Positions 1 to 64,000 of a stretch of DNA of 64,000 nt are shown in pieces. The notes beneath the pieces were generated by a model. The model ran no database searches, was not told the origin of the DNA, and saw nothing but the letters and a program-made list of their open reading frames with translations. The translations under genes were made by a program, and so were the position numbers. Positions within the stretch are counted from its first letter, which is position 1; the number at the start of each line of letters is the position of its first letter. The stretch spans positions 8,686 to 72,685 of the forward strand of contig JAXGPH010000003.1 in NCBI GenBank assembly GCA_040767065.1, given 5' to 3'. The DNA is from Anaerolineaceae bacterium. GTDB lineage: Bacteria; Chloroflexota; Anaerolineae; Anaerolineales; Anaerolineaceae.

Positions 1-234
1 TTTATTGTACATTCATGCTGATTAGCAAGCAAAGTTTTTGAGTAATTTCAGAAACACGCTTGTTGTTGCAATGTTTGTCGACTTGTGTTCTATTTTCGTG
101 ATATTTTTCTTGACCTCATCTATTTTTATAGAAATATCCCCACCTGAGGTGGCTCATGCCCAGAAAAAATTGTCAATCACTTTCGCTTTTTACTGGCACA
201 AAAAGCAACCAAGCAGTAACAAAATATCACTTTG

Positions 235-483
235 ATGGATGTGCAGCTCGAGACAGGTGTTGCCTGGTCAACACTGAATTCCTGGTCTAATAACCAATTG
301 ACCCGTTATGACGCACCGCTGATAACGCGTTATGCGAATATTTTGATTACCAGAAATTTATTACCAGAAAAACTTATTGTGGGTAAACCTGGTTATAATT
401 ATTTCAGCAAAATCCAACATGTCTCTGCCATGAATATACACCGAGGTGGATCTTTTTTTAATGATTGCCTTTTTCTTGATTGA
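235..483 (+). CDS. hypothetical small protein, weak XRE/Cro-like HTH resemblance
   Basis: ORF track 232..483, ATG at 235. The segment ETGVAWSTLNSWSNNQ resembles an HTH recognition region. Support is weak. Confidence 0.2.
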   Translation: MDVQLETGVAWSTLNSWSNNQLTRYDAPLITRYANILITRNLLPEKLIVGKPGYNYFSKIQHVSAMNIHRGGSFFNDCLFLD

Positions 484-583
484 AGACCTTAAACCGAAAA
501 GTTCAATTTAACGGAATTTGCTTATACTTGAAAATAAGAAGAGACGAACCACCATCGGTACAATTATTTATAGAACCATCCGC

Positions 584-2314
584 ATGACAAAAAATATTAC
601 TGAAAGCGCCATTAAATCCGCATCTTCCTCTGAAAGTTTTACGCGCGGGTATAAGCTGTATCAATCTGGTGCAATATTTGACACCTTCCGGCAGGGCGAT
701 CTCCTCACCGGAAAATGCGAAGGCAGCAGTGCGCCATTTTATCAAATACGTGTTCAATTGGATGAAGGCGGTATCCAGGAGGCTTCCTGCACCTGTCCGT
801 ATGACTGGGGTGGTTACTGCAAGCATATCGTTGCTTTAATGCTCACCTATATCCATAACCCGGATGCTTTTATCGAGCAAAAAAACATCAGTGAGCAGTT
901 GGGGCAACTGGATAAAGATGCTCTGGTTCACCTGATCACCAAAATGGTAGATAAAAATCCAGACTTGTATTCGTGGCTGCAAACCGCCATTCCAGCCGTG
1001 TCAGTCAAGTCTCAGCCAGCCCAACAACGAAATAAGCGTAAAACAGAAGTATCAAAGTCGGCATACAAGCGACAGATTCAAAGCATATTGCACAGTCTGC
1101 AAGGGTATCGCATGTCAGAAGCATACTGGATGATGGGTGGAATGGTCGATCAACTGGATCATGTTCGTGATACAGCCTATGATTTTCTGGAAGCGGATGA
1201 TGCACAAGGGGCGTTGGTAATCCTGACCACCCTTCTAACCGAGGTCAGTGGAAGTTATGAACAGTTCGATGATTCCGACGGCCTGTTGGGTGGTTTTTTT
1301 AGTGAATTGGCTCTGCCGCTTGTTGAAGCCATCCTGAGCGCCGACCTCAGCAAAACCGAACGTTACAATCTGTTTAATGAGTTGGAACCTGTGGTTGAAG
1401 AATTAAGTGCATACGGGATTGATGATCTGGATGTGGTCCTGGCTGCCCTGAATCCAGGCTGGTCGGAGAAAGGGTTGAATAAGCAGGAAGATAATGATTA
1501 TGACGAATCTATCCTGACCGAAGCTAAACTGAATATCTTGGAACGTCAGAATCGTGTCGAAGAATTTCTTAAGTTATGTCTTGAGGTTGGAGAATACCAG
1601 CGCTATATTCTCAAACAGATAGAGGCAGGAGATTTTGAAAAAGCGGTAGAAGTTGCCTGGAAAACCATCACTCAAGCCAGTGATGTCTTGGTGATCGCCA
1701 AATCGCTGCGAGACGCCGGGCATTTAGCAGAGGCACTGCGCCTGGCAGAGAATGGGCTTACCCTGGATGGCAGTAAGCATGATCTGGGTGTCTGGCTTGG
1801 ACCGATTGAAGAGACCCAGGGGCAGATCGATAAAGCCATCCAAGCTTACCAGGCAGCATTCACCAGTCTACCTTCACTGGAACTATACGGCATACTCAAA
1901 AACCTATCTGGCACGAATTGGGGCAATCTAAAATCGGTTCTCATGCAGGTCCTTCAAACCTCACCCCACATAGATGTGCTTGCAGACGTGTATCTTTCTG
2001 AAGAGGAATGGGATAGGGCGATCGACATCGCCGATAAAGCCGGCGATTGGAATTATTCCCTAATCGAAAAAGTCGCGGATGCTGTTTTCCCCTTTCGTCC
2101 AGATTGGGTGATCCAGGCCAGCCGAAAACAGGCAGAAGGGTTAATCGCCAAAACTCAGAGCAAGTATTATGCCATTGCAGCACGCTGGCTGGCAAAGATG
2201 AAACAAGCCTACCTTTCCTCTGGCAGGAAAGCCGAATGGTTATCTTACCTGGAGGGGTTGAAAAGCACCTATTCGCGCCGGCCGGCTTTGCAAGCGGAAT
2301 TGCGTAAACTTTAA
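584..2314 (+). CDS. SWIM zinc-finger domain protein with a long helical-repeat C-terminal region
   Basis: CxC..CxH SWIM signature in SCTCPYDWGGYCKHIVAL. Start moved to the ATG at 584 (MTKNITESAIK), the usual N-terminus for this family. The rest is alpha-helical and TPR-like by composition. Confidence 0.7.
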   Translation: MTKNITESAIKSASSSESFTRGYKLYQSGAIFDTFRQGDLLTGKCEGSSAPFYQIRVQLDEGGIQEASCTCPYDWGGYCKHIVALMLTYIHNPDAFIEQKNISEQLGQLDKDALVHLITKMVDKNPDLYSWLQTAIPAVSVKSQPAQQRNKRKTEVSKSAYKRQIQSILHSLQGYRMSEAYWMMGGMVDQLDHVRDTAYDFLEADDAQGALVILTTLLTEVSGSYEQFDDSDGLLGGFFSELALPLVEAILSADLSKTERYNLFNELEPVVEELSAYGIDDLDVVLAALNPGWSEKGLNKQEDNDYDESILTEAKLNILERQNRVEEFLKLCLEVGEYQRYILKQIEAGDFEKAVEVAWKTITQASDVLVIAKSLRDAGHLAEALRLAENGLTLDGSKHDLGVWLGPIEETQGQIDKAIQAYQAAFTSLPSLELYGILKNLSGTNWGNLKSVLMQVLQTSPHIDVLADVYLSEEEWDRAIDIADKAGDWNYSLIEKVADAVFPFRPDWVIQASRKQAEGLIAKTQSKYYAIAARWLAKMKQAYLSSGRKAEWLSYLEGLKSTYSRRPALQAELRKL

Positions 2315-2503
2315 TGCCAGAACTTCATAATTTTTTTGACTAATGTAAAGACAGGCCAATTACAATGACAAGCCAATAATATTTTTCTGGGCATCAATGT
2401 CAGCGGGCATGTCAGCTTCACATCAACAATGCGGCTGCGGCAAAATCCCGTTAACGCCGGCATAATATCAGCGAGTAAACCCACTCTGTAATGATCGGGG
2501 TTC

Positions 2504-3861
2504 TTATCCCACAATATCCCTCAAATCCAATAACACGACATCATGCCGCTGCTCAATATTCTCCCTAAGCTGAGGGGTAAATCCGGACCGAGCGCACAGT
2601 GCAAAACGGATTTGGCGATTTTCTAACTCAGGCCTGATCAGGTTGGACTTCCGCTCAAGCTCTGCCAGAACATCAACACCCACCGGTCTGCTCGTCCATT
2701 TGCTTTCCACCAAGATGGCATCGTTCTCAACCAATACAACCAGATCAACCTCTTCGTTGGCATTCCACCAGTTACCAATATTCGTAGGCACAAAGGGTAA
2801 TTTCCCGGATATTCCGGCTTGCCAGAAAAATTGCTGACACACTTCCTCAAACGTCAGGCTGGAGAAGTGGTCGATTTCCGGTATCACCTGGTTTTCCAGT
2901 ATGATTTGTGCCCCGCCGCGTTCAAGCTGCGACCGGTTTGGGTGAACATACCGAAACCAAAAATGTAAGTAAGGATCTTTAAGCCGATAGATTCCGCGGC
3001 GGCTTTTCTGAGGTTGAGTTACCGTCACGGGAACCAAGCAATCAACCAGGTGAAGCTGCTGCAAGGTATCCAGGTAAGCGGTTGCCCCTTCAATTCCGTG
3101 GCTTGTTTGATCTCATTCAAGCGGGTTTTGCCAGCCGCGATGGCTTGCAGAATTGCGAAGTAATTGCGCGGTTCGCGTAGCTCCTGCTGAAGCACAAAGC
3201 GCACTTCGTCATATAAAAATGAACCGCGGCTGAGGATTCCATCCAGAATATTTTCTCTCAAAGACTGCTGGGGTTTAAGCGTGCGCAGATAAGCCGGCGT
3301 GCCACCATAAACCGCATAGGCACGTACCTGATCTTCTAAATCAAATGATGGATAAAACAGCCGGGCATCTTTAAACTGCAACGGTTCAAGTAAATACTGC
3401 GCTGTCCTCCTGCCGTACAGCGGCGCCTGATACCCTAAAACAGTTTCTTCCATCATGCCGATATAAGATCCGCAAAGAATCAGCATGATCTGGCTGTTCT
3501 TTAGGGTCTGATCCCATACACGCTGGAGGATGGTCGCAAGAGGCGGGTGTGCCGTGACCAGGTATGGGAACTCGTCCAACACGACCACCAACTGGTAGTT
3601 TTTCGCTGCCTGGGCAAGTGCATGGAACAAATCTTCCCAGGTAGAGTAAACGGCATTCATCTGGTTGGGACCAAACAAAGTCGTGTTGACCGCAGTGGAT
3701 AAAGCCGTCCGGAGGGATATCTCCGAACCCAGGTCTGAAACAAAGAAAATCGAGCGCTTGCCTTCGCAAAAACGAGCCAAGAGTTCGGTCTTGCCAACCC
3801 GCCAGCGGCCGTAAAGTACAAAAAACTCTGCTTTACCCGAAGCATAGCATTTTTCCAGCAA
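2504..3861 (-). pseudogene. AAA ATPase of the archaeal-ATPase/DUF234 family, interrupted by a 1-nt frameshift
   Basis: ORF 3025..3861 carries Walker A (YGRWRVGKTELL) and Walker B (VVVLDEFPYL). ORF 2504..3064 carries the DUF234-like C-terminus (YRLKDPYLHFWFRYVHP). The frames join near 3085-3100 at a short G/C run, and total length plus 1 nt gives 453 codons. A TGA lies just upstream of DRVSELELLEKCY, so the N-terminus is also uncertain. Confidence 0.7.
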
Positions 3862-4314
3862 TTCAAGTTCAGAAACACGGTCTCAAGTTGGCTCAAGTGG
3901 CCTTGTCAAGTGGTCTTTTCAGGGGAATCGCCTCTAAATGAGAAACATCACTCAAAAAAATTTCGAGAATTTCAAATAATAACTAATAATATTTCATATT
4001 TACTTATTATATTTGATCGATAAACCTGCTTTGGCAGTCAATTCACGGCAAAAAGAATTCTTTTAAGCCAAACCTATCTCTTATTACTACTCAAACAGAA
4101 TTGTGTTATCCGCAAAGAGTGAGAAAGCTATTCAAAAGATCTGATTTCTAATCATTTTTGGTGGCTTTCCTGAAAAATAAGATGCAATTGCCTTGGTGGT
4201 CTTTTCAAGTTGTATACGAGTTCTGTAAATATTTAAACTTACCCCATGCATAAAGCGAACCACCTGGCAAAGCCAGGTGGTTGGTAAGGAAGTGAAACGT
4301 TTTAGACAAATTGT

Positions 4315-4791
4315 TTAGTCATCAATGCAAGAACCGTCACGTAGTCCGGCACCTTGTCCCATACCTTGTTTGTTGCCGCCACCAAAGCCCTGACCCTCAC
4401 CAGGTCCGAAGCCTTCACCTTCGCCAGGACCGTATTGCATGCCAGTGCCGCTGCCATCGCGCAGCCGCAGCTGATCAGGAATACCGTCGCCATCGGCGTC
4501 GCATGTGCCATCACCAGGTCCGTAGCCGTTACCATACTGCATGCCGGCACCAGTGCCGTCTTGCAAGCGCAATTGATCAGGAACGCCATCGCCATCAGCG
4601 TCGCAAGTTCCATCACATGTGCCATCGCCGGGTCCAAAGCCACGCCCGTAGCGGGTCACCACAGGGGCGGGCAATTCAGTCGCTTCAACCTCAGGAGTCT
4701 CTTCCTGGGCGAAAGCTGAACCACCAACCGTAAATGCCAAGGCGCTAAGCACCAATATTGTCAAACCGATACCTAAAATTTTCTTGTTCAT
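4315..4791 (-). CDS. secreted Asp/Gly-rich protein with thrombospondin type-3-like calcium-binding repeats
   Basis: Signal peptide MNKKILGIGLTILVLSALAFTVGGSAFA. Duplicated unit GDGTCDADGDG(V/I)PDQLRL(Q/R)DG(T/S)G(A/T)GMQYG. The DxDxDGxxDxxD pattern is typical of TSP3/OmpA-type Ca-binding repeats. A hairpin at 4257-4281 lies just downstream. Confidence 0.65.
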   Translation of the reverse strand: MNKKILGIGLTILVLSALAFTVGGSAFAQEETPEVEATELPAPVVTRYGRGFGPGDGTCDGTCDADGDGVPDQLRLQDGTGAGMQYGNGYGPGDGTCDADGDGIPDQLRLRDGSGTGMQYGPGEGEGFGPGEGQGFGGGNKQGMGQGAGLRDGSCIDD

Positions 4792-4956
4792 CTTATTTTC
4801 CTTCTATTTTATTTCACCACTTCAACGGTGATGCTGTTAATTTACAGTGTGTTGATTAAGTTTATATCCATTTCTTATTCAGATTTGATTTAGATTGGAG
4901 ACGCATTGATGAACGGTTTTTTTGCGGCGCAACTGGTGAATGGTCAGACAGTATAA

Positions 4957-5227
4957 CCACGGTATTGATCATTGAAGATGAAGTTAATCTGAACAATAAT
5001 TTGTCTGATTAACTGCGCCACCATGCGTTAATGCCAATTTCCGCACACACGGCTCAGGAAGGCGTGCGGTCACGGCTTGGCGCTGGCAATTTTGCGCTGG
5101 TTGGCGCGCGTTCAAGGGGTAATTTTTGCGTTTGCAACCACTGCAACATCGGAGCAGAACTTACCCCGGAGTTCCCCTTATTGCGGCTTGAAAAGCCTCC
5201 CCATTTGAACAAGAAAAACCAGAAATC
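4957..5227 (+). pseudogene. remnant of a response-regulator receiver domain
   Basis: The translation gives TTVLIIEDEVNLNNNLSD, a stop, then LRHHALMPISAHTAQEGV..NFALV. Later PGVPLIAA appears in a shifted frame. This is the N-terminal OmpR/NarL-type receiver pattern, broken by a stop and frameshifts and ending against the msrP remnant. Confidence 0.35.
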
Positions 5228-6075
5228 CTAATACTCAACCGTCAGATCAATACCTTCATAGAGGGAAGCGACTTCGTCATAACCGTTAAAAAGTAAGGTC
5301 GCGCGTCGTTCGCTTTCACCAAGGCGAAGTTCTGTTGCCTGGGACCAGCGCGGGTGGTTCTCCGCTGGATTGACGTTGGCAAGAAAGCCATATTCCTGGG
5401 GCGCCAGGGTATCCCAAAAAATTGGCGGCTGCTCGATTGAAAGAATAATACGCTGAATAGCCTTGGGACTCTTGAGGCCATACTTCCAGGGTACCACTAC
5501 CCTTAGCGGGGCACCATCCTGCTTCGAAAGCGGTTCGGAATACATCTCCGTTGCCATGAGGGTCAACTCATGCATCGCCCCATCCAACCGCAGACCTTCC
5601 CATAAGGCCAGGGAAAGCCGCGCAGAGAGATCTGTCTGGGCATCTCCTCCGGGCGGAATACCGATTCAAAGGCGACGAACTTTGCCTCTGGCAGCGGCTG
5701 CACTCCCTCAAGAGGGTCCTTGAGCAAAAAACCCGACCAGGGAAGAACCATGGAATATCCCTCAATATAACGCACGCGGTAGACTCGCTCAAGGATATCA
5801 AAGCGTTCTGGCAACTCGGGAACGGTGTAGGTGACGGGTTTGCTACTAATCCACCCATTTCCACTTGCCAGGGGTCAATCGAAAAATCTTTTGTGTTTTT
5901 TCACAGATCGTTCGGAGAGTGAAAACTCGTAGTAGTTGTTGAAGTTCAGCGCTTCAGATTGTCCGTGATCTCATCCAGAATCGAAGTTCGTGCGGTGCCG
6001 GGCGCAGCCCCGGGGACACATGCCGCCAGGGTCAAGCCTGCGCCAAACCTTGCCGCTTGTTTCAGAAACTGTCTA
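5228..6075 (-). pseudogene. msrP: protein-methionine-sulfoxide reductase catalytic subunit MsrP (YedY-like molybdoenzyme), multiply frameshifted
   Basis: Three frames each carry successive MsrP segments: FNNYYEF; KPVTYTVPELPERFDILERVYRVRYIEGYSMVLPWSGF; and [43 protein letters not shown] Tat-like leader (CRQFLKQAARFGAGLTLAA) lies near 6040-6075. At least 4 frame changes or stops are present, mostly at short homopolymers. Confidence 0.7.
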
Positions 6076-6250
6076 CAGTTCAGGTAAAAGGACTTAGGGG
6101 TGTTTAGATCGCGTTCTTATTGATTAGACAAACTTTATTTTATAAATTGAGAGAGGCAATGTAAAACCCTTTTGCAGACCCGAGCAACATCAGACAGGCA
6201 TGATGTTGATTGGTATAATACCTCTCAGTACATCAGAGAAAGTTGTGGAT

Positions 6251-7144
6251 ATGCAAAAAATTAGGGTGATGACTCTCAATCTGGGCGGCGGGGAAAAAAA
6301 CTTCACGGGCTCTCCTGAAAAAACGCAGTATAAGACTGAAGCGATTGTTCAGTTACTTGAAGAGATCAAGCCGGACGTTTTTGGCGTGCAGGAGATTTCC
6401 CACTACATTGATGCGGATGGTATTACCCACAGCATGGTTGACCGCATCCACACGGATTGCGGTTTCCAGCACGCCTTTTACGGCGAAACGCTATCCATGA
6501 AACGTCACATGCAGGTCAAAAAAGACTTGATGGTGAATGGGTTGTTTAACGATTGGTGGGATTGGTCCAAGGGTAATGCAATCTTTTCGAACATTGCCTT
6601 CAGTCGCTTGAGCGACACCAGCAAAGTAGGCGTACCACGCAATGTGCCCCTTTTTCAGCCTGTGAATTATGAGGGCTCGCGGGATACCGACCCGCGGTAT
6701 GTGATCCTCACCCGCCTGAAGCAAGCCCCTTACCCATTCGTTCTCAACCTCCACCTGACTACTCTGGTTGGAGAACGGGGAGAAAACGCCTGGAGCGAAG
6801 TGGTGGATGCTGCCAGGATCACACGCTCGCAGCAGATCAGTGGGATCATCAGCCTGGTCCAAAGGCATGTGCTCATTCCGCAACTGCCAATGATTCTGAT
6901 GGGTGACTTCAACGCAACCGCTGAAGAGTACACATTGCGCGATATGCTGGAGAGGGATCACGGCATCATGCCATTAAAACCACAAGATAATATCGCCACT
7001 CACCCCCATGCAGGGGCGGTTGATCACATTTTTTTCTTCCCGGTCAAACGATTGGTGGATTACACCTGTTACGTTGTCAGCACACCTCTCTCGCATTCAA
7101 TTTCCGACCACTTGCCAGTGGTGGCTGACATTATTATTCAATAA
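6251..7144 (+). CDS. endonuclease/exonuclease/phosphatase (EEP) family protein
   Basis: MQKIRVMTLNLGGG, FGVQEIS, MGDFNAT and SDHLPVVADI are the EEP catalytic motifs. Start placed at the ATG at 6251. Confidence 0.8.
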   Translation: MQKIRVMTLNLGGGEKNFTGSPEKTQYKTEAIVQLLEEIKPDVFGVQEISHYIDADGITHSMVDRIHTDCGFQHAFYGETLSMKRHMQVKKDLMVNGLFNDWWDWSKGNAIFSNIAFSRLSDTSKVGVPRNVPLFQPVNYEGSRDTDPRYVILTRLKQAPYPFVLNLHLTTLVGERGENAWSEVVDAARITRSQQISGIISLVQRHVLIPQLPMILMGDFNATAEEYTLRDMLERDHGIMPLKPQDNIATHPHAGAVDHIFFFPVKRLVDYTCYVVSTPLSHSISDHLPVVADIIIQ

Positions 7145-7155
7145 AGGAGCCTTTT

Positions 7156-8625
7156 GTGGCAAATAATCAATATTTTGGTACGGATGGCATCCGCGGTACA
7201 GCTGGTACACCACCGATGACTGCGGAATTTGTTTATCGGCTTGGAGTGGCTGTTGGGCATATTCTCAGCCTTGAAACCCCTGGTCCTGACTTGTTTGTCA
7301 TCGGGCGCGACACGCGCGTCTCAGGTCCGCTGCTGCAGGAGGCGCTAACGCGCGGTTTGCTCACCAGTGGAGCGCGCGTGGTGGACCTCGGCATCTTACC
7401 CACACCCGGGATTGCCTGGCTGACCCGCGAGCTTGGCGCAACTGCCGGCGCAGTCATTTCCGCGTCGCATAATCCCGCGGCTGAAAATGGCATCAAATTC
7501 CTAAATCCGCAGGGTATGAAGCTTTCTGAGAACCAGGAAACCGCCATTGAAGTCTATCTCGCGAACCTGCCCGAAGGGGACCTTAATCTGCCTGAAACTG
7601 GACTTCGCGTGGATGGCACGAAATTCTATGACCTCTACCTGCAAGATCTGCTTGCCACACAGGAAAGTCTGGATCTCAGCGGGCTGAAAATCCTGTTGGA
7701 TTGCGCAAATGGGGCAGCATATCGGGTGGGACCAGAACTGTTTGGAGGTTTAGGCGCCGAAGTTATTGCGCTGAATACAGAATCAGACGGGATCAACATT
7801 AACGTGCATGCCGGTTCGGAATATGCCCGTTCCAAGCCTGAAGCTCTGGCAGCTTTGCTCGCCGAACATCAAGCCAACATTGCCATCACTTTTGACGGCG
7901 ATGCTGATCGCGTGATCCTGATGGATGAGAATGGTCAGTTGATCGACGGAGATCACATGCTCGCAATCCTGGCAGATGCACTGCACCAACAGCATAAATT
8001 GCTGGCTGATACATTGGTGACGACCGTGATGGCCAACGGGTCTCTACGCCATTATGCTGCAGAGCACAACTTTGAGCTGATCCAAACACCAGTTGGAGAC
8101 AAATACGTGACCGATGCACTGCTTGGTTTGACCGCTGAGAGCGATCCTGAAGGCAAACTGGGGTTGGGTGGTGAACAATCCGGTCATATCATCCTGCTGG
8201 ATAAAAGCCATCGCACGGGCGACGGTTTACGCACGGCAGTCTTTATGCTGCAGGTCCTGCTCCAACAAGAGCAGCCTTCTCTGGCTGCGCTTGCCTCCCG
8301 GATCCAAAAATATCCTCAGCTGGTGGCATCCTGCAATGTCGCCTCCAAGTTGGACTTGCAGACCATGGCTCCTTTGCAGGCAAAGCTGGATGAGATCAAA
8401 CACCGTCTGCCCGGACTGGTACAGCTCAACTCGCGCTATTCAGGGACTGAGCCGAAATATCGCCTGATGATCGAAACCGACACCCGCCACAGCACCCACG
8501 AACTGGCAGTGATCTGCTGGGAAGTCTGCGATTTGATCCAACGCGAGACAGGCACTCCGCCTGGTGCTAAAATCGAAGTCCTGAACGTTTCTGCTGGCGG
8601 GTTGGTTCCCCGTCCTGAGATATAA
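7156..8625 (+). CDS. glmM: phosphoglucosamine mutase
   Basis: YFGTDGIRGTAG, phosphoserine loop SASHNPAAENGIKF, metal loop FDGDADR, GGEQSGH, YSGTEPKYRLM. GTG start with an AAGGAG RBS 12 nt after the EEP stop. Confidence 0.85.
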   Translation: MANNQYFGTDGIRGTAGTPPMTAEFVYRLGVAVGHILSLETPGPDLFVIGRDTRVSGPLLQEALTRGLLTSGARVVDLGILPTPGIAWLTRELGATAGAVISASHNPAAENGIKFLNPQGMKLSENQETAIEVYLANLPEGDLNLPETGLRVDGTKFYDLYLQDLLATQESLDLSGLKILLDCANGAAYRVGPELFGGLGAEVIALNTESDGININVHAGSEYARSKPEALAALLAEHQANIAITFDGDADRVILMDENGQLIDGDHMLAILADALHQQHKLLADTLVTTVMANGSLRHYAAEHNFELIQTPVGDKYVTDALLGLTAESDPEGKLGLGGEQSGHIILLDKSHRTGDGLRTAVFMLQVLLQQEQPSLAALASRIQKYPQLVASCNVASKLDLQTMAPLQAKLDEIKHRLPGLVQLNSRYSGTEPKYRLMIETDTRHSTHELAVICWEVCDLIQRETGTPPGAKIEVLNVSAGGLVPRPEI

Positions 8626-8643
8626 ACTAATCAAGGAGTATGT

Positions 8644-11196
8644 ATGCAAGCTAATACCGGATCCTCTCAATTCAGCGCTGGACTTCCAGCAGAGTTTAAC
8701 CGTCTCAATCGCGCCATTTTGGTGGCAGACAGACCCCAAAGCTGGCAGCCTGCCATTGCGGACATGAACGCCTTCCTTTCGCAGCTGGAAACCTGGCTGG
8801 CTGAAAATCCTGCCGTAATCGGGGAAGACATTGTCACCTCCTCGCGCATTTTCAGCCTGCTCCTCACCCTGGCAGCCACTGGCACCCAGGGTCGACTGGA
8901 ACTCTTTCAGGCTAAGGATGAAGCAACGAAAGCAATCCGCGCTCAGATCGATGAGGAATATCTGCCTCGTTCAGGGGACATGCGCCGTAAGGCGATCGCG
9001 ATTGCCCGGGAATACCTGTGCAATCCCGTCTTTGCCAGCCTCTCGGAAGATATCCACTACGAAGTACTGCCTTTGCTTGAGAGCCTGGACGACAACCAAG
9101 ACCCGGACCGTTTTATGGCTTACCGCGTGATCCAGATCGGCAACATTTTTGAGCGGCTATTTGCTTTACGGTTGCGCACAGGGGATCCTGCCTTGCTGGG
9201 CTTGGCGGGCAAAAAAGGACTGCTACGGGAAATTTACGACCGCAAATATCTGCGCTTTGGCACTTCAGGCGTACGCGGTCGCTGGGGATTTGATTTCACT
9301 GAGACTCGCGCCCGACAAGTTGTGCAGGCAATATGTGACTTTTTGAATAACGAACATGTGCCTGCCTTTGTTGGCGCTGAAGATCTCTCTGGCAAAGTAG
9401 TTGTGCTTGGGCATGATACCCGCCGAAATTCAGACGTCGTCACCCAATGGACCGCGGAAACCTGCCTTGCCAATGGGTTCAAGGTGCATATCGGTACGCG
9501 CGACGTGCCCACCCCTGCCCTGGCTTTTTATGAGACCGAAGTGGTTCCGCCTGACGAAGTGGCAGGGTTGATCATCGCGACCGCCAGCCACAACCCTCCG
9601 GAGTGGCAGGGCATCAAGTTCAACCCCCGCCTGGGCTATCCCGCTCCTACCAATGTGACCGATTTCATTGCCTTCCGCATTAACGAACTCCAACTGATCG
9701 ACCACACTGGCGGACAAAGCGATGTCGAGAACGCCCGCGCGCGCGGGCTGGTGCAGGGATTTGACCCCCTTGATGATTACGTCAAATGGATCAAGAATAA
9801 CGGTAAGGGTAATGCTCGCATCCCGATCGATTTTGACCGCATCCGACGTTTCTTTGCTGACAAAATGGTAGTGGTGGATGAGATGCACGGCTCCGGGCGC
9901 GGCTATCTAACCCGTTTGCTCGGCGAAGCCGGCGTGCGCTTCACCGTGATCCATGCCAATGTCGACCCGGATCTGGGCGGGCAGGATTATGCCAACCCCG
10001 AGGAGCCTTTCAACCAGCTGCTCAAAGAGACAGTCGCCCAAACCGGCGCGCAGATCGGCATGGGCATGGACACTGATGCTGACCGTTTTGGGATTGTGGA
10101 CAAGGGCGGCGTTTACTTCAGACCCAACCAAATTCTGCCGATGCTGCTGCGCTATCTGGGCGTGGACCGCGGCATTACAGGACGTGTGATCGCCACCCAA
10201 ACCGGTTCCCCTCTGCTTGAAGTACTGGCAGGCATGATCCCGAATAATGATGCCAATAAGCCTGCAAAGGGCGCTCTGCCTGGATACGTCGGGCAGAGGA
10301 TTTACAAATGCAGGGTGGGTGATATAGCTTCGCGCAGCCTCCAAAATGCTTTTGCCGTACCTGTGGGGATCAAGTATATCGAGGAGATCCGCCGTACAGA
10401 TGCCGCGTATAACAACCTTAAGATCCTTCCGGATGATTGGCGCGACCGCATCCTGATTGGCGGCGAGGAATCCTCCGGTCTGACCACGCGCGGACACATC
10501 ACCGACAAGGACGGTCCCTGGGCTAACCTGCTGATTCTGGACATGCTCGCCTATTATGGTACCCGTGCTGAAAAACCGCTGGGCACGCTGCAGGAAATCT
10601 GGGACGAACTAGTTAATCTTCCCGGGCTTTGGCAATCCTATGGCACCTCCTCGGACCCCACCTCTCACGCTGGTCGCTCAGATGTGGACGCGCCGCTTGA
10701 GGCGAAAGAAGCCTTCATTGATTACTATCTTGACCTCCCGGAGCATGTTGGAAAGGACGGGTTGAAGATTGCCGGATTGAACATCGACTACCTCGGTGGG
10801 ATCCGCTATGAGCTGGTGGAAATGCAGCTAAGCGACCAAAGCGGCAACGACCACTATTACCTGCGCATGCGCGCCTCGGGCACCGAACCCATCAATCGTA
10901 TCTACATCGAAGCAGCCGACCTGCAAGTTGGGCAGCGTATGATGGCAGAAGTGCTTAACAAGTTGGAAGAAATCACCGCCGACACGCTGCGAAAGGCGCA
11001 TTCCCCGTGGCACCTGGTGGACATGCTGTGCCAATCGCGCTTGGGTGATCGTACAGAACAGGCTGTGCGAGAGGTGATCTCCAAGCAACAATGGAGCATG
11101 GCAGATATCCTCGCGAAAATCGATCTAATGACCCAAACCCTCGAAAAGCGCAATCGCAAGGTGATTCAAGCCTGGCACAAAGCTCTAAGCGCGTAA
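8644..11196 (+). CDS. 850-aa alpha-D-phosphohexomutase family protein with ~200-aa N-terminal and ~100-aa C-terminal extensions
   Basis: FGTSGVRGRW, TASHNPPEWQGIKFN, GMDTDADRFGIVD, GGEESSGL and RMRASGTEP are present, so all four PGM/PMM signature loops are intact. AAGGAG RBS. The N-terminal 200 aa have no motif I recognise. Confidence 0.8.
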   Translation: MQANTGSSQFSAGLPAEFNRLNRAILVADRPQSWQPAIADMNAFLSQLETWLAENPAVIGEDIVTSSRIFSLLLTLAATGTQGRLELFQAKDEATKAIRAQIDEEYLPRSGDMRRKAIAIAREYLCNPVFASLSEDIHYEVLPLLESLDDNQDPDRFMAYRVIQIGNIFERLFALRLRTGDPALLGLAGKKGLLREIYDRKYLRFGTSGVRGRWGFDFTETRARQVVQAICDFLNNEHVPAFVGAEDLSGKVVVLGHDTRRNSDVVTQWTAETCLANGFKVHIGTRDVPTPALAFYETEVVPPDEVAGLIIATASHNPPEWQGIKFNPRLGYPAPTNVTDFIAFRINELQLIDHTGGQSDVENARARGLVQGFDPLDDYVKWIKNNGKGNARIPIDFDRIRRFFADKMVVVDEMHGSGRGYLTRLLGEAGVRFTVIHANVDPDLGGQDYANPEEPFNQLLKETVAQTGAQIGMGMDTDADRFGIVDKGGVYFRPNQILPMLLRYLGVDRGITGRVIATQTGSPLLEVLAGMIPNNDANKPAKGALPGYVGQRIYKCRVGDIASRSLQNAFAVPVGIKYIEEIRRTDAAYNNLKILPDDWRDRILIGGEESSGLTTRGHITDKDGPWANLLILDMLAYYGTRAEKPLGTLQEIWDELVNLPGLWQSYGTSSDPTSHAGRSDVDAPLEAKEAFIDYYLDLPEHVGKDGLKIAGLNIDYLGGIRYELVEMQLSDQSGNDHYYLRMRASGTEPINRIYIEAADLQVGQRMMAEVLNKLEEITADTLRKAHSPWHLVDMLCQSRLGDRTEQAVREVISKQQWSMADILAKIDLMTQTLEKRNRKVIQAWHKALSA

Positions 11197-11212
11197 CAAA
11201 TGTAAGAACTGG

Positions 11213-11240
11213 CAACCCCGGGATATTCCCGGGGTTGTCT
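11213..11240 (+). terminator. hairpin after the phosphohexomutase gene
   Basis: caaccccggg-atattc-ccggggttg followed by tcttt. The T-tract is weak. Confidence 0.45.
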
Positions 11241-11270
11241 TTAAGAGATAATACAACTTGCAAAAATTTT

Positions 11271-11327
11271 TGTACTTGTACGAACTTGTACGAACGTATT
11301 GTACGATCGTATGTACGATCGTATTGC
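11271..11327. promoter_or_regulatory. operator-like cluster of TGTAC repeats upstream of degV
   Basis: TGTAC occurs at 11271, 11277, 11287, 11300 and 11312. There are two direct cttgtacgaa copies and two perfect 10-bp palindromes TACGATCGTA at 11302-11311 and 11314-11323 (12-bp period). Confidence 0.4.
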
Positions 11328-11433
11328 TTTCAATGCTTTTTTAAACTATAATTCACACAAGTAGGCGGCTAAAAGTACTACCTATTTTGTGAGTATTTAA
11401 TCCACTAGCCATCCCGAGCACAAAGAGGTCAAA

Positions 11434-12297
11434 ATGAAAATAGTTACAGACAGTGGTGCTGACATCGCATATGAAGAATGTGAATCACTCGGAATCACTA
11501 TGCTTCCGTTGAAAGTAGAAGTAAATGGCGTATCCTATCAATCGGGTATAGACATTGATCCGGATAAGTTTTATGACCTGATGGATGCAAGTCCAACCAT
11601 GCCGATCACCTCCACCCCATCTGTAGGTGAATTTGTGGAAGTCTATCAACGCCTCGCTAGGGAAGATCCAGAAATTCTCTCGATCCACCTTTCTTCCGGC
11701 CTGAGCGGCACGTTCAATACCGCGGTCCAGGCAGCAGCGATGGTACCTGAAGCCAAAATCACCCTGATCGACACGCTCACACTGTCCGCAGGCACTGCCT
11801 GGCAATTACGCGCCGCCTCTGCAATGATGAAAGCCGGGCATCAGTTGAAAGAAGTTGTCGACGTTCTGCAGCAGATCCAGGACGCATCTGTGACTTTCTT
11901 TACCCTGCCCGATTTGAAATATTTGATCGCTGGAGGTCGCATTAGCCATCTGAAAGGTTTGCTGGCTTCACTGCTGGGCATAAAGCCAGTGATCGAAGTC
12001 AGCAAGGTAGACGGCAAATACTACGATAAAAGCAAAAAACGCTCCTTTTCGCAGGCTATCAATGCCATCACCGAACTGGTACGGAAGATTCATCCTGCAG
12101 GTACCGAGCTTAAGGCACAAATCGTTACGGCAGCCAACCCCACTGGCGCTGAGCAGTTAAAAGTTTCAATGGATAAAGTCTTTAAATGTCATTGGGAGCC
12201 AACGGTCACTCTTGGAACCGCTCTTGGAGCTCATACTGGTCGGGGTTTGGTAGGCATTGTCTGTGCCGCCACATCAGCTCTACCCGCGATAAGTTAG
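11434..12297 (+). CDS. DegV family fatty-acid-binding protein
   Basis: MKIVTDSGADI start and overall DegV architecture (SSGLSGTFN, GGRISHLKG). RBS agagg. Confidence 0.85.
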   Translation: MKIVTDSGADIAYEECESLGITMLPLKVEVNGVSYQSGIDIDPDKFYDLMDASPTMPITSTPSVGEFVEVYQRLAREDPEILSIHLSSGLSGTFNTAVQAAAMVPEAKITLIDTLTLSAGTAWQLRAASAMMKAGHQLKEVVDVLQQIQDASVTFFTLPDLKYLIAGGRISHLKGLLASLLGIKPVIEVSKVDGKYYDKSKKRSFSQAINAITELVRKIHPAGTELKAQIVTAANPTGAEQLKVSMDKVFKCHWEPTVTLGTALGAHTGRGLVGIVCAATSALPAIS

Positions 12298-12319
12298 GAA
12301 ATTTATTCAGAGATGAAAA

Positions 12320-12347
12320 CAGCCCTGTCACCCAGGGCTGTTTTTTT
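12320..12347 (+). terminator. intrinsic terminator after degV
   Basis: cagccctg-tcac-ccagggctg followed by a T7 run. Confidence 0.7.
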
Positions 12348-12348
12348 G

Positions 12349-13775
12349 GTGCGCCCAGCATGGGCGCTGGCTGGAGGGTGAAAGACCATTACGGAGGGTT
12401 GTTGTGCCAACCGTCAGCCAAAGGCAAGGGCATGGAGGAAGCTGAAGCCAACCCTGTGGCTTGAAGGACATGAAGCCGATCAGAGGCTGTGCGGCTGGGC
12501 GAGTTGGCAAATAACAACGAAGCCCAATGCGGCCAAGAGCCAAAGCAGTAAATAGGGCAGGAGTGCAGGGAAAGTCAGCATGCTTACCTGGGGAGGTCTG
12601 CCATCGTTTTGGAAAGTAACCCTGTTTGAGAGGACAGGCTGAGGTGGCAGAAGTCGCTCGAGGCCATAGTACCAAGAGTTTTTTGGGAAGGGCCGAACAG
12701 TGAGAGGATGAGTACAGAGAGCAGTCCATGGGATGAGCGAGAAGACAGAAACCACTGACAGAGGGCTATCGAACAAACGAAGCAGGTGAAACCTACGCGC
12801 GGGATTTGATCGGAGCGTCGAGCCGTTCCCTACAACAATCATCCGCCACAACCCAACCAAACGGAACGGCGCGAGGCCGTTCCTACAATAATCATCCGCC
12901 ACGAGCAAGCGGAACAGCGAGAATATCCACCTTAGCTTTATGCCCTTATCGTTTTCGTAGGGAAGGGCTTGACCCCTTCTCAGCAGCATAGCCAAACCGC
13001 GGAACGGCGCAGGGATATCCACCTTGGCTTGGTTGTTTTCGTAGGGGAGGGCTTGACTCCTTCTCCAACATGGCCAAACGGAACGGCGCGAGGATGTCCG
13101 CCTTGGCGGAATTGTTTTCGTAGGGAAGGGGCTTATTTTCTCATTATGGCCAAGCGGAACGGCGCAAGGCCGTTCCTAACAATCATCCGCCACAACCAAA
13201 CGGAACGGCGCAGGCCGTTCCCTACAATGGTCTTATAGTTTCCGCTGTGTATACGGTTAACCACAGGGGGTTATCCCTACACCTGGAAGTTTGAGGAGCA
13301 GATCGCCACGCAAAGAAGCTCGCGATGACGGATTCAGGCCAGATCGCTACGCAACAGAAATATCACCACAGCCAGATCAGCATAAAGGAAAGAATCCCCG
13401 TAGGCCAGATGAGACCGCCCCGCGGCCTTACTCTCATCCAATCGTGCGGCTCAGTCGGCGCAATTCGCCGATAAACATTTTCCATGTCGAAAAAGGCAGA
13501 TCGCCGTACCCTGCTTCGCGGGCACAGGCGCAAAAGAGGCTCGCGATGCCGGATTGCCCCTACACCTGGGAGTTTGAATTCACCCATAACACAATCCAGT
13601 CAACACAATCTGGGGTTACCCCTACAATATGAGACCTGGCGGTCAACTGCCTCGCACGGTCTGGAGACCGGCGAGAACAAAGGTGTTGTATTCTGGTAGG
13701 GGCAGACCCCTGTGTCTGCCCTGAAGACCGTAAAAAATCACCCTGGATAATGTGTAAACAATCATACCTGTTTAA
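12349..13775 (-). repeat. mosaic non-coding repeat block 1 (module X, hairpin-unit array, GGGCAGAC-type palindromes)
   Basis: 12349-12830 is near-identical to the reverse complement of 60290-60620. 12830-13255 holds about 5 units with the hairpin GGAACGGC-N5-GCCGTTCC flanked by TGTAGGG/CCCTAC. 13690-13775 matches 59690-59770 in reverse. ORFs here are open in several frames and track the repeats. Confidence 0.7.
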
Positions 13776-14173
13776 ACAGATTACCTTCCCCAATGTGTTA
13801 CTACAATGAAAAGTTTGAGGAATGAACGAACAAGGTAGAAACTCTTGGATAAGGAGACGGCGAACAGACAAAACAGGTGAAGTCTGTGGAAGAGGACAGG
13901 CCGCCGAGCTGTTCCTGGCACACGGCATTGGAAAATCCGCGCTGCAAACCAACTGCGTTCTCATTGAACCGCCGCTCCCTCCTCGATTGTTATTCAAGGT
14001 GAGATCCAGCAACCAGATTTATGCTTTATCTTCTTGGAAAGGGATTTTTGGGTTTCGCCGGGTGCGGAAAAACTGCCTGGTCAGCAAGACATCCGTCACG
14101 GGAATTTCGGAAGTCAGTATTGCCCATCAACTTTAACACTCGGCAATCTCGAATTTTCAAATGCTTTGGAAGA

Positions 14174-14993
14174 TCAACTACGCCTCAGAGAGTTCCCCAC
14201 CCACTGCCACCTTTCCGGTTTCGCGTCGATATCCAATAACTGCTCCAGTAGACGAGAAAAGTGGGATGGATCTCCACTGGTGAGATAACGGTGGGCTGGA
14301 TCAGTGCTGGAAGACCGGAGGAGATTATGCTGCATCAGAACACGCTCGGTCTGCCGGGCAATGGCAGGCGCTGGATCGATCACACGCACACCCTCTCCAG
14401 CAATTTGCTGGATCAGCGGAATGACAAAGGGGAAATGTGTGCATCCCATCACGAGCGTATCAACGCCTTCGGCAAGCATCGGCTGCAAGGCTTGCTGCAG
14501 GATTCGGCGGGTCAGGGGTGTCTGGAGGTAACCGCGTTCTATCTGTGTCACAAGTCCCGGGCAAGGTTGCCTCAAAGATCTGAACGTCCTTGGCAAAGCG
14601 TTCCACCACCGAGGCATACAATTCCCCCTGAAAAGTGGATGGAGTCGCCAGCACGCCCACCTTGCCGCTCAGGGTTTGCTCTGCGGCTGGTTTGACAGCC
14701 GGCTCCATGCCTACGAAGGGAAATTCCGGGTAGAGAGCGCGCAAGTACTTGAGTGCGGCAGCTGAAGCGGTGTTGCAGGCGATGACGATCAGTTTTGCGC
14801 CCTGATTCATCATCATGCGGGTGACCCCTTCAGCGAGTTGGCGCACCTCTTCCAGGGACGTTCGCCGCCAAGGCCATACAGCGATACCGTCATGGCGTGG
14901 ATTCGCCGTTAACTGGCTGTGGAGAGCGCGCAGCACTGAAAGCCCACCGACCCCTGAATCGTAAACGCCAATCGGCGCTTCTATGTTGGTCAT
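14174..14993 (-). pseudogene. murI: glutamate racemase MurI, reading frame broken by one extra nucleotide (possibly a sequencing artefact)
   Basis: The N-terminal ORF has GVYDSGVGGLSVL and IVIACNTASA. The C-terminal ORF has QPCPGLVTQIERG and LVMGCTHFPF. The frames join if one G is removed from the gagg at about 14578-14581. Length 820 nt minus 1 gives 273 codons. Confidence 0.8.
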
Positions 14994-15046
14994 GGGCTTA
15001 TTTTAGCATGCTGTTGAAGCAGCGGCGGGTTGTAATAAAACCTCTT

Positions 15047-15769
15047 TTAGCGTGTCGATCCGCTTGCTTCCACAAAAGCTTTGAAGATCCGCTGCATTGG
15101 CTCCGAATCGGGCAGCCACTCCGGATGCCACTGAACGCTCAGCACGAAGTGTTTGCCGGGTATCTCCAGCGCTTCAATCACCCCATCGGGGGCTGTTGCC
15201 ACAACTTTCAACCCCTCCCCAAGATCCTTAACGGATTGGTGGTGCAGGCTGTTCACCATAAATTCTGTGCCGCCCATGATATCTGCCAGGCGGCTGCCTT
15301 TTTCCACCCGAACAGAATGGGAAAGCCGGCTGCGCTTATAACCCGGCCACCACTGGTGCCGGCCAGCTTCCGGCAGCATGCTGGGGATATCCACCACAAG
15401 GTTGCCGCCCAAAGCCACGTTGAGGACTTGCTGCCCGCGGCAGATCCCCAGGATTGCCTTGTTCATTGTCACTGCCTGCCGGCAAAGCGCCAGTTCGAAC
15501 TGATCGCGTTCGCGATCGATTCCATCTATGCTTGGATGCAATTCCCCGCCGAAGAAATCCGGGTGGATATCCCCACCGCCAGAGATAAACAGCCCATCAA
15601 ATTCGCGCATAACTTCAGGGATGGCATCCAGCGGCAAAGCAGCAGGCAAAAGATACGGTCTGCCGCCGGCAGCAAGAATGGCGCGAACCAATTCCTCTCT
15701 GGACGAATAAGCGGGTGTGCTCCCTGGTTTTTGAATGCGAAAGGCGGTGAGGGCAATGCGAGGTATCAT
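15047..15769 (-). CDS. gamma-glutamyl-gamma-aminobutyrate hydrolase family / class I glutamine amidotransferase (peptidase C26)
   Basis: The nucleophile elbow GICRGQQVLNVALGG, plus HHQ and WHPE motifs. Confidence 0.8.
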   Translation of the reverse strand: MIPRIALTAFRIQKPGSTPAYSSREELVRAILAAGGRPYLLPAALPLDAIPEVMREFDGLFISGGGDIHPDFFGGELHPSIDGIDRERDQFELALCRQAVTMNKAILGICRGQQVLNVALGGNLVVDIPSMLPEAGRHQWWPGYKRSRLSHSVRVEKGSRLADIMGGTEFMVNSLHHQSVKDLGEGLKVVATAPDGVIEALEIPGKHFVLSVQWHPEWLPDSEPMQRIFKAFVEASGSTR

Positions 15770-15858
15770 GAGGTTCTCCGGAATGGTTAAATGTAAAAGC
15801 CCTCCCGTCTGGTGAGAAAACGGGGAAGGCTTTTAAAGTGCAGTGAAAATAACGCGGT

Positions 15859-16208
15859 TTAGAAACGCTGCTTCAGGCGAGCGCTCTTGCCGGTGCGTTC
15901 GCGCAGGAAGTACAAGCGGGCGCGGCGGACTTTGTTGTGGCGTTCAACCACCACTTTCGCAATGCGGGGCGAATTGAAGAGAAAGGTGCGCTCCACGCCG
16001 ATACCATTGCTGGCAACACGGCGGACGGTGAAAGTGCCGTCGTTGGCATTGCCGCGGACATAAGCACCACACCCTTGAATTCCTGGATGCGTTCGCGATC
16101 GCCTTCTTTAATGATTGTGTGTACGCTGACGGTATCGCCGGGGAACAAATCCGGGATATTAGCATTTTTCTCAGCTTCGACAGATTTCAATAATTCTGTG
16201 TGGTTCAT
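15859..16208 (-). pseudogene. rplS: 50S ribosomal protein L19, reading frame broken by one missing nucleotide (possibly a sequencing artefact)
   Basis: The N-terminus [32 protein letters not shown] is in one frame. The C-terminus [66 protein letters not shown] is in another, ending at the TAA at 15859-15861. The junction is near 16060-16070. 350 nt plus 1 gives 117 codons. Confidence 0.8.
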
Positions 16209-16333
16209 AATAACTTCCCTTCAAGTACTTACGCAAGATAAGCGCCTCAACCTGCTCGAGACGCGGACGATTAGTATATCACAATAATTTGCGAATTTGT
16301 CAAATTGCCTTGACAAATTGCCTTGACACAAGA

Positions 16334-16590
16334 TGAATTGACAGGGACTAATGGTTCTTTCAAAAATATCAAATTGGTATGGTTGACCGCATTTCGTCTG
16401 GTCCAAATGGCAGGCACGGGGGCCTGCCACTACGCCGGCACGGGGATCGGGCAAATACAACCATTCTGTGAAGCAAAGATCCAAGCAAGCTGCGGTTGTC
16501 TCTTCCAAATCAGAGAGTCCAAACTCGTTGCCGCCTGCTTATGACCACCCCTGGAGGACCGATGGAAAAAAGATAAATGGCAAACCTGTG
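16334..16590 (+). repeat. family-B intergenic element, copy B1 (about 1.5 internal 23-24 bp units)
   Basis: Starts tgaattgacagggactaatggttctttcaaaaatatcaaattggtatggttgaccg. Near-identical to the reverse complement of 36832-37205 and similar to 26568-26919. It contains the hairpin tggcaggc-acgggg-gcctgcca. Confidence 0.6.
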
Positions 16591-16725
16591 CCGATCCATT
16601 GCAAACCTACCTGAAGTAAAGTTTTCTATCGAGGCACTACCAGGTTGATATCAATAAAATGCCTCCAAATACTATATGGAATTAATTAGCGGGTAAAATA
16701 AGCCTGAATTCGAGAAGGAATGCTG

Positions 16726-17877
16726 ATGGAATACAGAAAATTTGGAAATTTGGATCTGAAGGTATCCGCATTGGGGTTTGGCTGCATGCGCTTGCCCGTG
16801 ATTGACGCTGAAAGCGGAAAGATCGATGAACCCCTTGCAACAGCCATGCTGCGGAAGGCAATAGACCAGGGCTTGAATTATGTGGACACTGCCTGGTCCT
16901 ATCACCTCGAGCATAGTGAGCCATTTGTGGGACGCGTGCTTAAGGATGGGTATCGGGAGAAGGTTTTTTTGGCGACCAAAATGCCATCCTGGCTGGTTAA
17001 ATCCCAGGAGGACCTGGAACGTTTCTTCACCACACAGCTTGAGCGTCTTCAGACAGATCACCTCGATTTTTACCTGCTACACGCACTCAATGCGGGCTAT
17101 TGGGACAATTACCTCAAAGTCAAAGTTTTCGATTGGGCTGAACGGAAGTTGTCCGCCGGGCAAATTTGCCACTTGGGGTTTTCATTCCATGACCGCTACG
17201 AGGTTTTCAAACAGATCCTGAACGGCTATGATCATTGGGATTTCTGTCAGTTGCAGTACAACTACATGGACGTCAACGAGCAGGCTGGAAGACGAGGTCT
17301 GCTTGAGGCGGCTGAAAAAGGGCTGGGGGTGATCGTGATGGAACCGCTGCGAGGCGGTAAATTGGCGGTGCAGAATCCACCAGTACAGGTAGCTGAAGCC
17401 TTCAGCCAGAGCCAACGTGATTGGACTATGGCAGAATGGGCTTTGCAATGGCTATGGAATCAACCGGAGGTATCTGTAGTGCTCTCAGGAATGTCCACCA
17501 TGGAGCAGGTGGAGCAAAACCTCCAATCTGCCTCCCGTTCCGGTATTGGAAGCCTCAACGCGGATGATTTGGCAACGATCAGCCGCGTGCAACAAGCCTG
17601 GTCGGGATTGGCGCCGGTGCCCTGCACAAGCTGTGAGTATTGCATGCCTTGCCCGAACGGTGTCCAAATTCCGCGCATTTTCAAACTTTACAACGAATCG
17701 GTCATGTATAACCGTCAGGGTCGCGGACGAGATGCTTATCGGAACGACTTTACAGACGATCAGAGAGCGGATATGTGCGTTGAGTGTGGTCAATGTGAGA
17801 GCCTTTGCCCGCAAAATATTCAGATCATTCAACTGTTAAAAGATGCACACGCCTATCTGACAGAGGAGAGCGTTTGA
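16726..17877 (+). CDS. aldo/keto reductase fused to a C-terminal 4Fe-4S ferredoxin-type domain
   Basis: AKR N-terminus MEYRKFGNLDLKVSALGFGCMRLP. C-terminal Cys clusters CTSCEYCMPCP and CVECGQCESLCP. The ATG at 16726 is better spaced from the GAAGGA RBS than the ATG at 16720. Confidence 0.85.
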   Translation: MEYRKFGNLDLKVSALGFGCMRLPVIDAESGKIDEPLATAMLRKAIDQGLNYVDTAWSYHLEHSEPFVGRVLKDGYREKVFLATKMPSWLVKSQEDLERFFTTQLERLQTDHLDFYLLHALNAGYWDNYLKVKVFDWAERKLSAGQICHLGFSFHDRYEVFKQILNGYDHWDFCQLQYNYMDVNEQAGRRGLLEAAEKGLGVIVMEPLRGGKLAVQNPPVQVAEAFSQSQRDWTMAEWALQWLWNQPEVSVVLSGMSTMEQVEQNLQSASRSGIGSLNADDLATISRVQQAWSGLAPVPCTSCEYCMPCPNGVQIPRIFKLYNESVMYNRQGRGRDAYRNDFTDDQRADMCVECGQCESLCPQNIQIIQLLKDAHAYLTEESV

Positions 17878-18692
17878 TCTCACCAACCCAAGCGGAACCA
17901 GCAGCACGAAAAGACCGTCCCTGGATTATTCTGGCTGGGCTGGCGTTTTTGGCTGTCCTGAGCGTATGGTTGTGGTTTACTCCTGCTGGTTTCTGGGGCA
18001 AATTGCGCGCGCTCGGCTACGCCGTCTGCCATCAAATAGAATCACACTCCTACTGCATTCACGGGATTTGCTCGCCACTTTGTGCACGCTGCACAGGGAT
18101 GTATTTGGGAACCATTCTTTCGCTGGGAACCCAGGCATTTCACGGACGCAAGGCCAAGTTCCCCCCCGTATGGGTGAGCGCGGTCTTGGTTCTTTTGTTC
18201 GGATGGTTCGGGGTGGATGGCCTCAACTCCTTTGTGCATTTCTTCCCGAATTTTTCTGGCATTTACGAACCCACCAACCTGCTGAGATTGATCACAGGGA
18301 TGGGTGTGGGTTTGGGGATTGGGACCGTGCTGTTTGTATTGTTTAACGGTACTGCCTGGAGCAATTGGGTGGACGAGTCTGTGTATCAAAAATGGTATGT
18401 ATTTCCGCTGCTGCTTGCTCTTTCAGCGCTGTTGGTTGTGTTGATCCAGACGAATCATCCACTTGTGATTTATCCAGTGATGGTAGTCTCCGGGCTGGGG
18501 GTTTTCCTGGTGTTGAGCAGTGTCTATACCGTGGTGGCATTAATGATCCTGGGGCGGGAGAATGCCCAACTGCACTGGCGGGAATTGCTGCTGCCAATCC
18601 TGATGGGCATGACTATTGCTTTACTGCAAGTATTGCTGACATCATGGCTGCGGTTGGCATTAACAGGCACGTGGGAGCCGATAAACCTCTGA
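17874..18692 (+). CDS. DUF2085-like integral membrane protein
   Basis: CHQIESHS...LCARCTGMYLG signature and multiple TM segments. The candidate TTG start overlaps the AKR stop codon, but the start is uncertain (the ORF is open from 17805). Confidence 0.6.
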   Translation: MISPTQAEPAARKDRPWIILAGLAFLAVLSVWLWFTPAGFWGKLRALGYAVCHQIESHSYCIHGICSPLCARCTGMYLGTILSLGTQAFHGRKAKFPPVWVSAVLVLLFGWFGVDGLNSFVHFFPNFSGIYEPTNLLRLITGMGVGLGIGTVLFVLFNGTAWSNWVDESVYQKWYVFPLLLALSALLVVLIQTNHPLVIYPVMVVSGLGVFLVLSSVYTVVALMILGRENAQLHWRELLLPILMGMTIALLQVLLTSWLRLALTGTWEPINL

Positions 18693-18768
18693 TTTTCTAC
18701 TGTGCTTAAGATTAAGAATGACTATAATGTAAGCGTTGAAGTAGTTCTCAATAATAAGGAAGGAATTA

Positions 18769-19350
18769 ATGACAGAAGTTATTAGTGGGATTCTTGGAGC
18801 CTTTGGTCTCTCGCTTTCGGCAGGATTAAACGCCTACATTCCTTTGCTGGTGGTTTCACTGATGGCAAAGTTTACCAATCTGATCGAACTGGCAAAACCC
18901 TGGGATGCCCTGGAAAGCTGGTGGACGATCGGTGTTTTGGCGGTTTTGGTTGTGATTGAAGCGGTTGCTGATAAGGTACCGGTGGTTGATCATATCAACG
19001 ATGCAATCCAATCCTTCATCCGCCCGGTGGCAGGCGCAATCTTATTTGCAGCAAGTGCAGAAACCATCACTGAAATTCATCCGGTCTTGTCGTTGGTTTG
19101 TGGATTGTTGGTGGCAGGGTCGGTGAATGCTGCGAAATCCGTAGTTGCCAGACCTGCGGTGGATGTGGCTACGGCAGGTATGGGCACACCGGTGGTGAGC
19201 ACGCTCGAAGATGTTTTTGCCGCGATTGTCTCGGTGTTATCGATTCTGGTTCCGATGTTGATGATTATCATCGTATTTTTGACCATATGGTTGATCGCGT
19301 CGATTGTCAATCGCCGTCGTAAGCCGAATGCCAATGAAAGTGCAAGTTAG
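18769..19350 (+). CDS. DUF4126-like membrane protein
   Basis: GLNAYIPLLVVSLMA N-terminal motif, 5-6 TM segments, AAGGAAGGA RBS. Confidence 0.6.
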   Translation: MTEVISGILGAFGLSLSAGLNAYIPLLVVSLMAKFTNLIELAKPWDALESWWTIGVLAVLVVIEAVADKVPVVDHINDAIQSFIRPVAGAILFAASAETITEIHPVLSLVCGLLVAGSVNAAKSVVARPAVDVATAGMGTPVVSTLEDVFAAIVSVLSILVPMLMIIIVFLTIWLIASIVNRRRKPNANESAS

Positions 19351-19362
19351 AGGGGTTATGAA

Positions 19363-19692
19363 ATGACAGAGCACACAGATTCAAATCAGGAGCAGATCAC
19401 TTCCCCCTGGTCGATCGTCAGTTTGATCAGCGGTATTGCCAACTTTATTGGTTTTCCCTTCTGGGGTGCAATAGTAGCATTGATTACAGGTTATATCGCG
19501 AAATCTGAGATAAGAAAAAACCACGGTCGCGTCGGAGGTGAGCGTCTGGCAAATACCGGGTTGATCCTTGGCTGGATCGGAATTGGGCTGGGGGTTCTCA
19601 CTTTCTGCCTTGGCATGCTGATCCTTCTGGGAGTTTTTGGAGGTATCGCTTTTTGTGGTCCGCTCAGTGAACTTATCAACCCCATACGTTAA
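19363..19692 (+). CDS. DUF4190-like small membrane protein
   Basis: SIVSLISGIANFIG..ALITGYIAKSEIRKN..GLILGWIGIGLGVL pattern. RBS gagggg. Confidence 0.55.
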   Translation: MTEHTDSNQEQITSPWSIVSLISGIANFIGFPFWGAIVALITGYIAKSEIRKNHGRVGGERLANTGLILGWIGIGLGVLTFCLGMLILLGVFGGIAFCGPLSELINPIR

Positions 19693-19703
19693 AGAGGATT
19701 TAC

Positions 19704-19937
19704 ATGGAAGATCAAAACTATCAAACTTATACTGAAACGCAAACGCCCGACTCTACGCCCGTGTACACCGAGCAGCCAAAAAAGAAAAACAATGCCTGGT
19801 GGATCATCCTGCTGGTGATTCTGCTGGTCTTGTGCTGCTGTATATTGACTGTCGGGCTGGTGGTCTTTCTCCTGGTCGCCAGCGGTCAATACCGCATCGA
19901 CTGGTCAATGTTGCCCCTCCTGCTGAGCTTTATCTAA
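19704..19937 (+). CDS. small single-pass membrane protein (hypothetical)
   Basis: 77-aa ORF with a polar Thr/Gln/Pro-rich N-terminus, then a long hydrophobic segment WWIILLVILLVLCCCILTVGLVVFLLV. RBS agagga. Confidence 0.4.
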   Translation: MEDQNYQTYTETQTPDSTPVYTEQPKKKNNAWWIILLVILLVLCCCILTVGLVVFLLVASGQYRIDWSMLPLLLSFI

Positions 19938-19946
19938 TCTTGTTTC

Positions 19947-20438
19947 TTATTCTGACCGGCCTGGATGAAAAACCAGGCCAGGTTTAATTAAGTCGGGTGC
20001 ATTGAGAATATCCTGTACCGTTTCCAGGCAGTGTCTTCTCACTTCGACTTGCAGCGGCAGAGCATTAAACTCATCTTCATCAAGCAAGCGGTACTCCCCG
20101 TTGGGATATACCAACAAATCGAGCGCCAGATCCTGCCAGATGATGGTTTCCACACTGAATTGCGCTGGGTAACTAAGATTGAGGTACCAGCATTTCACCT
20201 GGTCAGATGAGCCCTGGTAGACCTCGAACAGGTTGTACCATCGGTCGGTGTAATAGCTCTCCAGCATCAGGTCGCCTCTCAAAAAGGTGACTTTGTCCAC
20301 GGGCACGGCATCGGCGCCAATGAAATGAGCGCTTATCAGGCGGCTGGTGGGGGTTTCAGCGATGAGCTCGCCTTTCCAGTTGAACACTGGCTCCCCCATG
20401 TGGTTTTGTTTGAAGACGGTCAAGGTTCGTGTGCTCAT
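19947..20438 (-). CDS. DUF402 domain protein
   Basis: WYNLFEV, CWYLNL and DLALDLLVYPNGEYRLLDEDEF match the DUF402 beta-barrel family pattern. Confidence 0.55.
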   Translation of the reverse strand: MSTRTLTVFKQNHMGEPVFNWKGELIAETPTSRLISAHFIGADAVPVDKVTFLRGDLMLESYYTDRWYNLFEVYQGSSDQVKCWYLNLSYPAQFSVETIIWQDLALDLLVYPNGEYRLLDEDEFNALPLQVEVRRHCLETVQDILNAPDLIKPGLVFHPGRSE

Positions 20439-21484
20439 TGTTTAGGAAAAACCTGAATTTTGTCTGCCGGCCAACTCACATCCAGCCTGGAACCAACGTC
20501 TGCGGGAGTTTCACTCCTGGCGAACAGGATAGTGTTCGAGCAGAGCAGTTCAAGCTGGTAATACTCTCCCATAAAAAGCGAATCGCGGACGATGCCTTCA
20601 AAGTAATTGTTTCCAACAGAAAATGTTGGGGCGATGAGCGCGTCTTCGGGACGGAGCAGCACTTGGCATGCCTGCCCTTCGCTAAACTCAAGGGGCAAAC
20701 CGGGTAAGGTCAGCTCAGTGAAAGGCAGTTTTATCTCCAAGGGTTCCAGTTTAGTTACCATACCGTGGACCAGGTTGCCCAACCCAAGAAACTCAGCCAC
20801 CCATGGGGTCGAGGGCTGCTCAAACAGCTCCCTGGGAGTGCCTTTCTGCAGGATGATGCCGTCGTGCAGGATCACAAGGCGATCAGCCAGTCCAAAGGCT
20901 TCTTCGCGGTCGTGGGTCACGTAGATAACCGGGATTTGGCTCTGATGCAGGAGAGCGCGCAGTTCCTGGATGAGTTGTGTCCGTAGGGTATGGTCCAGCG
21001 CACCGAGCGGTTCATCCAGCATGAGCAGGTTGGGCGAAGGGGCAAGCGCGCGCGCCAGGGCAACACGCTGTTGCTCGCCGCCTGAGAGTTCCGTGACGGG
21101 GCGATCGGCGAAGCTCTGCATGCGGATACTTTCCAAACTTTCTTTTACGCGTCGGGAGATTTCTTCTTCCTTCAATCCCTGCATTTGCAAACCGAAAGCG
21201 ATGTTCTGCGCAACCGTTTTGTGCGGAAAGAGGGCGTAATCCTGGAACATCAAGCCAAAGCCTCGTTTGTGGGTTGGGACGTCACGCAAGTCTCGCCCTT
21301 TCCACAGCACAGTGCCAGATTTTGGCTCTTCAAGCCCGGCGATGATGCGTAGAATGGTACTTTTGCCAGAGCCGGAAGAACCCAGCAGGCAGACCAGCTC
21401 ACCTTTGCCCACCTCAAAACTAACACCCTTCAGCAGCGGTTTGTTTTCGTAGTCCTTTGTCAGGTTTTGTACCTCAAGCATCAA
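20435..21484 (-). CDS. ABC transporter ATP-binding protein (thiamine/iron(III)-type importer)
   Basis: Walker A GSSGSGKST, signature LSGGEQQRVALARAL, Walker B LLMLDEPLGALD, plus a C-terminal TOBE-like domain. Confidence 0.85.
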   Translation of the reverse strand: MMLEVQNLTKDYENKPLLKGVSFEVGKGELVCLLGSSGSGKSTILRIIAGLEEPKSGTVLWKGRDLRDVPTHKRGFGLMFQDYALFPHKTVAQNIAFGLQMQGLKEEEISRRVKESLESIRMQSFADRPVTELSGGEQQRVALARALAPSPNLLMLDEPLGALDHTLRTQLIQELRALLHQSQIPVIYVTHDREEAFGLADRLVILHDGIILQKGTPRELFEQPSTPWVAEFLGLGNLVHGMVTKLEPLEIKLPFTELTLPGLPLEFSEGQACQVLLRPEDALIAPTFSVGNNYFEGIVRDSLFMGEYYQLELLCSNTILFARSETPADVGSRLDVSWPADKIQVFPKQ

Positions 21485-23172
21485 AACAGCTCCTCTCCGG
21501 GGAGGCGAATCTTTTCAATTAATATGCTTCCCAGTCCGCAAACCAGCAGTAACAGACTGGACATTGCCAGTGCTTGACCGTAGTTTAACGCACCTGGTTG
21601 TGAAATGTAACGATAGATCGCCACGGGAATAGTGGGGGTGTGTATATTGCTGAGGAAACTGGTTGCTCCAAACTCCCCGAGCGAAATGGTAAAGGCGAAA
21701 ACCAAACTTACCAGCAAACTGCGAAGAACGATGGGCAAGTCCACTTTGAGCAGCACCTGCAAGGGATTGGCACCGAGTGTGCGGGAAGCTTCCCGAAGTG
21801 ATTCCGGGATGCTGCGGATGGCTGGCAGAATCGTGCGCACCACGAACGGCAGGGCGATCAGAGAGTGGGCAATGGGGATCATGAGCGGGAAGCTGCTGTT
21901 TGCCCAGGGCGGTCGGTTAAAGATCAGGAGAAACCCAAGCCCAAGGGTAACCGCGCTGGCGCCGAGGGGAAGGATGAAAAGGGGTTCCAGGTACTTATTG
22001 AAGCGGGCTCGCTGCGCCAAGGCATAAGCGGTGAGCAAACCGAGCGAACCGGAAATCAGGATTGCCACCCCAGAATAGAGCAGGGAATTGCGAATTGCCT
22101 GGATTGGGGGGACGTAAAAGATCGAGCCACTCCGATTCTGGAAAAGTTCGCGATAGTAGCGCAGGGTCAAACCAACTGCAACCTCCCCTCGCTGACCCCG
22201 ATCAGCCTCGAGGGTCACGAACGAGCGGGTGATCAAGCTGACAACAGGCACCGCAAACAACAAAATAAGGCAGATTACCATAAAAATAACGAAGATCTTC
22301 TGCCATCTCTTGGCAGGACGGCTGAGAGCGCTTCTTTCCGGATTGAGCGCCGCCTTACCGTAACGGGGGGTATTTGCCCGGTTCTGCAACAGCGTAACGA
22401 GCAAGGTGATTCCAAGCTGGATCACCGAGAGCAATCCCGCCACCGGCAGGTTGAAGCGGTTCATCGCCTGATTGTAAATTTCCACTTCGATCGTGCTGAA
22501 CAGCGGTCCTCCAAGCATCAATACCACGCCAAAACTGGTGAAGTCAAACAAGAAAACCAGCAGGGAGGCGCTCAGCAGCGAGGGTGCCAGCAATGGCAGG
22601 GTGACCTTGGTGAAAGCCTGCCAGGGGGTTGCGCCGAGCATGCGGGCGGCATGCTCAAGGCGCGGATTGAGGCGGCTCCAGGAAGAGCTGACGATCCGGA
22701 TGATGATCGATGTGTTGTAAAAGACATGTGCCATCAGGATGGCTGGCAGGCTGTTGAGCAACTTTAAAGGAGGTACGCTCAGGTCCAAAAGAGCCATCAA
22801 TGCCTGGTTGATCCACCCTTGAGGTCCTATCAGCGTGTTGAAGGCTGCCGCCACCACTACCGTCGGGAGGATAAAAGGTAACAAACTGATGGACCGCAGT
22901 GCCTTCCGCCCGGGAAAATCGAACTTGGCAAAAAGCCAGGCGGCTGGTAGACCCACCAACAGAGTCAGAAGGGTGGAAAGAGTCGCCTGAAAAAAAGTAA
23001 AGCTGAGTGGTCTGCTGACTTGCGACCACTCAAAAAATTCCCAGCCCTGGCTGAAGCGCTCCGAAAAAACCACCCTGAAAATAGCAATCAGTGGCTGATA
23101 AAAGAAGTAGGCGAGGAACGCCAACGGTATCAGCCAAAGGGCGAGAGTCAGCAGGGCAGGGCGTTTGGTCAT
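21481..23172 (-). CDS. ABC transporter permease, duplicated (two-module) ThiP-type
   Basis: 563 aa with about 12 TM segments and two internal permease modules. Stop and start overlap with the flanking ABC genes. Confidence 0.8.
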   Translation of the reverse strand: MTKRPALLTLALWLIPLAFLAYFFYQPLIAIFRVVFSERFSQGWEFFEWSQVSRPLSFTFFQATLSTLLTLLVGLPAAWLFAKFDFPGRKALRSISLLPFILPTVVVAAAFNTLIGPQGWINQALMALLDLSVPPLKLLNSLPAILMAHVFYNTSIIIRIVSSSWSRLNPRLEHAARMLGATPWQAFTKVTLPLLAPSLLSASLLVFLFDFTSFGVVLMLGGPLFSTIEVEIYNQAMNRFNLPVAGLLSVIQLGITLLVTLLQNRANTPRYGKAALNPERSALSRPAKRWQKIFVIFMVICLILLFAVPVVSLITRSFVTLEADRGQRGEVAVGLTLRYYRELFQNRSGSIFYVPPIQAIRNSLLYSGVAILISGSLGLLTAYALAQRARFNKYLEPLFILPLGASAVTLGLGFLLIFNRPPWANSSFPLMIPIAHSLIALPFVVRTILPAIRSIPESLREASRTLGANPLQVLLKVDLPIVLRSLLVSLVFAFTISLGEFGATSFLSNIHTPTIPVAIYRYISQPGALNYGQALAMSSLLLLVCGLGSILIEKIRLPGEELF

Positions 23173-23182
23173 AATCCCAGGT

Positions 23183-24259
23183 TTAGTTCAGCATTAAATT
23201 GGTCCAGGCGTTGATCCAGGCATCTCTTTTAGCCGCTATTAACTCTGGCGCCAGGCTGGCAGGTTGCTCAGGCAACTCAATGGTCTTTTGAAAAGCTTCC
23301 GGAATGGCTGCTTCGGGCAGAACCGGGAACATGAACATCTGCAAAGGGACGTCCTCCTGAAACGGTTGGCTGAGGAGAAAATCGATGAACTTTTCCGCAG
23401 CAGCCCGGTTTTTGGTGCCCTTGAGGATGCCGGCAAATTCGATCTGGCGCCAGCACATGCCTGCTCCGGTCAGCGAGGCGGTCGGCGATTCATCCAGTTC
23501 TGTCTCCGCATAGATGAACTCAGCTGCGGGGCTGGAAGCGTAGGAAACCACCATGGGTTGGGCGCCTCTGCCTGAAGAACCGGAGAAATTGGTGTAGTAA
23601 GCCGTTTCCCAATCAGAGGTTATTTGGACGCCGTTAGCTTTCATGGCCTGCCACCAATCCAGCCAGCCATCCTCGCCAAATTCAGCAATGGTTGCCAGCA
23701 TGAAAGCCAGCCCGGGGGAAGAAGTGGCAGGATTCTCGACCACCAGAAGATTGGCGTACTGAGGATCCGTCAAATCAGCCAGCGAGGTGGGAATGGGAAG
23801 ATTATTTTGCTTGAACCAGGCTTTGTCGTAATTAATGCAGACGTCGCCATAGTCGACAGGCAGCGCTCGGTTTTCGGGGTCGAGCTTGAACTCAGCCGGG
23901 ATCTTTGCCAGCTGCGGCGCGTTGTATGGTTCGAGCAGGTCCTGCTCGAGAGCGCGGGAGAGAAAGGTGTTGTCCAATCCAAAAAACACATCCGCGCCTG
24001 GAGTACTGCCCGAAAGCGATTCAAGGATCAGACGGTTGAGCGTGGCGCCGGTATCGCCGCCCTTAACAAAATTGACCTTGATGTTATTGGCAGTCTCGAA
24101 AGCTGAAAGCACCTCCTGGCTCACCGAAAAAGAGTCATGCGTCATGACAGTCAGAGTGATGGGTTCGCCAGGTCCTTCGGTAGGGGAAACTTTTGACGTG
24201 CAGGCTGTCAAAAGGAACAAAACAACGAGAGTAAAAACGAGCATTTTTCTAGACATCAC
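23183..24259 (-). CDS. thiamine ABC transporter substrate-binding lipoprotein (ThiB/TbpA-like)
   Basis: Lipobox LLTAC. MTHDSFSVS..FE..NIKVNFVKGGDTGATLNRL..DVFFGLDN is typical of ThiB. It belongs to the TPP-riboswitch-controlled operon. Confidence 0.75.
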   Translation of the reverse strand: MMSRKMLVFTLVVLFLLTACTSKVSPTEGPGEPITLTVMTHDSFSVSQEVLSAFETANNIKVNFVKGGDTGATLNRLILESLSGSTPGADVFFGLDNTFLSRALEQDLLEPYNAPQLAKIPAEFKLDPENRALPVDYGDVCINYDKAWFKQNNLPIPTSLADLTDPQYANLLVVENPATSSPGLAFMLATIAEFGEDGWLDWWQAMKANGVQITSDWETAYYTNFSGSSGRGAQPMVVSYASSPAAEFIYAETELDESPTASLTGAGMCWRQIEFAGILKGTKNRAAAEKFIDFLLSQPFQEDVPLQMFMFPVLPEAAIPEAFQKTIELPEQPASLAPELIAAKRDAWINAWTNLMLN

Positions 24260-24260
24260 A

Positions 24261-24914
24261 TCATCCTCCTGAATGAGATTTTGTTCTGATAATCAACAAG
24301 CGACCCGATCGAAAATCAATTTCAACTGAATGAGCCAAAGCGACATTGCTAATTCCGCGGGTTTGCCATGGAACAAGGGATTCGTTGTTGAGAGAGTATT
24401 GCAGCCCTTTGGTGATAATCCCCTCGACGGGCATACCCCATGCGATGAGGGATATCAGGTCGCCAGGTTGGGTGGTTAGGCTGGCGCTTGTGTCAAGCAG
24501 GCAAGCCTCCACCTGACCGTTATCGAGCCAGAGTGTTTTACCTGTCAAGTCCGGGCGGGAGAGCAGGCTGAGATTGCCAAGCGTGTGATCCACACGGTCG
24601 CCGAAAGGATAGGCGATCACGATTTGCCCATAGCTGTTATTGAGGGCATACTCAAGCGCCAGTTCAAGGTCGGTCTGGTCCTTGGCGGGCAGGAAGCGCT
24701 GAACTTCGATGCCGGCATCAATGATCTCCGCCAAGTCACGGGCGTCCACGGAGTCCAGGTCGCCAATCAGTAGGTCGGGCTTGAGCCCCAGGCGTTTCAG
24801 GTGGTGAAGACCGCCATCCACTGCTACCAGGAAATCGCCAGGCAACACGCTTACCTCAAAGCCCGGTTTAGCTTGACCGTTTGTGAAGAGTACCGCGCGT
24901 TCGTCAGTTTGCAT
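24261..24914 (-). CDS. thiamine pyrophosphokinase
   Basis: VAVDGGLHHLKRLGLKPDLLIGDLDSV motif. Start set to the ATG at 24914-24912 (MQTDERAVLF), because the longer ORF runs into the riboswitch. Confidence 0.8.
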   Translation of the reverse strand: MQTDERAVLFTNGQAKPGFEVSVLPGDFLVAVDGGLHHLKRLGLKPDLLIGDLDSVDARDLAEIIDAGIEVQRFLPAKDQTDLELALEYALNNSYGQIVIAYPFGDRVDHTLGNLSLLSRPDLTGKTLWLDNGQVEACLLDTSASLTTQPGDLISLIAWGMPVEGIITKGLQYSLNNESLVPWQTRGISNVALAHSVEIDFRSGRLLIIRTKSHSGG

Positions 24915-24948
24915 CAAAAAAACACCTTCCGCCGGGAGGGTGTTTTTT
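24915..24948 (-). terminator. riboswitch expression-platform terminator
   Basis: The minus strand reads aacaccctcc-cggc-ggaaggtgtt followed by a T7 run, directly abutting the ATG of the thiamine pyrophosphokinase gene. Confidence 0.6.
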
Positions 24949-24957
24949 GGTCTGGCT

Positions 24958-25040
24958 GCACATCCCTCCGCCGGCATTATCCGGATCAGGTTTGTCGGGT
25001 CGGACTGTGCGTCCCTCTCAGCCTTGCGGCTCCCCGTGTT
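24958..25040 (-). promoter_or_regulatory. TPP (THI-box) riboswitch
   Basis: The minus strand reads acacggggagccgcaaggCTGAGAgggacgcacagtccgACCCgacaaACCTGATCCGGATAATGCCGGCGgagggatgtg, the canonical THI-box. A TATAAT box lies at about 25047-25056 on the same strand. Confidence 0.85.
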
Positions 25041-25164
25041 GATGGCATTATAATAGCACGGAAAACAAATGATTTCAAGAGCAAAGTGATTCTCAAGCGG
25101 TTCTCAAGCGGGCTTACGACTTCACTGCAAAAACGACAGGATAAAACTTATCCAAAAGAAACTC

Positions 25165-25395
25165 TGTAGTGCCTCAATAGAAATGTTCACTTTAGGTAAG
25201 TGGTTGGGATTTGTTGTTATTGGCCAACTTGCCCAGCCTCACAGCCTCTGATCGGCTTCATATCCTTCAAGCTGGAGGGTTGGCTTCAGCTTCCTCCATG
25301 CCCTTGCCTTTGGCTGACAGTTGGTACGACCAACCTCTGTAAGGGTCTTTCACCCTCTGGGCACCGCCCATGCTGGGCGCACAAAATCCCTGGGA
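25165..25395 (+). repeat. partial third copy of the module X tail, plus a fragment related to the B1 flank
   Basis: 25215-25385 matches the reverse complement of 12349-12520 (ttgcccagcctcacagcctctgatcggcttca..ggcttcagcttcctccatgcccttgcctttggctgac..). 25165-25200 in reverse matches 16600-16650. Confidence 0.6.
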
Positions 25396-25445
25396 TACTT
25401 AAGTGTACCCCAGGGCGATCTGGTTAATTGGTTATGGAAGGCAGG

Positions 25446-26006
25446 TTATGGAAGGCAGGCTTCGAAAGCGGGCAGATGGTTGTTTAGCGAAGCTCGCTGC
25501 AGGTTAGTGTAGACTCGGATAAGTATTGGGTTGGTAGTGTTGGGCAGTAACTCCTCATATAGATCTGCATCTATTTGTTCAAAGGTTACACCCAATTGAC
25601 AAGCTTCTTCTAAAGTGCTCCATTCGATATCGGCCACCTCACCAGTGTTCTCAGGCACTTCAACCCCAAAGCGTTCTGCAACGCGGATCAGCGCGTTCGC
25701 ATGCTGTTGCTCAGACTGAGCGATGCGGGAAAAAGGCTGGACGTCCCCCAATTCATCTATGACAGCCAGGTAGGTGTTCATGGCAGTATATTCTTCTTGA
25801 ATTGCTTCGACGAGATCTGCCGCCTCTTGGTCGGACAAAGTGGTTGTTGTGATCCTTGCTTCTGGGCTCGCCAGTTGGCTTCGCCTATTCGCAGGGCCGC
25901 CACGGCCAGCTTCAACGGCTGCCTGGGACGGGCTATAAACAAATGCGGTTACTGCTATGACCAGAACCGTAATTGCAATGATTGTGATTGATTTTTTATT
26001 TTTCAT
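25446..26006 (-). CDS. secreted DUF2202 / ferritin-like domain protein
   Basis: Signal/TM MKNKKSITIIAITVLVIAVTAF, then EEYTAMNTYLAVIDELGDVQPFSRIAQSEQQHANAL (ferritin-like DUF2202 pattern). Start at the ATG at 26006 with an AGGAG RBS. Confidence 0.6.
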   Translation of the reverse strand: MKNKKSITIIAITVLVIAVTAFVYSPSQAAVEAGRGGPANRRSQLASPEARITTTTLSDQEAADLVEAIQEEYTAMNTYLAVIDELGDVQPFSRIAQSEQQHANALIRVAERFGVEVPENTGEVADIEWSTLEEACQLGVTFEQIDADLYEELLPNTTNPILIRVYTNLQRASLNNHLPAFEACLP

Positions 26007-26567
26007 CGTTATCTCCTGTTTGATTGACACTGATTTTATAGGAAACTCATTTAGATGTGCTTAAGCGAACATTTGGTTTTGATATATTTACCAGGCTTCC
26101 CAGGAAGTATGGGCGCGCGCACGCTTTCTGCAGTACGAATATGGCAAAATTTGGAGAAAAATTTACGTAAACTTGAACATAGAGCAACCAGGCGTCTGAT
26201 AATCGTCATAAACATGTTTTCAGAGACTTCATTGACCCACACTTACCCCATGTTGAGATCTATTCCTCTTTATAAATGTCTGTGCATAATACATTGCCAT
26301 GAGGTAAAGATGTAGAGGCGGATTGCCGCCTTGCATCGCTCCACGCACAGAACGGGTTGTAGTGCCGTTTGAGGCTGACCTAAAAATTTCACTGTTCCTT
26401 TTGGGAAAGCTAAAAGTGGGGGGACAAAATCGAAACATAGGCCTTTTGCGAGGTGTGCAGGTTAGTTTAAGCCCGAAAACCCAAGCCGGGTGGGCCATGA
26501 AATTACTGAAAAAAATGGAATGATCTGCAGGATGTAAAAATGGTCGGTTTTTGCTGAATTACGCTTG

Positions 26568-26919
26568 TGTCAAGGATAATTTAGAAATGTCCTGTTCGGT
26601 TGATAAAGTGTTCAGTACAGGTTTGCCATTTATCTTTTTTCCACAGGTCCTCCAAGGATGGTCATAAGCAGGCGGCAACGGGTTTGGATTCTCTGATTTG
26701 GAAGAAACAATCGCAGATTATCTGGATCTTTTCTCCACAGAAAGGTTGTATTTGCCAGATCCCCGTTTCTTCGTAGTGCCAGGCCCCCGTGCCGGTGTAG
26801 TGGCAACCCCCGTGCTGGCGTAGTGGCAGGCCCCCGTGCCTGCCATTTGGGCCAGACGAAAAACGGTCAACCATACCAATTTGCAATGTTTTCGAAAGAA
26901 TCCTTAGTACCTGTCAAGG
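26568..26919 (-). repeat. family-B intergenic element, copy B2 (about 3.5 internal units)
   Basis: Bounded by tgtcaagg at both ends. The core aligns with B1 and B3. It has three full 23-24 bp units of the gtagtggcaNNcccccgtgccgg type. Confidence 0.6.
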
Positions 26920-27176
26920 CGCTTTTGTAAAGACGCTTTCTAATGCGTCCTCTGAGGTAAATGACCTGTCCCTCTGATCTCTGAATTCTATTGCAAAGAA
27001 ATAGGACAAATGGTATACTTTTTGTGTCAATGTGTCTCGTTCGTTATTATAAGCCTGACCCACAGGCAATAAACGCCTACACGAAAGGAAAGCACTTAAC
27101 AGCAGGGCATCCACTTGCTGTCGTAAAAATTGCATAAGCTGTTTTACGAATATTGAGAGTTGAAATGGAGTAACAA

Positions 27177-27473
27177 ATGAGAATACAAACTGTCTGTGGC
27201 TTTGGTTGTGGATCATCTCTGATGTTAAGAATGAAACTTGAGGAGGTGCTAAAGAAACAGAATTTTGAAGCTGAAGTATTTTGTGGCGATGTTGGAACCT
27301 GCCTATCAAACAAATGCGACGCAATTTTCATCTCTGAAGATCTCTATTCCCGCATTGCTGATCGCGCAACGGTGCCGGTAATCCCGATTCGGAATTTCAT
27401 GAGCGACGCTGAAATTACCGAAAAGACCCTCAAATTTATTGAAAACCATCGTTCAAAAAAGGAGCTATCGTGA
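27177..27473 (+). CDS. PTS EIIB component, L-ascorbate (UlaB/SgaB) family
   Basis: MRIQTVCGFGCGSSLMLRMKLEEVL, with the active-site Cys in the CGxGxGSS context. Confidence 0.8.
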   Translation: MRIQTVCGFGCGSSLMLRMKLEEVLKKQNFEAEVFCGDVGTCLSNKCDAIFISEDLYSRIADRATVPVIPIRNFMSDAEITEKTLKFIENHRSKKELS

Positions 27474-28747
27474 AAATACTCAATTTCATTATTAATGAAA
27501 TTTTCGGTCAAGGAGCAATTTTCCTTGCACTGATTGCCATGATCGGTTTAATTCTGCAAAAGAAACCCTTTAGCGAGATCCTACGTGGTACAGCCATGAC
27601 CGCTATTGGCTTTTTCGTTCTCACCCAAGGCACCGGTATCATTACTGGTCGCTCTATTGATGGTCTTGCCACTGCCTTCAATGCCCTCCTACCATCCGCC
27701 GCCGGAACTCCTGACATTGATATGTCAGTCTATGGTACTCAAATCGGAATTGCGATGGTGATTGGCTTCCTGATCAACCTTTTAGTCGCACGCTTCACTA
27801 AGTGGAAGAGCATCTTCCTGACCGGTCATATGCTCTATTGGTTCCCTTATGTTTTCATCGCTGCAGGTGTAGATGCCGGACTGCAAGGCACCAAGTTAGT
27901 GGTATTGGCAACAATCATGACTGGCATCTACCTGGTAGTTGCCCCCAACCTTATGAGACCACTGGTGAAAGAAGTGACGGGTGATGACAGTTTCACAATC
28001 GGTCACCCCACCACGACACTCTCAGTGATTTCTGGCTATCTCGGCAAGTTGATCGGCAATAAAGAGAAGTCGACAGAAGATATCAAATTCCCGAAGGGAT
28101 TAGGTTTTCTAAGAGAAGTTTCCATCACCGGCTCAATCGTCATCGCGCTGACTTATATCGTTATGATGTTCATTCTCAGCGCAAATGGTCTCGTTCCAGC
28201 TGACGTTTGGGGATACGCCGGCCTTAACACTGGCGCGTTTACTTACATCTTCACCAAATCTCTCTACTTTGGAGCTGGCGTTACGGTCATGCTGCTTGGT
28301 GTGCGTATGTTGATTGCTGAAATCGTGCCTGCCTTCAAAGGTATTGCCGACAAAGTTGTTCCGGGCGCTATCCCCGCACTGGACTGCCCTGTGCTCTTTA
28401 ATTACGCACCAAACGCCTTGATCATTGGCTTCATTGTGGCAATGATCACATCCACGATTACAATTATCTTGACAGCCGGAATGTTCCCAACGATCATCAT
28501 TCCGCTGACCTTCACATGCTTCTTTGAGATTGGTACAGCTGCTATCATCGGCAATGGTACCGGTGGCATTCGCGGAGCAGTGGTTGGCGCAGCGGTTTCG
28601 GGCATCATCATGGTGTTCCTGGTGGGTTTCGGTTCATACTTCTTCATGGATACCATCAACAATTGGATGCTGGTCTATGGCGGTCAGGATTTCTCGCTTT
28701 GGGGTATCATCACAGGCTCGATTGCCAGATTGCTTGCGGGCATGTAG
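27470..28747 (+). CDS. PTS EIIC component, L-ascorbate (UlaA/SgaT) family
   Basis: 425-aa polytopic membrane protein whose start overlaps the EIIB stop. The UlaA-type layout is recognised from the sequence pattern. Confidence 0.8.
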   Translation: MKILNFIINEIFGQGAIFLALIAMIGLILQKKPFSEILRGTAMTAIGFFVLTQGTGIITGRSIDGLATAFNALLPSAAGTPDIDMSVYGTQIGIAMVIGFLINLLVARFTKWKSIFLTGHMLYWFPYVFIAAGVDAGLQGTKLVVLATIMTGIYLVVAPNLMRPLVKEVTGDDSFTIGHPTTTLSVISGYLGKLIGNKEKSTEDIKFPKGLGFLREVSITGSIVIALTYIVMMFILSANGLVPADVWGYAGLNTGAFTYIFTKSLYFGAGVTVMLLGVRMLIAEIVPAFKGIADKVVPGAIPALDCPVLFNYAPNALIIGFIVAMITSTITIILTAGMFPTIIIPLTFTCFFEIGTAAIIGNGTGGIRGAVVGAAVSGIIMVFLVGFGSYFFMDTINNWMLVYGGQDFSLWGIITGSIARLLAGM

Positions 28748-28780
28748 TTTAATCCCAATCATCTAATCTATTTTGACACA

Positions 28781-28812
28781 AACCGGGTTGAGAATGTCAA
28801 TCCGGTTTTTTT
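28781..28812 (+). terminator. intrinsic terminator after the PTS EIIC gene
   Basis: aaccgg-N15-ccggtt followed by a T7 run. Confidence 0.55.
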
Positions 28813-28902
28813 GTTGGTGATTCAAGCTGATGGGAATTCCATTTGCGCAAGTATAACCTGTCAATGAAAAAAACCGCAAAATGAGATAGAATAAATTCGA
28901 CA

Positions 28903-30570
28903 ATGGAGTTTGATTTAAAGAACAAAATGACAACAACGCAACGCATCACTGATGATCTGGAGGCGATGCTGGCAGTCTTCCCTCCGGAAGTTGCTCAGGC
29001 TGTACAATCCAGAAATAATTTTGATAACCTGCTCGAGGTTATTTTGGACCTTGGGCGTAATCCAAGCGCGCGCTTTACGACTGGCGAAGTTGAACTGCTC
29101 GATAAGCCGGTAACACACGATGATCTGCAATATGTCACAGACCGCATCGGCGATTTTGATGCTGATAACAGGGCAGGTCTGGAACGCACGCTGCACCGTA
29201 TTTCTGCCATTCGCAATCGCCGCGGCAAAGTCGTCGGTCTCACCTGCCGGGTAGGGCGGGCCGTTTATGGCACGATCGAGATCATTGAAGACCTGGTTGA
29301 ATCAGGTCAGAGCATTCTGATCCTGGGTAAACCCGGCGTAGGCAAGACCACCATGCTGCGCGAAGCTGCCCGAATCCTGGCGCAAAAGCACCGCGTGGTG
29401 ATCGTGGATACCTCAAACGAAATCGGTGGGGATGGAGACGTGCCGCATCCTGCGGTTGGACAGGCTCGGCGCATGCAGGTGCCAAAGCCCTCACTGCAGC
29501 ATGAAGTCATGATCGAAGCGGTAGAAAACCACAACCCGGAAGTGATCGTGATTGACGAGATCGGGCGCGAACTCGAGGCGCTTGCCGCCCGCACGATCGC
29601 GGAACGCGGCGTGCAGCTGATAGGAACCGCGCACGGCAATGGTCTTGAGAACCTGTTGCTGAACCCGACCCTTTCAGACCTTGTCGGTGGTATCGAATCG
29701 GTTACGCTCTCTGATGATGAAGCCCGGCGGCGGGGCACCCAAAAAACGGTGCTGGAACGTCGTTCTCCTCCAACCTTCACGGTTTTGGTCGAAATTATCG
29801 ATCGACAGCATGTGGCAGTTCATCGGGATGTCGCCAGCTCTGTGGATGCGATCCTGCGCGGTTATCCTATGCTGCCAGAGGAACGCTATCGGGACGAGTA
29901 TGGGAAGGTTCACATCGTCAAGACAACCAAACCAAATATGCCCACAGTCTCGCAGTCCCTGCGGCGTGGCAATAACAGGGAGACGGCTCCCTTCCAGCGC
30001 AATGGAGGGCAGGCAGTCACTCAAAACAAACAGCATGCCCAACGCTACAGCGAGATAAATGAGATCCGCGACGAGCTGGGCGGCATCGGTGACATCACAA
30101 TCCCCATAGAAAAGCGGATTTACCCGGTTGGCGTTCCTCGAAGCCGTTTGATTCAATCGGTTAGGGAGCTTGGTGTTCCGGCAGTGGTGGTTAAGGATCT
30201 CAAGGAAGCCGATATCCTGGTAACCCAACGTCGATACTACCGCGACCGGCTTCAACCGATCGTTGAAGCTGAGGAATGCGGCATCCCTGTCTTTGTGGTC
30301 AAGTCGAATTCGATTGGTCAGATCGAACAATTTTTGGCAGACTCGTTCCCAGGGCAGCTTACCATCCGCAGGGAGAGAATCTCATCTGAGGGGATTGAAC
30401 AAGCCATGCAAGCGATCGAAGATCTTGAGGAAGGTCAGAAATATGTTGACCTTCAACCTGCCCCTGCCTCTGTACGCCGCCAACAGCACGAAATTGCACG
30501 TCAGGCGCACCTTGTCTCGGAATCTTATGGAAAGGATCCCAATCGTTTCGTACGAATTTTTCGGGATTAA
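28903..30570 (+). CDS. R3H-domain AAA ATPase (Ycf45 / SpoIIIAA-like)
   Basis: Walker A GKPGVGKTT, VVIVDTSNEIGGDGDVPHPAVG, Walker B VIVIDEIG, GTAHGN. The C-terminal region has the R3H-type nucleic-acid-binding layout. Confidence 0.75.
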   Translation: MEFDLKNKMTTTQRITDDLEAMLAVFPPEVAQAVQSRNNFDNLLEVILDLGRNPSARFTTGEVELLDKPVTHDDLQYVTDRIGDFDADNRAGLERTLHRISAIRNRRGKVVGLTCRVGRAVYGTIEIIEDLVESGQSILILGKPGVGKTTMLREAARILAQKHRVVIVDTSNEIGGDGDVPHPAVGQARRMQVPKPSLQHEVMIEAVENHNPEVIVIDEIGRELEALAARTIAERGVQLIGTAHGNGLENLLLNPTLSDLVGGIESVTLSDDEARRRGTQKTVLERRSPPTFTVLVEIIDRQHVAVHRDVASSVDAILRGYPMLPEERYRDEYGKVHIVKTTKPNMPTVSQSLRRGNNRETAPFQRNGGQAVTQNKQHAQRYSEINEIRDELGGIGDITIPIEKRIYPVGVPRSRLIQSVRELGVPAVVVKDLKEADILVTQRRYYRDRLQPIVEAEECGIPVFVVKSNSIGQIEQFLADSFPGQLTIRRERISSEGIEQAMQAIEDLEEGQKYVDLQPAPASVRRQQHEIARQAHLVSESYGKDPNRFVRIFRD

Positions 30571-30573
30571 TCC

Positions 30574-31194
30574 ATGTTTATCACCCTTGAAGGTCCGGAA
30601 GGCAGCGGCAAGAGTACCCAAATCAAGCGTTTAGCGAAACACCTTGAAGAAATTGGATATTCGGTCATTACGACGCGTGAACCCGGAGGCACTCCAATCG
30701 GCGATCAGATCCGTCAGGTTCTGGTACGAATGGAAAACAAAGAGCTTCATCCTCGCACCGAAATGCTACTCTTTCTGGCAGCCCGCGCGCAGCTGGTTGA
30801 ACAAGTGATCAAGCCTGCTCTTCAGGAGGGTAAAATCATACTTTGTGATCGTTATGGCGATTCGACTCTTGCTTACCAGGGATACGGGCATGGGTTGGAT
30901 TTGGAACAGTTGCACCAGATGCTTGATTTCGCGACGGATCACCTCAAACCCGATCTGACAATTCTGTTGGACCTGGATGTGAAAACTGGTTTGATGCGAA
31001 AGAAGGCTAAAGATGAGTGGAACCGACTGGATGCTTATGAAGCCCTGTTCCACGAACGTGTGCGTGAGGGCTATCTGCGATTAGCGCGGGAAGAACCCGA
31101 ACGCTGGCGAATAGTGGACGCTTCGCAAGCGATTGACGCCGTCCAGGAAGATCTTTTCCAGATTATCCTCGATGCACTAACAAACCATCAATGA
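30574..31194 (+). CDS. tmk: dTMP kinase
   Basis: MFITLEGPEGSGKSTQ P-loop, TREPGGT, DRY motif. Confidence 0.9.
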   Translation: MFITLEGPEGSGKSTQIKRLAKHLEEIGYSVITTREPGGTPIGDQIRQVLVRMENKELHPRTEMLLFLAARAQLVEQVIKPALQEGKIILCDRYGDSTLAYQGYGHGLDLEQLHQMLDFATDHLKPDLTILLDLDVKTGLMRKKAKDEWNRLDAYEALFHERVREGYLRLAREEPERWRIVDASQAIDAVQEDLFQIILDALTNHQ

Positions 31195-31237
31195 ACAACT
31201 GACCTGTCGAAGCAGGTTCGGATGAAAGGATATCAGA

Positions 31238-32563
31238 ATGAAAAAAGTTACAAAATTTGTTTTGTTTTTTCTGGTGGCAGCATTAACGTTAAGTGCTTGT
31301 AAAGTTGCTACTATTACCCCTCCCCCGGTGGAACCGACAGCTACGGTGCAGGAAACTGAACCAGCCACCGAAGTAGTCGCTGAGCCGACAGAAGACCTGA
31401 CTCCTCAGCCGACTGCTGACACCCGTCTGATTGGCGACGATGGCAAAATGGTTTGCACTATCGTTGAGCCGCTTTTCAGCGAGTTGACACCGGAACAAGA
31501 AGCCCAACTGGCGGTCTTTCCGCCAGTTTCGGAAGCAGACTGGATCAAGGGCCCTGAAGACGCCTTGATTACCATCATTGAGTACACAGAATTCCAATGC
31601 CCGTACTGTGCCATGGCTTACCAGGAATTAGAAAAGCTGATGGATATGTATCCTGAAGATGTGCGCCTGGTATACCGCCCTTATCCGCTTATCAGTATCC
31701 ATCCCAACTCCCAGCTGGCAGCTCAGGCTGCCGAAGCTGCTGGTCTGCAGGGTAAATTCTGGGAGATGTATTCCAATCTCTTTGATAAACAAAGCGAATG
31801 GATCGATCTCTCAGAAGAAGATTTCCTGACATGGCTGGCTGCCGAAGCAACAACGCTTGGTCTGGACGAAGCGCAATTCTCACAGGACACGGTCAGTGAT
31901 TCTGTCAGGGAAAAGATCCAGAGCAGTATGGACTATTGTGCAAGCATCGGCATGAATTCCGTCCCGACGGTGCTCATCAATGGTCGCCCAATCAGCAATT
32001 GGTACGCCTCTGGCATCAAGCCCATCATCGAGGTTGTCAAGGTTGAAGACAGTCTGATGAAAGAATGCCCTCCTTGGGTGATTGACGTGGAGAAGACCTA
32101 CACAGCCACCATTAAGACCGAAAAAGGCGACCTGGTTGTGGAACTTTTCCCCAAGGAAGCCCCTTTGGCAGTCAACTCCTTTGTTTACCTGGCGCGTGAA
32201 GGCTTTTATGATGGGGTGACTTTCCATCGTGTCTATCATGACTTTATGGCGCAAACTGGCGACCCAACTGGCACAGGTTGGTCTGGTGCTGGCTATCAGT
32301 ATCGTGAAGAGATCGTGGATGATCTGACCTTTGACGAACCTTACATGGTTGGTGTTGCACGTGGGCAGCAAGCTGGTACCAGTGGCAGCCAGTTCTTTAT
32401 TACGTACGTTCCCTACCCATCGCTGAACGGTTTGTACACGATCTTCGGCAAGCTGGTGGATGGTGTGGACGTGCTCGAGCAAATTACAGAACGCGATGCA
32501 GATCAGAATCCGGACGCGCCGGCGGGGGATAAGATCATCAGCATCACCATCAACGAAAAATGA
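31238..32563 (+). CDS. lipoprotein fusing a DsbA-like thioredoxin domain to a cyclophilin-type peptidyl-prolyl isomerase
   Basis: Lipobox LTLSAC. CPYC active site in IIEYTEFQCPYCA. The C-terminal half has FHRVYHDFMAQTGDPTGTGWSGAGYQY and GTSGSQFFITY, which are cyclophilin signatures. Confidence 0.75.
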   Translation: MKKVTKFVLFFLVAALTLSACKVATITPPPVEPTATVQETEPATEVVAEPTEDLTPQPTADTRLIGDDGKMVCTIVEPLFSELTPEQEAQLAVFPPVSEADWIKGPEDALITIIEYTEFQCPYCAMAYQELEKLMDMYPEDVRLVYRPYPLISIHPNSQLAAQAAEAAGLQGKFWEMYSNLFDKQSEWIDLSEEDFLTWLAAEATTLGLDEAQFSQDTVSDSVREKIQSSMDYCASIGMNSVPTVLINGRPISNWYASGIKPIIEVVKVEDSLMKECPPWVIDVEKTYTATIKTEKGDLVVELFPKEAPLAVNSFVYLAREGFYDGVTFHRVYHDFMAQTGDPTGTGWSGAGYQYREEIVDDLTFDEPYMVGVARGQQAGTSGSQFFITYVPYPSLNGLYTIFGKLVDGVDVLEQITERDADQNPDAPAGDKIISITINEK

Positions 32564-32692
32564 GCCTGGTCCTCGTATCTTGGTCTCGTAGTGCTGTTTG
32601 TGGGTATGCCGCCAGTCTTCTTGCGCTTATTGAATAAGGCGCGTACAACGATGGAAACTCCTGTTTATATCACTCAAATGGGAGGTTAGACC

Positions 32693-33367
32693 ATGGATCG
32701 ACAGCGGATGATGAAAATCTTACATCACCTGGCCGATCGCCTGGTAAACCTTAAGATCGTGGGTGCAGAAAACGTGCAGGATGGAATTCCATACGTGCTT
32801 GCCACCAATCACATCAGCCGGCTTGATTTACCCTTCCTGATGCTTTCAACCCACCGGCAGGATGTTATTGCCATGGTAGCCAGAGAATACGAAAAAGCGC
32901 CTTTTTTTGGATGGTTTTTGAATAAACTTGGCGTGATTTGGATCTCACGTGGTGGATACGACCTTGGTGCGTTTCGTGAAGCTTCAAACAGGTTAAAAAA
33001 GGGTTGGATTGTGGGAATCGCCCCGGAAGGAACCCGCTCTAAAACCCGTCAACTTTTGCAGGGCAAACCGGGGGCGTCTTTGCTGGCGATTCGCAATCAT
33101 GTCCAGGTGATCCCTGCGGCAGTACTTGGTACGACCGAGGTAATGCAGAGCATTTTACGTCTGAAGAAAGCACAGATCGAAGTGCGTTTTGGAAAACCCT
33201 TTATGCTGTCTCCAACAAGTGATGAGCGCACAAACAAAAACCGCCTGCAGCAGGCAACCGATGAAATCATGTGCCGCATTGCTTTGCTGCTCCCCGAAGA
33301 ATGCCGCGGGTTTTATGCAAACCATCCACACCTGCTGGAATTGCAGGCTGAACAAAACCAACTTTAA
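32693..33367 (+). CDS. plsC: 1-acyl-sn-glycerol-3-phosphate acyltransferase family protein
   Basis: HX4D motif NHISRLD and PEGTRS motif. Confidence 0.75.
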   Translation: MDRQRMMKILHHLADRLVNLKIVGAENVQDGIPYVLATNHISRLDLPFLMLSTHRQDVIAMVAREYEKAPFFGWFLNKLGVIWISRGGYDLGAFREASNRLKKGWIVGIAPEGTRSKTRQLLQGKPGASLLAIRNHVQVIPAAVLGTTEVMQSILRLKKAQIEVRFGKPFMLSPTSDERTNKNRLQQATDEIMCRIALLLPEECRGFYANHPHLLELQAEQNQL

Positions 33368-33399
33368 TTATTTGAAATCTTCTCAGAGGGAGAACTGTA

Positions 33400-34083
33400 A
33401 TGATCCCAATTCGTGATGAAATAGAGACTCACCAAACCCCATTTGTTAATTATGGTTTGATTCTGATAAACGTAGTGGTCTTTTTGCTGACTTATGTCCT
33501 TAACACAGACCTTGAAGACGTTTATTTGAAATTTGCTTTCTTTCCAAACGAGATCAGTCAGGGGCTCGATTTAGGTGATGTGCGCAGTATTCTGACCAGC
33601 ATGTTCATGCACTTAGGTTGGGTGCACCTGCTGGGCAACATGCTCTATCTTTGGATCTTTGGCGATAACATCGAAGACAGGCTGGGTCACATCAATTATT
33701 TGATCTTTTACCTGGCAGGTGGTGTTTTCGCTGCCTTTGTTCATTACCTCACCAATCCAACGTCAACCATTCCAACTGTGGGTGCCAGCGGTGCCATAGC
33801 CGCCGTGTTGGGGGCTTACCTCGTGTTCTACCCACACAGCCGCGTCTTTACATTTATCCCGCTAGGTTGTTTTATCCGCCTAACGCTTATTCCTGCAGTT
33901 GTAATATTGAGTTTGTGGTTTATTCTTCAACTTTTTAGTGGTGTTGGCTCGCTCGGATTAGGTGACCAAGGCGGCACTGCTTATTGGGCGCATATCGGTG
34001 GCTTTATTTTTGGTCTCCTGGCAGGCCGCCTGTTCAAAAAGAGCGGACGCAAGCCCGTGCCCGCTCCGCCCAGCTGGAATTAA
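33400..34083 (+). CDS. rhomboid family intramembrane serine protease
   Basis: HLGWVHLLGNMLYLWIFGDNIE, catalytic GASGAI, and the downstream AHIGG His. Confidence 0.85.
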   Translation: MIPIRDEIETHQTPFVNYGLILINVVVFLLTYVLNTDLEDVYLKFAFFPNEISQGLDLGDVRSILTSMFMHLGWVHLLGNMLYLWIFGDNIEDRLGHINYLIFYLAGGVFAAFVHYLTNPTSTIPTVGASGAIAAVLGAYLVFYPHSRVFTFIPLGCFIRLTLIPAVVILSLWFILQLFSGVGSLGLGDQGGTAYWAHIGGFIFGLLAGRLFKKSGRKPVPAPPSWN

Positions 34084-34205
34084 GAAAAGCAAGGGAATCG
34101 GTTGGTAATATTATTACAACTAGTTCTCTCGTTCAAATATGGGTTTGAAATAGGCGATAGAATTAAGTAAATTAGTCTAATGAACAATAAAGGGTTAGTG
34201 ATTTT

Positions 34206-35006
34206 ATGACGAATGTCACGATTAGCATTATTACTTGCACCTTCAACAGCGAAAAGTACTTGCGAAACGCCTTGCAAAGTGTTGAAACCCAAACCTACCA
34301 GAAAATAGAACATATCATTAATGATGCATATTCGACCGACTCCACTCTGGACATTATTCGGGAGTATATGGAACGGAACAAAAATCGATATGCGATTAAA
34401 TTCATTCAATCGGAACCCAAGGGGGTTGGCAACGCGTTAAATATCGCAACCCGAGAAGCAACGGGCGAAGTGATCCATTATTTACATTCAGATGATTACT
34501 ACAAGAATCATACCTCGCTGGAGAAAGTGGCAGAAATTTTCAGTAAATATCCGGATCTGGTTTGGCTTACAGGCAACTTTTTAATCGAATTGGCAGGAAG
34601 AAAAATCGTCATTCCACAAACCCACCTGCTACGGAAGAAGCCAGAAGTAGCACTTTCTGTCATGAATATTATCTCACACGAAAATACTTTTATGAAGACC
34701 GAATATGTTCAAAACTATGGCGCATTTAACGAGGGGAAAAATGAAGTTGTGGAATACAGTTTATGGCTCAACCTTATCAAAGACATAAAGCCACTTGTCA
34801 TCGATGATGAATTTACTGTCTTTGTCATCCATAAGGGAAGTACCTCAACCGGTAGTATTCTAAAATTCGCAAAGGCAGTGATAAGAGCTTTCCGCACTCA
34901 GAGGAAGGAAAAGGTCTTTCCTTTAATTGGATACTATGCTAACAAGCGTGTTTATATCCTAACCAAATCAATCTTGAGGAAAGTAGCAAAATTAACCACG
35001 ATTTGA
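34206..35006 (+). CDS. glycosyltransferase family 2
   Basis: ISIITCTFNSEKYLRNALQSVETQTY..IINDAYSTD and HSDD motifs. It is visibly more AT-rich than its neighbours. Confidence 0.8.
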   Translation: MTNVTISIITCTFNSEKYLRNALQSVETQTYQKIEHIINDAYSTDSTLDIIREYMERNKNRYAIKFIQSEPKGVGNALNIATREATGEVIHYLHSDDYYKNHTSLEKVAEIFSKYPDLVWLTGNFLIELAGRKIVIPQTHLLRKKPEVALSVMNIISHENTFMKTEYVQNYGAFNEGKNEVVEYSLWLNLIKDIKPLVIDDEFTVFVIHKGSTSTGSILKFAKAVIRAFRTQRKEKVFPLIGYYANKRVYILTKSILRKVAKLTTI

Positions 35007-35129
35007 GCACTCTTCAATCGTGACCAAACAAGGTTTTCGACCGCCATTATTCAAGGTGCCTGCTTGCTCTCTGCAGTGACCTGTGCCCCTAAGCCTTTTA
35101 CACCAATAATTCCTGGATGTTTCCGACTG

Positions 35130-35444
35130 TTTCCAGCCCGCTTTGTTGTTTTTGAAGCTGCGATCCAATTCGCTCGGGCTAAATATATTGTTCCAGCGCC
35201 CGAATCCGCTCATGCCATCTGCACGGTTATCGATGAAACCATCGAGGTGCGCGAGAAGAGCGAAAAACGAGTGATCCTCTTCAATCTTTCCTGCCGCGGA
35301 CTTCTTGAACTTTCTGCTTATGACCAATATCTGCATAATGGCATGATCAACGGCAATGTATCTGATGATCAGCTTGAAGTGCCCTTTAAGCGTTTACCAA
35401 AGGGCAATTTTCCAGGCTTAGGCAGACTGTTAAACAAGGTTTAG
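35130..35444 (+). pseudogene. C-terminal remnant of a TrpB-like (tryptophan synthase beta type 2) PLP enzyme
   Basis: FEAAIQFARAKYIVPAPESAHAICTVIDETIEVREKSEKRVILFNLSCRGLLELSAYDQYL matches only the last ~100 aa of TrpB2-type proteins. No N-terminal part is present upstream. Confidence 0.5.
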
Positions 35445-35910
35445 AGGTAAGGTTCTGCCGCAAGCATTTATGCTTAGTGTAAGAAACGCATGCGCGAGAT
35501 TACAACTCACAACTTGTGTCATAACTGGTGTCATAACTGGCGGCTTTTTCTAATCTTTTGCTCTTTTCGATGAAAAGGTCACAACCCAGGACGAAACCCG
35601 CTTAATCAAAGGTGGCTGCAGACAATTTGCAATCACTCAATGCCCGATTTACTGAATGCAAGATAGCCAGGCTCATTACGGTTTGGTCTTCAACCACACC
35701 GGCTAAAAGGGTGGGCTCTTCTTTTATCCGATTTTGTCCATTCATAATCAGATAGTTTTCTCCCATTGCCATCGCCATTTTTCGGAATGGTCGATTTTGA
35801 ACGACTTTTGGTCCATATTGGAGTACGGTTTTTAAAAGCCTCTTTCAATTTCTGACTCAGCTTCTTAAAAATTGCTCCCATATCAACTGCCCCCTCTGAG
35901 GGTTGAACTC

Positions 35911-36459
35911 TTAGCGCTCGATTCCATCTCGGGCCTGGACGCCCTTCTGGTAGTAGTGCTTCACCTCTACCATCTCCGTCACCAGATCCGCCGCGGCGAT
36001 AACTTCAGGTGGCGCATATCGCCCGGTGAGGATGAGTTCCACGCCATCGGGCTTGTAGGCGATGATCTCCAGCATGTCTTCCAACGAAACCAAGTGGAAG
36101 TAGTGAGCCGTGTTGATCTCGTCGAGCACCACGATGTCGTATTCGCCGGAGAGCATGGACTTCTTTGCCCGCCTTAATCCTTCTTGGGCCATTTGAATGT
36201 CCTCCTCCCTGGGGGGATTATGGACGTGAATCCAGTCAGGCTTGCCATACTGTTCGATGGTAATGTAAGGCTGCACCATCTTCACCGCTTCAAGTTCGCC
36301 GTAATGCTGACCTTTCATGAATTGCCCGATGTAGCTTTTCAACCCATGGCCGGCAGCTCTGAAAGCCAGCCCCAGGGCAGCGGTCGTCTTGCCCTTGCAA
36401 TTCCCGGTGTAGACCTGCACGTAGCCCTTTCCTAACAGACCCGATGTGTTGGATGTCAT
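35911..36459 (-). CDS. cobO: cob(I)yrinic acid a,c-diamide adenosyltransferase
   Basis: GYVQVYTGNCKGKTTAALGLAFRAAGHG, QFMKG and VVLDEIN are typical of CobO/BtuR. Confidence 0.85.
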   Translation of the reverse strand: MTSNTSGLLGKGYVQVYTGNCKGKTTAALGLAFRAAGHGLKSYIGQFMKGQHYGELEAVKMVQPYITIEQYGKPDWIHVHNPPREEDIQMAQEGLRRAKKSMLSGEYDIVVLDEINTAHYFHLVSLEDMLEIIAYKPDGVELILTGRYAPPEVIAAADLVTEMVEVKHYYQKGVQARDGIER

Positions 36460-36831
36460 TGATGCCTTCTTTGCAGATCGGCCTCACAAAAAATAACCGA
36501 AATTCCGCGTGTAATAAAATTTACCAACAAATTCACCCCAGAAAGGTGACAGTTGTGTTTGACCTCATTTAAGTTTAGCATGGTTTTCTCCGTTGTCCAT
36601 CGATTTTAGTGACCCATTTCATAAAATGGATGTAGAAAAAGAGATTTCCCGGCTATGCTTAAATAAAGATAACAAATTAGGAAATAAAAATGTATTTTTC
36701 AAGAAAACTTCAATATTATTCACCACACCCTGCATATCCAACTTTCAATGGTTGGTATTTATTTTGTCAGGGCAATTCGATTTCTGTCAATTCGATAACC
36801 GCCAAAATTGACTTATTCCTGCCACTAATTC

Positions 36832-37205
36832 CTGTCAAGGCAACTTAGAAATGTCCTATTCGGTTGATAAAGTGTTCAGTACAGGTTTGCCATTTATCTT
36901 TTTTCCATAGGTCCTCCAAGGATGGTCATAAGCAGGCGGCAACGGGTTTGGACTCTCTGATTTGGAAGAGACAACCGCATCTTGCTTGGATCTTTGCTTC
37001 ACAGAACGGTTGTATTTGCCAGATCCCCGTTTCTTCGTAGTGGCAAGCCCCGTGCCGGTGTAGTGGCAGGCCCCCGTGCCGGTGTAGTGGCAACCCCCGT
37101 GCCGGCGTAGTGGCAGGCCCCCGTGCCTGCCATTTGGACCAGACGAAAAGCGGTCAACCATACCAATTTGATATTTTTGAAAGAACCATTAGTCCCTGTC
37201 AATTC
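36832..37205 (-). repeat. family-B intergenic element, copy B3 (about 4.5 internal units)
   Basis: Near-identical to B1 apart from the number of 23-24 bp units (unit starts at 37037, 37060, 37084, 37107). ctgtcaattc occurs at 36785-36794 and at 37196-37205. Confidence 0.6.
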
Positions 37206-37384
37206 AACTTATGTCAAGAAAAGAAAATTCCAGACAGAGGGTATCGTAGTGCAGAACAGCAGCATTTATAGTATAATAGGTTACTGGCGTTTAGGAAGCA
37301 GCAGGCTTTCGAGGCGCGTTTTGTATTAACCCAACCTGGTCCGGGGTTTGGGATTTTAGTGAACGTATTAAGGAATTTTATAAT

Positions 37385-37849
37385 ATGCCAAGCTCATATT
37401 TAACCCGTGAGGGATATGAAAAATCTGAAAAGGAATTGGAATATCTCCGCACAGTCAAACGCAAGGAAGTGGCTCAGCGTCTGCAAGATGCGATGGAAGA
37501 TGGCGAACTGATCGAAAACGCCGAATACGAAGCCGCCAAAAACGAACAGGCTTTCACAGAAGGGCGCATTAAGGAACTGGAACTCCTGCTTGCAAACGCC
37601 CACATCATTGAAGATGGTGAAAGCGAAGATGGCCTTGTAACCGTCGGCTCAGAAGTGACTATCTGCGAAGAAGGCGGTCAGCCCGAAACCTACAAGATTG
37701 TTGGTCCTGTTGAGGCGAACCCCCGTGAAAAGCGGATCTCCAATGAATCGCCTATTGGCAGGGCTTTAATTAACCATCGTGTTGGTGATAAGGTTAAAAT
37801 AGAAGCTCCGGGTGGTGCTTACACTGTGGAGATTCTCAAGTGCGAGTAA
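37385..37849 (+). CDS. greA: transcription elongation factor GreA
   Basis: LTREGYEKSEKELEYL, NAEYEAAKNEQ coiled coil, C-terminal ISNESPIGRALI. Confidence 0.9.
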   Translation: MPSSYLTREGYEKSEKELEYLRTVKRKEVAQRLQDAMEDGELIENAEYEAAKNEQAFTEGRIKELELLLANAHIIEDGESEDGLVTVGSEVTICEEGGQPETYKIVGPVEANPREKRISNESPIGRALINHRVGDKVKIEAPGGAYTVEILKCE

Positions 37850-37865
37850 TTGCTTGAATCCCCAA

Positions 37866-37899
37866 AGCCCCACCATTTATCACGGTGGGGCTTATTTTA
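37866..37899 (+). terminator. intrinsic terminator after greA
   Basis: agccccacc-N9-ggtggggct followed by a tatttta tail. Confidence 0.55.
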
Positions 37900-37915
37900 A
37901 TGTAAAGGACAAACC

Positions 37916-39460
37916 ATGCTAACAGATCACTTTTCCGAACTTGAAAACCTTCGCCTGGAAAAAATGCAGCAACTGCGTCAGAACGGGATAGAACCTTACC
38001 CAACCCGTTCCTACAAGAATTCCAACAACGCCGATGCCATCAAGGCATTCGAAGCCCGCGAAGCTGCCGGCGAGACAGAGGAACTTAAGCTGACCTTGGC
38101 GGGTCGCTTGCGCGCCATACGCAATATGGGCAAGCTTTCGTTTGCCCATATCGAAGATCGCAGCGGCAGGATTCAGCTCTTTATGCGCATCAACGAACTT
38201 GGGCAGGAAAAACTCGATCAGTTTGTGCGATTCTTTGACCTCGGTGACTTTATCGAAGCCACCGGTAGCATGGTACGCACCAAGCGCGGAGAAGTCACCC
38301 TGCAGGTTGAGGATTTCAGAATGCTCTCCAAAGCGCTCTATCAACTGCCGGCCGCCAAGGACGAAGTGGTTGACGGAGAAGTCATCCGCCATGCAGCCCT
38401 GACCGACCCCGAAACCCGCTATCGCCAACGCTATGTCGACCTCGCAGTCAACCCTGAAGTTCGTGAGATCTTCCGCATGCGTACGGAAATTATCAAGGCA
38501 TTGCGTGAATTTCTTGACGACCGTGGCTTCCAGGAAGTGGAAACCCCCATCTTGCAGCCTATTTATGGTGGAGCGGCAGCCAAACCTTTCACCACCTACC
38601 ACAACCAGCTTCACCAGCAGCTCTTCCTGCGCGTGAGTTTTGAGCTTTACCTGAAGCGTTTGCTGGTTGGCGGTCTGGATCGCGTTTATGAAATCGGTCG
38701 GGATTTTCGCAATGAAGGGGTATCCTTCAAACATAACCCCGAGTTTACCCAGCTTGAGTTCTACATGGCCTACGCTGACTACAACACGATCATGGAAATG
38801 ACAGAGCAGATGGTTGCGCAGGTGGCTCAGCGCGTCCTGGGCACGATGGTCATCGAATACGAAGGACATAAAATCAACCTCACGCCTCCATGGAACCGAA
38901 TGCAGATCCGCCAGGGTCTGATAGATCATGCCGGCATTGATATCCAGGAATATCCCACTGCTGAAGGCTTGGCGGATGTCATGAAAGCCCGTCAGATCCC
39001 CTTCAAACCAGGAACTCCGCGCGGTAAGCTGATCAATGCCTTAATGGAAACCTACCTGGAACCGGTCATGATCCAGCCGACCTTTCTCTACGATTACCCG
39101 CGCGACATCTCGCCCCTGGCCAAGGCAAAACCTGAGGACCCCAATACGGTGGAACGTTTTGAGGGATACATCGGCGGGGTGGAGCTTTGCAACGCCTTTA
39201 CTGAGCTGAATGACCCACTTGACCAGGAAAAACGGTTCCTGGAACTTGGGCGTGCCTATACCGAAGACGATGAGGAGCGTAATCCCATGGATGAAGACTT
39301 CCTGCGCGCCCTGGCTTACGGTATGCCACCTGCCGGCGGGTTTGGCATCGGTGTGGATCGGTTTGTGATGCTGCTTACAGGTCAGCATACTTTGCGCGAA
39401 GTAATCCTCTTCCCTCCCTTACGCCAGGAAGATAACGCTGTCCCCGAAGCGGCAGAATAA
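37916..39460 (+). CDS. lysS: lysine--tRNA ligase (class II)
   Basis: OB-fold N-terminus, RQRYVDL, FRNEG, and [15 protein letters not shown] in the class II motif 3 region. Confidence 0.9.
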
Positions 39461-39769
39461 TTTAATTGCGATAGACAAAAAAGTGGTTTCTGTCATTTTT
39501 GTTGTGCGTATTTCTTTATGAATACCGCGCAGCTCGCTGCATCGGTTTGAAGCTTAAAGAGGCGGATGACGATCTTGCGAAGGCGTAATACCCTGCGAGC
39601 TTGCTCCGGGGACAGCCTGAGCAAATCCGCCGATATTTATTGTTGAAAGATCGCAATTCAAGCCAGCGGTGCACTTTCTGTGAAAAACTTCTTTTTGAAG
39701 CAACAATAATTGCGTTAGAATCAAATTGATCTACAAGTGTCTGGTGTGAGTCTTGCAACGAAAGCAATT

Positions 39770-40390
39770 ATGGAAGAGACCGAACTGATTACACTTGCTG
39801 TTGCTGGGGATCTTGATGCCTTTAACGAACTCGTGCTTCAACACCAGGAAGTCGCTTATAATGTAGCCTATCGAATCCTGGCAGACGAAAACGCGGCTGC
39901 GGACGCAACTCAGAATGCTGTTATCTCCATGTATCGCAAGCTGGACACCTATCGCGGCGGATCCTTTAAAAGTTGGTTTTTACGCATCGTGACCAATGCC
40001 TGCTATGACGAACTGCGCCGACAGCGCCGCAGACCGACCATCCCGATCGAACCGGAGACCAATAGCGGTGAGTTAGTTGAATCGCCTGAGTGGTTGGAGG
40101 ATAAATCCGCTGGTCCTGAAGAGGTGCTTGGAACATCTGAGATTGAGAAAGCTATTCAACACTGCCTGACAGGGCTCGACAAAAAATTCCGTGTGGTGAT
40201 CACCCTGGTGGACATCTCGGGGGTGGATTACGAGACAGTAGCGCAGATCATAGGGAGTCCCATTGGTACGGTTAAGAGCCGTCTGGCTCGCGCGCGCCTC
40301 AAAATGCAGCAATGCCTGCAGGGTTTCAGGGAACTTTTACCAGACCAATTTCGTCATATTACCGATGAAAATGATGAACATGCAAGCTAA
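39770..40390 (+). CDS. ECF-type RNA polymerase sigma-70 family factor
   Basis: Region 2 is FNELVLQHQEVAYNVAYRIL..DATQNAVISMYRKLDTYRGGSFKSWFLRIVTNACYDELR. Region 4 is DYETVAQIIGSPIGTVKSRLARAR. Confidence 0.8.
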   Translation: MEETELITLAVAGDLDAFNELVLQHQEVAYNVAYRILADENAAADATQNAVISMYRKLDTYRGGSFKSWFLRIVTNACYDELRRQRRRPTIPIEPETNSGELVESPEWLEDKSAGPEEVLGTSEIEKAIQHCLTGLDKKFRVVITLVDISGVDYETVAQIIGSPIGTVKSRLARARLKMQQCLQGFRELLPDQFRHITDENDEHAS

Positions 40391-41225
40391 AATCTCTGAA
40401 AAGGAAATGACGCTGCTGTGCGAATACCTCGATAACGAGTTGTCTATAAAAGACCGCGCGCGATTTGAGAAGCGCCTGCAGCAATCCCCCGAGCTAATCC
40501 AGGCTCTGGAGGATATGACTGCGTTAAAGCAAAATATACGCAGCCTGCCTTGCAGACCTGTGCCTCATCAATTTACTCTTACTCGCAGTGAAGCTGAAAA
40601 AGCCCGACGTGGTCGCTTTTTACTGCCAGCTTTCGGTTGGGCGAGCGCCATCTGCATGATGCTACTGGTTGTCATTTTTGGTAGTGAGTTTATTTTCGCA
40701 AATTTTTCAGCCCCACAAACCGTATCAGAGCCAACTGCTTTAGCTCTGCAAAGTGAATTTGCCCCTGAAAGTGCCCCGGCTGAGACTCGCTCAGCTCAGC
40801 CAGTTTACCTACTCAACTGGGAGTCGGTAGGTGGAAAAGGTGGCGGCGCCTGGGGCGGTGAATTAGTAACCGGCAATCTGTCAGCTGGAAAGGGCGGTGG
40901 GCTCACCGGCACAACTGCTGAAGATACAATGATGGTTGAACCAATGCAGACTGAAGAAGATATGGAGCCAGCCGAAGAGGCAAGGATGCTTGCTGGAGAG
41001 GGAATGCCACCGGTTGAGCCTTTGATCTTTGGGATCCGTGAGGAACAGTTGGGGCAGGTTATCGCTATCGAGCCCGTTGAGACCCCGGCACCCAGAGTGG
41101 CAGCGGTGGAGGAAGTTGTGGAGCAGGAGAAAGAGCCGCTCGTCCCGACAAATGTTAAATTGATCCTGGCTGGTCTTACCGCGGTGTTTGGTTTGATCTG
41201 GCTGACACTGAAATTCAAACGCTGA
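40365..41225 (+). CDS. putative anti-sigma factor (single TM)
   Basis: The N-terminus LLCEYLDNELSIKDRARFEKRLQQSPEL is the anti-sigma zf-HC2-like region. The TM is LLPAFGWASAICMMLLVVIF. Its start overlaps the sigma gene end, and there is a second hydrophobic segment at the C-terminus. Confidence 0.5.
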   Translation: MKMMNMQAKISEKEMTLLCEYLDNELSIKDRARFEKRLQQSPELIQALEDMTALKQNIRSLPCRPVPHQFTLTRSEAEKARRGRFLLPAFGWASAICMMLLVVIFGSEFIFANFSAPQTVSEPTALALQSEFAPESAPAETRSAQPVYLLNWESVGGKGGGAWGGELVTGNLSAGKGGGLTGTTAEDTMMVEPMQTEEDMEPAEEARMLAGEGMPPVEPLIFGIREEQLGQVIAIEPVETPAPRVAAVEEVVEQEKEPLVPTNVKLILAGLTAVFGLIWLTLKFKR

Positions 41226-41247
41226 GCTCTTACTCAATGAATGTTTA

Positions 41248-41274
41248 AAGTCCGGGACGCAATCCCGGACTTTT
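41248..41274. terminator. bidirectional hairpin between the convergent anti-sigma and metK genes
   Basis: aaagtccggga-cgca-atcccggacttt flanked by A/T runs. Confidence 0.55.
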
Positions 41275-41297
41275 ATTTGGATTAATGAAAGGTTTTG

Positions 41298-42533
41298 TTA
41301 TGCGGTCAGAAGACGAATTGCTTCTTTGAGAGCATCCGTTCGGTCGGTTCTTTCCCAAGTCAGATCGAGATCATCGCGACCAAAGTGCCCATAGGCAGCC
41401 AGTTGGCGATAAATCGGACGCAGAAGGTCAAGGTCGTGAATGATAGCCCGGGGGCGTAGGTCGAAGACCTTGCTGATTGCCTGGACGATTTTGTCATCAT
41501 CCACTACACCAGTACCGAAAGTTTCCACGTTGATGCTCAGTGGATGGGCAATACCGATGGCATACGAAACCTGCACTTCGCAGCGATCGGCTAAACCAGC
41601 GGCGACCACGTTCTTTGCCACCCAGCGGGCTGCGTACGCGGCAGAGCGGTCAACCTTGGTCGGGTCTTTACCGCTGAAGGCGCCGCCACCGTGCCTTCCC
41701 ATGCCGCCGTAGGTGTCCACGATGATCTTACGTCCGGTCAGACCGGCATCTCCCATCGGACCACCGATAACAAAACGACCGGTCGGGTTGATGTAGATCT
41801 CGGTTTCCTGGTCCATCAATTCAGCGGGGATGACAGCCTTGATGACATGTTCCAGAATATCGCCCTCAATGCGTTCGTGGCTGACTTCCTCGTGGTCCAA
41901 CTGGTCGGCGTGTTGACTGCTGATGACGATCGTGTGGATGCGAACAGGTTTGCCATAGTGATATTCCACAGTGACCTGGCTCTTGCCGTCGGGGTACATC
42001 CATGGCAGGGTGCCATTTTTGCGGACTTCTGCCATGCGGCGGGTGAGCTTGTGGGCATAATAGATCGGCATCGGCATCAGGGTCTCGGTTTCAGTGCAGG
42101 CAAAACCAAACATCATGCCTTGGTCACCAGCGCCGCCGGCTTCGATATAAGCTTCGTTATATTCAACGACTTCTTTCAAGCCGTTCCGATCCACGCCCCT
42201 GGAAATATCCAGGCTCTGATTGGATAACGCCACCAGGACGCCGCAGGTGGAGCCATCGAAGCCCTTTTTGCCGCGGTCATAGCCGATGTCATTGATTACT
42301 TCACGCACGAGGGCGTCGATGTCGACATAAGTCTTGGTGGTCACTTCGCCGTAAGTCAGAACAAAACCGGTCTTGATGGCTGTTTCGCAGGCAACCCGAC
42401 TGGATTTGTCGTCCTTGATCATGGCATCCAGGATCGCGTCGCTGATCTGATCGCACATTTTGTCCGGATGACCTTCAGTGACCGATTCGGACGTGAACAG
42501 GTATTTGGGTGATTTCATAAAAGCTGTTGTCAT
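41298..42533 (-). CDS. metK: S-adenosylmethionine synthetase
   Basis: [38 protein letters not shown]. Confidence 0.95.
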
Positions 42534-42555
42534 TGTGTAAACCTCCTCAGGTTAC

Positions 42556-42587
42556 GAAAAAAATGCCCCTGCAAGTGAGGGGCATTC
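42556..42587 (-). terminator. SAM riboswitch expression-platform terminator
   Basis: The minus strand reads gaatgcccctcacttgcaggggcattc followed by a T7 run, upstream of the GGAGG RBS of metK. Confidence 0.7.
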
Positions 42588-42603
42588 CGCTTGGTATGCT
42601 ATA

Positions 42604-42704
<101 letters not shown>

Positions 42705-42893
42705 CCGCAAGGGCTATGTAGTTGCGTTGTGTTATACCACAAGCTAATCAGGCAGGCAAGGGGAATAAAGAAACAAAGGAAAAAAAGAAACTTTGGAATT
42801 AAGAAGCTTGTTGTAATGTGGTCAGCAGATGGTATACACTTTGGATAAAATAGGTTATGCTTAAGCGTCGTTCAAAGATTGGAGGAGATCAAT

Positions 42894-43451
42894 ATGATTG
42901 ATGAACTGATAAAAGAGTCCAAGCAACGCATGCAAGGCGCGTTGGATGTGTTGGAAGATGATTTGATCGCGATCCGAACCGGCCGGGCATCACCCGCACT
43001 GGTGGAGAGACTGCAGGTTGAGTATTATGGTTCCAACCTCTCATTGATTCAACTTGCCACTATCAGTGTGCCAGAATCACGCCAGCTGCTCATCCGTCCC
43101 TTTGATTCCTCATCGCTCAAAGCTATTGAGCGTGCCATCCAGACCTCAGATCTGGGTCTTACTCCCAATAGCGATGGTAAGGTCATCCGCCTTAACCTGC
43201 CGCCCCTCACAGAAGAACGCCGGCGCGACCTGGTGAAGATGGTCCATTCACGCCTCGAGGATTGCCGCGTTGCCATCCGCAACATTCGGCGCGACAGCCT
43301 GAAGGACTTGCGAGAGTTTGAAAAGGAAAAATTGATTTCTGAGGACGAACTAAAAAAAGCTGAAGAAGATTTGCAGGATCTGACCAATGAAATGATCGCT
43401 GAGGTGGATATCATCGGCGACCGTAAAGAAAAAGAGATCATGGAATTCTAA
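42894..43451 (+). CDS. frr: ribosome recycling factor
   Basis: [40 protein letters not shown] at 42894, preceded by a GGAGGAG RBS. Confidence 0.9.
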
Positions 43452-43453
43452 GT

Positions 43454-44164
43454 ATGTCTGAAACAACCAATCGCGTGCCGGTACATGTCGGCATTATTAT
43501 GGATGGAAACGGTCGCTGGGCAACAAAGCGGGGTTTGCCGCGGCTGGCTGGGCACCGAGCAGGCACGCAGAACTTGCGCCGCATCATCCGTGCTGCCGCT
43601 GACGCCGGCATTAAGCACCTGACCTTCTTTGCCTTCTCGACCGAAAACTGGAGCCGACCGGAAGAAGAGGTGAGCGGCTTGATGAGTCTTTTGGGGGAAT
43701 TCATCGAATCTGAAACCCCCGAACTGCACAAGGAAGGCGCGCGCCTGCTTCACATTGGTCATCTTGAACACCTCGAATTGCAATTACGCGAGAAAATCAA
43801 AAATGCGATTGAGCTGACCAAAAACAACACCCTAATTGACGTTATCTTCGCCATCAGTTACGGTGGGCGTGACGAGATTGTTACCGCAGTCAGGAAGATC
43901 GTCGCGGCGGGAATCCCAACTGAGGAAATAACCCAACAAACTCTGTCCGATCATATGTTTACTGCGGGCATTCCGGACCCTGACCTGATCATCCGAACTT
44001 CCGGCGAATTGCGCACCAGTAACTTCCTCACATGGCAAAGCGTTTACAGTGAGTGGGCTTTTCCGGAAGTGCTATGGCCGGATTTCGACGAAGCCACCCT
44101 GGCGGAGATCCTGGAAGATTTCTCCCAACGTGAACGTCGCTTTGGCGGGTTGAGCAAAAAGTGA
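43454..44164 (+). CDS. uppS: isoprenyl transferase (undecaprenyl diphosphate synthase family)
   Basis: HVGIIMDGNGRWA, FAFSTENWSRP, and RTSGELRTSNFLTWQ motifs. Confidence 0.9.
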   Translation: MSETTNRVPVHVGIIMDGNGRWATKRGLPRLAGHRAGTQNLRRIIRAAADAGIKHLTFFAFSTENWSRPEEEVSGLMSLLGEFIESETPELHKEGARLLHIGHLEHLELQLREKIKNAIELTKNNTLIDVIFAISYGGRDEIVTAVRKIVAAGIPTEEITQQTLSDHMFTAGIPDPDLIIRTSGELRTSNFLTWQSVYSEWAFPEVLWPDFDEATLAEILEDFSQRERRFGGLSKK

Positions 44165-44976
44165 TGCTGCGCCAGCGGGTACTCTCAGCCTTGATTTTTG
44201 TGCCCTTGGTCTTGGGTCTGGTATGGCTTGGGGGGATTACCTTTAATTTATTTCTGTTAGTTGTATTGGCATATGCGGGTTTTGAATATACCCGTATGCT
44301 TCAAAACTCAGGGTATAAGGTTTCTTATCCGCTGATGATTGCATCCATTGGCATGTTGGCCTTACTGCGCATATTCTTGACCGCTTGGCTGGAGCTGCTG
44401 GCATGGACGGTAATCCTGATGGTGCTGGGCATTTACAGTCTCTGGCAGTACGAGCATGGAGATGAGAAAGCCTTTATCAGCCTGGGGCTGCAGGTTTTTG
44501 GCGTGTTCTTTATTGGCGTGTTGGGGGCTTATGGCATCTCACTCAATCAAAGCCAGCCGCATGGAAATCTGTGGCTGCTGGTGACGATTACATTGGTGTG
44601 GCTGGTGGACGCCGGCGCTTATCTAATCGGCAGTAGGTTTGGAAAGCGCAACATCCTGCCCAGACTCAGCCCGAAAAAGACGCTTGAAGGCTTGATTGGT
44701 GGCACGCTGGTGGGATTGCTTTCGGGGGTGTTGATTGGCTGGCTTCTGCGCAAGCCTGTGCCGGAGTTGGGTCTGTTCACCGGAGCACTTTTAGGGCTGA
44801 TAATGAGCCCCACTGCGTTCTTTGGGGATACGCTGATGAGCCTGATCAAACGCACGCTGATGGTGAAGGATACCGGCAGCCTGATCCCGGGTCACGGCGG
44901 TGTGCTCGACCGGCTGGATTCGATGCTCTGGGCGATGGCAGTGGGGTATTATTTTTTCATGTTTTTTGGTTCGTAA
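44161..44976 (+). CDS. cdsA: phosphatidate cytidylyltransferase
   Basis: Polytopic membrane protein with SPKKTLEG and the C-terminal KRTLMVKDTGSLIPGHGGVLDRLDS signature. Confidence 0.85.
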   Translation: MMLRQRVLSALIFVPLVLGLVWLGGITFNLFLLVVLAYAGFEYTRMLQNSGYKVSYPLMIASIGMLALLRIFLTAWLELLAWTVILMVLGIYSLWQYEHGDEKAFISLGLQVFGVFFIGVLGAYGISLNQSQPHGNLWLLVTITLVWLVDAGAYLIGSRFGKRNILPRLSPKKTLEGLIGGTLVGLLSGVLIGWLLRKPVPELGLFTGALLGLIMSPTAFFGDTLMSLIKRTLMVKDTGSLIPGHGGVLDRLDSMLWAMAVGYYFFMFFGS

Positions 44977-44984
44977 ATAACAGG

Positions 44985-45600
44985 GCAGACACGATCCCTT
45001 ATTTGCCATAAGACCATCTTAAGGAAAAGACCTGCCTGTTCCACAACTTCTTGGTTGACGCAACCCGCAAGGGGAGGCTTTGCATGTGGTTACATGGGCA
45101 GACACAGGGTCTGCCCATGTAAAAGAACCGTGTTTACCCGAATAATTGCCATATTGAAAAACGCAATCCGGCCCACTCCATTTATTTTGATCGCTCCGGG
45201 CAGACAGGGGGCCTGCCCCTACATGAAACGATCTCAATCGAGAAAATCAATGCGGATGGACGCGAGGCCCATCCCTACGGTGGGTCCAACTCGTACGGTG
45301 GGGGTTTACTCCCACCGCGCTATCTAATCGTCAGGTTGCAATAGGTGAGGCACCCTTTCGTTCTCACCGGTCTCCCGTCCGTGCGAGATTTTTGAGCGTC
45401 AGGCCACATTTGGCAGCCCTTGGCGACTCCTGGGCAGGCACAGGGGGTTGACCCTACAAAATGAATGCCCATGTAGGGGTAACCCCCATGGTTATCCATG
45501 TACGAAAGCCGGATTGAAAAACGCAATCCAGTGACCCTCATGTGGTTACATGGGCAGACGCGAGGGGTTTGCGCATTATGCCCGCACTCGTCATTAGACC
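44985..45600. repeat. cluster of short palindromic repeats (GGGCAGAC-loop-GTCTGCCC type)
   Basis: Hairpins at about 45094-45118, 45198-45222, 45421-45445 and 45552-45575, usually followed by CTAC/CATG. The motif attgaaaaacgcaatcc is duplicated. The same hairpin family occurs at 13697-13720 and 59742-59766. Confidence 0.55.
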
Positions 45601-45635
45601 ACCGTAGTGAAAAGACCTGCCTTATCCTTGTCTTC

Positions 45636-45908
45636 AGCATGCGTAGATGCGATCTGGCTTCTTGCGATTGAGGGCGGTTTCCAACCCTCCTTCAAAATAG
45701 TCTCGGCGAACCTTGCTCACAGTTACGGTGGATACATCGAATGCTTCACAGATCACCTGATAATTCCAATCCGTTCCCTCGGTACTACTGTCTGACTTCA
45801 ACAATATCTGCGCTCGGCGCGGTTTCCGGCTGGCGCTGTACCGGAAGAAATGAACTGCCTTAATTGGGAACGTTCAACTTCGCTTAGTTTGATCTGATAT
45901 TTTGGTTC
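45636..45908 (-). pseudogene. N-terminal remnant of an IS630-family transposase (HTH region), frameshifted and truncated
   Basis: KYQIKLSEVERSQLRQFISSGTAPA is followed, after a 1-nt shift, by RKPRRAQILLKSDSSTEGTDWNYQVICEAFDVSTVTVSKVRRDYFEGGLETALNRKKPDR and then a stop. No DDE domain follows. Confidence 0.6.
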
Positions 45909-46043
45909 ATGGCGGTTGTCTTTTGCAGGTGTGTGGTTTGCAAAAAAGGTGGCATATTCCATGCAAAGTCTAACGTTTAGGTTGGATAGACTGCCAGCCG
46001 CCTCTGCTGCGCAACCTGAATTGAACAAATCTGGCTCTCGATA

Positions 46044-46865
46044 TTACCTCTCACGCTCGGTTACTGGAAGATCGCCTAACAGCAGCGTGGGTGTGATACC
46101 TTTATCCGTCAGGATCACCTTGGCGTTATCCTTCAGCGAGGCTTCCACCATCTCGATTTGCTTCAGTGCCTGGGCATTTCCGACAAAGTATTTCTCAGCC
46201 GATTCATTGACAAGCCTGATTGCCTCTGCCCGCCCTTCAGCAACCTTAATAGCCGCCTCACGTTCGCCTTCAGCCCGCTGGATTGCCGCCAATTTCTGTT
46301 GTTCAGCCGCCTCGAACTCACCCGTTGCCAGCAGCCTCATTGAGCGCCGCTCCTGCTCGGCTGTTTTCTGTTTGTGCATCGCCTTTTTGATATCCTCAGG
46401 TGGGTCGATCAGGCGAATTTCCACTTTGCTTACTGTCAGCCCCCATTCCACCGCGAAGTTGCCCAAAACAGCTTTGAGGTTCGTTGCGATTTTCTCCCTG
46501 GCAACCAGGCTCTCGTCCAGAGTCAAGTCGCCGAACTCCTGCCGCAGGTTGGTCATCGCCAGTTGAATTATGGCTCGTTTCCAATCATCGATATTGTAGA
46601 ATGTGCGCTTGATCGAATCTTCGTCAGTAGATGGACGCACCCACATGACGCCGTCAACCGAGATTTCGACATTATCCTTGGTAATGACAGATTGGGGCAT
46701 GATGTCCATGGTATGCTCGCGAATATCCCGAACCCGCACTAATTGCAAAAAAGGTAACTGCAAGCCCAAGCCAGGAAGTACAAAGCGGGTATATTTTCCC
46801 AGCGTTTCCTGGATGCCTCGTTCGTAGGGTCGTAAGGTAAAAATGGGGGTTACTATGGTTCTCAT
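46044..46865 (-). CDS. SPFH/band-7 (stomatin-like) domain protein lacking an obvious N-terminal membrane anchor
   Basis: The SPFH core is PYERGIQETLGKYTRFVLPGLG..VITKDNVEISVDGVMWVR..EWGLTVSKVEIRLIDPPEDI, followed by an Ala/Glu-rich coiled coil. Confidence 0.85.
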   Translation of the reverse strand: MRTIVTPIFTLRPYERGIQETLGKYTRFVLPGLGLQLPFLQLVRVRDIREHTMDIMPQSVITKDNVEISVDGVMWVRPSTDEDSIKRTFYNIDDWKRAIIQLAMTNLRQEFGDLTLDESLVAREKIATNLKAVLGNFAVEWGLTVSKVEIRLIDPPEDIKKAMHKQKTAEQERRSMRLLATGEFEAAEQQKLAAIQRAEGEREAAIKVAEGRAEAIRLVNESAEKYFVGNAQALKQIEMVEASLKDNAKVILTDKGITPTLLLGDLPVTERER

Positions 46866-47017
46866 AATTGGTCCTTGATCTCAAATCCCGATATGTCCAT
46901 TGGTCTGATACAGCTCAAATTTTACGCCTGCATACTGATTATTAAATTAATAATAGCAAAGCAACAGGCAGATGTCAAACTTAATCGTGTCTACGGCGCC
47001 TTTTCATTTCTGTATTA

Positions 47018-47353
47018 TTACATGCTGATGACTTTTTCCCCTTCTAGCAGCGCGGCAAATATTCCGGGCATGCCGCCTGTCTTACCAACCCTCACCTTGT
47101 CTGTCAGCTCAAAGTTCTCCAGGCATGTAGAGCAGATTGTCAGCTCCATCCCCGCTGCTGCCAGTATCCTCACCCAATCCAGCATCGGCGAGCCTTCACA
47201 CACCAGTTTCACACCTTTAGCATAAAACACAACCTAAGCGGGCTTCTCTTCTTCCTGGGCTGCCAGGCTCAGAAATTTCACAGCCAGGGTTTGCGGCCAA
47301 TTTTCCGGAGCATCCCCCATCCCATTATGGGTAAACAAAAAGACGGTCTTCAT
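47018..47353 (-). pseudogene. DsrE-like (YedF C-terminal-domain-like) protein with an in-frame TAG
   Basis: MKTVFLFTHNGMGDAPE..EEKPA, then a stop, then VVFYAKGVKLVCEGSPMLDWVRILAAAGMELTICSTCLENFELTDKVRVGKTGGMPGIF..GEKVISM. A single frame of 112 codons, with the TAG at 47234-47236. Confidence 0.6.
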
Positions 47354-47444
47354 TGGCTCTCCTACTGGATGTGCATGGGCGGCTTGAAGCCCTCCAAAAA
47401 ACCCGGGATCTCAGCTTAATGTCAGTTCCGGGCCATCTGAATCA

Positions 47445-48150
47445 CAACTACCCGCTATGCGGGTGGTTTGCACTGAGGCTATAAGCCTTGTTCTCTAGCC
47501 AGCGCCTCAAGGCGCTGGCTTTCTCTTCGTTCAAGCCACCTTGCACTTGTCTCTTTTGCCGCCCCTCAAGGGGCTATCTCTTATCTCTTCTGTTCAAATG
47601 GGTCCTGGTATTCCTTCACACTCAACCGGTCTACCGCCTGATCCCTTTGTTCTTGCTCTGCTATGTACTTCTTGATTGTCTCTTCATTCATTCCCACTGT
47701 ACTCACATAGTATCCCTCACACCAGAAGTGCCGGTTCCCATATTTGTACTTCAGGTTCGCATGCCTCTCAAAGATCATCAGCGCACTCTTCCCCTTCAGG
47801 TATCCCATCACACTCGATACACTGTACTTCGGTGGAATACTCAACAACATGTGGATGTGATCCGGCATCATGTGCCCTTCGATGATCTCCACCCCCTTAT
47901 ACTTGCACAATTCCACCAGAATCTCTTTTATGTCTTCCCGTATTTGATTGTAGATTATTTTTCGCCTATACTTTGGCGTGAATACGATGTGATATTTGCA
48001 CATCCATTTCGTGTGTGCCAGACTGTCTGTTTTATTGGCCATACAAAACACCTTTCCTCTCTGGTCTGTGGCTTGAACACTCACATTCTATCGGAAGGGT
48101 GTTTTGGTTTGGGTCTAACCCTTTGCCCCCACCCGCATAGCGGGTGATTT
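47445..48150 (-). mobile_element. IS200/IS605-family insertion sequence (tnpA only)
   Basis: A Y1 transposase gene flanked by subterminal hairpins cccgctatgcggg (47450-47462) and cccgcatagcggg (48132-48144). Extra hairpins lie at 47495-47518 and about 47557-47573. The boundaries are approximate. Confidence 0.7.
47581..48042 (-). CDS. tnpA: IS200/IS605 family transposase TnpA (Y1 HUH)
   Basis: HTKWMCKYHIVFTPKYRRK, the HUH motif MPDHIHMLLSIPP, and the catalytic Tyr region GYYVSTVG. Confidence 0.85.
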   Translation of the reverse strand: MANKTDSLAHTKWMCKYHIVFTPKYRRKIIYNQIREDIKEILVELCKYKGVEIIEGHMMPDHIHMLLSIPPKYSVSSVMGYLKGKSALMIFERHANLKYKYGNRHFWCEGYYVSTVGMNEETIKKYIAEQEQRDQAVDRLSVKEYQDPFEQKR

Positions 48151-48238
48151 TTGTCTCTTCGTTTCACGAGTTCGACTGCCTAAAGGCGTAATATATACCA
48201 GGCTCGGGTTGAGCCTGGCATAGCACAGTTATCGAAGT

Positions 48239-49003
48239 CTATACTGGTGCAAGCGTACCTGCGAAAATCATCCAGGCGAGTGCCGTCTTGGAAGTCAGGC
48301 TGAGGATGATGTAGGCTCTCTCGCCCACGAGATAATCCTTCCAGGCGCCAACTTTTTTGTACTGCAGGATCATGTTGATCGCAAAGGAATTGAAGAAAAC
48401 GAAAATGGTCGGAATGATCGCGTAAACGAACGTCGGCGGCTTAGCTCCTGAGGAGTTGATGGCGCTAAGGAAGTAGATCATGATCACAACCCAGGGAATG
48501 ATCCCCGCCACACTGCCATAAACAAAGGAAAGCCAGTTGGTTTTCTTGGTGTACTGGTTGTGGTACTCCATCATGATGCCAAACAAGTTCATGGTTGCGT
48601 TCAGGAAGAACACCAGGATAATGCTTCCCAGATCCCAGATGCCAACCAGCTGCCCGATCAGGACGATCATCAGAGATGAGCTGAGCGCATACTCGTAGAA
48701 GCGAATAGGATTCATGTTGCGATCAAGGAAGCTGGTGTAGCGCTTGTAGCCGATGGTAGAGATATAAAAATGCGCCACGGCAGAAATCAGCAAAAAGATC
48801 GCCACTGCAATGCCAAACGGAACTTCCCAGAAAAGCTTGGGGTCAGGAACGAGCTTTCGGGTTTCAAGATTGAAGGTCAGAAAATTGGTAAAGATTGGAT
48901 AAGTTGTGTCATTGCTGAGCACAATCATGAGTACGCCCTGAATAAGATGCAGGAAGCCTATGAGCAGGTTGAACTTACGTAAGCCTTGATATTTTGTTTC
49001 CAT
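48239..49003 (-). CDS. heliorhodopsin
   Basis: 7 TM segments. TM1 is LRKFNLLIGFLHLIQGVLM. TM3 is NPIRFYEYALSSSLMIVLI, with Glu at the counterion position. TM7 is ILSLTSKTALAWMIFAGTLAP, with the Schiff-base Lys. IIPW and FFNSFAINMILQYKK segments are also present. Confidence 0.85.
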   Translation of the reverse strand: METKYQGLRKFNLLIGFLHLIQGVLMIVLSNDTTYPIFTNFLTFNLETRKLVPDPKLFWEVPFGIAVAIFLLISAVAHFYISTIGYKRYTSFLDRNMNPIRFYEYALSSSLMIVLIGQLVGIWDLGSIILVFFLNATMNLFGIMMEYHNQYTKKTNWLSFVYGSVAGIIPWVVIMIYFLSAINSSGAKPPTFVYAIIPTIFVFFNSFAINMILQYKKVGAWKDYLVGERAYIILSLTSKTALAWMIFAGTLAPV

Positions 49004-49300
49004 ATAATCCTCGTTATTAAATTTTATTGTATAAGATTAATTATTAAAATTTTATTACTTTGGCGTTTTTGTACAATAGCTTGTACATAGATTGTGGGTT
49101 GATTCAATGATCAAAAGGTGAGCAAATCGTACCCCTTCGCAAGGTGCAAAACATCACGAACCTCGGGTTATTCATAGTAAAATAATCCGAAGAACAAAAC
49201 GACACCTGCTGTAACCTCCAAGTGACATAGAGAAGGAGTTTTTGCTCACGAAAGGTTGATCGGCAAATCGTTTTGCGGTAGCTTTTGTGAAAGAATCTGA

Positions 49301-50404
49301 ATGGATTACGATGTCATCATTATTGGTGGCGGGCTCTCAGGCTTGACAGCAGCAAGTTTGCTTGCAAAACGGCAGGTGAAAGTTGCGGTAATTGATAAAA
49401 ATTAAAACCCGGGCGGCTCTTGCGGCATTTTCAAGCGGGGTTCTGTGACCTTCGACCAGGGTTCCGCCATGCTATACGGCTTTGGCAAAAGCGGCTTCAA
49501 CAGCTACCGGTTCGTGTTCAACTGCCTCGAAGAACCCATCGACGTGATCCGGCATGATTTATTGTACTGCGTCAATTATCAAGACCAGAGAATTTTCTTC
49601 TGGTCGGATGTGGACAAATTTGCGGACGAACTGGCAAAGATCTTTCCATCAGAAAAGGAAAACATTCATCGCTTCTATCGCGACATGACTAGGATGTGCC
49701 AGCATGTCATGCTAGAAACGCCCAGCTACACAACTCCTGACGAAACCGATCCGAAACAAGGGCTGAAAAGCCTCCTGAAACACCCAATTTCCTATGCCAA
49801 ATTCCTGGGGTACCTGAATAAAAGCGCCCGTAGTTTGCTCCAAAAATACTTTAAGGATCCGGAGATTTTCAACTTTTTTGACAAACTCATCTCCACTTAT
49901 TGCTATGCCACCGTTGAGGAAGCCCTCGCAGTCCTGGCAGCCGTTATGTTCGTGGATAACCACATCGGAGGCAGCTACTATCCCGCCGGCTCCACCCTCT
50001 TCCTCCCGGGAAAGCTCGAGAAAGTCATTGAAGAAAATGGCGGCAACATACTCCTGGACCGCGAAGTTTTGAGCATCCTTTTTGAGGACGAGAACCCAAC
50101 AGGTGTGATGCTGAACGACGGAACAGAGCTAAGAGCACCGAACTTGATCTACTTGGGCACGATCTGGAACCTGTTCGGCAAGCTTATCGACCCTACCAAC
50201 ACCGCGCAAGTTCAGCGCGACTGGGCGAAAAGCATGGTACCCACCTACCCAAGCGTAGTGCTCTGTGCCGTCGTCGAGCGTGAGGTCATCCCTGCGGATA
50301 CCCTGCCGATTGAGATGCTGGTTGGCAACCCGGAGAAGCTTGACGACACGAATTTGGACGAGTTGGACAAAAGGATCAGCATCGCCAAGAGCGAAGATTT
50401 CTAG
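49301..50404 (+). pseudogene. CrtI/phytoene-desaturase-family FAD oxidoreductase with an in-frame TAA and a missing C-terminal third
   Basis: Rossmann N-terminus MDYDVIIIGGGLSGLTAASLLAKRQVKVAVIDKN, a stop at 49403-49405, then NPGGSCGIF in the same frame. The ORF ends at ISIAKSEDF after about 368 codons, where family members usually continue for another ~120 aa. Confidence 0.6.
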
Positions 50405-50473
50405 AAAGCTCACTCCGTTAATTTGATCAATTCTTTCAACCAACTGAACCGATAAACCAAGCGCAAGCAACCT

Positions 50474-50518
50474 ATAGAGCTTGGGAAGCACTTTTGCTTG
50501 CTGCTTCCCAAGCTCTAT
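50474..50518. repeat. perfect 17-bp-stem hairpin
   Basis: atagagcttgggaagca - 11 nt loop - tgcttcccaagctctat, between the truncated crtI-like gene and the DUF2974 remnant. Confidence 0.6.
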
Positions 50519-50622
50519 TGATTTTAATATTTTGAAGAAGAAATATTAAATCTTCCTATCGAATTTGATTTTCAGAATGCTCAGCAATCGAATGGTTCAC
50601 CACCAAATTGCTGTTAATCCAG

Positions 50623-51755
50623 TTACAATTTTTCCCTAAGCGCTTTTAAGATGGTATCCAATGCCTGATCTTTGATTGAGGCAAGCACATCCGACAACAT
50701 TTTTCTAGTCTCTTCATCAAGATCGGATACATTCTTGATGACCTTGCCGATATCTTTGAGACTCTCTTTCGGGTCGATCGTTTTTCCTTCCGAAGCGCCC
50801 AGCACATCAAATAAAGCATCGATGAAGGCTTTGCGACGCTCCAGGGTTAGCTGCGCAAGCCACTTCTCGACGGTTTCTTCAAACAACTTTGTCGTTTCAG
50901 ATAACTCCCCACTCAGGAACTCAGACTGCTCTATGCCCCATGTTACCGGGTTGTGCTGGAATAGATGGTGGGCTGTACTGCTGATTACGTTCCGTTTGCC
51001 AACTGTATCAAGGAGGACACCAACAATGGATTCCTCGGGCACATAATTAACCACTTTTTGCTCGCATTTGGAAAAGGAGGAACGAGAAAGTATTGAGAAG
51101 TTAAAACCGGGACCGTCAAAGTTTAACTATACGTGACAAACGTGACTGCTTGATGCCTTTCAGGCGTGAAGCAGCATACACCGCCAGGTTGCCGCCTTTG
51201 GAATGTCCGCACACAGTCCTTTACCAGAGAGAACACTAATCTCACGATTAAGATATTCGAACCGGTCCTGCGCCGGCACTTCTTTCATATAAGCCAACTC
51301 GAAATTTTCCTTCCAGCCGATAAGGGTTCTGTCGGTACCTCGGAATGCGATTACTTTTTCCGTTGGGCATCTGGTAATGAGTAGGTAATCGCGGCAAATT
51401 GCTGTTCAACAGGAAAATCAGTTTTCTCAACAAAGTGGGATAATCGTATTTTGGCATAGCGTGTTGATTTTGATGTCATTTTCAACATCTGGATTAATTC
51501 CTGGTCCATAGAAGGGCTGACAGTCAGACCAATATTTTCAGGATCTTCTTTGTGTGATGGATGCTCTGAAAAATAGCTCTCCGCGGTTTCTTCAAGAGTA
51601 ATTTTCCCTTTGTCATTTACGCCTGGCACAATATCCTTAAAAGGCAGGTAACTGAGCATAGACAGAATGAGCGCATCGACGTCATTGAAAGGATCTTTCG
51701 AAAAATCTAAATCCCCAGACGATTTGAGATAATCCAGCACCGTTCCCATATTCAT
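50623..51755 (-). pseudogene. DUF2974 (Mbeg1-like alpha/beta hydrolase) gene with at least 3 frameshifts
   Basis: The N-terminus MGTVLDYLKSSGDLDFSKDPFNDVDALILSMLSYL is in ORF 51351..51755. VIAFRGTDRTLIGWKENF, GHSKGGNLAVYAAS and FDGPGF follow in shifted frames. The C-terminal part is ORF 50623..51054. Confidence 0.65.
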
Positions 51756-51890
51756 GCTCCAAATTTAATCATACCGAAAATCCGCGTCAAAAATATTTTA
51801 CAACCATCATACCTTAAGGGGGATGATAGTTATAAGAAATTAGTGCATGTTTTAACCAAAAACGACCAGAAATGGTCGTTTGGAAAATAG

Positions 51891-51962
<72 letters not shown>

Positions 51963-52111
51963 TCGGAAGTCCGCGTATATAACAAAATTTTGTCTTTGTC
52001 AAATCCAATTAACCAAAAGATTACCCAAAAGATCATCAATGAGGCTGCAGACTTTCTGCAGCCTTACGATTCAGTATCGAGTAAACACCCATTCAGTCTT
52101 TAGCAACCCTC

Positions 52112-54643
52112 TTACTGGCTGCGCAGTACGGCGCCAAATACGGTTTTAGTCTGTTTAACGATCCGGTTGCGAATGTTCAGAGCATCTTTATCGGTCAGGG
52201 TGCGGTCAAACGCCTGGTAAGTCAGCTGGTAAGCCAGGCTCTTCTTGCCCGCTCCCAACCTGGCATCCCGGTAAACGTCAAACAGCTTCACATCTACCAG
52301 CAATTTTCCGCCAGCCTGCCAGATCAACGCCTCCAGCTCATCCGCCGACACGTTCTCATCAACAATCAGGGCAATATCCTCGACCATCGCCGGAAAGCTC
52401 GAAATTGCCCGGTTGGTGAAGACCGCATTACTCAACCTGACCAATGCCTCTCCATCAAACTCAGCCACCAGCACAGGGTTCTGCCCGAAGGTGTAGTTTT
52501 TCTTGACCTGCGGGTGAAGTTCGCCCATGACGCCCAGGATTTCTTCCCCTACTCTTACCTCAGCACACTTGCCGGGGTGAAAACTGGGGTGTGCGGTTGC
52601 CTGGAATTTGACCCCCTCCAGGTGCAGACCGTCCAAAAGCGCTTCCACGACGCCCTTCAGGTCAAAGAAATCCATCGCCGGGCTTTGGGGTCGGTCCCAA
52701 CTCGCCACATTCCATGCACCCGTCATGCCAATGCTCAAGCGCAGTGCCTCATGGGGCAGGATTTCATCCCTAACCGGCAAAAAGACCGGCCCCAATTCAA
52801 ATAGTGCCAACCCCGGTCTGAACTTAGTGTTGTACTCCAGAAACTCAAGCATGGTTGCTGTGGCACTGCGGCGCATGACCGTGCGCTCGGGTGTGATTGG
52901 GTTCTTGAGGCGCACATATGCCAGCCCTTCCGGCGCTTTCCTGCCGACATAGATCCTTGCTTCGCGCTCGGGTGAGGTCTGGCGGTACGCCAGAGTGTCC
53001 TGCAAACCAATCGAAACCAAAATATCGCGGATGCGTTCCTCGGCTTCCAGTTTGGGGTTGCCAACCTGGGGAGGAAGCTCGTCGCTCAGGCGCTTCTCGG
53101 CGATTCGCTCATACCCATAGATACGGGCGATCTCTTCGATCAGGTTTCTTTGCCCGATAATCCCAGTTTCGATGTCCGTGCGTGTTGCCGGGCTCTTTGC
53201 TACAAGTTCACTGCCTTCCATCCAGCAGGTGAATCCCAGCCTTTCAAGAATCCGGGTAGATTCTTCCAGCGAAATCTCCTGGCCCAGCACTCCTGCAATA
53301 TTTTCAGCAGATATGCGGTTGACTGCATCAACATAGGGTTTGCCGTATAAGTCCAGTACGCCCTGCACCACCTCTCCGCCGCCCCACTCCTGCACTCGTT
53401 TCAGGCACAGGCTCAATGCAGTTTCTGCCAGCGCCGGATGGACATCGCGGCTGAAGCGATAAGCGGCTTCGCTGTTGATGCGGGTTTTGCTCAGGGTTTT
53501 GCGCAGGTTGATGAAGTTCCAGTTCGCCGACTCTATCAGCAGGTTGCGCGTTTCCGCATGGACGCCCGTTTCACTGCCGCCCATCACACCCGCGATGGAA
53601 AGCGGTCCAACGGTGTCGGTCACCAGTTCTATTTGCGTGTCAAGCTGCAGCTCAGATCCATCCAGCAGGGTGATCTTTTCGCCCTCGTAAGCCGTGCGGG
53701 TGATAATGGTCGGCTTGCCGCCCGCCCGCTTCCGCAGCGCGTCGTAATCGAAGGCATGCAAGGGCTGACCAATCTCGAGCATGGTGTAGTTGGTGGCATC
53801 CACCAGGGCATCAATCGGGCGCATCCCCGCCAGCGAAAGCCGCCGCCGCACCCAGTAGGGGCTTTTGCGGGATTGCGTTTCTTCCACCATCCCCAGCATA
53901 AAGCGCGGGTTCAGCTCGGGGTTGCGCACTTCCAAGCCAACCTTCTCCTCGATTGCTCCCCCTTTTTCCAGGGCAACCCCCTCAGGTAAGCGCAGTGGTC
54001 TTCCTAAAACCGCTGAGAGTTCCCGCGCGATGCCCAAAATGGACGCATCTCTTGCCATATTTGGCAGAATTGCAACCTCATAGACCACATCGCCCATGTA
54101 ATCCACCAGAGGCATGCCAACTGGAGCATCCGCGTCCAGTTCGATAATGCCCTCGTGTTCTTCCGAAATGCCCAGTTCTTTTTCCGAACAGATCATCGAG
54201 CGCGATTCAACCCCGCGGATGGTTGTCTTTTTGAGTTTCGTCATAACCTGTCCAGGCTGATGCCCGTCGTAAAGCAGTGCTCCTTCGCGGGCGTATGCTA
54301 CTTTGATCGGCTGTTCCAGCCTTCCCCTGCCGAGGTAAGGCAACATATTCGGTGCCCCGGTCAGAACAGTTGTGATCCCTGTGCCGTCATTCAGCTCGCA
54401 GAGTGTCAGACGGTCTGCGTTGGGGTGTTGATTTACCTCCACCACCTCTGCCACCACAAATTTTTCCTTATCCCAGGACAAGCCGGCGTATTTATTCTTC
54501 AGGTTGCCTTCAGGCTTTTCCACGCCGACCAACTGCACGCTTTCCACTTCCAGACCGACATTGGTCAGAAGGTTGGCGAGTTCTTCAATGCCAACCCCTC
54601 CCAGATCGATGTAATCTTTGAGCCAACTTAAGGGTGCTTTCAT
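52112..54643 (-). CDS. pheT: phenylalanine--tRNA ligase beta subunit
   Basis: 843 aa. MKAPLSWLKDYIDL start, then tRNA-binding, B3/4, B5 and FDX-ACB domain order. Confidence 0.95.
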   Translation of the reverse strand: MKAPLSWLKDYIDLGGVGIEELANLLTNVGLEVESVQLVGVEKPEGNLKNKYAGLSWDKEKFVVAEVVEVNQHPNADRLTLCELNDGTGITTVLTGAPNMLPYLGRGRLEQPIKVAYAREGALLYDGHQPGQVMTKLKKTTIRGVESRSMICSEKELGISEEHEGIIELDADAPVGMPLVDYMGDVVYEVAILPNMARDASILGIARELSAVLGRPLRLPEGVALEKGGAIEEKVGLEVRNPELNPRFMLGMVEETQSRKSPYWVRRRLSLAGMRPIDALVDATNYTMLEIGQPLHAFDYDALRKRAGGKPTIITRTAYEGEKITLLDGSELQLDTQIELVTDTVGPLSIAGVMGGSETGVHAETRNLLIESANWNFINLRKTLSKTRINSEAAYRFSRDVHPALAETALSLCLKRVQEWGGGEVVQGVLDLYGKPYVDAVNRISAENIAGVLGQEISLEESTRILERLGFTCWMEGSELVAKSPATRTDIETGIIGQRNLIEEIARIYGYERIAEKRLSDELPPQVGNPKLEAEERIRDILVSIGLQDTLAYRQTSPEREARIYVGRKAPEGLAYVRLKNPITPERTVMRRSATATMLEFLEYNTKFRPGLALFELGPVFLPVRDEILPHEALRLSIGMTGAWNVASWDRPQSPAMDFFDLKGVVEALLDGLHLEGVKFQATAHPSFHPGKCAEVRVGEEILGVMGELHPQVKKNYTFGQNPVLVAEFDGEALVRLSNAVFTNRAISSFPAMVEDIALIVDENVSADELEALIWQAGGKLLVDVKLFDVYRDARLGAGKKSLAYQLTYQAFDRTLTDKDALNIRNRIVKQTKTVFGAVLRSQ

Positions 54644-54654
54644 CTCATCTCCTC

Positions 54655-55689
54655 TTAGAACTGTTCCAGAAAGCGGATGTCGTTATTGCGGAAGTGGCGA
54701 ATATCATCAATGTGATAGCGCATCAGGGTTGAGCGATCGATGCCCATGCCGGCAGCAAAACCGGAATAGACCTCCGGGTTATATCCACCGTACTGAAGCA
54801 CTGTCGGATGCACCATACCGCAGCCAAGGATTTCCAGCCAGCCGGTGCCCTTGCAGACGCCACAGCCTTCCCCGCCGCAGACAAAGCATTCCACATCCAT
54901 TTCGGCGCTGGGTTCTGTAAATGGGAAGAAGGACGGTCGCAGACGCGTGCGCGCGTTCTCGCCAAAGGTTCTGCGGGCAAAGTCGTTGAGCGTGCCGCGC
55001 ATATCGGCAAAGGTAATGCCCTTGCCCACCACCAGTAGCTCCACTTGAATAAACTCAATTTCCGAGCGGGCTGTCAGTTGCTCATAACGCATGGTGGTGC
55101 CCGGCAGGATGACGCGGATATTTTCCGGTGCTCTTTCGCGCATCACTCGCACCTGTCCTGGCGAGGTATGCGTGCGCAGCAAAACGCCTTCCTTATCGGT
55201 ATAGAAGGTGTCCCACATGTCCCGTGCCGGATGATAAGGGGGCATGTTCAAAAAGGTGAAGTTATAATCTTCAGTTTCCACTTCGGGCGAGCGGTAAATC
55301 TGAAAGCCCATTTCGCCAAAGACTTTGTAGATTTGGCGCAGGGTCTGATGCAGCGGGTGGATCCTCCCGCGGCGAGGTTTGCGCCCAGGCAGGGTTACAT
55401 CCAGGGTTTCTTTGATAAGAGCTTCCTGCTGGCTGGCGGCTTTGATACTTTCTTCTTTTTCAGCCAGGGCTGCCTCCAGCCCTGTTTTTGTCTGGTTCAC
55501 GGCTTTACCGATGATCGGGCGCTCTTCTTTGGCGATCTTTCCCATTGAGCCGTAGACCTGCATCACCAGCGACTTTTTCCCAAGGAACTCCTGTTTCCAG
55601 GCTTCCAGCGATTCTACGTTCGCAACAGTCTGCAGTGCTTCAATCCCGCGCGTCAGTTCCGCCTGCAACTTTCCTTCAATTTCTAACAT
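54655..55689 (-). CDS. pheS: phenylalanine--tRNA ligase alpha subunit
   Basis: HPLHQT, class II motifs including FRPSFFPFTEPSAE and GFAAGMGIDR. Confidence 0.95.
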   Translation of the reverse strand: MLEIEGKLQAELTRGIEALQTVANVESLEAWKQEFLGKKSLVMQVYGSMGKIAKEERPIIGKAVNQTKTGLEAALAEKEESIKAASQQEALIKETLDVTLPGRKPRRGRIHPLHQTLRQIYKVFGEMGFQIYRSPEVETEDYNFTFLNMPPYHPARDMWDTFYTDKEGVLLRTHTSPGQVRVMRERAPENIRVILPGTTMRYEQLTARSEIEFIQVELLVVGKGITFADMRGTLNDFARRTFGENARTRLRPSFFPFTEPSAEMDVECFVCGGEGCGVCKGTGWLEILGCGMVHPTVLQYGGYNPEVYSGFAAGMGIDRSTLMRYHIDDIRHFRNNDIRFLEQF

Positions 55690-55699
55690 TCTTCACCTC

Positions 55700-55965
55700 A
55701 TCTGTTTGCCATTCGGACAAAAAAATGCCCATCCGGATAAAGGGACGGGCAAAAAAGCCGTGGTACCACCCTTCTTGGCTGGCAGAGCCAGCCCTCTCAG
55801 GTCGTTCTGTAACGGGAACTCCCGGCGCGGACTACTTGCACATTGGTTTCACCCGCTCGACTCCTGAGGGAACTTCACCTTTCGCTTGCCTGACGCTGCT
55901 CTCAATCTCGACCGCGCCTCCCTGTTGGGGCTCTAAAGCCTACTTTCCTCACTCACCATCGTTCG
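55700..55965 (-). promoter_or_regulatory. T-box leader (Phe specifier candidate UUC) upstream of pheST
   Basis: The conserved T-box AAGAAGGGTGGTACCACGG is at 55758-55776 on the minus strand. Stem I elements TGAGAGCAGCG and GGGTGAAACC are present. UUC occurs in both candidate specifier-loop positions. A TATAAT box lies at 55970-55975. Confidence 0.8.
55718..55752 (-). terminator. T-box leader terminator
   Basis: The minus strand reads tgcccgtccctttatccggatgggca followed by a T7-8 run. Its 5' arm can alternatively pair with the T-box sequence. Confidence 0.7.
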
Positions 55966-56070
55966 CACTATTATAGAAGTTTTCAGAGGCATGGTCAAGG
56001 GTCTCCAGCAGCCTCAAGCCCTGGCATGTAAAAGCCGGGCTTTCACCCGGCTTCATACTCTGCAATCACT

Positions 56071-56838
56071 TTACATCGCGGCTTTGACAATCGCAATAAA
56101 AGACTCAGCCTTTAGACTCGCTCCGCCAATCAATCCGCCGTCGATGTCAGATTGACCAAACAGCTCTGCGGCGTTTCCGGGGTTCACCGAACCGCCGTAC
56201 AAAATGCGAATTCCGTCTCCTATCGTCTCGCCAAACATATCGCGCAGGATCGGGCGGATTACGTCCCTATGCACAGCGTTTGCGCCTTCAGGCGTGGCTG
56301 CCAGCCCGGTGCCTATCGCCCAGACGGGCTCATAGGCGATCACCACCTGCTCAGCCTGCTCCTGGTTTAGCCCTTGCAGGTCTGCCCGCATCTGACGGCT
56401 GACGACTTCGGCGGTAATGCCGCTATGGTTTTCCTCCAAAGTCTCACCCACGCACACAATCGGTTTCAGTCCGTGTGCCAATGCTGCCAAAACTTTCTTA
56501 TTGACGGTTTCATCCGTCTCGCCAAACATAGCGCGCCGCTCTGAGTGCCCCAAAATGACATACTCGCACAATTCTTTCAACATGGTCGGAGAAATTTCAC
56601 CGGTAAACGCGCCCGAGTCTGCCCAATGCATGTTTTGTGCTCCAAGCTTTATGGTCGATGCGTCCACCTCGCGTTTTGCGACCCCCAACCCCACAAACGG
56701 CGGGCAAATCACAACTTCCACCTCCTCCACGGCATGCAAAACAGGATACATTTCACGGATCAAGTCGCGGGTCTCAGACAACCCTTTGTTCATCTTCCAA
56801 TTGCCGGCAACCATTGGTGTTCTCATCAGTTTTACCAT
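56071..56838 (-). CDS. tpiA: triosephosphate isomerase
   Basis: AGNWKMN, ILGHSERR, AYEPVWAIGTG. The start may be the internal ATG at 56826. Confidence 0.9.
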   Translation of the reverse strand: MVKLMRTPMVAGNWKMNKGLSETRDLIREMYPVLHAVEEVEVVICPPFVGLGVAKREVDASTIKLGAQNMHWADSGAFTGEISPTMLKELCEYVILGHSERRAMFGETDETVNKKVLAALAHGLKPIVCVGETLEENHSGITAEVVSRQMRADLQGLNQEQAEQVVIAYEPVWAIGTGLAATPEGANAVHRDVIRPILRDMFGETIGDGIRILYGGSVNPGNAAELFGQSDIDGGLIGGASLKAESFIAIVKAAM

Positions 56839-57172
56839 CCTCCAAGATTTAGTGTTTCTATTTTATCATCAAGTTGCAGGGGGTTTGACATGATGAAATG
56901 TTGTTTATGTTGTTTATGATGGAAATAAGGAGAGCAGGCTATGTAAGGGTGTGTTGGCGTAAAGGAGCATGGGAATCAAGAGGGCGTTTAAAAACCAACC
57001 CGCCGGTTGAATGTGAGGAGTTTGCGTTGGCAGGTAGGCTCTCCCGAGCCAACGGTTGGTAAGGGTTATGTGACGCCAACCCACACAAGTAATACCGTCA
57101 AAATGATGCAAGCCATCTAAAATGGCGCATGCCTCAGTTATAATTCCCTCACTAATCATAAAGGAGTTAACC

Positions 57173-58975
57173 ATGACCACGCCCCCACGTTGGGATCTTT
57201 CCAATCTCTATCTCTCTCTAGATGACCCTGCCCTTGCGGCAGACATTGAAGCCGTGAAGCAATCCATCCAGGAAGCAACCCAGGCGTTCGAAACAAAATT
57301 TCTGCCTTTGCTTGACCCTGCCACATCCCTTGAAACCCTCAACCACGCCTTGAATGGCTACGTGGAAGCAGCCAACGCCCTCGAACTGAAGGCTGGCAAA
57401 ATTTTTTCCTTTTTAGGCGCAATCATTTCCACAGATTCCTTTAACAAGGCTGCCGAGCAACTGCATTCAAAAATGGCAATAGCCATGCTTCCACTGCATG
57501 ATTTGGATGTGAGAATCAGTGCCTGGCTGGGTGCCCTCGGCGATCGGCTGGATAAGGCGCTGGAGATTCCAGGTGCGGCGCATGATCACGCATTTCGGCT
57601 GCTGGAAATGGCGAAGGAGAGCCGTTTCCAAATGTCTGAACCGGAGGAGAGCCTCGCCAACGAGCTGACGCTTTCGGGTGGAAGGGCTTGGGGTGACCTG
57701 CAGGGGGTGCTAACTTCGCAGAAGAATGTCGACTTCGAGCTGGATGGTAAGCTGCAATCCCTGCCTCTGCCTGCATTGATCAACCTGCGCTCGCATCCAG
57801 ACGCGGGAGTGCGGGAGCGCGCCTACAAACGTGAGCAGCAAGTCTTCGAAGAAATGAAAGAGCCATTGGCTGCCTGTTTGAATGGTGTTAAAGGGGAGGT
57901 GGTAACGCTGGATCGCAAGCGCGGTCGCGAAGACTGCCTGCATTCCTCGCTGGACAAGGCAAGGATCGATCGCAGCACGCTCGAGGCGATGCTGGGAGCA
58001 ATTGATGATGCCTTGCCAATGTTCAGGCGCTATTTCCAAGCCAAGGCTCGCATCCTTGGCTCCGAGAAATTGCCCTGGTGGAGCTTGTTTGCCCCGATCG
58101 GTGAAGTAAACAAGGAATATACGTTTGATGAAGCCCGCGATCTAATCCTGGAGTATTTCGGCACTTTCTCGCCTGAACTGGCTGAATTCGCCAGGGGCGC
58201 TTTTGAAAAACACTGGATCGACGCTGAGCAGCGCCCCGGCAAACGCGGTGGAGCGTTTTGCATGGGCGTGGATGCCATACGGGAAAGCCGCATTATGGCG
58301 AATTTCGACGGCTCCTTTGACCAGGTAATGACCCTGGCGCATGAACTCGGGCATGGCTTCCATAATTACTGCGCCTATCAGGCGGGCAAAACCCCCATGC
58401 AAACCAATACGCCCATGACCCTGGCGGAAACCGCCTCGATCATGTGCGAGACGATTGTTTTCAACGCAATCCTTAAAACCGTCAGCGATCCACTGGAGGA
58501 ACGCGCAATCCTTGAAACCACAATTTCCAGTGACGCCCAAACTATTGTTGATATTTACTCGCGCTTCATCTTTGAGAAGGCGGTGTTCGAGAGGCGCAAG
58601 GAATCAACCATTTCTGCTGATGAAATCAGCGCCTTGATGCTGGACGCCCAGCGAAGAACTTATGGCGATGGACTGAATCAGGACGTTTTGAACAAGTTTG
58701 CCTGGACCTGGAAACCGCATTATTACAGCACGCAGTTGTCTTTCTACAATTACCCCTACGCCTTCGGCAGTTTGTTTGCAAAAGGACTCTACAGCGTTTA
58801 TCGTGAGCGAGGAGAGGATTTTGTGGAGGACTATAAAACTCTGCTCTCTAACACCGGCGAGGCTCAGGCGGCAGACCTGGCGGCACGCTTTGGGATTGAT
58901 ATCCGTTCAAGGGAATTCTGGGCGGCATCGCTGGCGCAGATTGGTGAGCAAATCGAACGTTACATTGCGATTTGA
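57173..58975 (+). CDS. pepF: M3B oligoendopeptidase (PepF family)
   Basis: HELGHGFH zinc motif. Start at the ATG at 57173 with an AAAGGAG RBS. Confidence 0.85.
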   Translation: MTTPPRWDLSNLYLSLDDPALAADIEAVKQSIQEATQAFETKFLPLLDPATSLETLNHALNGYVEAANALELKAGKIFSFLGAIISTDSFNKAAEQLHSKMAIAMLPLHDLDVRISAWLGALGDRLDKALEIPGAAHDHAFRLLEMAKESRFQMSEPEESLANELTLSGGRAWGDLQGVLTSQKNVDFELDGKLQSLPLPALINLRSHPDAGVRERAYKREQQVFEEMKEPLAACLNGVKGEVVTLDRKRGREDCLHSSLDKARIDRSTLEAMLGAIDDALPMFRRYFQAKARILGSEKLPWWSLFAPIGEVNKEYTFDEARDLILEYFGTFSPELAEFARGAFEKHWIDAEQRPGKRGGAFCMGVDAIRESRIMANFDGSFDQVMTLAHELGHGFHNYCAYQAGKTPMQTNTPMTLAETASIMCETIVFNAILKTVSDPLEERAILETTISSDAQTIVDIYSRFIFEKAVFERRKESTISADEISALMLDAQRRTYGDGLNQDVLNKFAWTWKPHYYSTQLSFYNYPYAFGSLFAKGLYSVYRERGEDFVEDYKTLLSNTGEAQAADLAARFGIDIRSREFWAASLAQIGEQIERYIAI

Positions 58976-58989
58976 GGTTTTGATGCAAG

Positions 58990-60712
58990 GGCATAATGCG
59001 CCGTTTTTACGCACTCCGCCAACGACGTGGGTATCGGAGCGATCCTGCGCAAGGCTTGTATGGAAATAACGCTCTGAGGCAGCCTTGTTCTGACACACAA
59101 CACCCCGTGCGGACCCGGGCAGGCATGGGGGTCTGCTGCTACCCGGAAATATCCTTGTGCGGGTCACCCCATGGGGTGACCCGTCTCGGTTGAGGCATCT
59201 CACAAAGGAAGGCACGGCATCCAACAGGGGGAGGCTTCACACTGCTGTGCCCCGACCAAAAAGGATATGTTCTCGCCGCTCTGCAGATACCCCCCACTTT
59301 GTTGCGATCACAGACCGCACTAGGGGGTTGACCGCCAGGTCTCATAAGGTAGGGGTAACCCCCCTGGTTAACCGTCTACACGGCAGAAACTATAAGACCA
59401 TTGTAGGGAAAAGGCCTGTGCAGTTCCGTTTGGTTGTGGCGGGTGATTGTTGTAGGGAACGGCCTTGCGCCGTTCCGGTTAGCCATGTTGAGGACAGGGG
59501 TCAAGCCCCTTCCCTACGAAAACAATCAAGCCAAAGTGGATATCCTCGCGTCGTTCCGTTTGGTTGTGGCGGGTGATTATTGTAGGGAACGGCCTCGCGC
59601 CGTTCCGGTTGATTGTGGCGGGTGATTATTGTAGGGAACGGCCTCGCGCCGTTCCGGTTAGCCATGTTGAGGAAGGGGTCAAGCTGTTTAGACAAGTATG
59701 ATTGTTTACACATTATACAGGGTGATTGTTTACATATTCCAGGGCAGACACGGGGGTCTGCCCCTACAAAGCTGCCCCCTCCTTAACCCCTGGAGATAGG
59801 GGTAACCCCCTGTGGTTACCCGCTCTCATGGCATATATGCGCTTGGTATTATGATCCAGAAGATTCTATGTGATTGACAAAAGTGTAAACAATCATCCTA
59901 CACAAATTGTAAACCATCATTGCCTCAGCCCCTTCCCTACGAAAACAATCAAGCCAAAGTGGATATCCTCGCGCCGTTCCGTTTGTTTGTGGCGGATGAT
60001 TGTTGTAGGGAACGGCCTTGCGCCGTTCCGGTTAGCCATGTTGAGGACGGGGTCAAGCCCCTTCCCTACGAAAACAATCAAGCCAAGGTGGATATCCTCG
60101 CGCCGTTCCGTTTGTTTGTGGCGGATGATTGTTGTAGGGAACGGCCTTGCACCGTTCCGTTTGGCCATGCTGAGGAAGGGGTCAAGCCCCTTCCCTACGA
60201 AAACAATCAAGCCAAGGTGGATATCCTCGCGCCGTTCCGTTTGTTTGTGGCGGATGATTGTTGTAGGGAACGGCCCGACGCTCCGATCAAATCCCACAGG
60301 CTTCACCTGCTTCGTTTGTTCGATAGTCTCTCTGCCCGAGGGTTTCTGTCTTCCTCGCTCATCCCACGAACTGCTCTCTGTACTCATCCTCTCAACGTTC
60401 GGCCCTTCCCAAAAAACTCTTGGTACTATGGCCTCTGCTGACTTCTGCCACCTCAGCCTGTCCTCTCAAACAGGGTTACTTTCCAAAACGATGGCAGACC
60501 TCCCCAGGTAAGCATGCTGACTTTCCCTGCACTCCTGCCCTATTTACTGTTTTGGCTCTTGGCCGCATTGGGCTTCGTTGTTATTTGCCAACTCGCCCAG
60601 CCTCACAGCCTCATAGGGTTCGTGCGCCTCAGGTCGCAGGTTTGCTTCCAGCTTCCTCCAGACCCCGCCTCACGACGACGCCCTTGCCTTCAGCTAACGG
60701 TTGATGGGTGAA
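58990..60712 (+). repeat. mosaic non-coding repeat block 2, an inverted counterpart of block 1
   Basis: It contains a 22-24 bp perfect palindrome GGGTCACCCCATGGGGTGACCC (59161-59182), degenerate hairpin units at 59400-59690, a GGGCAGAC hairpin at 59742-59766, a 129-bp tandem array at 59925-60290, and module X at 60290-60712. Confidence 0.7.
59925..60290 (+). repeat. 129-bp tandem repeat, about 2.8 copies
   Basis: ccttccctac recurs at 59931, 60060 and 60189 (period 129). Each unit carries GGAACGGC-cttgc-GCCGTTCC and the longer inverted pair CCCTACgaaAACAATC / GATTGTTGTAGGG. Confidence 0.8.
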
Positions 60713-60716
60713 ACAA

Positions 60717-62621
60717 TCACCTCAGGATGAGCGGCAGGAAGAGGTCAAAAGTTTCTTCCGTGAAATAGGCCGTGATGCTCTTGTTTGCGTCCATGATGAT
60801 CGTCAGTGGGTTGACATCCCCGCTTGCATCACCGTCCCAACCCGTGAAGGTCCATCCAGGGTCGGCTGTGGCTGTCAGGGTAACCTGGTCATATAATTGA
60901 TACTCAATCTGATCTGGATCTTTTGTAACCTCACCTTCACCCACCTTATCTACAGTTAAAGAGTAAAGTACAGGATCTGATCCGTACTCATAAGCGCCCA
61001 TGTCACAAACAGCTTCAGAGTCTCCATTTCCATCAACAGGTCGCACAAAATTCCGCTGATCAGTTGCAGGACAGTTGTTTGGGTCGCCGGCATCGATGGC
61101 AGGACTATTCTCGCCAAGGGCCATCGTCTGTGTAAAACCGCCGTTATCTGCCAGATCACCCAAAAGCGGGTCAACATTGATATTTCCATCACCGGCGAAT
61201 CCACCTCCCTGGATATTGCTGTAGGTGATAATTGGTGTCGAACTATACTGATTGGAAATCTGACCGCCGGTGTTTCCCCAAATTATTGCGTTCCTAATCG
61301 TAAGGTTGCTCGCAACGTTTAAAATTCCACCACCAACTGAAGCTGAGTTGCCAACAATTGTGACGTTTGTTAATGTTGAACTTTCGCCATTGGTATAGAT
61401 CCCTCCACCATTTGGAGCTGAGTTGCCGAACATCGTGACATTTGTCAATGTTGGACTGCTGTAATCGGTGCTGCTAATCCCCCCGCCATAGTGAGCTGAA
61501 TTTTCAGTTAGAGTAACACCATTCAATATAGGGTTGCTTAAATTGTAATTGTAAATACCGCCACCGTAATATGATGCTGAATTTGCAGAAAAACTTACAT
61601 CTTTTAATACAGGATCGCTATTCCAGTTGAACATTCCGCCCCCATCATAAGCTGAATTCTCTGAAAAGTTTACCGCCACTAGTATAGGGTTACTATCCCC
61701 GTTGTACATACCCCCTCCACCATAACCTTCATAGGTAGGTGAAGCGGTGTTTTTATAAAAAGTGACGTTGGTCAGTGTGGGGCTGCTGCTATTATTACAC
61801 ATTCCGCCACCAATTAATGCTGAATTCTCATTGAAAGTTACATGATCCAATGAAGGATTACTTTGGGCGTTATACATCCCGCCGCCACAACCTGAAACTA
61901 TGTTTCCAGAAAAAGTTACATTGGTAAGAGAAGAATCGGATGTGGAATTATAGATGCCTCCCCCTTCTCCGGCTGAGTTTCCAGAAAGTAAGATATTTAC
62001 CAATTTTGAGTTACCTGATTCGATGAAAATTCCGCCGCCAAAAGAAGCTGAATTTCCGGAAAATTTGATGTTTCTTAAGGTGAGATAGCTGTCAGCGATA
62101 TACATGCCACCGCCCATGTTGTTGGGATTACTTGAATTAGCAATCCCAACAGTGATGGTGAAGCCATCCAGGATTGTAGTGTCGCTCAAACCGCTGCCGG
62201 TGACCACGTGGAAGCTGTTGTCTGTGTTATTGCCTTCAGTGCCGATATCACCGCTGAGAGTGGTGAGGTTAGCTTCCCAATCGCGCTCGGTTAGGCTGCT
62301 TTCCGTCCCGGCAAAGCCACCATAAATGGCAACGCCTGATTCTAATAAGAAAGTCGCGGTGCGATCAGTGCCTGAAGTGGGTTTGTAAGTGCCCGCCGCC
62401 GCCCAGATCTGATCGCCTTCTTCAGCGGTATTGAGGGCTGTCTGAAGTTCACAGGCATCCGCCCAGGAAGCGCAGGTGCCATCTTCACTTGGTTTGACAT
62501 AGAGAATGTTGCCTTGGGTTTGGGGAGCGGTGGAATACGCAGAGACGGCGCTCCAGCCCAGGAAAATGCATAGTAATGCCGCGGAAAAAAAGACACTCAA
62601 AACGGATTTTTTAGCTTCCAT
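60717..62621 (-). CDS. secreted right-handed beta-helix repeat protein (Pmp-like GGxxxN repeats) with a C-terminal InlB-B/Flg_new-like repeat
   Basis: Signal peptide MEAKKSVLSVFFSAALLCIFLGWSAVSAYS. At least 10 repeats of the type L.NVTFSGNSA..GGGIYN. The C-terminus is LTVDKVGEGEVTKDP..VTLTATADPGWTFTGWDGDASG. Confidence 0.7.
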   Translation of the reverse strand: MEAKKSVLSVFFSAALLCIFLGWSAVSAYSTAPQTQGNILYVKPSEDGTCASWADACELQTALNTAEEGDQIWAAAGTYKPTSGTDRTATFLLESGVAIYGGFAGTESSLTERDWEANLTTLSGDIGTEGNNTDNSFHVVTGSGLSDTTILDGFTITVGIANSSNPNNMGGGMYIADSYLTLRNIKFSGNSASFGGGIFIESGNSKLVNILLSGNSAGEGGGIYNSTSDSSLTNVTFSGNIVSGCGGGMYNAQSNPSLDHVTFNENSALIGGGMCNNSSSPTLTNVTFYKNTASPTYEGYGGGGMYNGDSNPILVAVNFSENSAYDGGGMFNWNSDPVLKDVSFSANSASYYGGGIYNYNLSNPILNGVTLTENSAHYGGGISSTDYSSPTLTNVTMFGNSAPNGGGIYTNGESSTLTNVTIVGNSASVGGGILNVASNLTIRNAIIWGNTGGQISNQYSSTPIITYSNIQGGGFAGDGNINVDPLLGDLADNGGFTQTMALGENSPAIDAGDPNNCPATDQRNFVRPVDGNGDSEAVCDMGAYEYGSDPVLYSLTVDKVGEGEVTKDPDQIEYQLYDQVTLTATADPGWTFTGWDGDASGDVNPLTIIMDANKSITAYFTEETFDLFLPLILR

Positions 62622-62851
62622 AGAAACACCTCCATTTATTTAAAGAATCGGCAACAACTTATAAAAAATATGTAGCAAAAACCTACTATAGAAGTGGCTC
62701 AACCTATCTTTCCGCATCCTGAATATGAACTGGCTTTACTCAGCACAATAATAATTACAGTAATATATCACATTTACGGTAACATTTAGTAAATAGAGTA
62801 AAATTCTTCAACACACTGAATATACGATAGCAGAATTCAGGCTATAGATTC

Positions 62852-64000
62852 ATGACTGAAACAGACCTGCAAGCCGATATAGCTCTTCAAGATGAACTAC
62901 TTCTTGGCAAAGGATGGCTGCGGAACTACCTGCCGATGGGTATCGGGCAGATAGTGTCTTTGGTGGGCAGCGCTTTGGTCCAGTTTGCCTTGGTATGGTA
63001 TGTGACCAAGCAAACCGGCTCTGCTGCGGTGCTCGCCACTGCCACCACGGCAGCCTTGCTCCCTAATATCCTGCTTGGTCCGTTTGTGGGCGCGTTGGTG
63101 GACCGCTGGAATCGCAAGCTGGTGATGATCATCGCGGATTTGGTTGTAGCGCTTGCAACAGTGGTACTGGCAATGCTTTTTGCCACCGGCGCAATCCAAA
63201 TCTGGCACATCGTAGCGATCCTGCTCACCCGATCCGCAGCCGGCGTGTTTCAAGGTCCCGCGCGTATCGCCGCCACTACGTTGATGGTGCCAAAAGAGCA
63301 CCTGAGCCGCCTGGGGGGTATTAACCAGGCTGTGGATGGGATGATCACCGTTTTTTCGCCAGCTTTGGGAGCTTTATTGTTGGAACTACTGCCTATGCAG
63401 GGCGTGTTGGCGGTGGACATCATAACTGCGGCGATTGCCATTGCCCTTTTGATCTTTTTCGTCAGGGTGCCGCAGCCCAAAAACAGTCCGAAAGCCGATA
63501 AGGTCACGCCAAGGTCGCTCATGGCGGACGTGCGTGAGGGCATACGCTATATTGTCACCTGGCCTGGATTGTTCCTGATGATCGTGATGGCGAGCTTACT
63601 CAATATGTTCCTGGCGCCAGGCGCCAACTTGCTTCCGCTGCATGTCACCACATTTTTTGGCAAAGGAGCCCAGGAGCTGGCGTGGCTGCAAGCGGCTATG
63701 GGGATTGGGGGCATTGTCGGCGGGTTGTTGTTGGGAATTTGGGGTGGTTTCAGGCGCAGGGTTTGGACGGTGCTGATGGGGATTTTGGGGATTGGGGCTG
63801 GCATGCTCATCTTTGGATTGATCCCGGCAAATCGCTATATCATCTCCCTGATTTTTATGGGAATGGTTGGTTTCATGGCATCCATATCAAATGGATCTTT
63901 TGGTCCGTTACTACAGACAAAAGTTCCGCCGGAAGTGCAGGGACGGGTCTTTATGCTGCTTTCCAGCCTGACTATGGCAATGATGCCGATCGGCTTGTTC
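62852..64000 (+). CDS. MFS transporter (EntS/macrolide-efflux-like MFS_3 type), 3' end outside the window
   Basis: An open frame of 383 codons runs from the ATG at 62852 to the window end. It is not in the ORF track because it is unterminated. LGPFVGALVDRWNRK is the motif-A-like loop, and at least 10 TM segments are visible. Confidence 0.75.
   Translation, partial: MTETDLQADIALQDELLLGKGWLRNYLPMGIGQIVSLVGSALVQFALVWYVTKQTGSAAVLATATTAALLPNILLGPFVGALVDRWNRKLVMIIADLVVALATVVLAMLFATGAIQIWHIVAILLTRSAAGVFQGPARIAATTLMVPKEHLSRLGGINQAVDGMITVFSPALGALLLELLPMQGVLAVDIITAAIAIALLIFFVRVPQPKNSPKADKVTPRSLMADVREGIRYIVTWPGLFLMIVMASLLNMFLAPGANLLPLHVTTFFGKGAQELAWLQAAMGIGGIVGGLLLGIWGGFRRRVWTVLMGILGIGAGMLIFGLIPANRYIISLIFMGMVGFMASISNGSFGPLLQTKVPPEVQGRVFMLLSSLTMAMMPIGLF

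Follow-up and report, generated by a model that had tools for sequence, protein, structure and literature searches.

The two inverted repeat blocks in this stretch of DNA are probably intergenic nests of non-autonomous selfish DNA, placed where convergent genes end (3'), rather than a dedicated inversion device. Each is an ordinary repeat nest of known element kinds, namely group IIC intron remnants, REP/BIME arrays and a MITE, identities that were missed in the earlier note. The window, that is, the whole 64-kb stretch analysed, comes from a metagenome-assembled genome (MAG) of 67 contigs (67% complete, 1.45 Mb), in which many genes are frameshifted. We confirmed that the blocks are mutually inverted; the longest ungapped pair (12483-12741 vs 60354-60612) covers 259 nt at 96% identity. 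The earlier note had claimed near-identity over about 330 bp of a module of about 430 bp; with gaps allowed, the pair measures 390 aligned nt at 94%. The blocks lie, as was said, at gene 3' ends or between convergent genes, block 1 between degV (+) and murI (-) and block 2 between pepF (+) and a beta-helix gene (-), and the core genes rplS, lysS, metK, pheS and pheT are indeed placed between them. The blocks are inverted because the two host genes are on opposite strands.

We next compared the modules of the two blocks (Table 1), which had been described as the same modules in the same order. A backbone of about 1 kb is common to both and collinear: module X (13663-13612 vs 59311-59362, 87%) is followed by module Y with the start of the array (13280-13074 vs 59349-59563, 84%), then by the hairpin array and the intron module. 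However, the "ctgttta...gtatgattgtttacac" module with its GGGCAGAC hairpin is placed differently. In block 1 it forms the outer end and is cut down to its first 87-100 nt, whereas in block 2 the hairpin array is interrupted midway by all 243 bp, so that the order is the same only from 59685 onwards. Each block also has a stretch with no counterpart in the other. Block 1 reaches about 13985, the end of an intron 3' remnant, and its insert relative to the closest relative ends at about 14100-14169. The copy-number check that the earlier note had proposed gave a divided answer: nearly every module is multi-copy (5-37 other genomic copies), the exceptions, which this pair of blocks alone has, being the intron-to-array junction and the 3' portion of the intron fragment.

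Table 1. Features of the two blocks and their surroundings (window positions).
Feature	Position	Strand	Remarks
degV intrinsic-terminator stem-loop, 13-bp stem + T run	12315..12347	+	fold -19.9 kcal/mol, z -4.3
Intron copy A, 5' fragment, 3'-truncated	12349..12829	+	domain I to start of domain IV and of IEP ORF
BIME-like GTAG-headed REP array, block 1	12830..13255	-	5-22 related copies elsewhere
Module Y (..ggttaaccg..ctataagaccattgtaggg)	13218..13280	-	common to block 2; pair I18, 90%
Other short repeat families (CATCGCGAGC type)	13290..13600		17-21 copies elsewhere; not in block 2
Module X (GGAGACCTGGCGGTCAA...GGAGACCGGCGAGAAC family)	13612..13695	-	inverted-repeat pair I21, 87%
Truncated MITE, 5' part	13696..13793	-	84-87% to 59667-59767; 21-23 copies elsewhere
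3' remnant of second, ORF-less (E-type) mini-intron	13812..13985	+	match to C66 mini-intron
Intron copy C, short 5' fragment	25204..25386	-	RF02001 36.8 bits; inverted-repeat pair I2, 89% to copy A
Degenerate REP-like hairpins + other repeats, 3' of pepF	58976..59310		no block 1 counterpart
Modules X + Y, block 2	59311..59410	+	directly adjacent to each other
REP-a/REP-b array, part 1, block 2	59410..59684	+	49-nt period x2.4 at 59544-59659
Full-length 243-bp MITE	59685..59927	+	imperfect terminal inverted repeats TGTTTAGACAAGTATGATTGTTTACA / TGTTAGGACAATGATGGTTTACA
REP array, part 2, block 2	59927..60266	+	129-nt unit x2.7, 97% identity
Intron copy B, both ends truncated	60267..60705	-	RF02001 + RF01998 matches
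Beta-helix (PMP-repeat) / InlB B-repeat protein gene	60717..62621	-	Pfam PF02415 + PF18998

The 430-bp module turned out to be a group IIC intron in its 5' portion, from domain I into early domain IV. For domains I-IV, the Rfam models RF02001 and RF01998 exceeded their gathering scores on opposite strands in copy A (12418-12582, 86.9 bits; 12617-12693, 51.9 bits) and in copy B (60513-60679, 122.4 bits; 60402-60478, 68.2 bits). Group IIC introns home to the DNA immediately 3' of a terminator stem-loop and insert in the same sense as the gene that precedes it. The 5' GTGCG of copy A begins at 12349, directly behind the degV terminator, which is its insertion target, and the 5' ends of copies C and E and of a copy in the relative G011 also lie directly after stem-loops, that of copy C being the terminator of a DUF2202 gene (25446-26030). 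Copy B is different: it lacks about 20-55 nt of its 5' end and adjoins the stop codon of the beta-helix gene with no terminator stem-loop ahead, and canonical homing at this site is therefore not supported.

Copies A and B are both without a reverse transcriptase (RT), and no PF00078 match was found across the assembly; likewise, RF00029 (domain V/VI) matched neither block even at E<=1, nor anything else in the assembly. The full-length relative in G011 encodes an RVT_1+GIIM protein, whose best solved-structure match is the GsI-IIC RT (6AR1, E 2e-163), and has a domain V/VI match of 46.3 bits; its domain V starts with CCGCC, which would fit a CGC-type triad. Block 1 in addition carries the 3' remnant of a second intron, in which 13821-13972 is 86.8% identical to positions 360-511 of a mini-intron on contig C66. 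Domain V and most of domain VI are deleted from this remnant, its terminus reads ...gctccctcc followed by tcgatt, and its final 19 nt correspond to those at the 3' terminus of the full-length intron in G011. We rejected 13822-14136 as an RT N-terminus, as it has no protein similarity and its DNA is the intron 3' remnant, and also module X (GAGACCTGGCGGTCAAC...) as domain V, as it forms a repeat family of its own, with copies in tandem at other places, and has no RF00029 match. The copies resemble the known group IIC introns (B.h.I1 of Bacillus halodurans, GsI-IIC of Geobacillus stearothermophilus, O.i.I1) in their Rfam group II D1-D4 matches, their 5' GTGCG, their insertion behind terminator-like stem-loops (copy B excepted) and, for the full-length G011 copy, an RT-maturase without endonuclease domain; unlike them, A and B are dead fragments fused to REP arrays. 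This group IIC intron was found in only 2 of the 41 genus genomes searched, and in small-genome Anaerolineaceae it is a recent acquisition.

REPs are extragenic, high-copy, imperfect palindromes of 20-40 nt with a GT(A/G)G head, and regularly spaced REPs of alternating orientation form BIMEs (PMC2817692, PMC3733652). The arrays in the blocks are built of two such hairpins, REP-a (GTAGGGAACGGC-N5-GCCGTTCC) and REP-b (GTAGGGAAGGGG-N5-CCCCTTCC), whose orientation alternates. The block 1 array has a 79-nt period (x2.7 at 12951-13169), and each 129-nt unit of block 2 contains a single REP-a (+) together with a single REP-b (-) (Tandem Repeats Finder score 656; DNA fold z -4.6). The window has 13 strict GTAG-headed perfect hairpins, and ten of them fall inside the two blocks, where GT(A/G)G-headed palindromes include GTAGGGAACGGCCTTGCGCCGTTCC, GTAGGGAAGGGGCTTGACCCCTTCC and GTAGGGGCAGACCCCCGTGTCTGCCC. 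About 20 perfect REP-a hairpins were found on 8 contigs of the incomplete assembly, which is below the numbers of classical REP families; GTAGGGAACGG occurs at 101 sites in the 1.45 Mb at <=1 mismatch, part of them by chance.

A RAYT-like ORF (161 aa) on contig C65 has REP-a and REP-b on both sides. Among protein families it matches NF047646 (REP-associated tyrosine transposase) best, at 63 bits against a cut-off of 80, and it scores 20 bits against Y1_Tnp, below the cut-off of 23. Two further RAYTs (on C40 and C45) pass NF047646 at 170 bits and have different REPs, and in all the genome has 6 or more RAYT-like genes, with a separate REP for each. The arrays are like the REP/BIME and RAYT (TnpA-REP) systems of E. 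coli, Pseudomonas and Stenotrophomonas in the GT(A/G)G head, the GC-rich hairpin, the two alternating REP types, the regularly spaced tandem units, the extragenic location at gene 3' ends and a RAYT-like gene that lies within arrays of these REPs (PMC2817692, PMC3733652). They differ in that the host is an Anaerolineaceae (Chloroflexota) MAG, that the copy number per family is modest and that the candidate cognate RAYT is divergent and below the family cut-off.

Alignment of 17 copies with their flanks set the boundaries of the MITE, which is the "ctgttta..." module: a non-coding element of 243 bp whose imperfect terminal inverted repeats are about 24 nt long, and of which the genome has at least 15 copies at 96-99% identity. 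A target-site duplication, if there is one, may measure 2 bp. The block 2 copy interrupts the loop of a REP-b hairpin, and the truncated copy of block 1 contains a REP-d hairpin (GTAGGGGCAGAC-N6-GTCTGCCC). Similar to nested MITEs of the Correia, RUP and ERIC type, these elements measure about 245 bp, have no ORF and occur as many near-identical intergenic copies; unlike those, several copies here sit inside GTAG-headed hairpin loops, and we found no parent transposase. Module Y has only 3 genomic copies, and the module X family, preceded by a GTAGGGGTAACCCC REP in block 1, is present at >10 loci, including a tandem array on contig C6.

We then examined the relation between intron copies A and B, which have an identical intron-to-REP junction. 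Their identity along the intron changes from 65% to 96%, with the step at 12483, and then to 84%. Copy A is a mosaic: its first 134 nt (12349-12482) are C-like (89% identical to copy C), 12483-12741 is B-like and 12742-12829 is 84% identical to copy B. The common junction and the step at 12483 argue for non-reciprocal copying between the blocks; judged by sequence, part of one block appears to have been copied into the other. The identical junction, the collinear chain and the mosaic identity profile likewise suggest a single origin of the common backbone. The break in the intron, at GAGCCGTYCC-CWAC in the start of the RT ORF, resembles a REP 3' arm with a CTAC head, and the intron site at this REP-like break reads GAGCCGTCCCCAAC.

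The earlier note had regarded the blocks as substrates for homologous inversion, meaning that a RecA-type crossover between the inverted tracts of 259-390 nt would flip the 47-kb segment, as a past event or as a polymorphism that the population carries. The tracts are long enough in principle, and the mosaic profile is a footprint of past recombination with other copies; but this footprint is non-reciprocal, and a crossover would exchange the distal parts and not homogenise the copies. Both junctions have the gene adjacency seen in relatives from the Anaerolineaceae, namely 4-5 species of the genus (among G005, G006, G009, G011 and G015), and also in G018, a near-complete genome. The genes degV and murI are adjacent and collinear in G011 (gap 237 bp) and G005 (gap 101 bp), and are collinear with other inserts between them in G009 and G015. 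The distance from pepF to the MFS gene beyond block 2 is 54-189 bp in G011, G006, G009 and G015, the beta-helix gene and block 2 being missing from the pepF locus in 4 of the 5 relatives. In G018, the left flank and the interior genes have unchanged orientation. An inversion of 13.8-59.0 kb was seen in none of the relatives examined, nor was a breakpoint found at either block; the G000/G011 rearrangement breakpoints are at window positions 4207 and 28852, where there are no repeats. GC skew, proposed as a further check, has no step at either block and changes sign at about 44-46 kb, away from both; for the blocks themselves it is uninformative. An inversion would moreover switch the orientation of rplS, the aminoacyl-tRNA synthetase genes and metK relative to replication. 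As in inversions mediated by rrn operons, IS copies or prophages, inverted homologies of a few hundred bp surround a large segment, but here no other orientation is seen in relatives, the homology is short and 4-6% diverged, and the only footprint is non-reciprocal. We therefore consider an inversion very unlikely. The degV-to-intron A junction was found in 10 independent public assemblies at 98.5-99.9% identity, whose contigs are silent on orientation because all of them stop inside the intron. Scans of metagenome contigs with the degV terminator and with the intron-to-REP junction gave no matches, and no record came up for the exact protein sequences of pepF and of the beta-helix gene.

A rival explanation is an assembly artefact, in which the contig was mis-joined or duplicated over a collapsed repeat. 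A fragmented, 67%-complete MAG with many frameshifted genes invites this doubt, as does the fact that the other assemblies all break within the intron. However, the arms are 96% and not 100% identical, their array periods and inserts differ, the flanks are in the relatives' order and the degV-to-intron junction recurs in the independent assemblies, so that an artefact is hardly credible. Another explanation would make each block an ORF-less IIC intron carrying the REP array, Y and X as cargo in domain IV and mobilised in trans by the RT of a full-length copy; the common junction would then come from two retrohoming events. The sense orientation of copies A and B directly 3' of a gene, the shared junction, the intron 5' part and 3' remnant that bound block 1 on one strand, the ORF-less mini-intron with domain V/VI on C66 and the full-length helper present in the lineage (G011) are all in keeping with it. 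But neither block has domain V/VI, about 90 intron positions of block 1 occur in both the 3' remnant and the 5' fragment, which are only about 74% identical there, the remnant being of the different, E-type lineage, block 2 has no 3' remnant, copy B has neither 5' end nor terminator, and the first 134 nt of copy A are from another lineage; we think cargo introns unlikely. It is similarly improbable that the intron-to-REP junction is non-accidental, whether made by a RAYT/REP system that cut a group IIC intron at the REP-like site in its RT gene or by an ORF-less IIC intron that took up a BIME array as domain IV cargo and was retrohomed in trans to a second gene end, with inverted homologies that may still flip the 47 kb in part of the population. 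Either non-accidental route, if true, would be an unreported interaction of two kinds of mobile DNA that target hairpins.

For the nests of selfish DNA that we favour, the following history may be proposed. Group IIC introns would have landed behind degV (+) and behind or near the beta-helix gene (-), and landing on genes of opposite strands would by itself have made the two copies inverted. One intron was presumably truncated within the start of its RT ORF at the REP-like site and joined there to GTAG-headed REPs in a BIME-like array; a RAYT (Y1 transposase) such as that on C65 presumably disseminates and multiplies arrays of this kind. About 1 kb, comprising module X, module Y, the REP array and intron positions of about 135-480, would then have been copied from one locus to the other, likely by ectopic gene conversion or duplication primed by the intron homology, which would explain the 96% tract and the identical junction. 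The blocks would later have diverged in array period (79 nt vs 49 and 129 nt) and in inserts, the MITE entering the REP loop in block 2 and other small repeats entering block 1.

Taken together, three known element types explain about 3.5 kb of "mosaic" non-coding DNA with spurious multi-frame ORFs, which is a gain for annotation. The intron identity step offers a small, clear case of dispersed repeats undergoing ectopic, non-reciprocal exchange, here without effect on gene order among the compared relatives. The terminator-proximal spacers of convergent genes are shared landing sites, where elements accumulate and recombine, and the small-genome Anaerolineaceae (about 2.2 Mb) can be densely populated by varied REP families, every one accompanied by a RAYT-like gene, together with a group IIC intron.

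A self-comparison of the window and strand-aware BLAST bore out the claim that two homologous blocks, block 1 (about 12349-13985) and block 2 (about 58976-60712), lie inverted to each other. The longest ungapped inverted pair (12483-12741 vs 60354-60612) spans 259 nt at 96% identity, and about 20 shorter pairs connect 12800-13780 with 59310-60300. The blocks share a collinear chain that runs from the short module X through module Y and the array start to a hairpin array and a "430-bp module". The earlier note had placed the same modules in the same order, which holds for this chain but not for the "ctgttta...gtatgattgtttacac" module, which is out of register; 13290-13600 (block 1) and 58976-59310 (block 2) lack a counterpart in the opposite block. 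As that note described, convergent genes flank each block, degV(+)/murI(-) and pepF(+)/PMP-repeat beta-helix gene(-), with rplS, lysS, metK, pheS and pheT in the interior. By a per-base genome count, almost the whole of each block is multi-copy, recurring at 5-37 other loci, and only the distal intron part and the intron-array junction are specific to the pair.

The "430-bp module" proved to be a 5' fragment of a group II intron. In both blocks it matched Rfam group-II-D1D4-3 and D1D4-1 with scores above the gathering thresholds, on the other strand from that chosen in the earlier note. The MAG (1.45 Mb, 67 contigs, 67% complete), in which the window is C23:8686-72685, carries five such copies, including A (block 1), B (block 2, adjoining the beta-helix gene stop codon), C and E; neither a reverse transcriptase nor domain V/VI gave a match anywhere in this 67%-complete MAG. 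A strong stem-loop lies directly before the 5' start of copies A (12349), C (25386) and E and of the copy in the closest relative, G011, and a T run follows it in A, C and E; a start right after a stem-loop is a hallmark of IIC introns (PMC1702495). G011, about 91% identical to the window in nucleotides, has one full-length copy, whose 5' GTGCG lies directly 3' of the stem-loop, whose domain V/VI match scores 46.3 bits, and which encodes a 467-aa RVT_1+GIIM protein with the GsI-IIC RT as best solved-structure match (6AR1, E 2.3e-163). The 3' end of copy E retains its match to the domain V/VI end of this intron, and copy E may still be able to splice or to be mobilised in trans. Of 41 genus genomes compared, only the MAG and G011 carry the intron. 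The G011 intron (contig C44) directly follows the terminal hairpin of a copy of the IS200 found at 47445-48150 in the window, and uses the IS200 end as a terminator-like target.

Features of the two blocks and related loci
Feature	Coordinates	Strand	Details
Module X pair	13663-13612 vs 59311-59362	inverted	87%, strand-aware BLAST
Module Y + array start pair	13280-13074 vs 59349-59563	inverted	84%, strand-aware BLAST
Group II D1D4, block 1	12418-12693	+	Rfam
Group II D1D4, block 2	60402-60679	-	Rfam
Copy A	12349-12829	+	3' cut inside start of RT ORF
Copy B	60705-60267	-	3' cut as in A; lacks first 20-55 nt
Copy C	25156-25313	-	third, short copy; Rfam match
Copy E	C66:11715-12291	-	577-nt ORF-less mini group IIC intron, directly after terminator stem-loop
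Intron 3' remnant	13812-13985	+	different, ORF-less (E-type) mini-intron; domain V deleted
A vs B identity	12349-12482 (copy A)		65%
A vs B identity	12483-12741 (copy A)		96%
A vs B identity	12742-12829 (copy A)		84%
Full MITE	59685-59927		block 2, inside array; 243 bp, imperfect terminal inverted repeats of ~24 nt
Partial MITE	13793-13696		block 1 outer end; first 87-100 nt only
Tandem unit, block 2	59927-60275		129 nt x2.7, 97% identity
Tandem unit, block 2	59544-59659		49 nt
Tandem unit, block 1	12951-13169		79 nt
REP-a			GTAG-GGAACGGC-N5-GCCGTTCC
REP-b			GTAG-GGAAGGGG-cttga-CCCCTTCC
REP-d			GTAG-GGGCAGAC-N6-GTCTGCCC
Further GTAG-headed hairpin			GTAG-GGGTAACCCC
RAYT-like Y1-transposase ORFs	C40:8437-8775; C15:4846-5196; C15:18452-18817; C45:50446-50778; C67:5874-6101; C65:9864-10103		same MAG

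Every hairpin listed in the earlier note has a GTAG head, and 10 of the window's 13 strict GTAG-headed perfect hairpins fall in the two blocks. REP-a and REP-b alternate in orientation within tandem units, and two units folded as single-stranded DNA gave z = -4.6. REPs are defined by a GT[AG]G head and a palindrome, and BIMEs by regular spacing and alternating orientation of REPs; GTAG repeats were reported earlier in Chloroflexi (PMC2817692, PMC3733652). The hairpin units fit these definitions and are REPs arranged as BIMEs. Seven Y1-transposase matches were found in the genome, one a canonical IS200 inside the window and six RAYT-like (REP-associated Y1 transposase) ORFs of 161-188 aa, each amid its own GTAG/CTAC-headed hairpin family. 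The ORF on contig C65 has REP-a and REP-b arrays on both sides; the family that it matches best, NF047646 (REP-associated tyrosine transposase), gives 63 bits where the cut-off is 80, and two other ORFs pass at about 170 bits. Six such ORFs in a 1.45-Mb, 67%-complete MAG mean that a genome of about 2.2 Mb carries unusually many REP/RAYT families. REP-a in its exact form (TGTAGGGAACGGC-N5-GCCGTTCC) turns up dozens of times in two other MAGs, one of an uncultured Ruminococcus (CAYXNU01) and one of Thermomicrobiales (JBARWF01), and singly in other phyla; one RAYT/REP pair may have spread horizontally, or the motif may have arisen by convergence. Family-B elements (26772-26840, 37037-37127) contain 23-nt tandem units starting GTAGTGGCAG.CCCCCGTGCC, another GTAG-headed REP-like unit. 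The "ctgttta..." module is a MITE with at least 15 genomic copies at 96-99% identity; the block 2 copy splits a REP-b hairpin at its loop, and several others likewise lie between two halves of GTAG-headed hairpins.

The intron-to-REP junction, ...GGAGCGTCG(A/G)GCCGTTCC joined to CTACAACAATCATCCGCC, is exactly the same in copies A and B and therefore arose once; the corresponding stretch of the full-length intron, GAGCCGTCCCCAAC, is itself REP-like. The abrupt step in identity between A and B marks a recombination boundary, and 12349-12482 of copy A is 89% identical to copy C. Because the distal parts of A and B became alike and were not swapped, the exchange appears non-reciprocal. A backbone of about 1 kb would thus have been copied between two gene-end spacers, by gene conversion or by duplication primed by intron homology, and the blocks would then have diverged; they now differ in array period, in the MITE insertion and in additional repeat families of block 1. 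The inverted orientation calls for no particular cause: an IIC intron inserts sense to the gene upstream of it, and here those two genes are on opposite strands.

In principle the homology is enough for inversion, as had been proposed, but none was seen in the relatives compared. degV and murI are adjacent and collinear in G011 and G005 (gaps of 237 and 101 bp), and collinear around unrelated inserts of 1.4 and 2.4 kb in G009 and G015. In G011, G006, G009 and G015, pepF is followed within 54-189 bp by the MFS gene that the window has on the far side of block 2 and the beta-helix gene; G005 has a different 5-kb insert there. In the near-complete G018, 6200-15769 and 28903-34083 keep the same relative orientation. 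This conserved flank order indicates that both blocks are lineage-specific insertions in variable spacers and that the present orientation is ancestral. GC skew, proposed as a further check, showed no step across either block. Block 2 and the beta-helix gene form a 3.8-kb insert (58988-62816) missing from the pepF-MFS spot in four of five relatives; G011 and G006 have a 55-71% similar beta-helix paralogue instead between the pheS leader and tpiA.

Ten independent public assemblies contain the junction of degV with copy A (98.5-99.9% identity), which argues against a mis-join, and all ten break 35-160 nt into the intron, confirming that it is repeated in those populations. Metagenome contig scans for the degV terminator and the intron-to-REP junction gave no match. 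G011 itself (contigs C18, C49, C8, C42) is rearranged relative to the window: on its contig C18, window 16340->4207 (reversed) runs straight into 28852->, unlike G018, whose order is that of the window. The 4207/28852 breakpoints are free of repeats, and the difference may be genuine or may come from a mis-join in the G011 MAG. Further G011 synteny breaks involve a family-B element at 16.3-16.65 kb (16340-16655) and a 165-nt repeat at 56.9-57.07 kb (56887-57075). murI consists of two overlapping ORFs in different frames (14174-14993, -) and the match of rplS (15873-16208, -) to the L19 profile covers just the first half of that profile, in agreement with the many frameshifted genes noted earlier; these frame problems may be assembly indel errors.

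The one point beyond routine is that intron and REP array meet at a REP-like site and that this junction was duplicated; it leaves a slight possibility that RAYT/REP systems and IIC introns interact in a way so far unreported. Taken together, these data indicate that the blocks are a real but ordinary nest of group IIC intron remnants, REP/BIME arrays and a MITE, whose elements belong to already known kinds.

Follow-up and report, generated by a model that had tools for sequence, protein, structure and literature searches.

The heliorhodopsin (HeR) gene of this Anaerolineaceae genome most probably survives inside a rearrangement scar, which would extend from position 44978 to ~51800 of the window (the whole 64-kb stretch of DNA analysed here) and in which a 2.15-kb block would be the remnant of an ancestral divergent HeR/carotenoid-type locus. 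According to this model, HeR would originally have been monocistronic, equipped with a promoter, an operator-like palindrome and an intrinsic terminator of its own, and divergent from a four-gene carotenoid-type operon encoding a 614-aa enzyme, a 523-aa enzyme, a GT2 glycosyltransferase and CrtO. In the window genome, this operon would have been cut within its first gene, at codon ~350, and that gene would have gained a nonsense codon as well; the sequence past the stem of the HeR terminator would have been replaced, with an IS200/IS605 element exactly at the breakpoint. As blocks of the scar we would count junk repeats, an SPFH gene, a dead DsrE-like gene, the IS200, the HeR block and a dead Mbeg1-like gene (Table 1).

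Table 1. Features of the region around HeR, in window positions.
Feature	Position	Strand	Basis
Junk segment past the synteny breakpoint	44978-46043	.	REP-like palindromes, transposase remnant
SPFH/Band-7 gene, intact, natively without membrane anchor	46044-46865	-	PF01145
DsrE/YedF-C-terminal-like pseudogene	47018-47353	-	PF02635, TIGR03527
IS200/IS605-family element, ends approximate	~47430-48197	-	DNA similarity, hairpins
tnpA of IS200/IS605	47581-48084	-	Y1_Tnp 144 bits, full length
HeR terminator hairpin (predicted), 9-bp stem, 5-nt loop, T-tract lost	48198-48219	-	
HeR gene, intact, 254 aa	48239-49003	-	profile matches
Divergent intergenic region HeR/FAD gene	49004-49300	.	alignment of 15 loci
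Pseudogene, 614-aa CrtISO/CrtD-like FAD oxidoreductase	49301-50404	+	translation, profiles, orthologue alignment
Mbeg1-like (DUF2974) pseudogene, several frameshifts	50623-51755	-	PF11187

Extent and population support of the patchwork region

DNA homology to the HeR loci of the closest relatives is restricted to positions 48198-50346. The frr-uppS-cdsA synteny with the loci L167-L170 stops exactly at the cdsA stop codon (44977), past which relatives continue with PGM, SIMPL, NurA and Rad50 genes; hence, from 44978 to ~51800 the DNA is pieced together from unrelated blocks and pseudogenes. The transposase HTH remnant (45634-46028) matches HTH_23 with 28 bits on the repaired fragment. Fragments of the Mbeg1-like gene match positions 141-224 and 2-37 of the PF11187 profile, and its three-frame repaired translation reaches 222 bits over positions 2-224 of 224.

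The patchwork adjoins tRNA-Met (51890-51962) and holds both the IS200 and a transposase remnant, as would be expected if the HeR block were part of a horizontally transferred mobile island that had entered between cdsA and tRNA-Met. We consider such an island highly unlikely, because there was no sign of an integrase or of a tRNA direct repeat, the GC content is unremarkable, and the HeR block has 79-84% nucleotide identity to relatives (HeR alone up to 86%). The housekeeping segment frr-cdsA has diverged to a similar degree (84.5-88%), in keeping with vertical descent and a later internal rearrangement.

Independent metagenome contigs reproduce both premature stops and the junctions: the TAA of the FAD gene is present in four (L081-L084), the TAG of the DsrE-like gene in L087, L089 and L090, and the junctions are spanned by L081, L087 and L089. 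Sequencing or assembly artefacts are thereby ruled out, and the population is fixed for these lesions. The exception to the junction support is the interior of the IS200, inside or close to which metagenome contigs break and where two contigs overlap by just 26 nt.

HeR and the divergent carotenoid-type cluster

As originally predicted, the HeR reading frame is intact. Profile searches give a full-length match to PF18761 (331 bits) and a match to NF038020 (357 bits); the Schiff-base lysine (K239) and the counterion glutamate (E104) are in place, H19 and H78 are also present, and the best PDB match is TaHeR (239 bits). With dN/dS values of 0.035-0.06 against relatives, HeR is still maintained under strong purifying selection. 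Seven of its 14 private nucleotide changes alter an amino acid, so that some relaxation of constraint in the window lineage is possible.

The gene facing HeR had been described as a CrtI-family FAD oxidoreductase with a TAA stop at codon 35 and a missing C-terminal third. The stop is evident in the translation (49403-49405). The truncation is real but larger than stated: homology to intact orthologues ends at ~50346-50350 (codon ~350), leaving about 350 of 614 codons, i.e. the 5' 57%, with ~43% of the length missing. Aligned with intact 614-aa orthologues, the fragment shows 81-85% amino acid identity to their first 369-370 residues. It scores 32 bits against PF01593 and 172 bits against TIGR02730 (profile positions 1-345 of 493). 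The family assignment holds at superfamily level; the best profile is carotenoid isomerase/CrtD-like, with a score under every curated cut-off. The dN/dS of the fragment (0.056-0.087) is near that among intact copies (0.03-0.08), and 16 of its 28 private nucleotide changes are amino acid-changing, which points to recent inactivation.

In relatives, the cluster is located upstream of HeR on the opposite strand and is transcribed divergently. Its intact first gene (CrtA614) encodes a CrtISO/CrtD-like FAD enzyme of 614 aa, and its partners are CrtB523 (a CrtI-family enzyme of 523 aa), a glycosyltransferase of family GT2 and a CrtO-type acyltransferase (PF18927, 112 bits; cut-off 27). The 614-aa gene, intact or as a short remnant, accompanies these partners in 15 close species, in 14 of which they adjoin HeR. 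CrtA614 and/or CrtB523, with or without the glycosyltransferase and acyltransferase, occur at 14 of the 15 close loci, defined by an HeR at least 85% identical in amino acids to that of the window. By this comparison, the dead FAD gene is most probably the last piece of this cluster. The window covers 64 kb of the genome, and a second intact cluster or true HeR partners may lie outside it. Members of the 614-aa family with 71-76% identity are also found in Clostridia MAGs, in unrelated contexts. The carotenoid assignment applies at superfamily level only, all NCBIfam equivalog and subfamily scores being under their cut-offs; no phytoene/dehydrosqualene synthase gene was seen in L075 (fully profile-scanned) or in L001 and L008 (by reading ORFs). 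Judged by its gene content, the cluster looks like one for carotenoid modification (glycosylation and acylation), and its product would be a glycosylated, acylated carotenoid. It is not a retinal pathway, and this leaves the "chromophore supply" of the original prediction unsupported: what stands is that HeR faces a decaying carotenoid-type gene, with an intact cluster in relatives.

Two elements mark the divergent intergenic region. One is the perfect palindrome TGTACAA-GCTA-TTGTACA at 49070-49087, part of which coincides with a -35-like TTGTAC; the other, at 49168-49188, is the conserved box GGATTATTTTACTATGAATAA. The intergenic motif occurs once in the window, the chance expectation being 0.02 matches, and among 175 loci it is found upstream of HeR only. 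The palindrome appears operator-like.

Could HeR and the divergent cluster form a functional unit, in which an endogenous glycosylated, acylated carotenoid made by the cluster serves HeR as a second chromophore or photoprotectant, or both are co-regulated by light? We regard this as unlikely. The two remain adjacent in 14 of 15 close species-level genomes, also after a local rearrangement that put a Mem267 gene between them (L005, L010, L011, L074), and they share an intergenic region with conserved motifs. Moreover, carotenoid and UV-repair genes flank other HeRs (PMC8612252), and a related CrtA614-CrtB523 pair adjoins UvdE in another Anaerolineaceae genome (L172). However, the association is confined to one shallow clade: CrtI-like genes are the commonest neighbour family among the 80 HeR loci, but all 14 loci concerned belong to the close clade, and HeR loci at <=81% amino acid identity are without the cluster. 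HeR remains intact and under constraint in genomes whose 614-aa gene is absent (L003), reduced to a 10% remnant (L004, L008, L009) or dead (the window), and L175 represents the reverse state, a dead HeR beside an intact cluster. The cluster erodes repeatedly within the clade, and the conserved palindrome is confined to the HeR side. HeR also carries the fenestration motif proposed for carotenoid binding (F160/S164/G167/F204/N205/A208; bioRxiv 10.1101/2025.11.27.691015), but this motif is reported in 91% of HeRs and therefore does not discriminate.

Downstream neighbours of HeR

A single former operon had been suggested for HeR and the DsrE-like and SPFH genes, i.e. a light sensor with sulfur/selenium-carrier and membrane-scaffold partners, which was later split by the IS200. 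The three genes are indeed co-oriented, with gaps of ~120 nt and 152 nt once the IS is removed, but we now give this operon next to no credence, and it fails on the very grounds for refutation that the original prediction had set. Neither partner is downstream of HeR at any of the 80 related loci, and in ~40 SPFH loci of more than 5 kb there is no DsrE-like or HeR gene near SPFH.

The hairpin proposed just past the HeR stop was recovered, with a fold z-score of -4.3 over the 81 nt around it. In 11 relatives it is kept as GCCAGGCTC-N5-GAGCCTGG followed by T5-T7, which has the form of a canonical intrinsic terminator and argues against ancestral co-transcription. In the window, homology does not extend past the stem: TATATATTAC comes next, the T-tract having been replaced at the edge of the IS200. 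This loss makes read-through conceivable today, a point in favour of the operon.

The SPFH gene, correctly predicted to be without an anchor, matches Band_7 (PF01145) with 113 bits and has no transmembrane segment (top 19-aa Kyte-Doolittle hydropathy 1.1). Its orthologues (90-97% amino acid identity) are stand-alone genes of unchanged length and N-terminus in other contexts, followed in opposite orientation by a ~363-aa gene that we take, from reading its sequence and not from a profile, to be RtcB-like. The SPFH homology block covers 45996-46995 only, is discontinuous with that of HeR, and includes a strong, conserved promoter of the gene's own: within the 152-nt DsrE-SPFH gap lies a sigma70-type promoter (11/12 match), TTGACA-17-TATTAT with an upstream TG (46950-46978). 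As for the DsrE-like gene, its family placement stood (PF02635, 27 bits; TIGR03527, 71 bits, profile positions 85-193 only), but the original prediction missed an in-frame TAG at codon 40 (47234-47236) that makes the ORF a pseudogene, fixed in the population; L087 has an extra 1-nt deletion. No homologue was present in any HeR or SPFH locus fetched. The DsrE-like and SPFH genes would thus be accidental neighbours of HeR.

The IS200, previously placed at 47445-48150, proved to be wider. Positions 47432-48185 show 70% DNA similarity to annotated IS200 elements, perfect 17-nt subterminal hairpins are located at 47450-47466 and 48129-48145, and the element abuts the stem of the HeR hairpin. Its absence from relatives had been proposed as a check, and it is indeed lacking at all 80 related HeR loci; no second copy was seen within the window. 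The Y1 transposase, the subterminal hairpins and the placement directly against a stem-loop are as in IS200/IS605 insertions next to hairpins. The ancestral sequence is missing from the flank past the IS, which a simple insertion alone would not explain; IS-mediated recombination presumably caused the breakpoint downstream of HeR.

Relation to known systems

Bulzu et al. 2021 (PMC8612252) place HeRs of anaerobic Anaerolineae in clusters C13/C15. Like these, TaHeR (6IS6) and 48C12 (6SU3), the window HeR has a full-length profile match and keeps the lysine and glutamate; like the C13/C15 hosts, the window organism is an anaerobic, monoderm-type member of the Chloroflexota. Nothing in the protein stands out, and only the genomic setting is unusual. 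The flanks of Zn-finger HeR loci contain genes for carotenoid biosynthesis, photolyase and UvdE (PMC8612252). The similarity lies in HeR adjoining CrtI-superfamily genes and in the CrtA614-CrtB523 pair by UvdE in L172; however, the window HeR has no Zn-finger extension, the relatives' cluster contains a glycosyltransferase and a CrtO acyltransferase but, in the loci inspected, no synthase/cyclase gene, and in the window it is destroyed.

Going by Pfam names, we take the relatives' cluster to resemble the staphyloxanthin-type C30 late-step genes crtN/crtP/crtQ/crtO, since the operon likewise combines two CrtI-superfamily enzymes with GT2 and PF18927 CrtO. It differs in that no CrtM/CrtB-type synthase was seen in the loci inspected (L075, L001, L008), the FAD enzymes score below curated cut-offs, the first being 614 aa long and CrtISO/CrtD-like, and the hosts come from anaerobic reactors.

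AbHeR and glutamine synthetase are encoded in one operon, and their interaction has been shown experimentally (PMC9529153). There, too, the HeR partner was proposed from gene adjacency, whereas the downstream partners proposed for the window HeR fail the test of conservation. If HeR and the carotenoid-type cluster were a unit after all, the window would amount to a natural knock-out lacking its pigment arm. We infer instead that HeR is a self-contained retinal photoreceptor, which would function independently of the 614-aa enzyme, the DsrE-like protein and SPFH.

Heliorhodopsin gene and its flanks

The heliorhodopsin gene (HeR) is intact, in agreement with the original prediction, and matches both family profiles over their full length. 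Residues K239 and E104 align with the lysine of the ...vaKsalaw motif in TM7 and the glutamate of the ...rwfEYsis motif in TM3 of TaHeR and 48C12, two HeRs of solved structure, where the Schiff-base lysine and its counterion are K238/E108 and K241/E107, respectively. TaHeR is the closest solved relative, and both conserved histidine residues are present. The dN/dS of the gene is 0.035-0.06, and selection still acts on it; 7 of its 14 private substitutions change the amino acid, numbers too small to judge relaxed constraint. HeRs have been described from anaerobic Anaerolineae before, and carotenoid, photolyase and UvdE genes flank some HeRs of the Zn-finger type (PMC8612252). According to published surveys, the retinal pathway is generally missing from HeR-only genomes (bioRxiv 10.1101/2021.02.01.429150). 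Binding of exogenous xanthophylls via a lateral fenestration has been proposed for most HeRs in a 2025 preprint (10.1101/2025.11.27.691015). The corresponding motif (F160/S164/G167/F204/N205/A208) is present here, which is not discriminating because it is reported in 91% of HeRs (10.1101/2025.11.27.691015).

The hairpin predicted just after the HeR stop codon is real. In 11 relatives, GCCAGGCTC-N5-GAGCCTGGC followed by T5-T7 constitutes a canonical intrinsic terminator 3' of HeR. The window keeps the stem, at whose last base (48198) homology to the relatives ends; TATATATTAC stands in place of the T-tract and is followed by the IS element. In one metagenome contig (L081, around position 2590, window 48206-48210), the 5-nt loop is reverse-complemented (GGGTT to AACCC) with the stem unchanged, which points either to a flip of the hairpin loop or to an ambiguous assembly.

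On the 5' side, a perfect palindrome occurs only once in the window, and the 175 fetched loci have it nowhere but upstream of HeR; one of the loci that carry it, L054, has an HeR of just 66% identity. The palindrome may be an operator bound by some regulator. CarH/LitR-type and LexA-type operators were considered and are probably not the answer, since the spacings of such sites do not seem to fit TGTACAA-N4-TTGTACA. A second conserved box is kept even where the divergent gene described below is deleted, and it may represent either a promoter or part of a 5'-UTR.

Features of the heliorhodopsin region and its surroundings (window coordinates; L-numbers are homologous loci from related genomes or metagenome contigs)
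Feature	Position	Strand	Remarks
Group II intron D1-D4 match	12418-12693	+	Rfam
TPP riboswitch	24946-25046		above Rfam gathering threshold; ordinary
Group II intron D1-D4 match	25156-25313	-	Rfam
SAM riboswitch	42606-42702		upstream of metK; above Rfam gathering threshold; ordinary
Junction cdsA, SPFH, DsrE-like remnant	44693-47320		spanned by L087
47-nt direct repeat	44996-45042, 45581-45627		non-coding, just past the cdsA synteny breakpoint
REP-like palindromic repeats (TTACATGGGCAGAC / GTCTGCCCATGTAA)	45083-45122, 45539-45559		non-coding, just past the cdsA breakpoint
Transposase-type HTH remnant	45634-46028	-	HTH_23 28 bits after joining 2 frames; no catalytic domain
Junction SPFH, DsrE-like remnant, IS end	45815-47535		spanned by L089
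SPFH/Band-7 gene	46044-46865	-	PF01145 113 bits
DsrE/YedF-C-terminal-like ORF	47018-47353	-	in-frame TAG at codon 40 (47234-47236)
Junction IS, HeR, FAD-enzyme fragment and beyond	47510-50801		spanned by L081
IS200/IS605 transposase gene	47581-48084	-	Y1_Tnp PF01797 144 bits, profile positions 2-121 of 121
HeR, intact	48239-49003	-	PF18761 331 bits (cut-off 26.7); NF038020 357 bits (cut-off 100)
Perfect palindrome TGTACAA-GCTA-TTGTACA	49070-49087		~67-84 nt upstream of HeR start codon; overlaps a -35-like hexamer
Conserved box GGATTATTTTACTATGAATAA	49168-49188		almost invariant across the close HeR clade
FAD-oxidoreductase frame	49301-50404	+	TAA at codon 35; ~350/614 codons kept
Mbeg1-like (DUF2974, lipase-like) gene	50623-51755	-	several frameshifts; 3 frames joined give full-length PF11187, 222 bits
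T-box leader	55738-55965		upstream of pheS-pheT; above Rfam gathering threshold; ordinary
Group II intron D1-D4 match	60402-60679	-	Rfam

Downstream neighbours and the surrounding patchwork

It had been proposed that HeR, the DsrE-like gene and the SPFH gene once formed an operon that was split by the IS200 element, and that this gene order should be sought in relatives. With each species represented by a single genome, 80 HeR loci were recovered, almost all of them from Anaerolineae; a tblastn search with proteins from the window finds neither the DsrE-like gene nor IS200 nor SPFH downstream of HeR in any of these loci. Grouping every ORF within 5 kb of HeR by unsupervised clustering leads to the same result, with no DsrE-like or SPFH partner. 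The sole SPFH match near HeR (L018, 37% identical) lies 3.8 kb upstream on the opposite strand. From the other side, the SPFH protein recovered 80 loci in a metagenome scan, and contexts were judged in those longer than 5 kb (about 40): no DsrE-like gene, HeR or cdsA lies near these orthologues, which are 90-97% identical. ORFs were read in three of these loci; in each, SPFH is followed by an ORF of ~363 aa in the opposite orientation, which looks RtcB-like by eye. DNA homology of the SPFH loci to the window is confined to 45996-46995, and this block contains an 11/12 sigma70-type promoter with an extended -10 (46950-46978). Co-transcription is contradicted by this promoter upstream of SPFH together with the HeR terminator conserved in relatives. 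The absence of the gene order from all 80 HeR loci, the stand-alone SPFH gene with its own promoter and the HeR terminator therefore argue that the three genes are separate transcription units by descent; their adjacency in the window appears to be secondary. We found no report in the literature that links HeR with DsrE-like or SPFH proteins.

The DsrE-like gene is located where predicted and reaches 27.3 bits with PF02635 (cut-off 22.7), but its frame is broken by the TAG codon, which had been missed, and its TIGR03527 match covers only the C-terminal half (71 bits versus 110). This TAG is fixed in three independent contigs (L087, L089 and L090), of which L087 adds a 1-nt deletion, and the population variation of the gene is about 5 times that of SPFH; an operon of intact genes is thus contradicted as well. 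The SPFH protein lacks a hydrophobic anchor as predicted (peak 19-aa hydropathy 1.1). An N-terminal membrane anchor is typical of stomatin/HflKC; because the orthologues share both the 273-aa length and the anchorless N-terminus, this is the native state. The IS200/IS605 element carries 17-nt subterminal hairpins close to both ends. Its presence next to HeR was correctly called, but its extent is wider than claimed, about 47430-48197, and it therefore touches the HeR hairpin. No second IS200 copy that could explain recombination is found in the window.

The junctions are bridged by independent metagenome contigs with 97-100% identity. L081 and L089 overlap by just 26 nt within the IS, and the IS interior is therefore the sole part without an independent span; several contigs stop inside or near the IS, as expected of a multi-copy repeat. 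The stop codon of the FAD-enzyme fragment is present in L081-L084. These features are not an artefact.

Further upstream, the order GreA … MetK, Frr, UppS, CdsA is collinear with relatives save for one window-specific insertion and one missing segment, and synteny ends exactly at the cdsA stop (44977). Compared with the close relatives L167-L170, the insertion comprises ~3.1 kb after the rhomboid gene (34121-37263), and the missing segment of ~2 kb, around 41271-41276, includes in those relatives a sortase-like gene and another one without annotation. The genes that follow cdsA in relatives (PGM, SIMPL, NurA, HerA-like, Rad50) are absent from the window. Between 44978 and tRNA-Met (51890-51962), repeats, the HTH remnant (probably debris of another IS), SPFH, the dead DsrE-like gene, IS200, the HeR block and the Mbeg1-like gene follow each other; of the genes in this ~7 kb patchwork, only HeR and SPFH are intact. 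An attempt to define the pheT-side boundary via Mbeg1-like homologues failed, as these were too few and their contexts uninformative. A 230-nt match (59692-59919) to sequence immediately 3' of HeR in L075, a relative's locus, was first read as displaced synteny, a reading that was rejected: the match adjoins or lies within a group II intron, also matches L051 away from HeR, and is probably a mobile-element (intron-related) repeat. With three group II intron matches in 64 kb, the IS200 element and several pseudogenes, the genome appears to be rich in mobile elements.

The divergent carotenoid-type cluster

In the close set, i.e. 15 genomes with an HeR at least 85% identical to that of the window, all or part of a gene cluster lies upstream of HeR on the opposite strand. 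It comprises a 614-aa FAD enzyme (CrtISO/CrtD-like), a 523-aa CrtI-family paralogue, a GT2 glycosyltransferase, a CrtO acyltransferase and a 267-aa membrane protein. The acyltransferase matches PF18927 ('CrtO', glycosyl-diaponeurosporenoate acyltransferase) with 112 bits against a cut-off of 27, and GT2 and CrtO adjoin CrtI-like genes in nine loci: L001, L002, L004, L006, L007, L009, L051, L075 and L175. The 267-aa protein matches no Pfam family even at E=1, and a 301-aa downstream protein gives only a sub-threshold hint of squalene-hopene-cyclase repeats in Pfam. Neither the other cluster genes nor the ancestral downstream genes (DUF7000, DUF3795, P301) are found across the window.

HeR does face a decaying carotenoid-type enzyme gene, as originally predicted: over the first ~350 residues, the fragment shares 81-85% identity with the intact 614-aa genes in the relatives' HeR-divergent clusters, and homology ends at 50346-50350. 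The early stop codon stands, and the loss exceeds the C-terminal third that had been claimed. With a GxGxxG motif, the N-terminal FAD Rossmann motif, at residues 9-14, the fragment belongs to the flavin amine-oxidase/CrtI-like superfamily (PF01593: 32 bits, intact orthologue 55, cut-off 19.8). The more specific profiles remain below their curated cut-offs: the best family is carotenoid isomerase (TIGR02730: 172 and 251 bits for fragment and orthologue versus 587), CrtD is next best for the 614-aa enzyme, and CrtI phytoene desaturase (TIGR02734) yields 66 and 107 bits versus 238. Pairwise dN/dS of the fragment (0.056-0.087) is barely above that among intact copies (0.03-0.08), and 16 private amino-acid changes, including P209L and Y322C, affect otherwise invariant positions; the inactivation therefore looks recent. 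That 16 of its 28 private substitutions change the amino acid is suggestive of relaxed constraint, but L075 also shows 11 of 22, so the signal is not clean.

Erosion of the cluster is repeated within the clade. Only a 10% remnant of the 614-aa gene is present in L004, L008 and L009, and L003 has none of it; L003 and L008 lack GT2 and CrtO as well. HeR is intact in all four. The reverse of the window is seen in L175 (JGI Ga0228536_1000094), where the two FAD-enzyme genes, GT2 and CrtO are intact beside an HeR pseudogene (9016-9772) with a 7-nt deletion, W123*, 22 private amino-acid changes and a dN/dS of ~0.085. The split HeR match in L074 reflects a run of N rather than a lesion.

The linkage across the close set could also be read as a coupled unit, in which HeR would be genetically tied to the CrtISO-like/CrtI-like/GT/CrtO cluster in one genus-level clade of reactor-dwelling Anaerolineaceae, and an endogenous glycosylated, acylated carotenoid would serve as its second chromophore or photoprotectant. 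We consider this unlikely: cluster and HeR show reciprocal independent losses, and the linkage is phylogenetically shallow. Much better supported, and in our opinion highly probable, is that HeR is a self-contained, monocistronic gene in the relic of an ancestral locus. This predicted photoreceptor gene is still under selection, and the carotenoid-type operon beside it would have been destroyed by a truncating rearrangement and a nonsense mutation. The downstream flank was presumably exchanged at the IS200 element, which would make the DsrE-like and SPFH genes chance neighbours.

Reach of the carotenoid reading and implications

Judged by its annotated families, the cluster is similar in gene content to the late part of carotenoid glycoside-ester synthesis. 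With its pair of CrtI-superfamily enzymes, its glycosyltransferase and its acyltransferase, the cluster of the Anaerolineaceae relatives recalls staphyloxanthin-type crtN/P/Q/O, a likeness drawn from Pfam/NCBIfam names and the staphyloxanthin pathway; in the window, none but the fragment is left. No phytoene/dehydrosqualene synthase occurs among the ORFs of L075 (profile-scanned), L001 and L008 (both read by eye). Likewise, of the retinal pathway (crtE/B/I/Y and blh), no cyclase or beta-carotene cleavage oxygenase was found among the HeR-adjacent genes read or profile-scanned, those of L075 included. Among the HeR-adjacent genes examined, nothing connects the cluster to retinal synthesis. The carotenoid reading is limited by these absences, by the missed curated thresholds and by Clostridia homologues in unrelated contexts. 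The latter are 71-76% identical to the 614-aa family and come from metagenome-assembled genomes (L171-L174 are from Clostridiaceae and Anaerolineaceae); such unusually high conservation between Anaerolineaceae and Clostridia suggests horizontal spread. The 614-aa enzyme may have a function in strict anaerobes that is unrelated to carotenoids. In a further Anaerolineaceae genome, an AraC-type regulator precedes the 614/523 pair and UvdE follows it, an arrangement that at least fits a theme of light or UV.

Most of what is described here is ordinary genome decay around a gene from a known family; one modestly interesting lead remains. The erosion is consistent with piecemeal decay of light-related genes in mostly dark-living lineages, the dark habitat being deduced only from sample names (AnMBR, fermentation, bioreactor, activated sludge). 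Hypotheses on HeR function come mainly from guilt-by-association. IS-associated scrambling can yield a plausible 'partner operon', and the DsrE-like and SPFH proteins should therefore be taken off the list of HeR candidates. The clade offers natural reciprocal knock-outs, with the cluster dead and HeR alive in the window and the opposite state in L175. If the coupled unit were true after all, it would lend genomic support to the recent proposal of HeRs as two-chromophore proteins, and would qualify that proposal, which assumes a carotenoid from outside the cell. We found no description of an Anaerolineaceae linkage between HeR and a CrtO-type cluster in the literature. Thus, a clade-specific, repeatedly eroding linkage of HeR with a carotenoid-type modification cluster is documented here in anaerobic Anaerolineaceae, and it provides a concrete, testable lead for the carotenoid-antenna hypothesis.

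Follow-up and report, generated by a model that had tools for sequence, protein, structure and literature searches.

An intact heliorhodopsin gene between a pseudogene and an insertion sequence

We analyzed a 64,000-nucleotide stretch of DNA (the window) in which an intact ORF of 254 codons, with an ATG start and a TAG stop, occupies 48239–49003 on the minus strand. It lies between a divergently oriented oxidoreductase pseudogene and an IS200/IS605-family element. The original prediction called this ORF, with no strand given, a heliorhodopsin (HeR) gene on the basis of three sequence contexts (GFLHLIQG, RFYEYALSSS, and SLTSKTALAW) and its C-terminus; all were present in the translation, which ends in FAGTLAPV. 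The Pfam heliorhodopsin profile (PF18761) matched the ORF at profile positions 1–242 of 242 with an E-value of 4.9e-99 and a score of 331 bits (cut-off 26.7), and was its sole Pfam match at E up to 1. The NCBIfam equivalog NF038020 ('heliorhodopsin HeR') scored 357 bits against a cut-off of 100, and neither collection offered a rival family. Matches of this strength lie well outside what chance would produce.

In a search of solved structures, the best matches were all heliorhodopsins. TaHeR (6is6) ranked first, with an E-value of 6.5e-70 over query residues 3–253 (251 residues); the 48C12 structures 6su3 and 6uh3 matched at E about 6e-60 (6.3e-60 for 6su3), and other matches included 7clj (the TaHeR E108D mutant), 9ljj, and the eukaryotic Cv06 (9vfc). 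K239 (in SLTSKTALAW) paired with the Schiff-base lysine of SLVAKSALAW in 6is6 and 9ljj, E104 (in RFYEYALSSS) with the glutamate of RWFEYSISAS in TaHeR, H78 (in AVAHFYI) with the histidine of TaHeR ATAHILI, and H19 (in GFLHLIQ) with the other TaHeR histidine, so that the lysine, glutamate, and histidine columns aligned as originally predicted. K239, H19, and H78 were invariant in alignment A1, and the 7clj mutant chain differed only at the E104 column. We take TaHeR chain residue 244, the partner of K239, to be K238 (chain index minus 6); with the same offset, E104 presumably pairs with TaHeR E108 and H19 with H23, and we assume that the 48C12 equivalents are K241 (Schiff-base lysine) and E107 (counterion).

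TaHeR, from Thermoplasmatales archaeon SG8-52-1 (6IS6, 7U55, 7CLJ), carries the lysine, the glutamate, both histidines, and the predicted fenestration residues (F160, S164, G167, F204, N205, and A208 in the window protein) in the same columns, but it is archaeal, differs by a 5-residue indel in the TM5–TM6 loop, and comes from another host and genomic context. The founding member of the family, HeR-48C12 (6SU3, 6UH3) of a freshwater actinobacterium, has the same key residues, but is further from the window HeR than TaHeR is and sits in a context of its own that lacks carotenoid genes.

A hydropathy scan found seven hydrophobic segments in the protein. On the side of the N-terminus, which includes loops 2, 4, and 6, lysines plus arginines numbered 13, versus 3 on the opposite side. 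This distribution supports the predicted inverted topology, with a cytoplasmic N-terminus, that had been proposed for the ORF. An AlphaFold model built from a shallow 12-sequence alignment (mean pLDDT 57) had seven helices and, at this low confidence, a beta-hairpin (strands at 42–45 and 50–53) in the first loop, where heliorhodopsins carry a long one. When the same low-confidence model was searched with Foldseek, TaHeR came first (E 3e-10, TM 0.57) and type-1 rhodopsin structures appeared only at E above 1. Pfam likewise gave no bacteriorhodopsin-like match at E up to 1, in agreement with the earlier remark that the protein lacks the DTD/DTE/NDQ motifs of type-1 pumps. Judged by its sequence, the ORF encodes a true heliorhodopsin of an ordinary kind, with all of the family-defining residues.

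Close relatives of the protein are common in public databases. E-values of up to 1e-20 were obtained for 6922 of 8000 scored candidates; the best database proteins were 93–98% identical and 254 residues long, those at 92–93% identity were annotated as 'heliorhodopsin HeR [Anaerolineaceae bacterium]' or '[Chloroflexi bacterium]', and an identical protein was encoded on six further public contigs. The gene is already known, and standard pipelines annotate such genes. Database HeRs of the Anaerolineaceae (e.g., P0016 and P0021; 92–98% identical, 254 residues) come from genomes in which the carotenoid-type operon next to HeR is intact and the chromosomal location differs from that in the window.

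PheS and the SPFH protein of the window fell in 90% clusters whose named members are Anaerolineaceae bacterium, and the housekeeping genes (lysS, metK, frr, uppS, cdsA, pheST, and tpiA) were of ordinary bacterial type. The host is assigned as an Anaerolineaceae (Chloroflexota) bacterium, and this assignment does not rest on HeR alone.

Several features elsewhere in the window deserve mention. Two adjacent genes of the phosphoglucomutase/phosphomannomutase family lie on the plus strand at 7156–8625 and 8644–11196, the second encoding 850 residues with a 200-residue N-terminal extension. The minus-strand ORF at 60717–62621 encodes a probable surface protein of 634 residues, with an InlB B-repeat-like domain and repeats of the Chlamydia-PMP type. 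Dispersed intergenic repeats of about 25–65 bp, 85–95% alike, at 13298–13721, 45083–45572, and 59327–59818 are shared with contigs L096, L100, and L016 and may form a REP-like element family.

Expression signals and a conserved TGTACA element

On the minus strand upstream of HeR, a ribosome-binding site (GAGGA, 49008–49012) was kept in 13 of 13 aligned loci. We placed a candidate promoter at 49049–49087 from conservation among the aligned loci; a generic sigma-70 promoter scan did not single it out. It consists of a −10-like TAAAAT (49049–49054) and a −35-like TTGTAC (49071–49076), the latter inside a tandem TGTACA-N6-TGTACA element (TGTACAATAGCTTGTACA, 49070–49087). A second conserved block in the divergent intergenic region (ATTCATAGTAAAATAATCC, 49170–49188, strand not assigned) is a possible −10 for the divergent operon. 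On the other side of the gene, 20 nt past the HeR stop codon, lies a terminator-like hairpin on the minus strand (48198–48218), with arms CCAGGCTC and GAGCCTGG followed by TATATATT, a folding energy of −21.5 kcal/mol, and a T/A-rich run after it. In contig L001, the loop of this hairpin (48206–48210) reads AACCC where the window has GGGTT, an exact reverse complement, and the whole hairpin appears flipped. An Rfam scan of 45000–53000 found a tRNA alone; the intergenic region thus contains no riboswitch or other known RNA.

The TGTACA-N6-TGTACA element was rare and tightly linked to HeR. Allowing up to one mismatch, it occurred seven times in 1.35 Mb (the fetched loci plus the window), and all seven sites preceded a HeR start by 83–98 nt. 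They fall in the closest sub-clade, in six of its loci and in the window. In the window itself, one site was observed and 0.03 were expected. Operators of the LitR/CarH family, whose members are light-responsive repressors, have the form T(G/A)TACA-N12-TGTA(C/T)A (PMC9758184). The HeR element resembles them in its identical TGTACA half-sites, its overlap with the −35, and its position ahead of light-related genes, but its half-sites are 6 nt apart rather than 12. No MerR/LitR/CarH-type regulator gene was found near HeR among the scanned window ORFs. We do not class the element as a LitR/CarH operator and regard it as a lead only.

The divergent oxidoreductase is a pseudogene

Upstream of HeR, on the plus strand at 49301–50404, lies the 5′ remnant (~369 codons) of a gene for a CrtISO/CrtI-family FAD oxidoreductase whose intact homologues have 614–622 residues. 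This stub corresponds to residues 1–369 of the 614-residue homologue in L011, to which it is 85% identical, and it lacks the C-terminal ~245 residues. It is also interrupted by an in-frame TAA at 49403–49405 (codon 35), a position occupied by tyrosine in intact homologues; a frameshift reading was rejected, as translation gives the in-frame TAA. The ORF that follows this stop covers only model positions 48–345 of 493. A complete CrtI/CrtISO enzyme, with FAD-binding and substrate domains in about 490 or more residues, is not encoded here, and we classify the gene as a pseudogene from its reading frame and length.

Four independent metagenome contigs (L001–L004; 99.5–99.9% identical) cover the 5′ part of the stub, two of them (L001 and L002) nearly the whole of it. 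None of the four differs at the TAA, and past the end of the ORF the comparison is with L002 only. Because independent contigs carry the same sequence, the defects of the stub are not assembly errors. Among the 49 larger window ORFs scanned, there was no gene for carotenoid or retinal biosynthesis (crtB/M, blh, or a carotenoid-cleavage enzyme).

HeR is constrained next to a decaying neighbor

Compared with the four nearest species, the dN/dS of HeR was 0.040–0.056. HeR is under strong purifying selection, with a dN/dS of about 0.05. For the oxidoreductase stub dN/dS was 0.077–0.094, versus 0.038–0.066 among intact copies, which points to recent inactivation. The four near-identical contigs showed no differences in the HeR coding sequence or the 297-bp intergenic region; the stub had 13 variable sites, 6 of them non-synonymous and 7 synonymous.

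HeR lies on a strain-variable segment

Directly past the HeR terminator hairpin, an IS200/IS605-family element occupies 47374–48193 on the minus strand. It encodes a Y1 transposase, TnpA (47581–48084, minus strand; PF01797, E 3e-42; NF033573, 163 bits), and has identical palindromic subterminal hairpins (ACCCGCATAGCGGGT) at 47450–47464 and 48130–48146, the combination that places it in this family; its tnpA-proximal end carries TTAC (48188–48191, minus strand).

The element forms one end of a 3,145-bp segment (47374–50518) that comprises IS200, HeR, the oxidoreductase stub, and a perfect hairpin with a 16-bp stem (50474–50518; −29.5 kcal/mol), whose foot is the exact other end. Contig L098 does not have this segment: there, window position 50519 is joined directly to 47373, and the sequences on either side of the joint are 98.2% and 99.3% identical to the window. 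The contig encodes an identical SPFH protein and has an intact 376-residue Mbeg1-like gene; it starts inside the Mbeg1-like gene, so that tRNA-Met falls outside its coverage. From this empty site we conclude that the 3,145 bp are present in some strains and absent from others. In a further, more divergent contig (L100, 97%), the pheT stop codon abuts 47375, and tRNA-Met, the Mbeg1-like gene, and HeR are all missing. Its junction falls at the same point as that of L098; therefore, this junction has been used more than once. The arrangement in the window was confirmed by the HeR–IS200–SPFH junction in L001, L003, L095, and L097. Near-identical strains thus differ across 47374–52111, the region that follows pheT; within it the HeR segment lies past tRNA-Met, and close by, the sequence CCAGTAG (47362–47368, minus strand) repeats the last pheT codons.

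We favor arrival of the segment by insertion over deletion elsewhere, because the module is found at other places in relatives, the operon is truncated, and local GC content dips to 0.45–0.46. The idea that IS200 TnpA mobilized the whole 3.1-kb unit, with the 50474–50518 hairpin as a surrogate end, is speculative; that end reads …AATCA, unlike the TTAC of the real end. No further copy of the IS or of this hairpin was found in the window or the fetched loci. An IS200–recA flank junction in L096 was set aside, as it may be an assembly join across the repeated IS.

Next to the segment, the Mbeg1-like (PF11187) hydrolase gene (50623–51755, minus strand) is split into three reading-frame pieces. 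Four indels separate it from the intact L098 copy, one of 3 nt and three of 1 nt (the latter near 51360, 51219, and 51124; two of these in A-runs). We found no independent contig record of these indels, which may be homopolymer sequencing errors.

HeR is linked to a carotenoid-type operon in the closest relatives

A scan of GTDB species genomes gave 80 HeR loci, almost all from Anaerolineae. In all 11 species loci with a HeR at least 85% identical to that of the window (L011–L021), a divergent gene of the CrtI/CrtISO family adjoined HeR or stood one gene removed, and contigs L005–L010 had the same arrangement. The fullest operon (L011, L012, L016, and L017) runs divergently from HeR in the order OX614–OX523–GT2–CrtO. 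The nearest solved relatives of OX614 are gamma-carotene desaturase and CrtI, OX523 belongs to the phytoene-desaturase family, GT2 is a CruG/HpnB-like glycosyltransferase, and CrtO is an acyltransferase (PF18927). Parts of this operon are missing from several relatives: only residues 549–614 of OX614 are left in L014, GT2 is a 59-residue remnant in L018, and both GT2 and CrtO are lost from L013. From these repeated partial losses, we conclude that the carotenoid-type operon, as read from these loci, is eroding repeatedly and that HeR is always retained.

Two further features of these loci were observed. At its C-terminus, the CrtISO-like oxidoreductase beside HeR (L011 7861–9705, minus strand; L005 6750–8618, minus strand) carries an additional Cys-rich domain (about 100 residues) with weak Fer4_20 matches, a feature that CrtI-family enzymes do not usually have. 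A multi-pass membrane protein of 280–350 residues (L011 3749–4591, plus strand; L005 8665–9714, minus strand), absent from the window, is also encoded in most loci of this sub-clade; this protein (MEM280/349) had no Pfam, NCBIfam, or PDB match, and a TspO-like identity was dropped for that reason.

More distant HeRs had other neighbors. None of the 69 loci with a HeR 70–81% identical to that of the window had a CrtI/CrtISO-type gene adjoining HeR. Only two of them gave hits at all, both weak: in L065, 51 residues matched the FAD-binding N-terminus at a distance of 8.2 kb, and in L073 a 23%-identical CrtI-family gene lay 6.8 kb downstream. Neighbors in the 70–81% loci were heterogeneous and included DegV (7), DUF2177 (7), an ABC transporter (4), DUF1295 (4), and SOUL (3), and these neighbor classes have already been described in the literature. 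A DegV-family gene, among the most frequent direct HeR neighbors elsewhere in Anaerolineae (7 of about 64 loci), is also found in the window at 11434–12297 (plus strand), 37 kb from HeR.

Homology between the window and the HeR module of other species was confined to 48198–50346 (83.9% DNA identity to L011), and the flanks were unrelated. A comparable linkage is known for Znf-HeRs, which have carotenoid and photolyase genes as neighbors (Bulzu et al., 2021, PMC8612252). The likeness lies in the phytoene-desaturase/amine-oxidase-type genes that adjoin HeR; unlike the Znf-HeRs, the window HeR has no zinc-finger N-terminal extension, and its associated gene set includes GT2 and the CrtO acyltransferase and has decayed here. 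In a broader scheme that we offer tentatively, and consider possible rather than probable, HeR and a carotenoid glycoside-ester-type operon in one Anaerolineaceae sub-clade would form a divergent cassette that moves among strains and chromosomal sites and is controlled by a shared TGTACA-N6-TGTACA operator, HeR would act as a carotenoid-response sensor or antenna user, and the window would represent a late stage in which HeR alone is retained.

Proposed function and alternatives

Our preferred reading, to which we assign a probability of roughly 85%, is that the window encodes a functional retinal-binding HeR that is transcribed on its own, takes part in a carotenoid-linked light response, and belongs to a module fragment on a strain-variable segment. 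The protein would cross the membrane seven times with its N-terminus in the cytoplasm and, as in characterized relatives, would bind all-trans retinal through a protonated Schiff base on K239, for which E104 would be the only counterion. Light would isomerize the retinal and produce a long-lived intermediate with no net ion transport, by analogy with TaHeR and 48C12, and the output would most likely be a change in a bound partner protein. HeR is predicted to be transcribed alone, with a promoter and a hairpin terminator that belong to it. Relatives in the closest sub-clade carry HeR and the carotenoid-type operon as a divergent pair that shares an intergenic region with the operator-like element, and the genomic context suggests that HeR probably functions in a light or photo-oxidative-stress response alongside carotenoid modification. 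In this genome, the module is reduced to a fragment, consisting of an intact HeR and a dead first operon gene, together with IS200 on the 3.1-kb variable segment.

The original prediction described the physiological role of heliorhodopsins as unsettled. This still applies to the window HeR, whose partner and role we infer, but regulatory partners have been shown for three bacterial HeRs: glutamine synthetase for AbHeR, a photolyase for TfHeR, and the OmrDE ABC transporter for OcHeR (PMC9529153, PMC9769723, PMC11109279). The likely mode of action would be the same, a light-dependent protein contact with no transport. Unlike these three, the window HeR is monocistronic and those partner genes do not adjoin it.

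Several observations count against the preferred reading. The scanned window ORFs include no gene for retinal or carotenoid biosynthesis, and the TGTACA element departs from LitR/CarH operators in its spacing, with no MerR/LitR-type gene seen nearby. HeR is flanked by pseudogenes or an IS only, and the local context names no partner. In addition, several of the nearest relatives come from bins titled 'AnMBR', which we take to mean anaerobic membrane bioreactors, that is, dark habitats; if so, a light-sensing role sits awkwardly with their origin.

A different use of the linkage to carotenoid genes would also be compatible with the preferred reading. A 2025 preprint proposed on computational grounds that a lateral fenestration serves most HeRs as a carotenoid-binding site, and the window HeR could accordingly be a carotenoid-binding 'two-antenna' rhodopsin, with the operon making or modifying a carotenoid that docks there. 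The strict linkage in the closest sub-clade is consistent with this model, and the protein has the expected residues at all six fenestration positions (aromatic, small, Gly, aromatic, Asn, and small), invariant in alignment A1. However, about 91% of HeRs have the fenestration motif, which makes it non-discriminating, and the claim of the preprint comes from docking and sequence statistics rather than measured binding. The operon also contains no phytoene or dehydrosqualene synthase, and HeR is strongly constrained here despite loss of the operon; in a strain of this kind, HeR would depend on the carotenoids of neighboring cells. We consider this model unlikely.

Less probable still is that HeR is an intact but unused passenger, dragged with IS200 into a variable spot and bound to decay. 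Both flanking genes on one side are broken, a near-identical strain lacks the segment, GC content dips locally to 0.45–0.46, and the window contains no cofactor pathway that we could find. A passenger would not be expected to look like this gene, however, which has no stop codon or frameshift, keeps every family-defining residue, and has a dN/dS of about 0.05. Neither HeR nor its promoter has a substitution across the four other contigs, versus 13 in the stub, and the ribosome-binding site, promoter elements, and terminator are all conserved.

The original prediction also stated that heliorhodopsins have no demonstrated ion transport, which no longer holds for the family, as a viral HeR has been shown to transport protons (PMC9448325). 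It is nevertheless very improbable that the window HeR is a light-driven or light-gated ion transporter in the manner of viral V2HeR3, since the protein is closest to TaHeR and 48C12, for which transport is unreported, and has the fenestration motif that viral sub-family 2, ion-transporting HeRs included, lacks according to the 2025 preprint.

Significance of the genomic context

The expectation that each new genomic context of a heliorhodopsin is informative was borne out mildly. The gene itself adds nothing, but its surroundings contribute a decayed cassette, an operator-like element, and a case of presence and absence between strains. The strict, clade-specific linkage of HeR to carotenoid-modifying genes provides a modest lead on HeR function, and the conserved operator-like element ahead of HeR could serve as bait for its regulator. 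At this locus, strains with and without HeR are separated by just 3.1 kb and would provide a natural experiment for a light-dependent phenotype. Finally, HeR stays constrained after loss of the neighboring operon.
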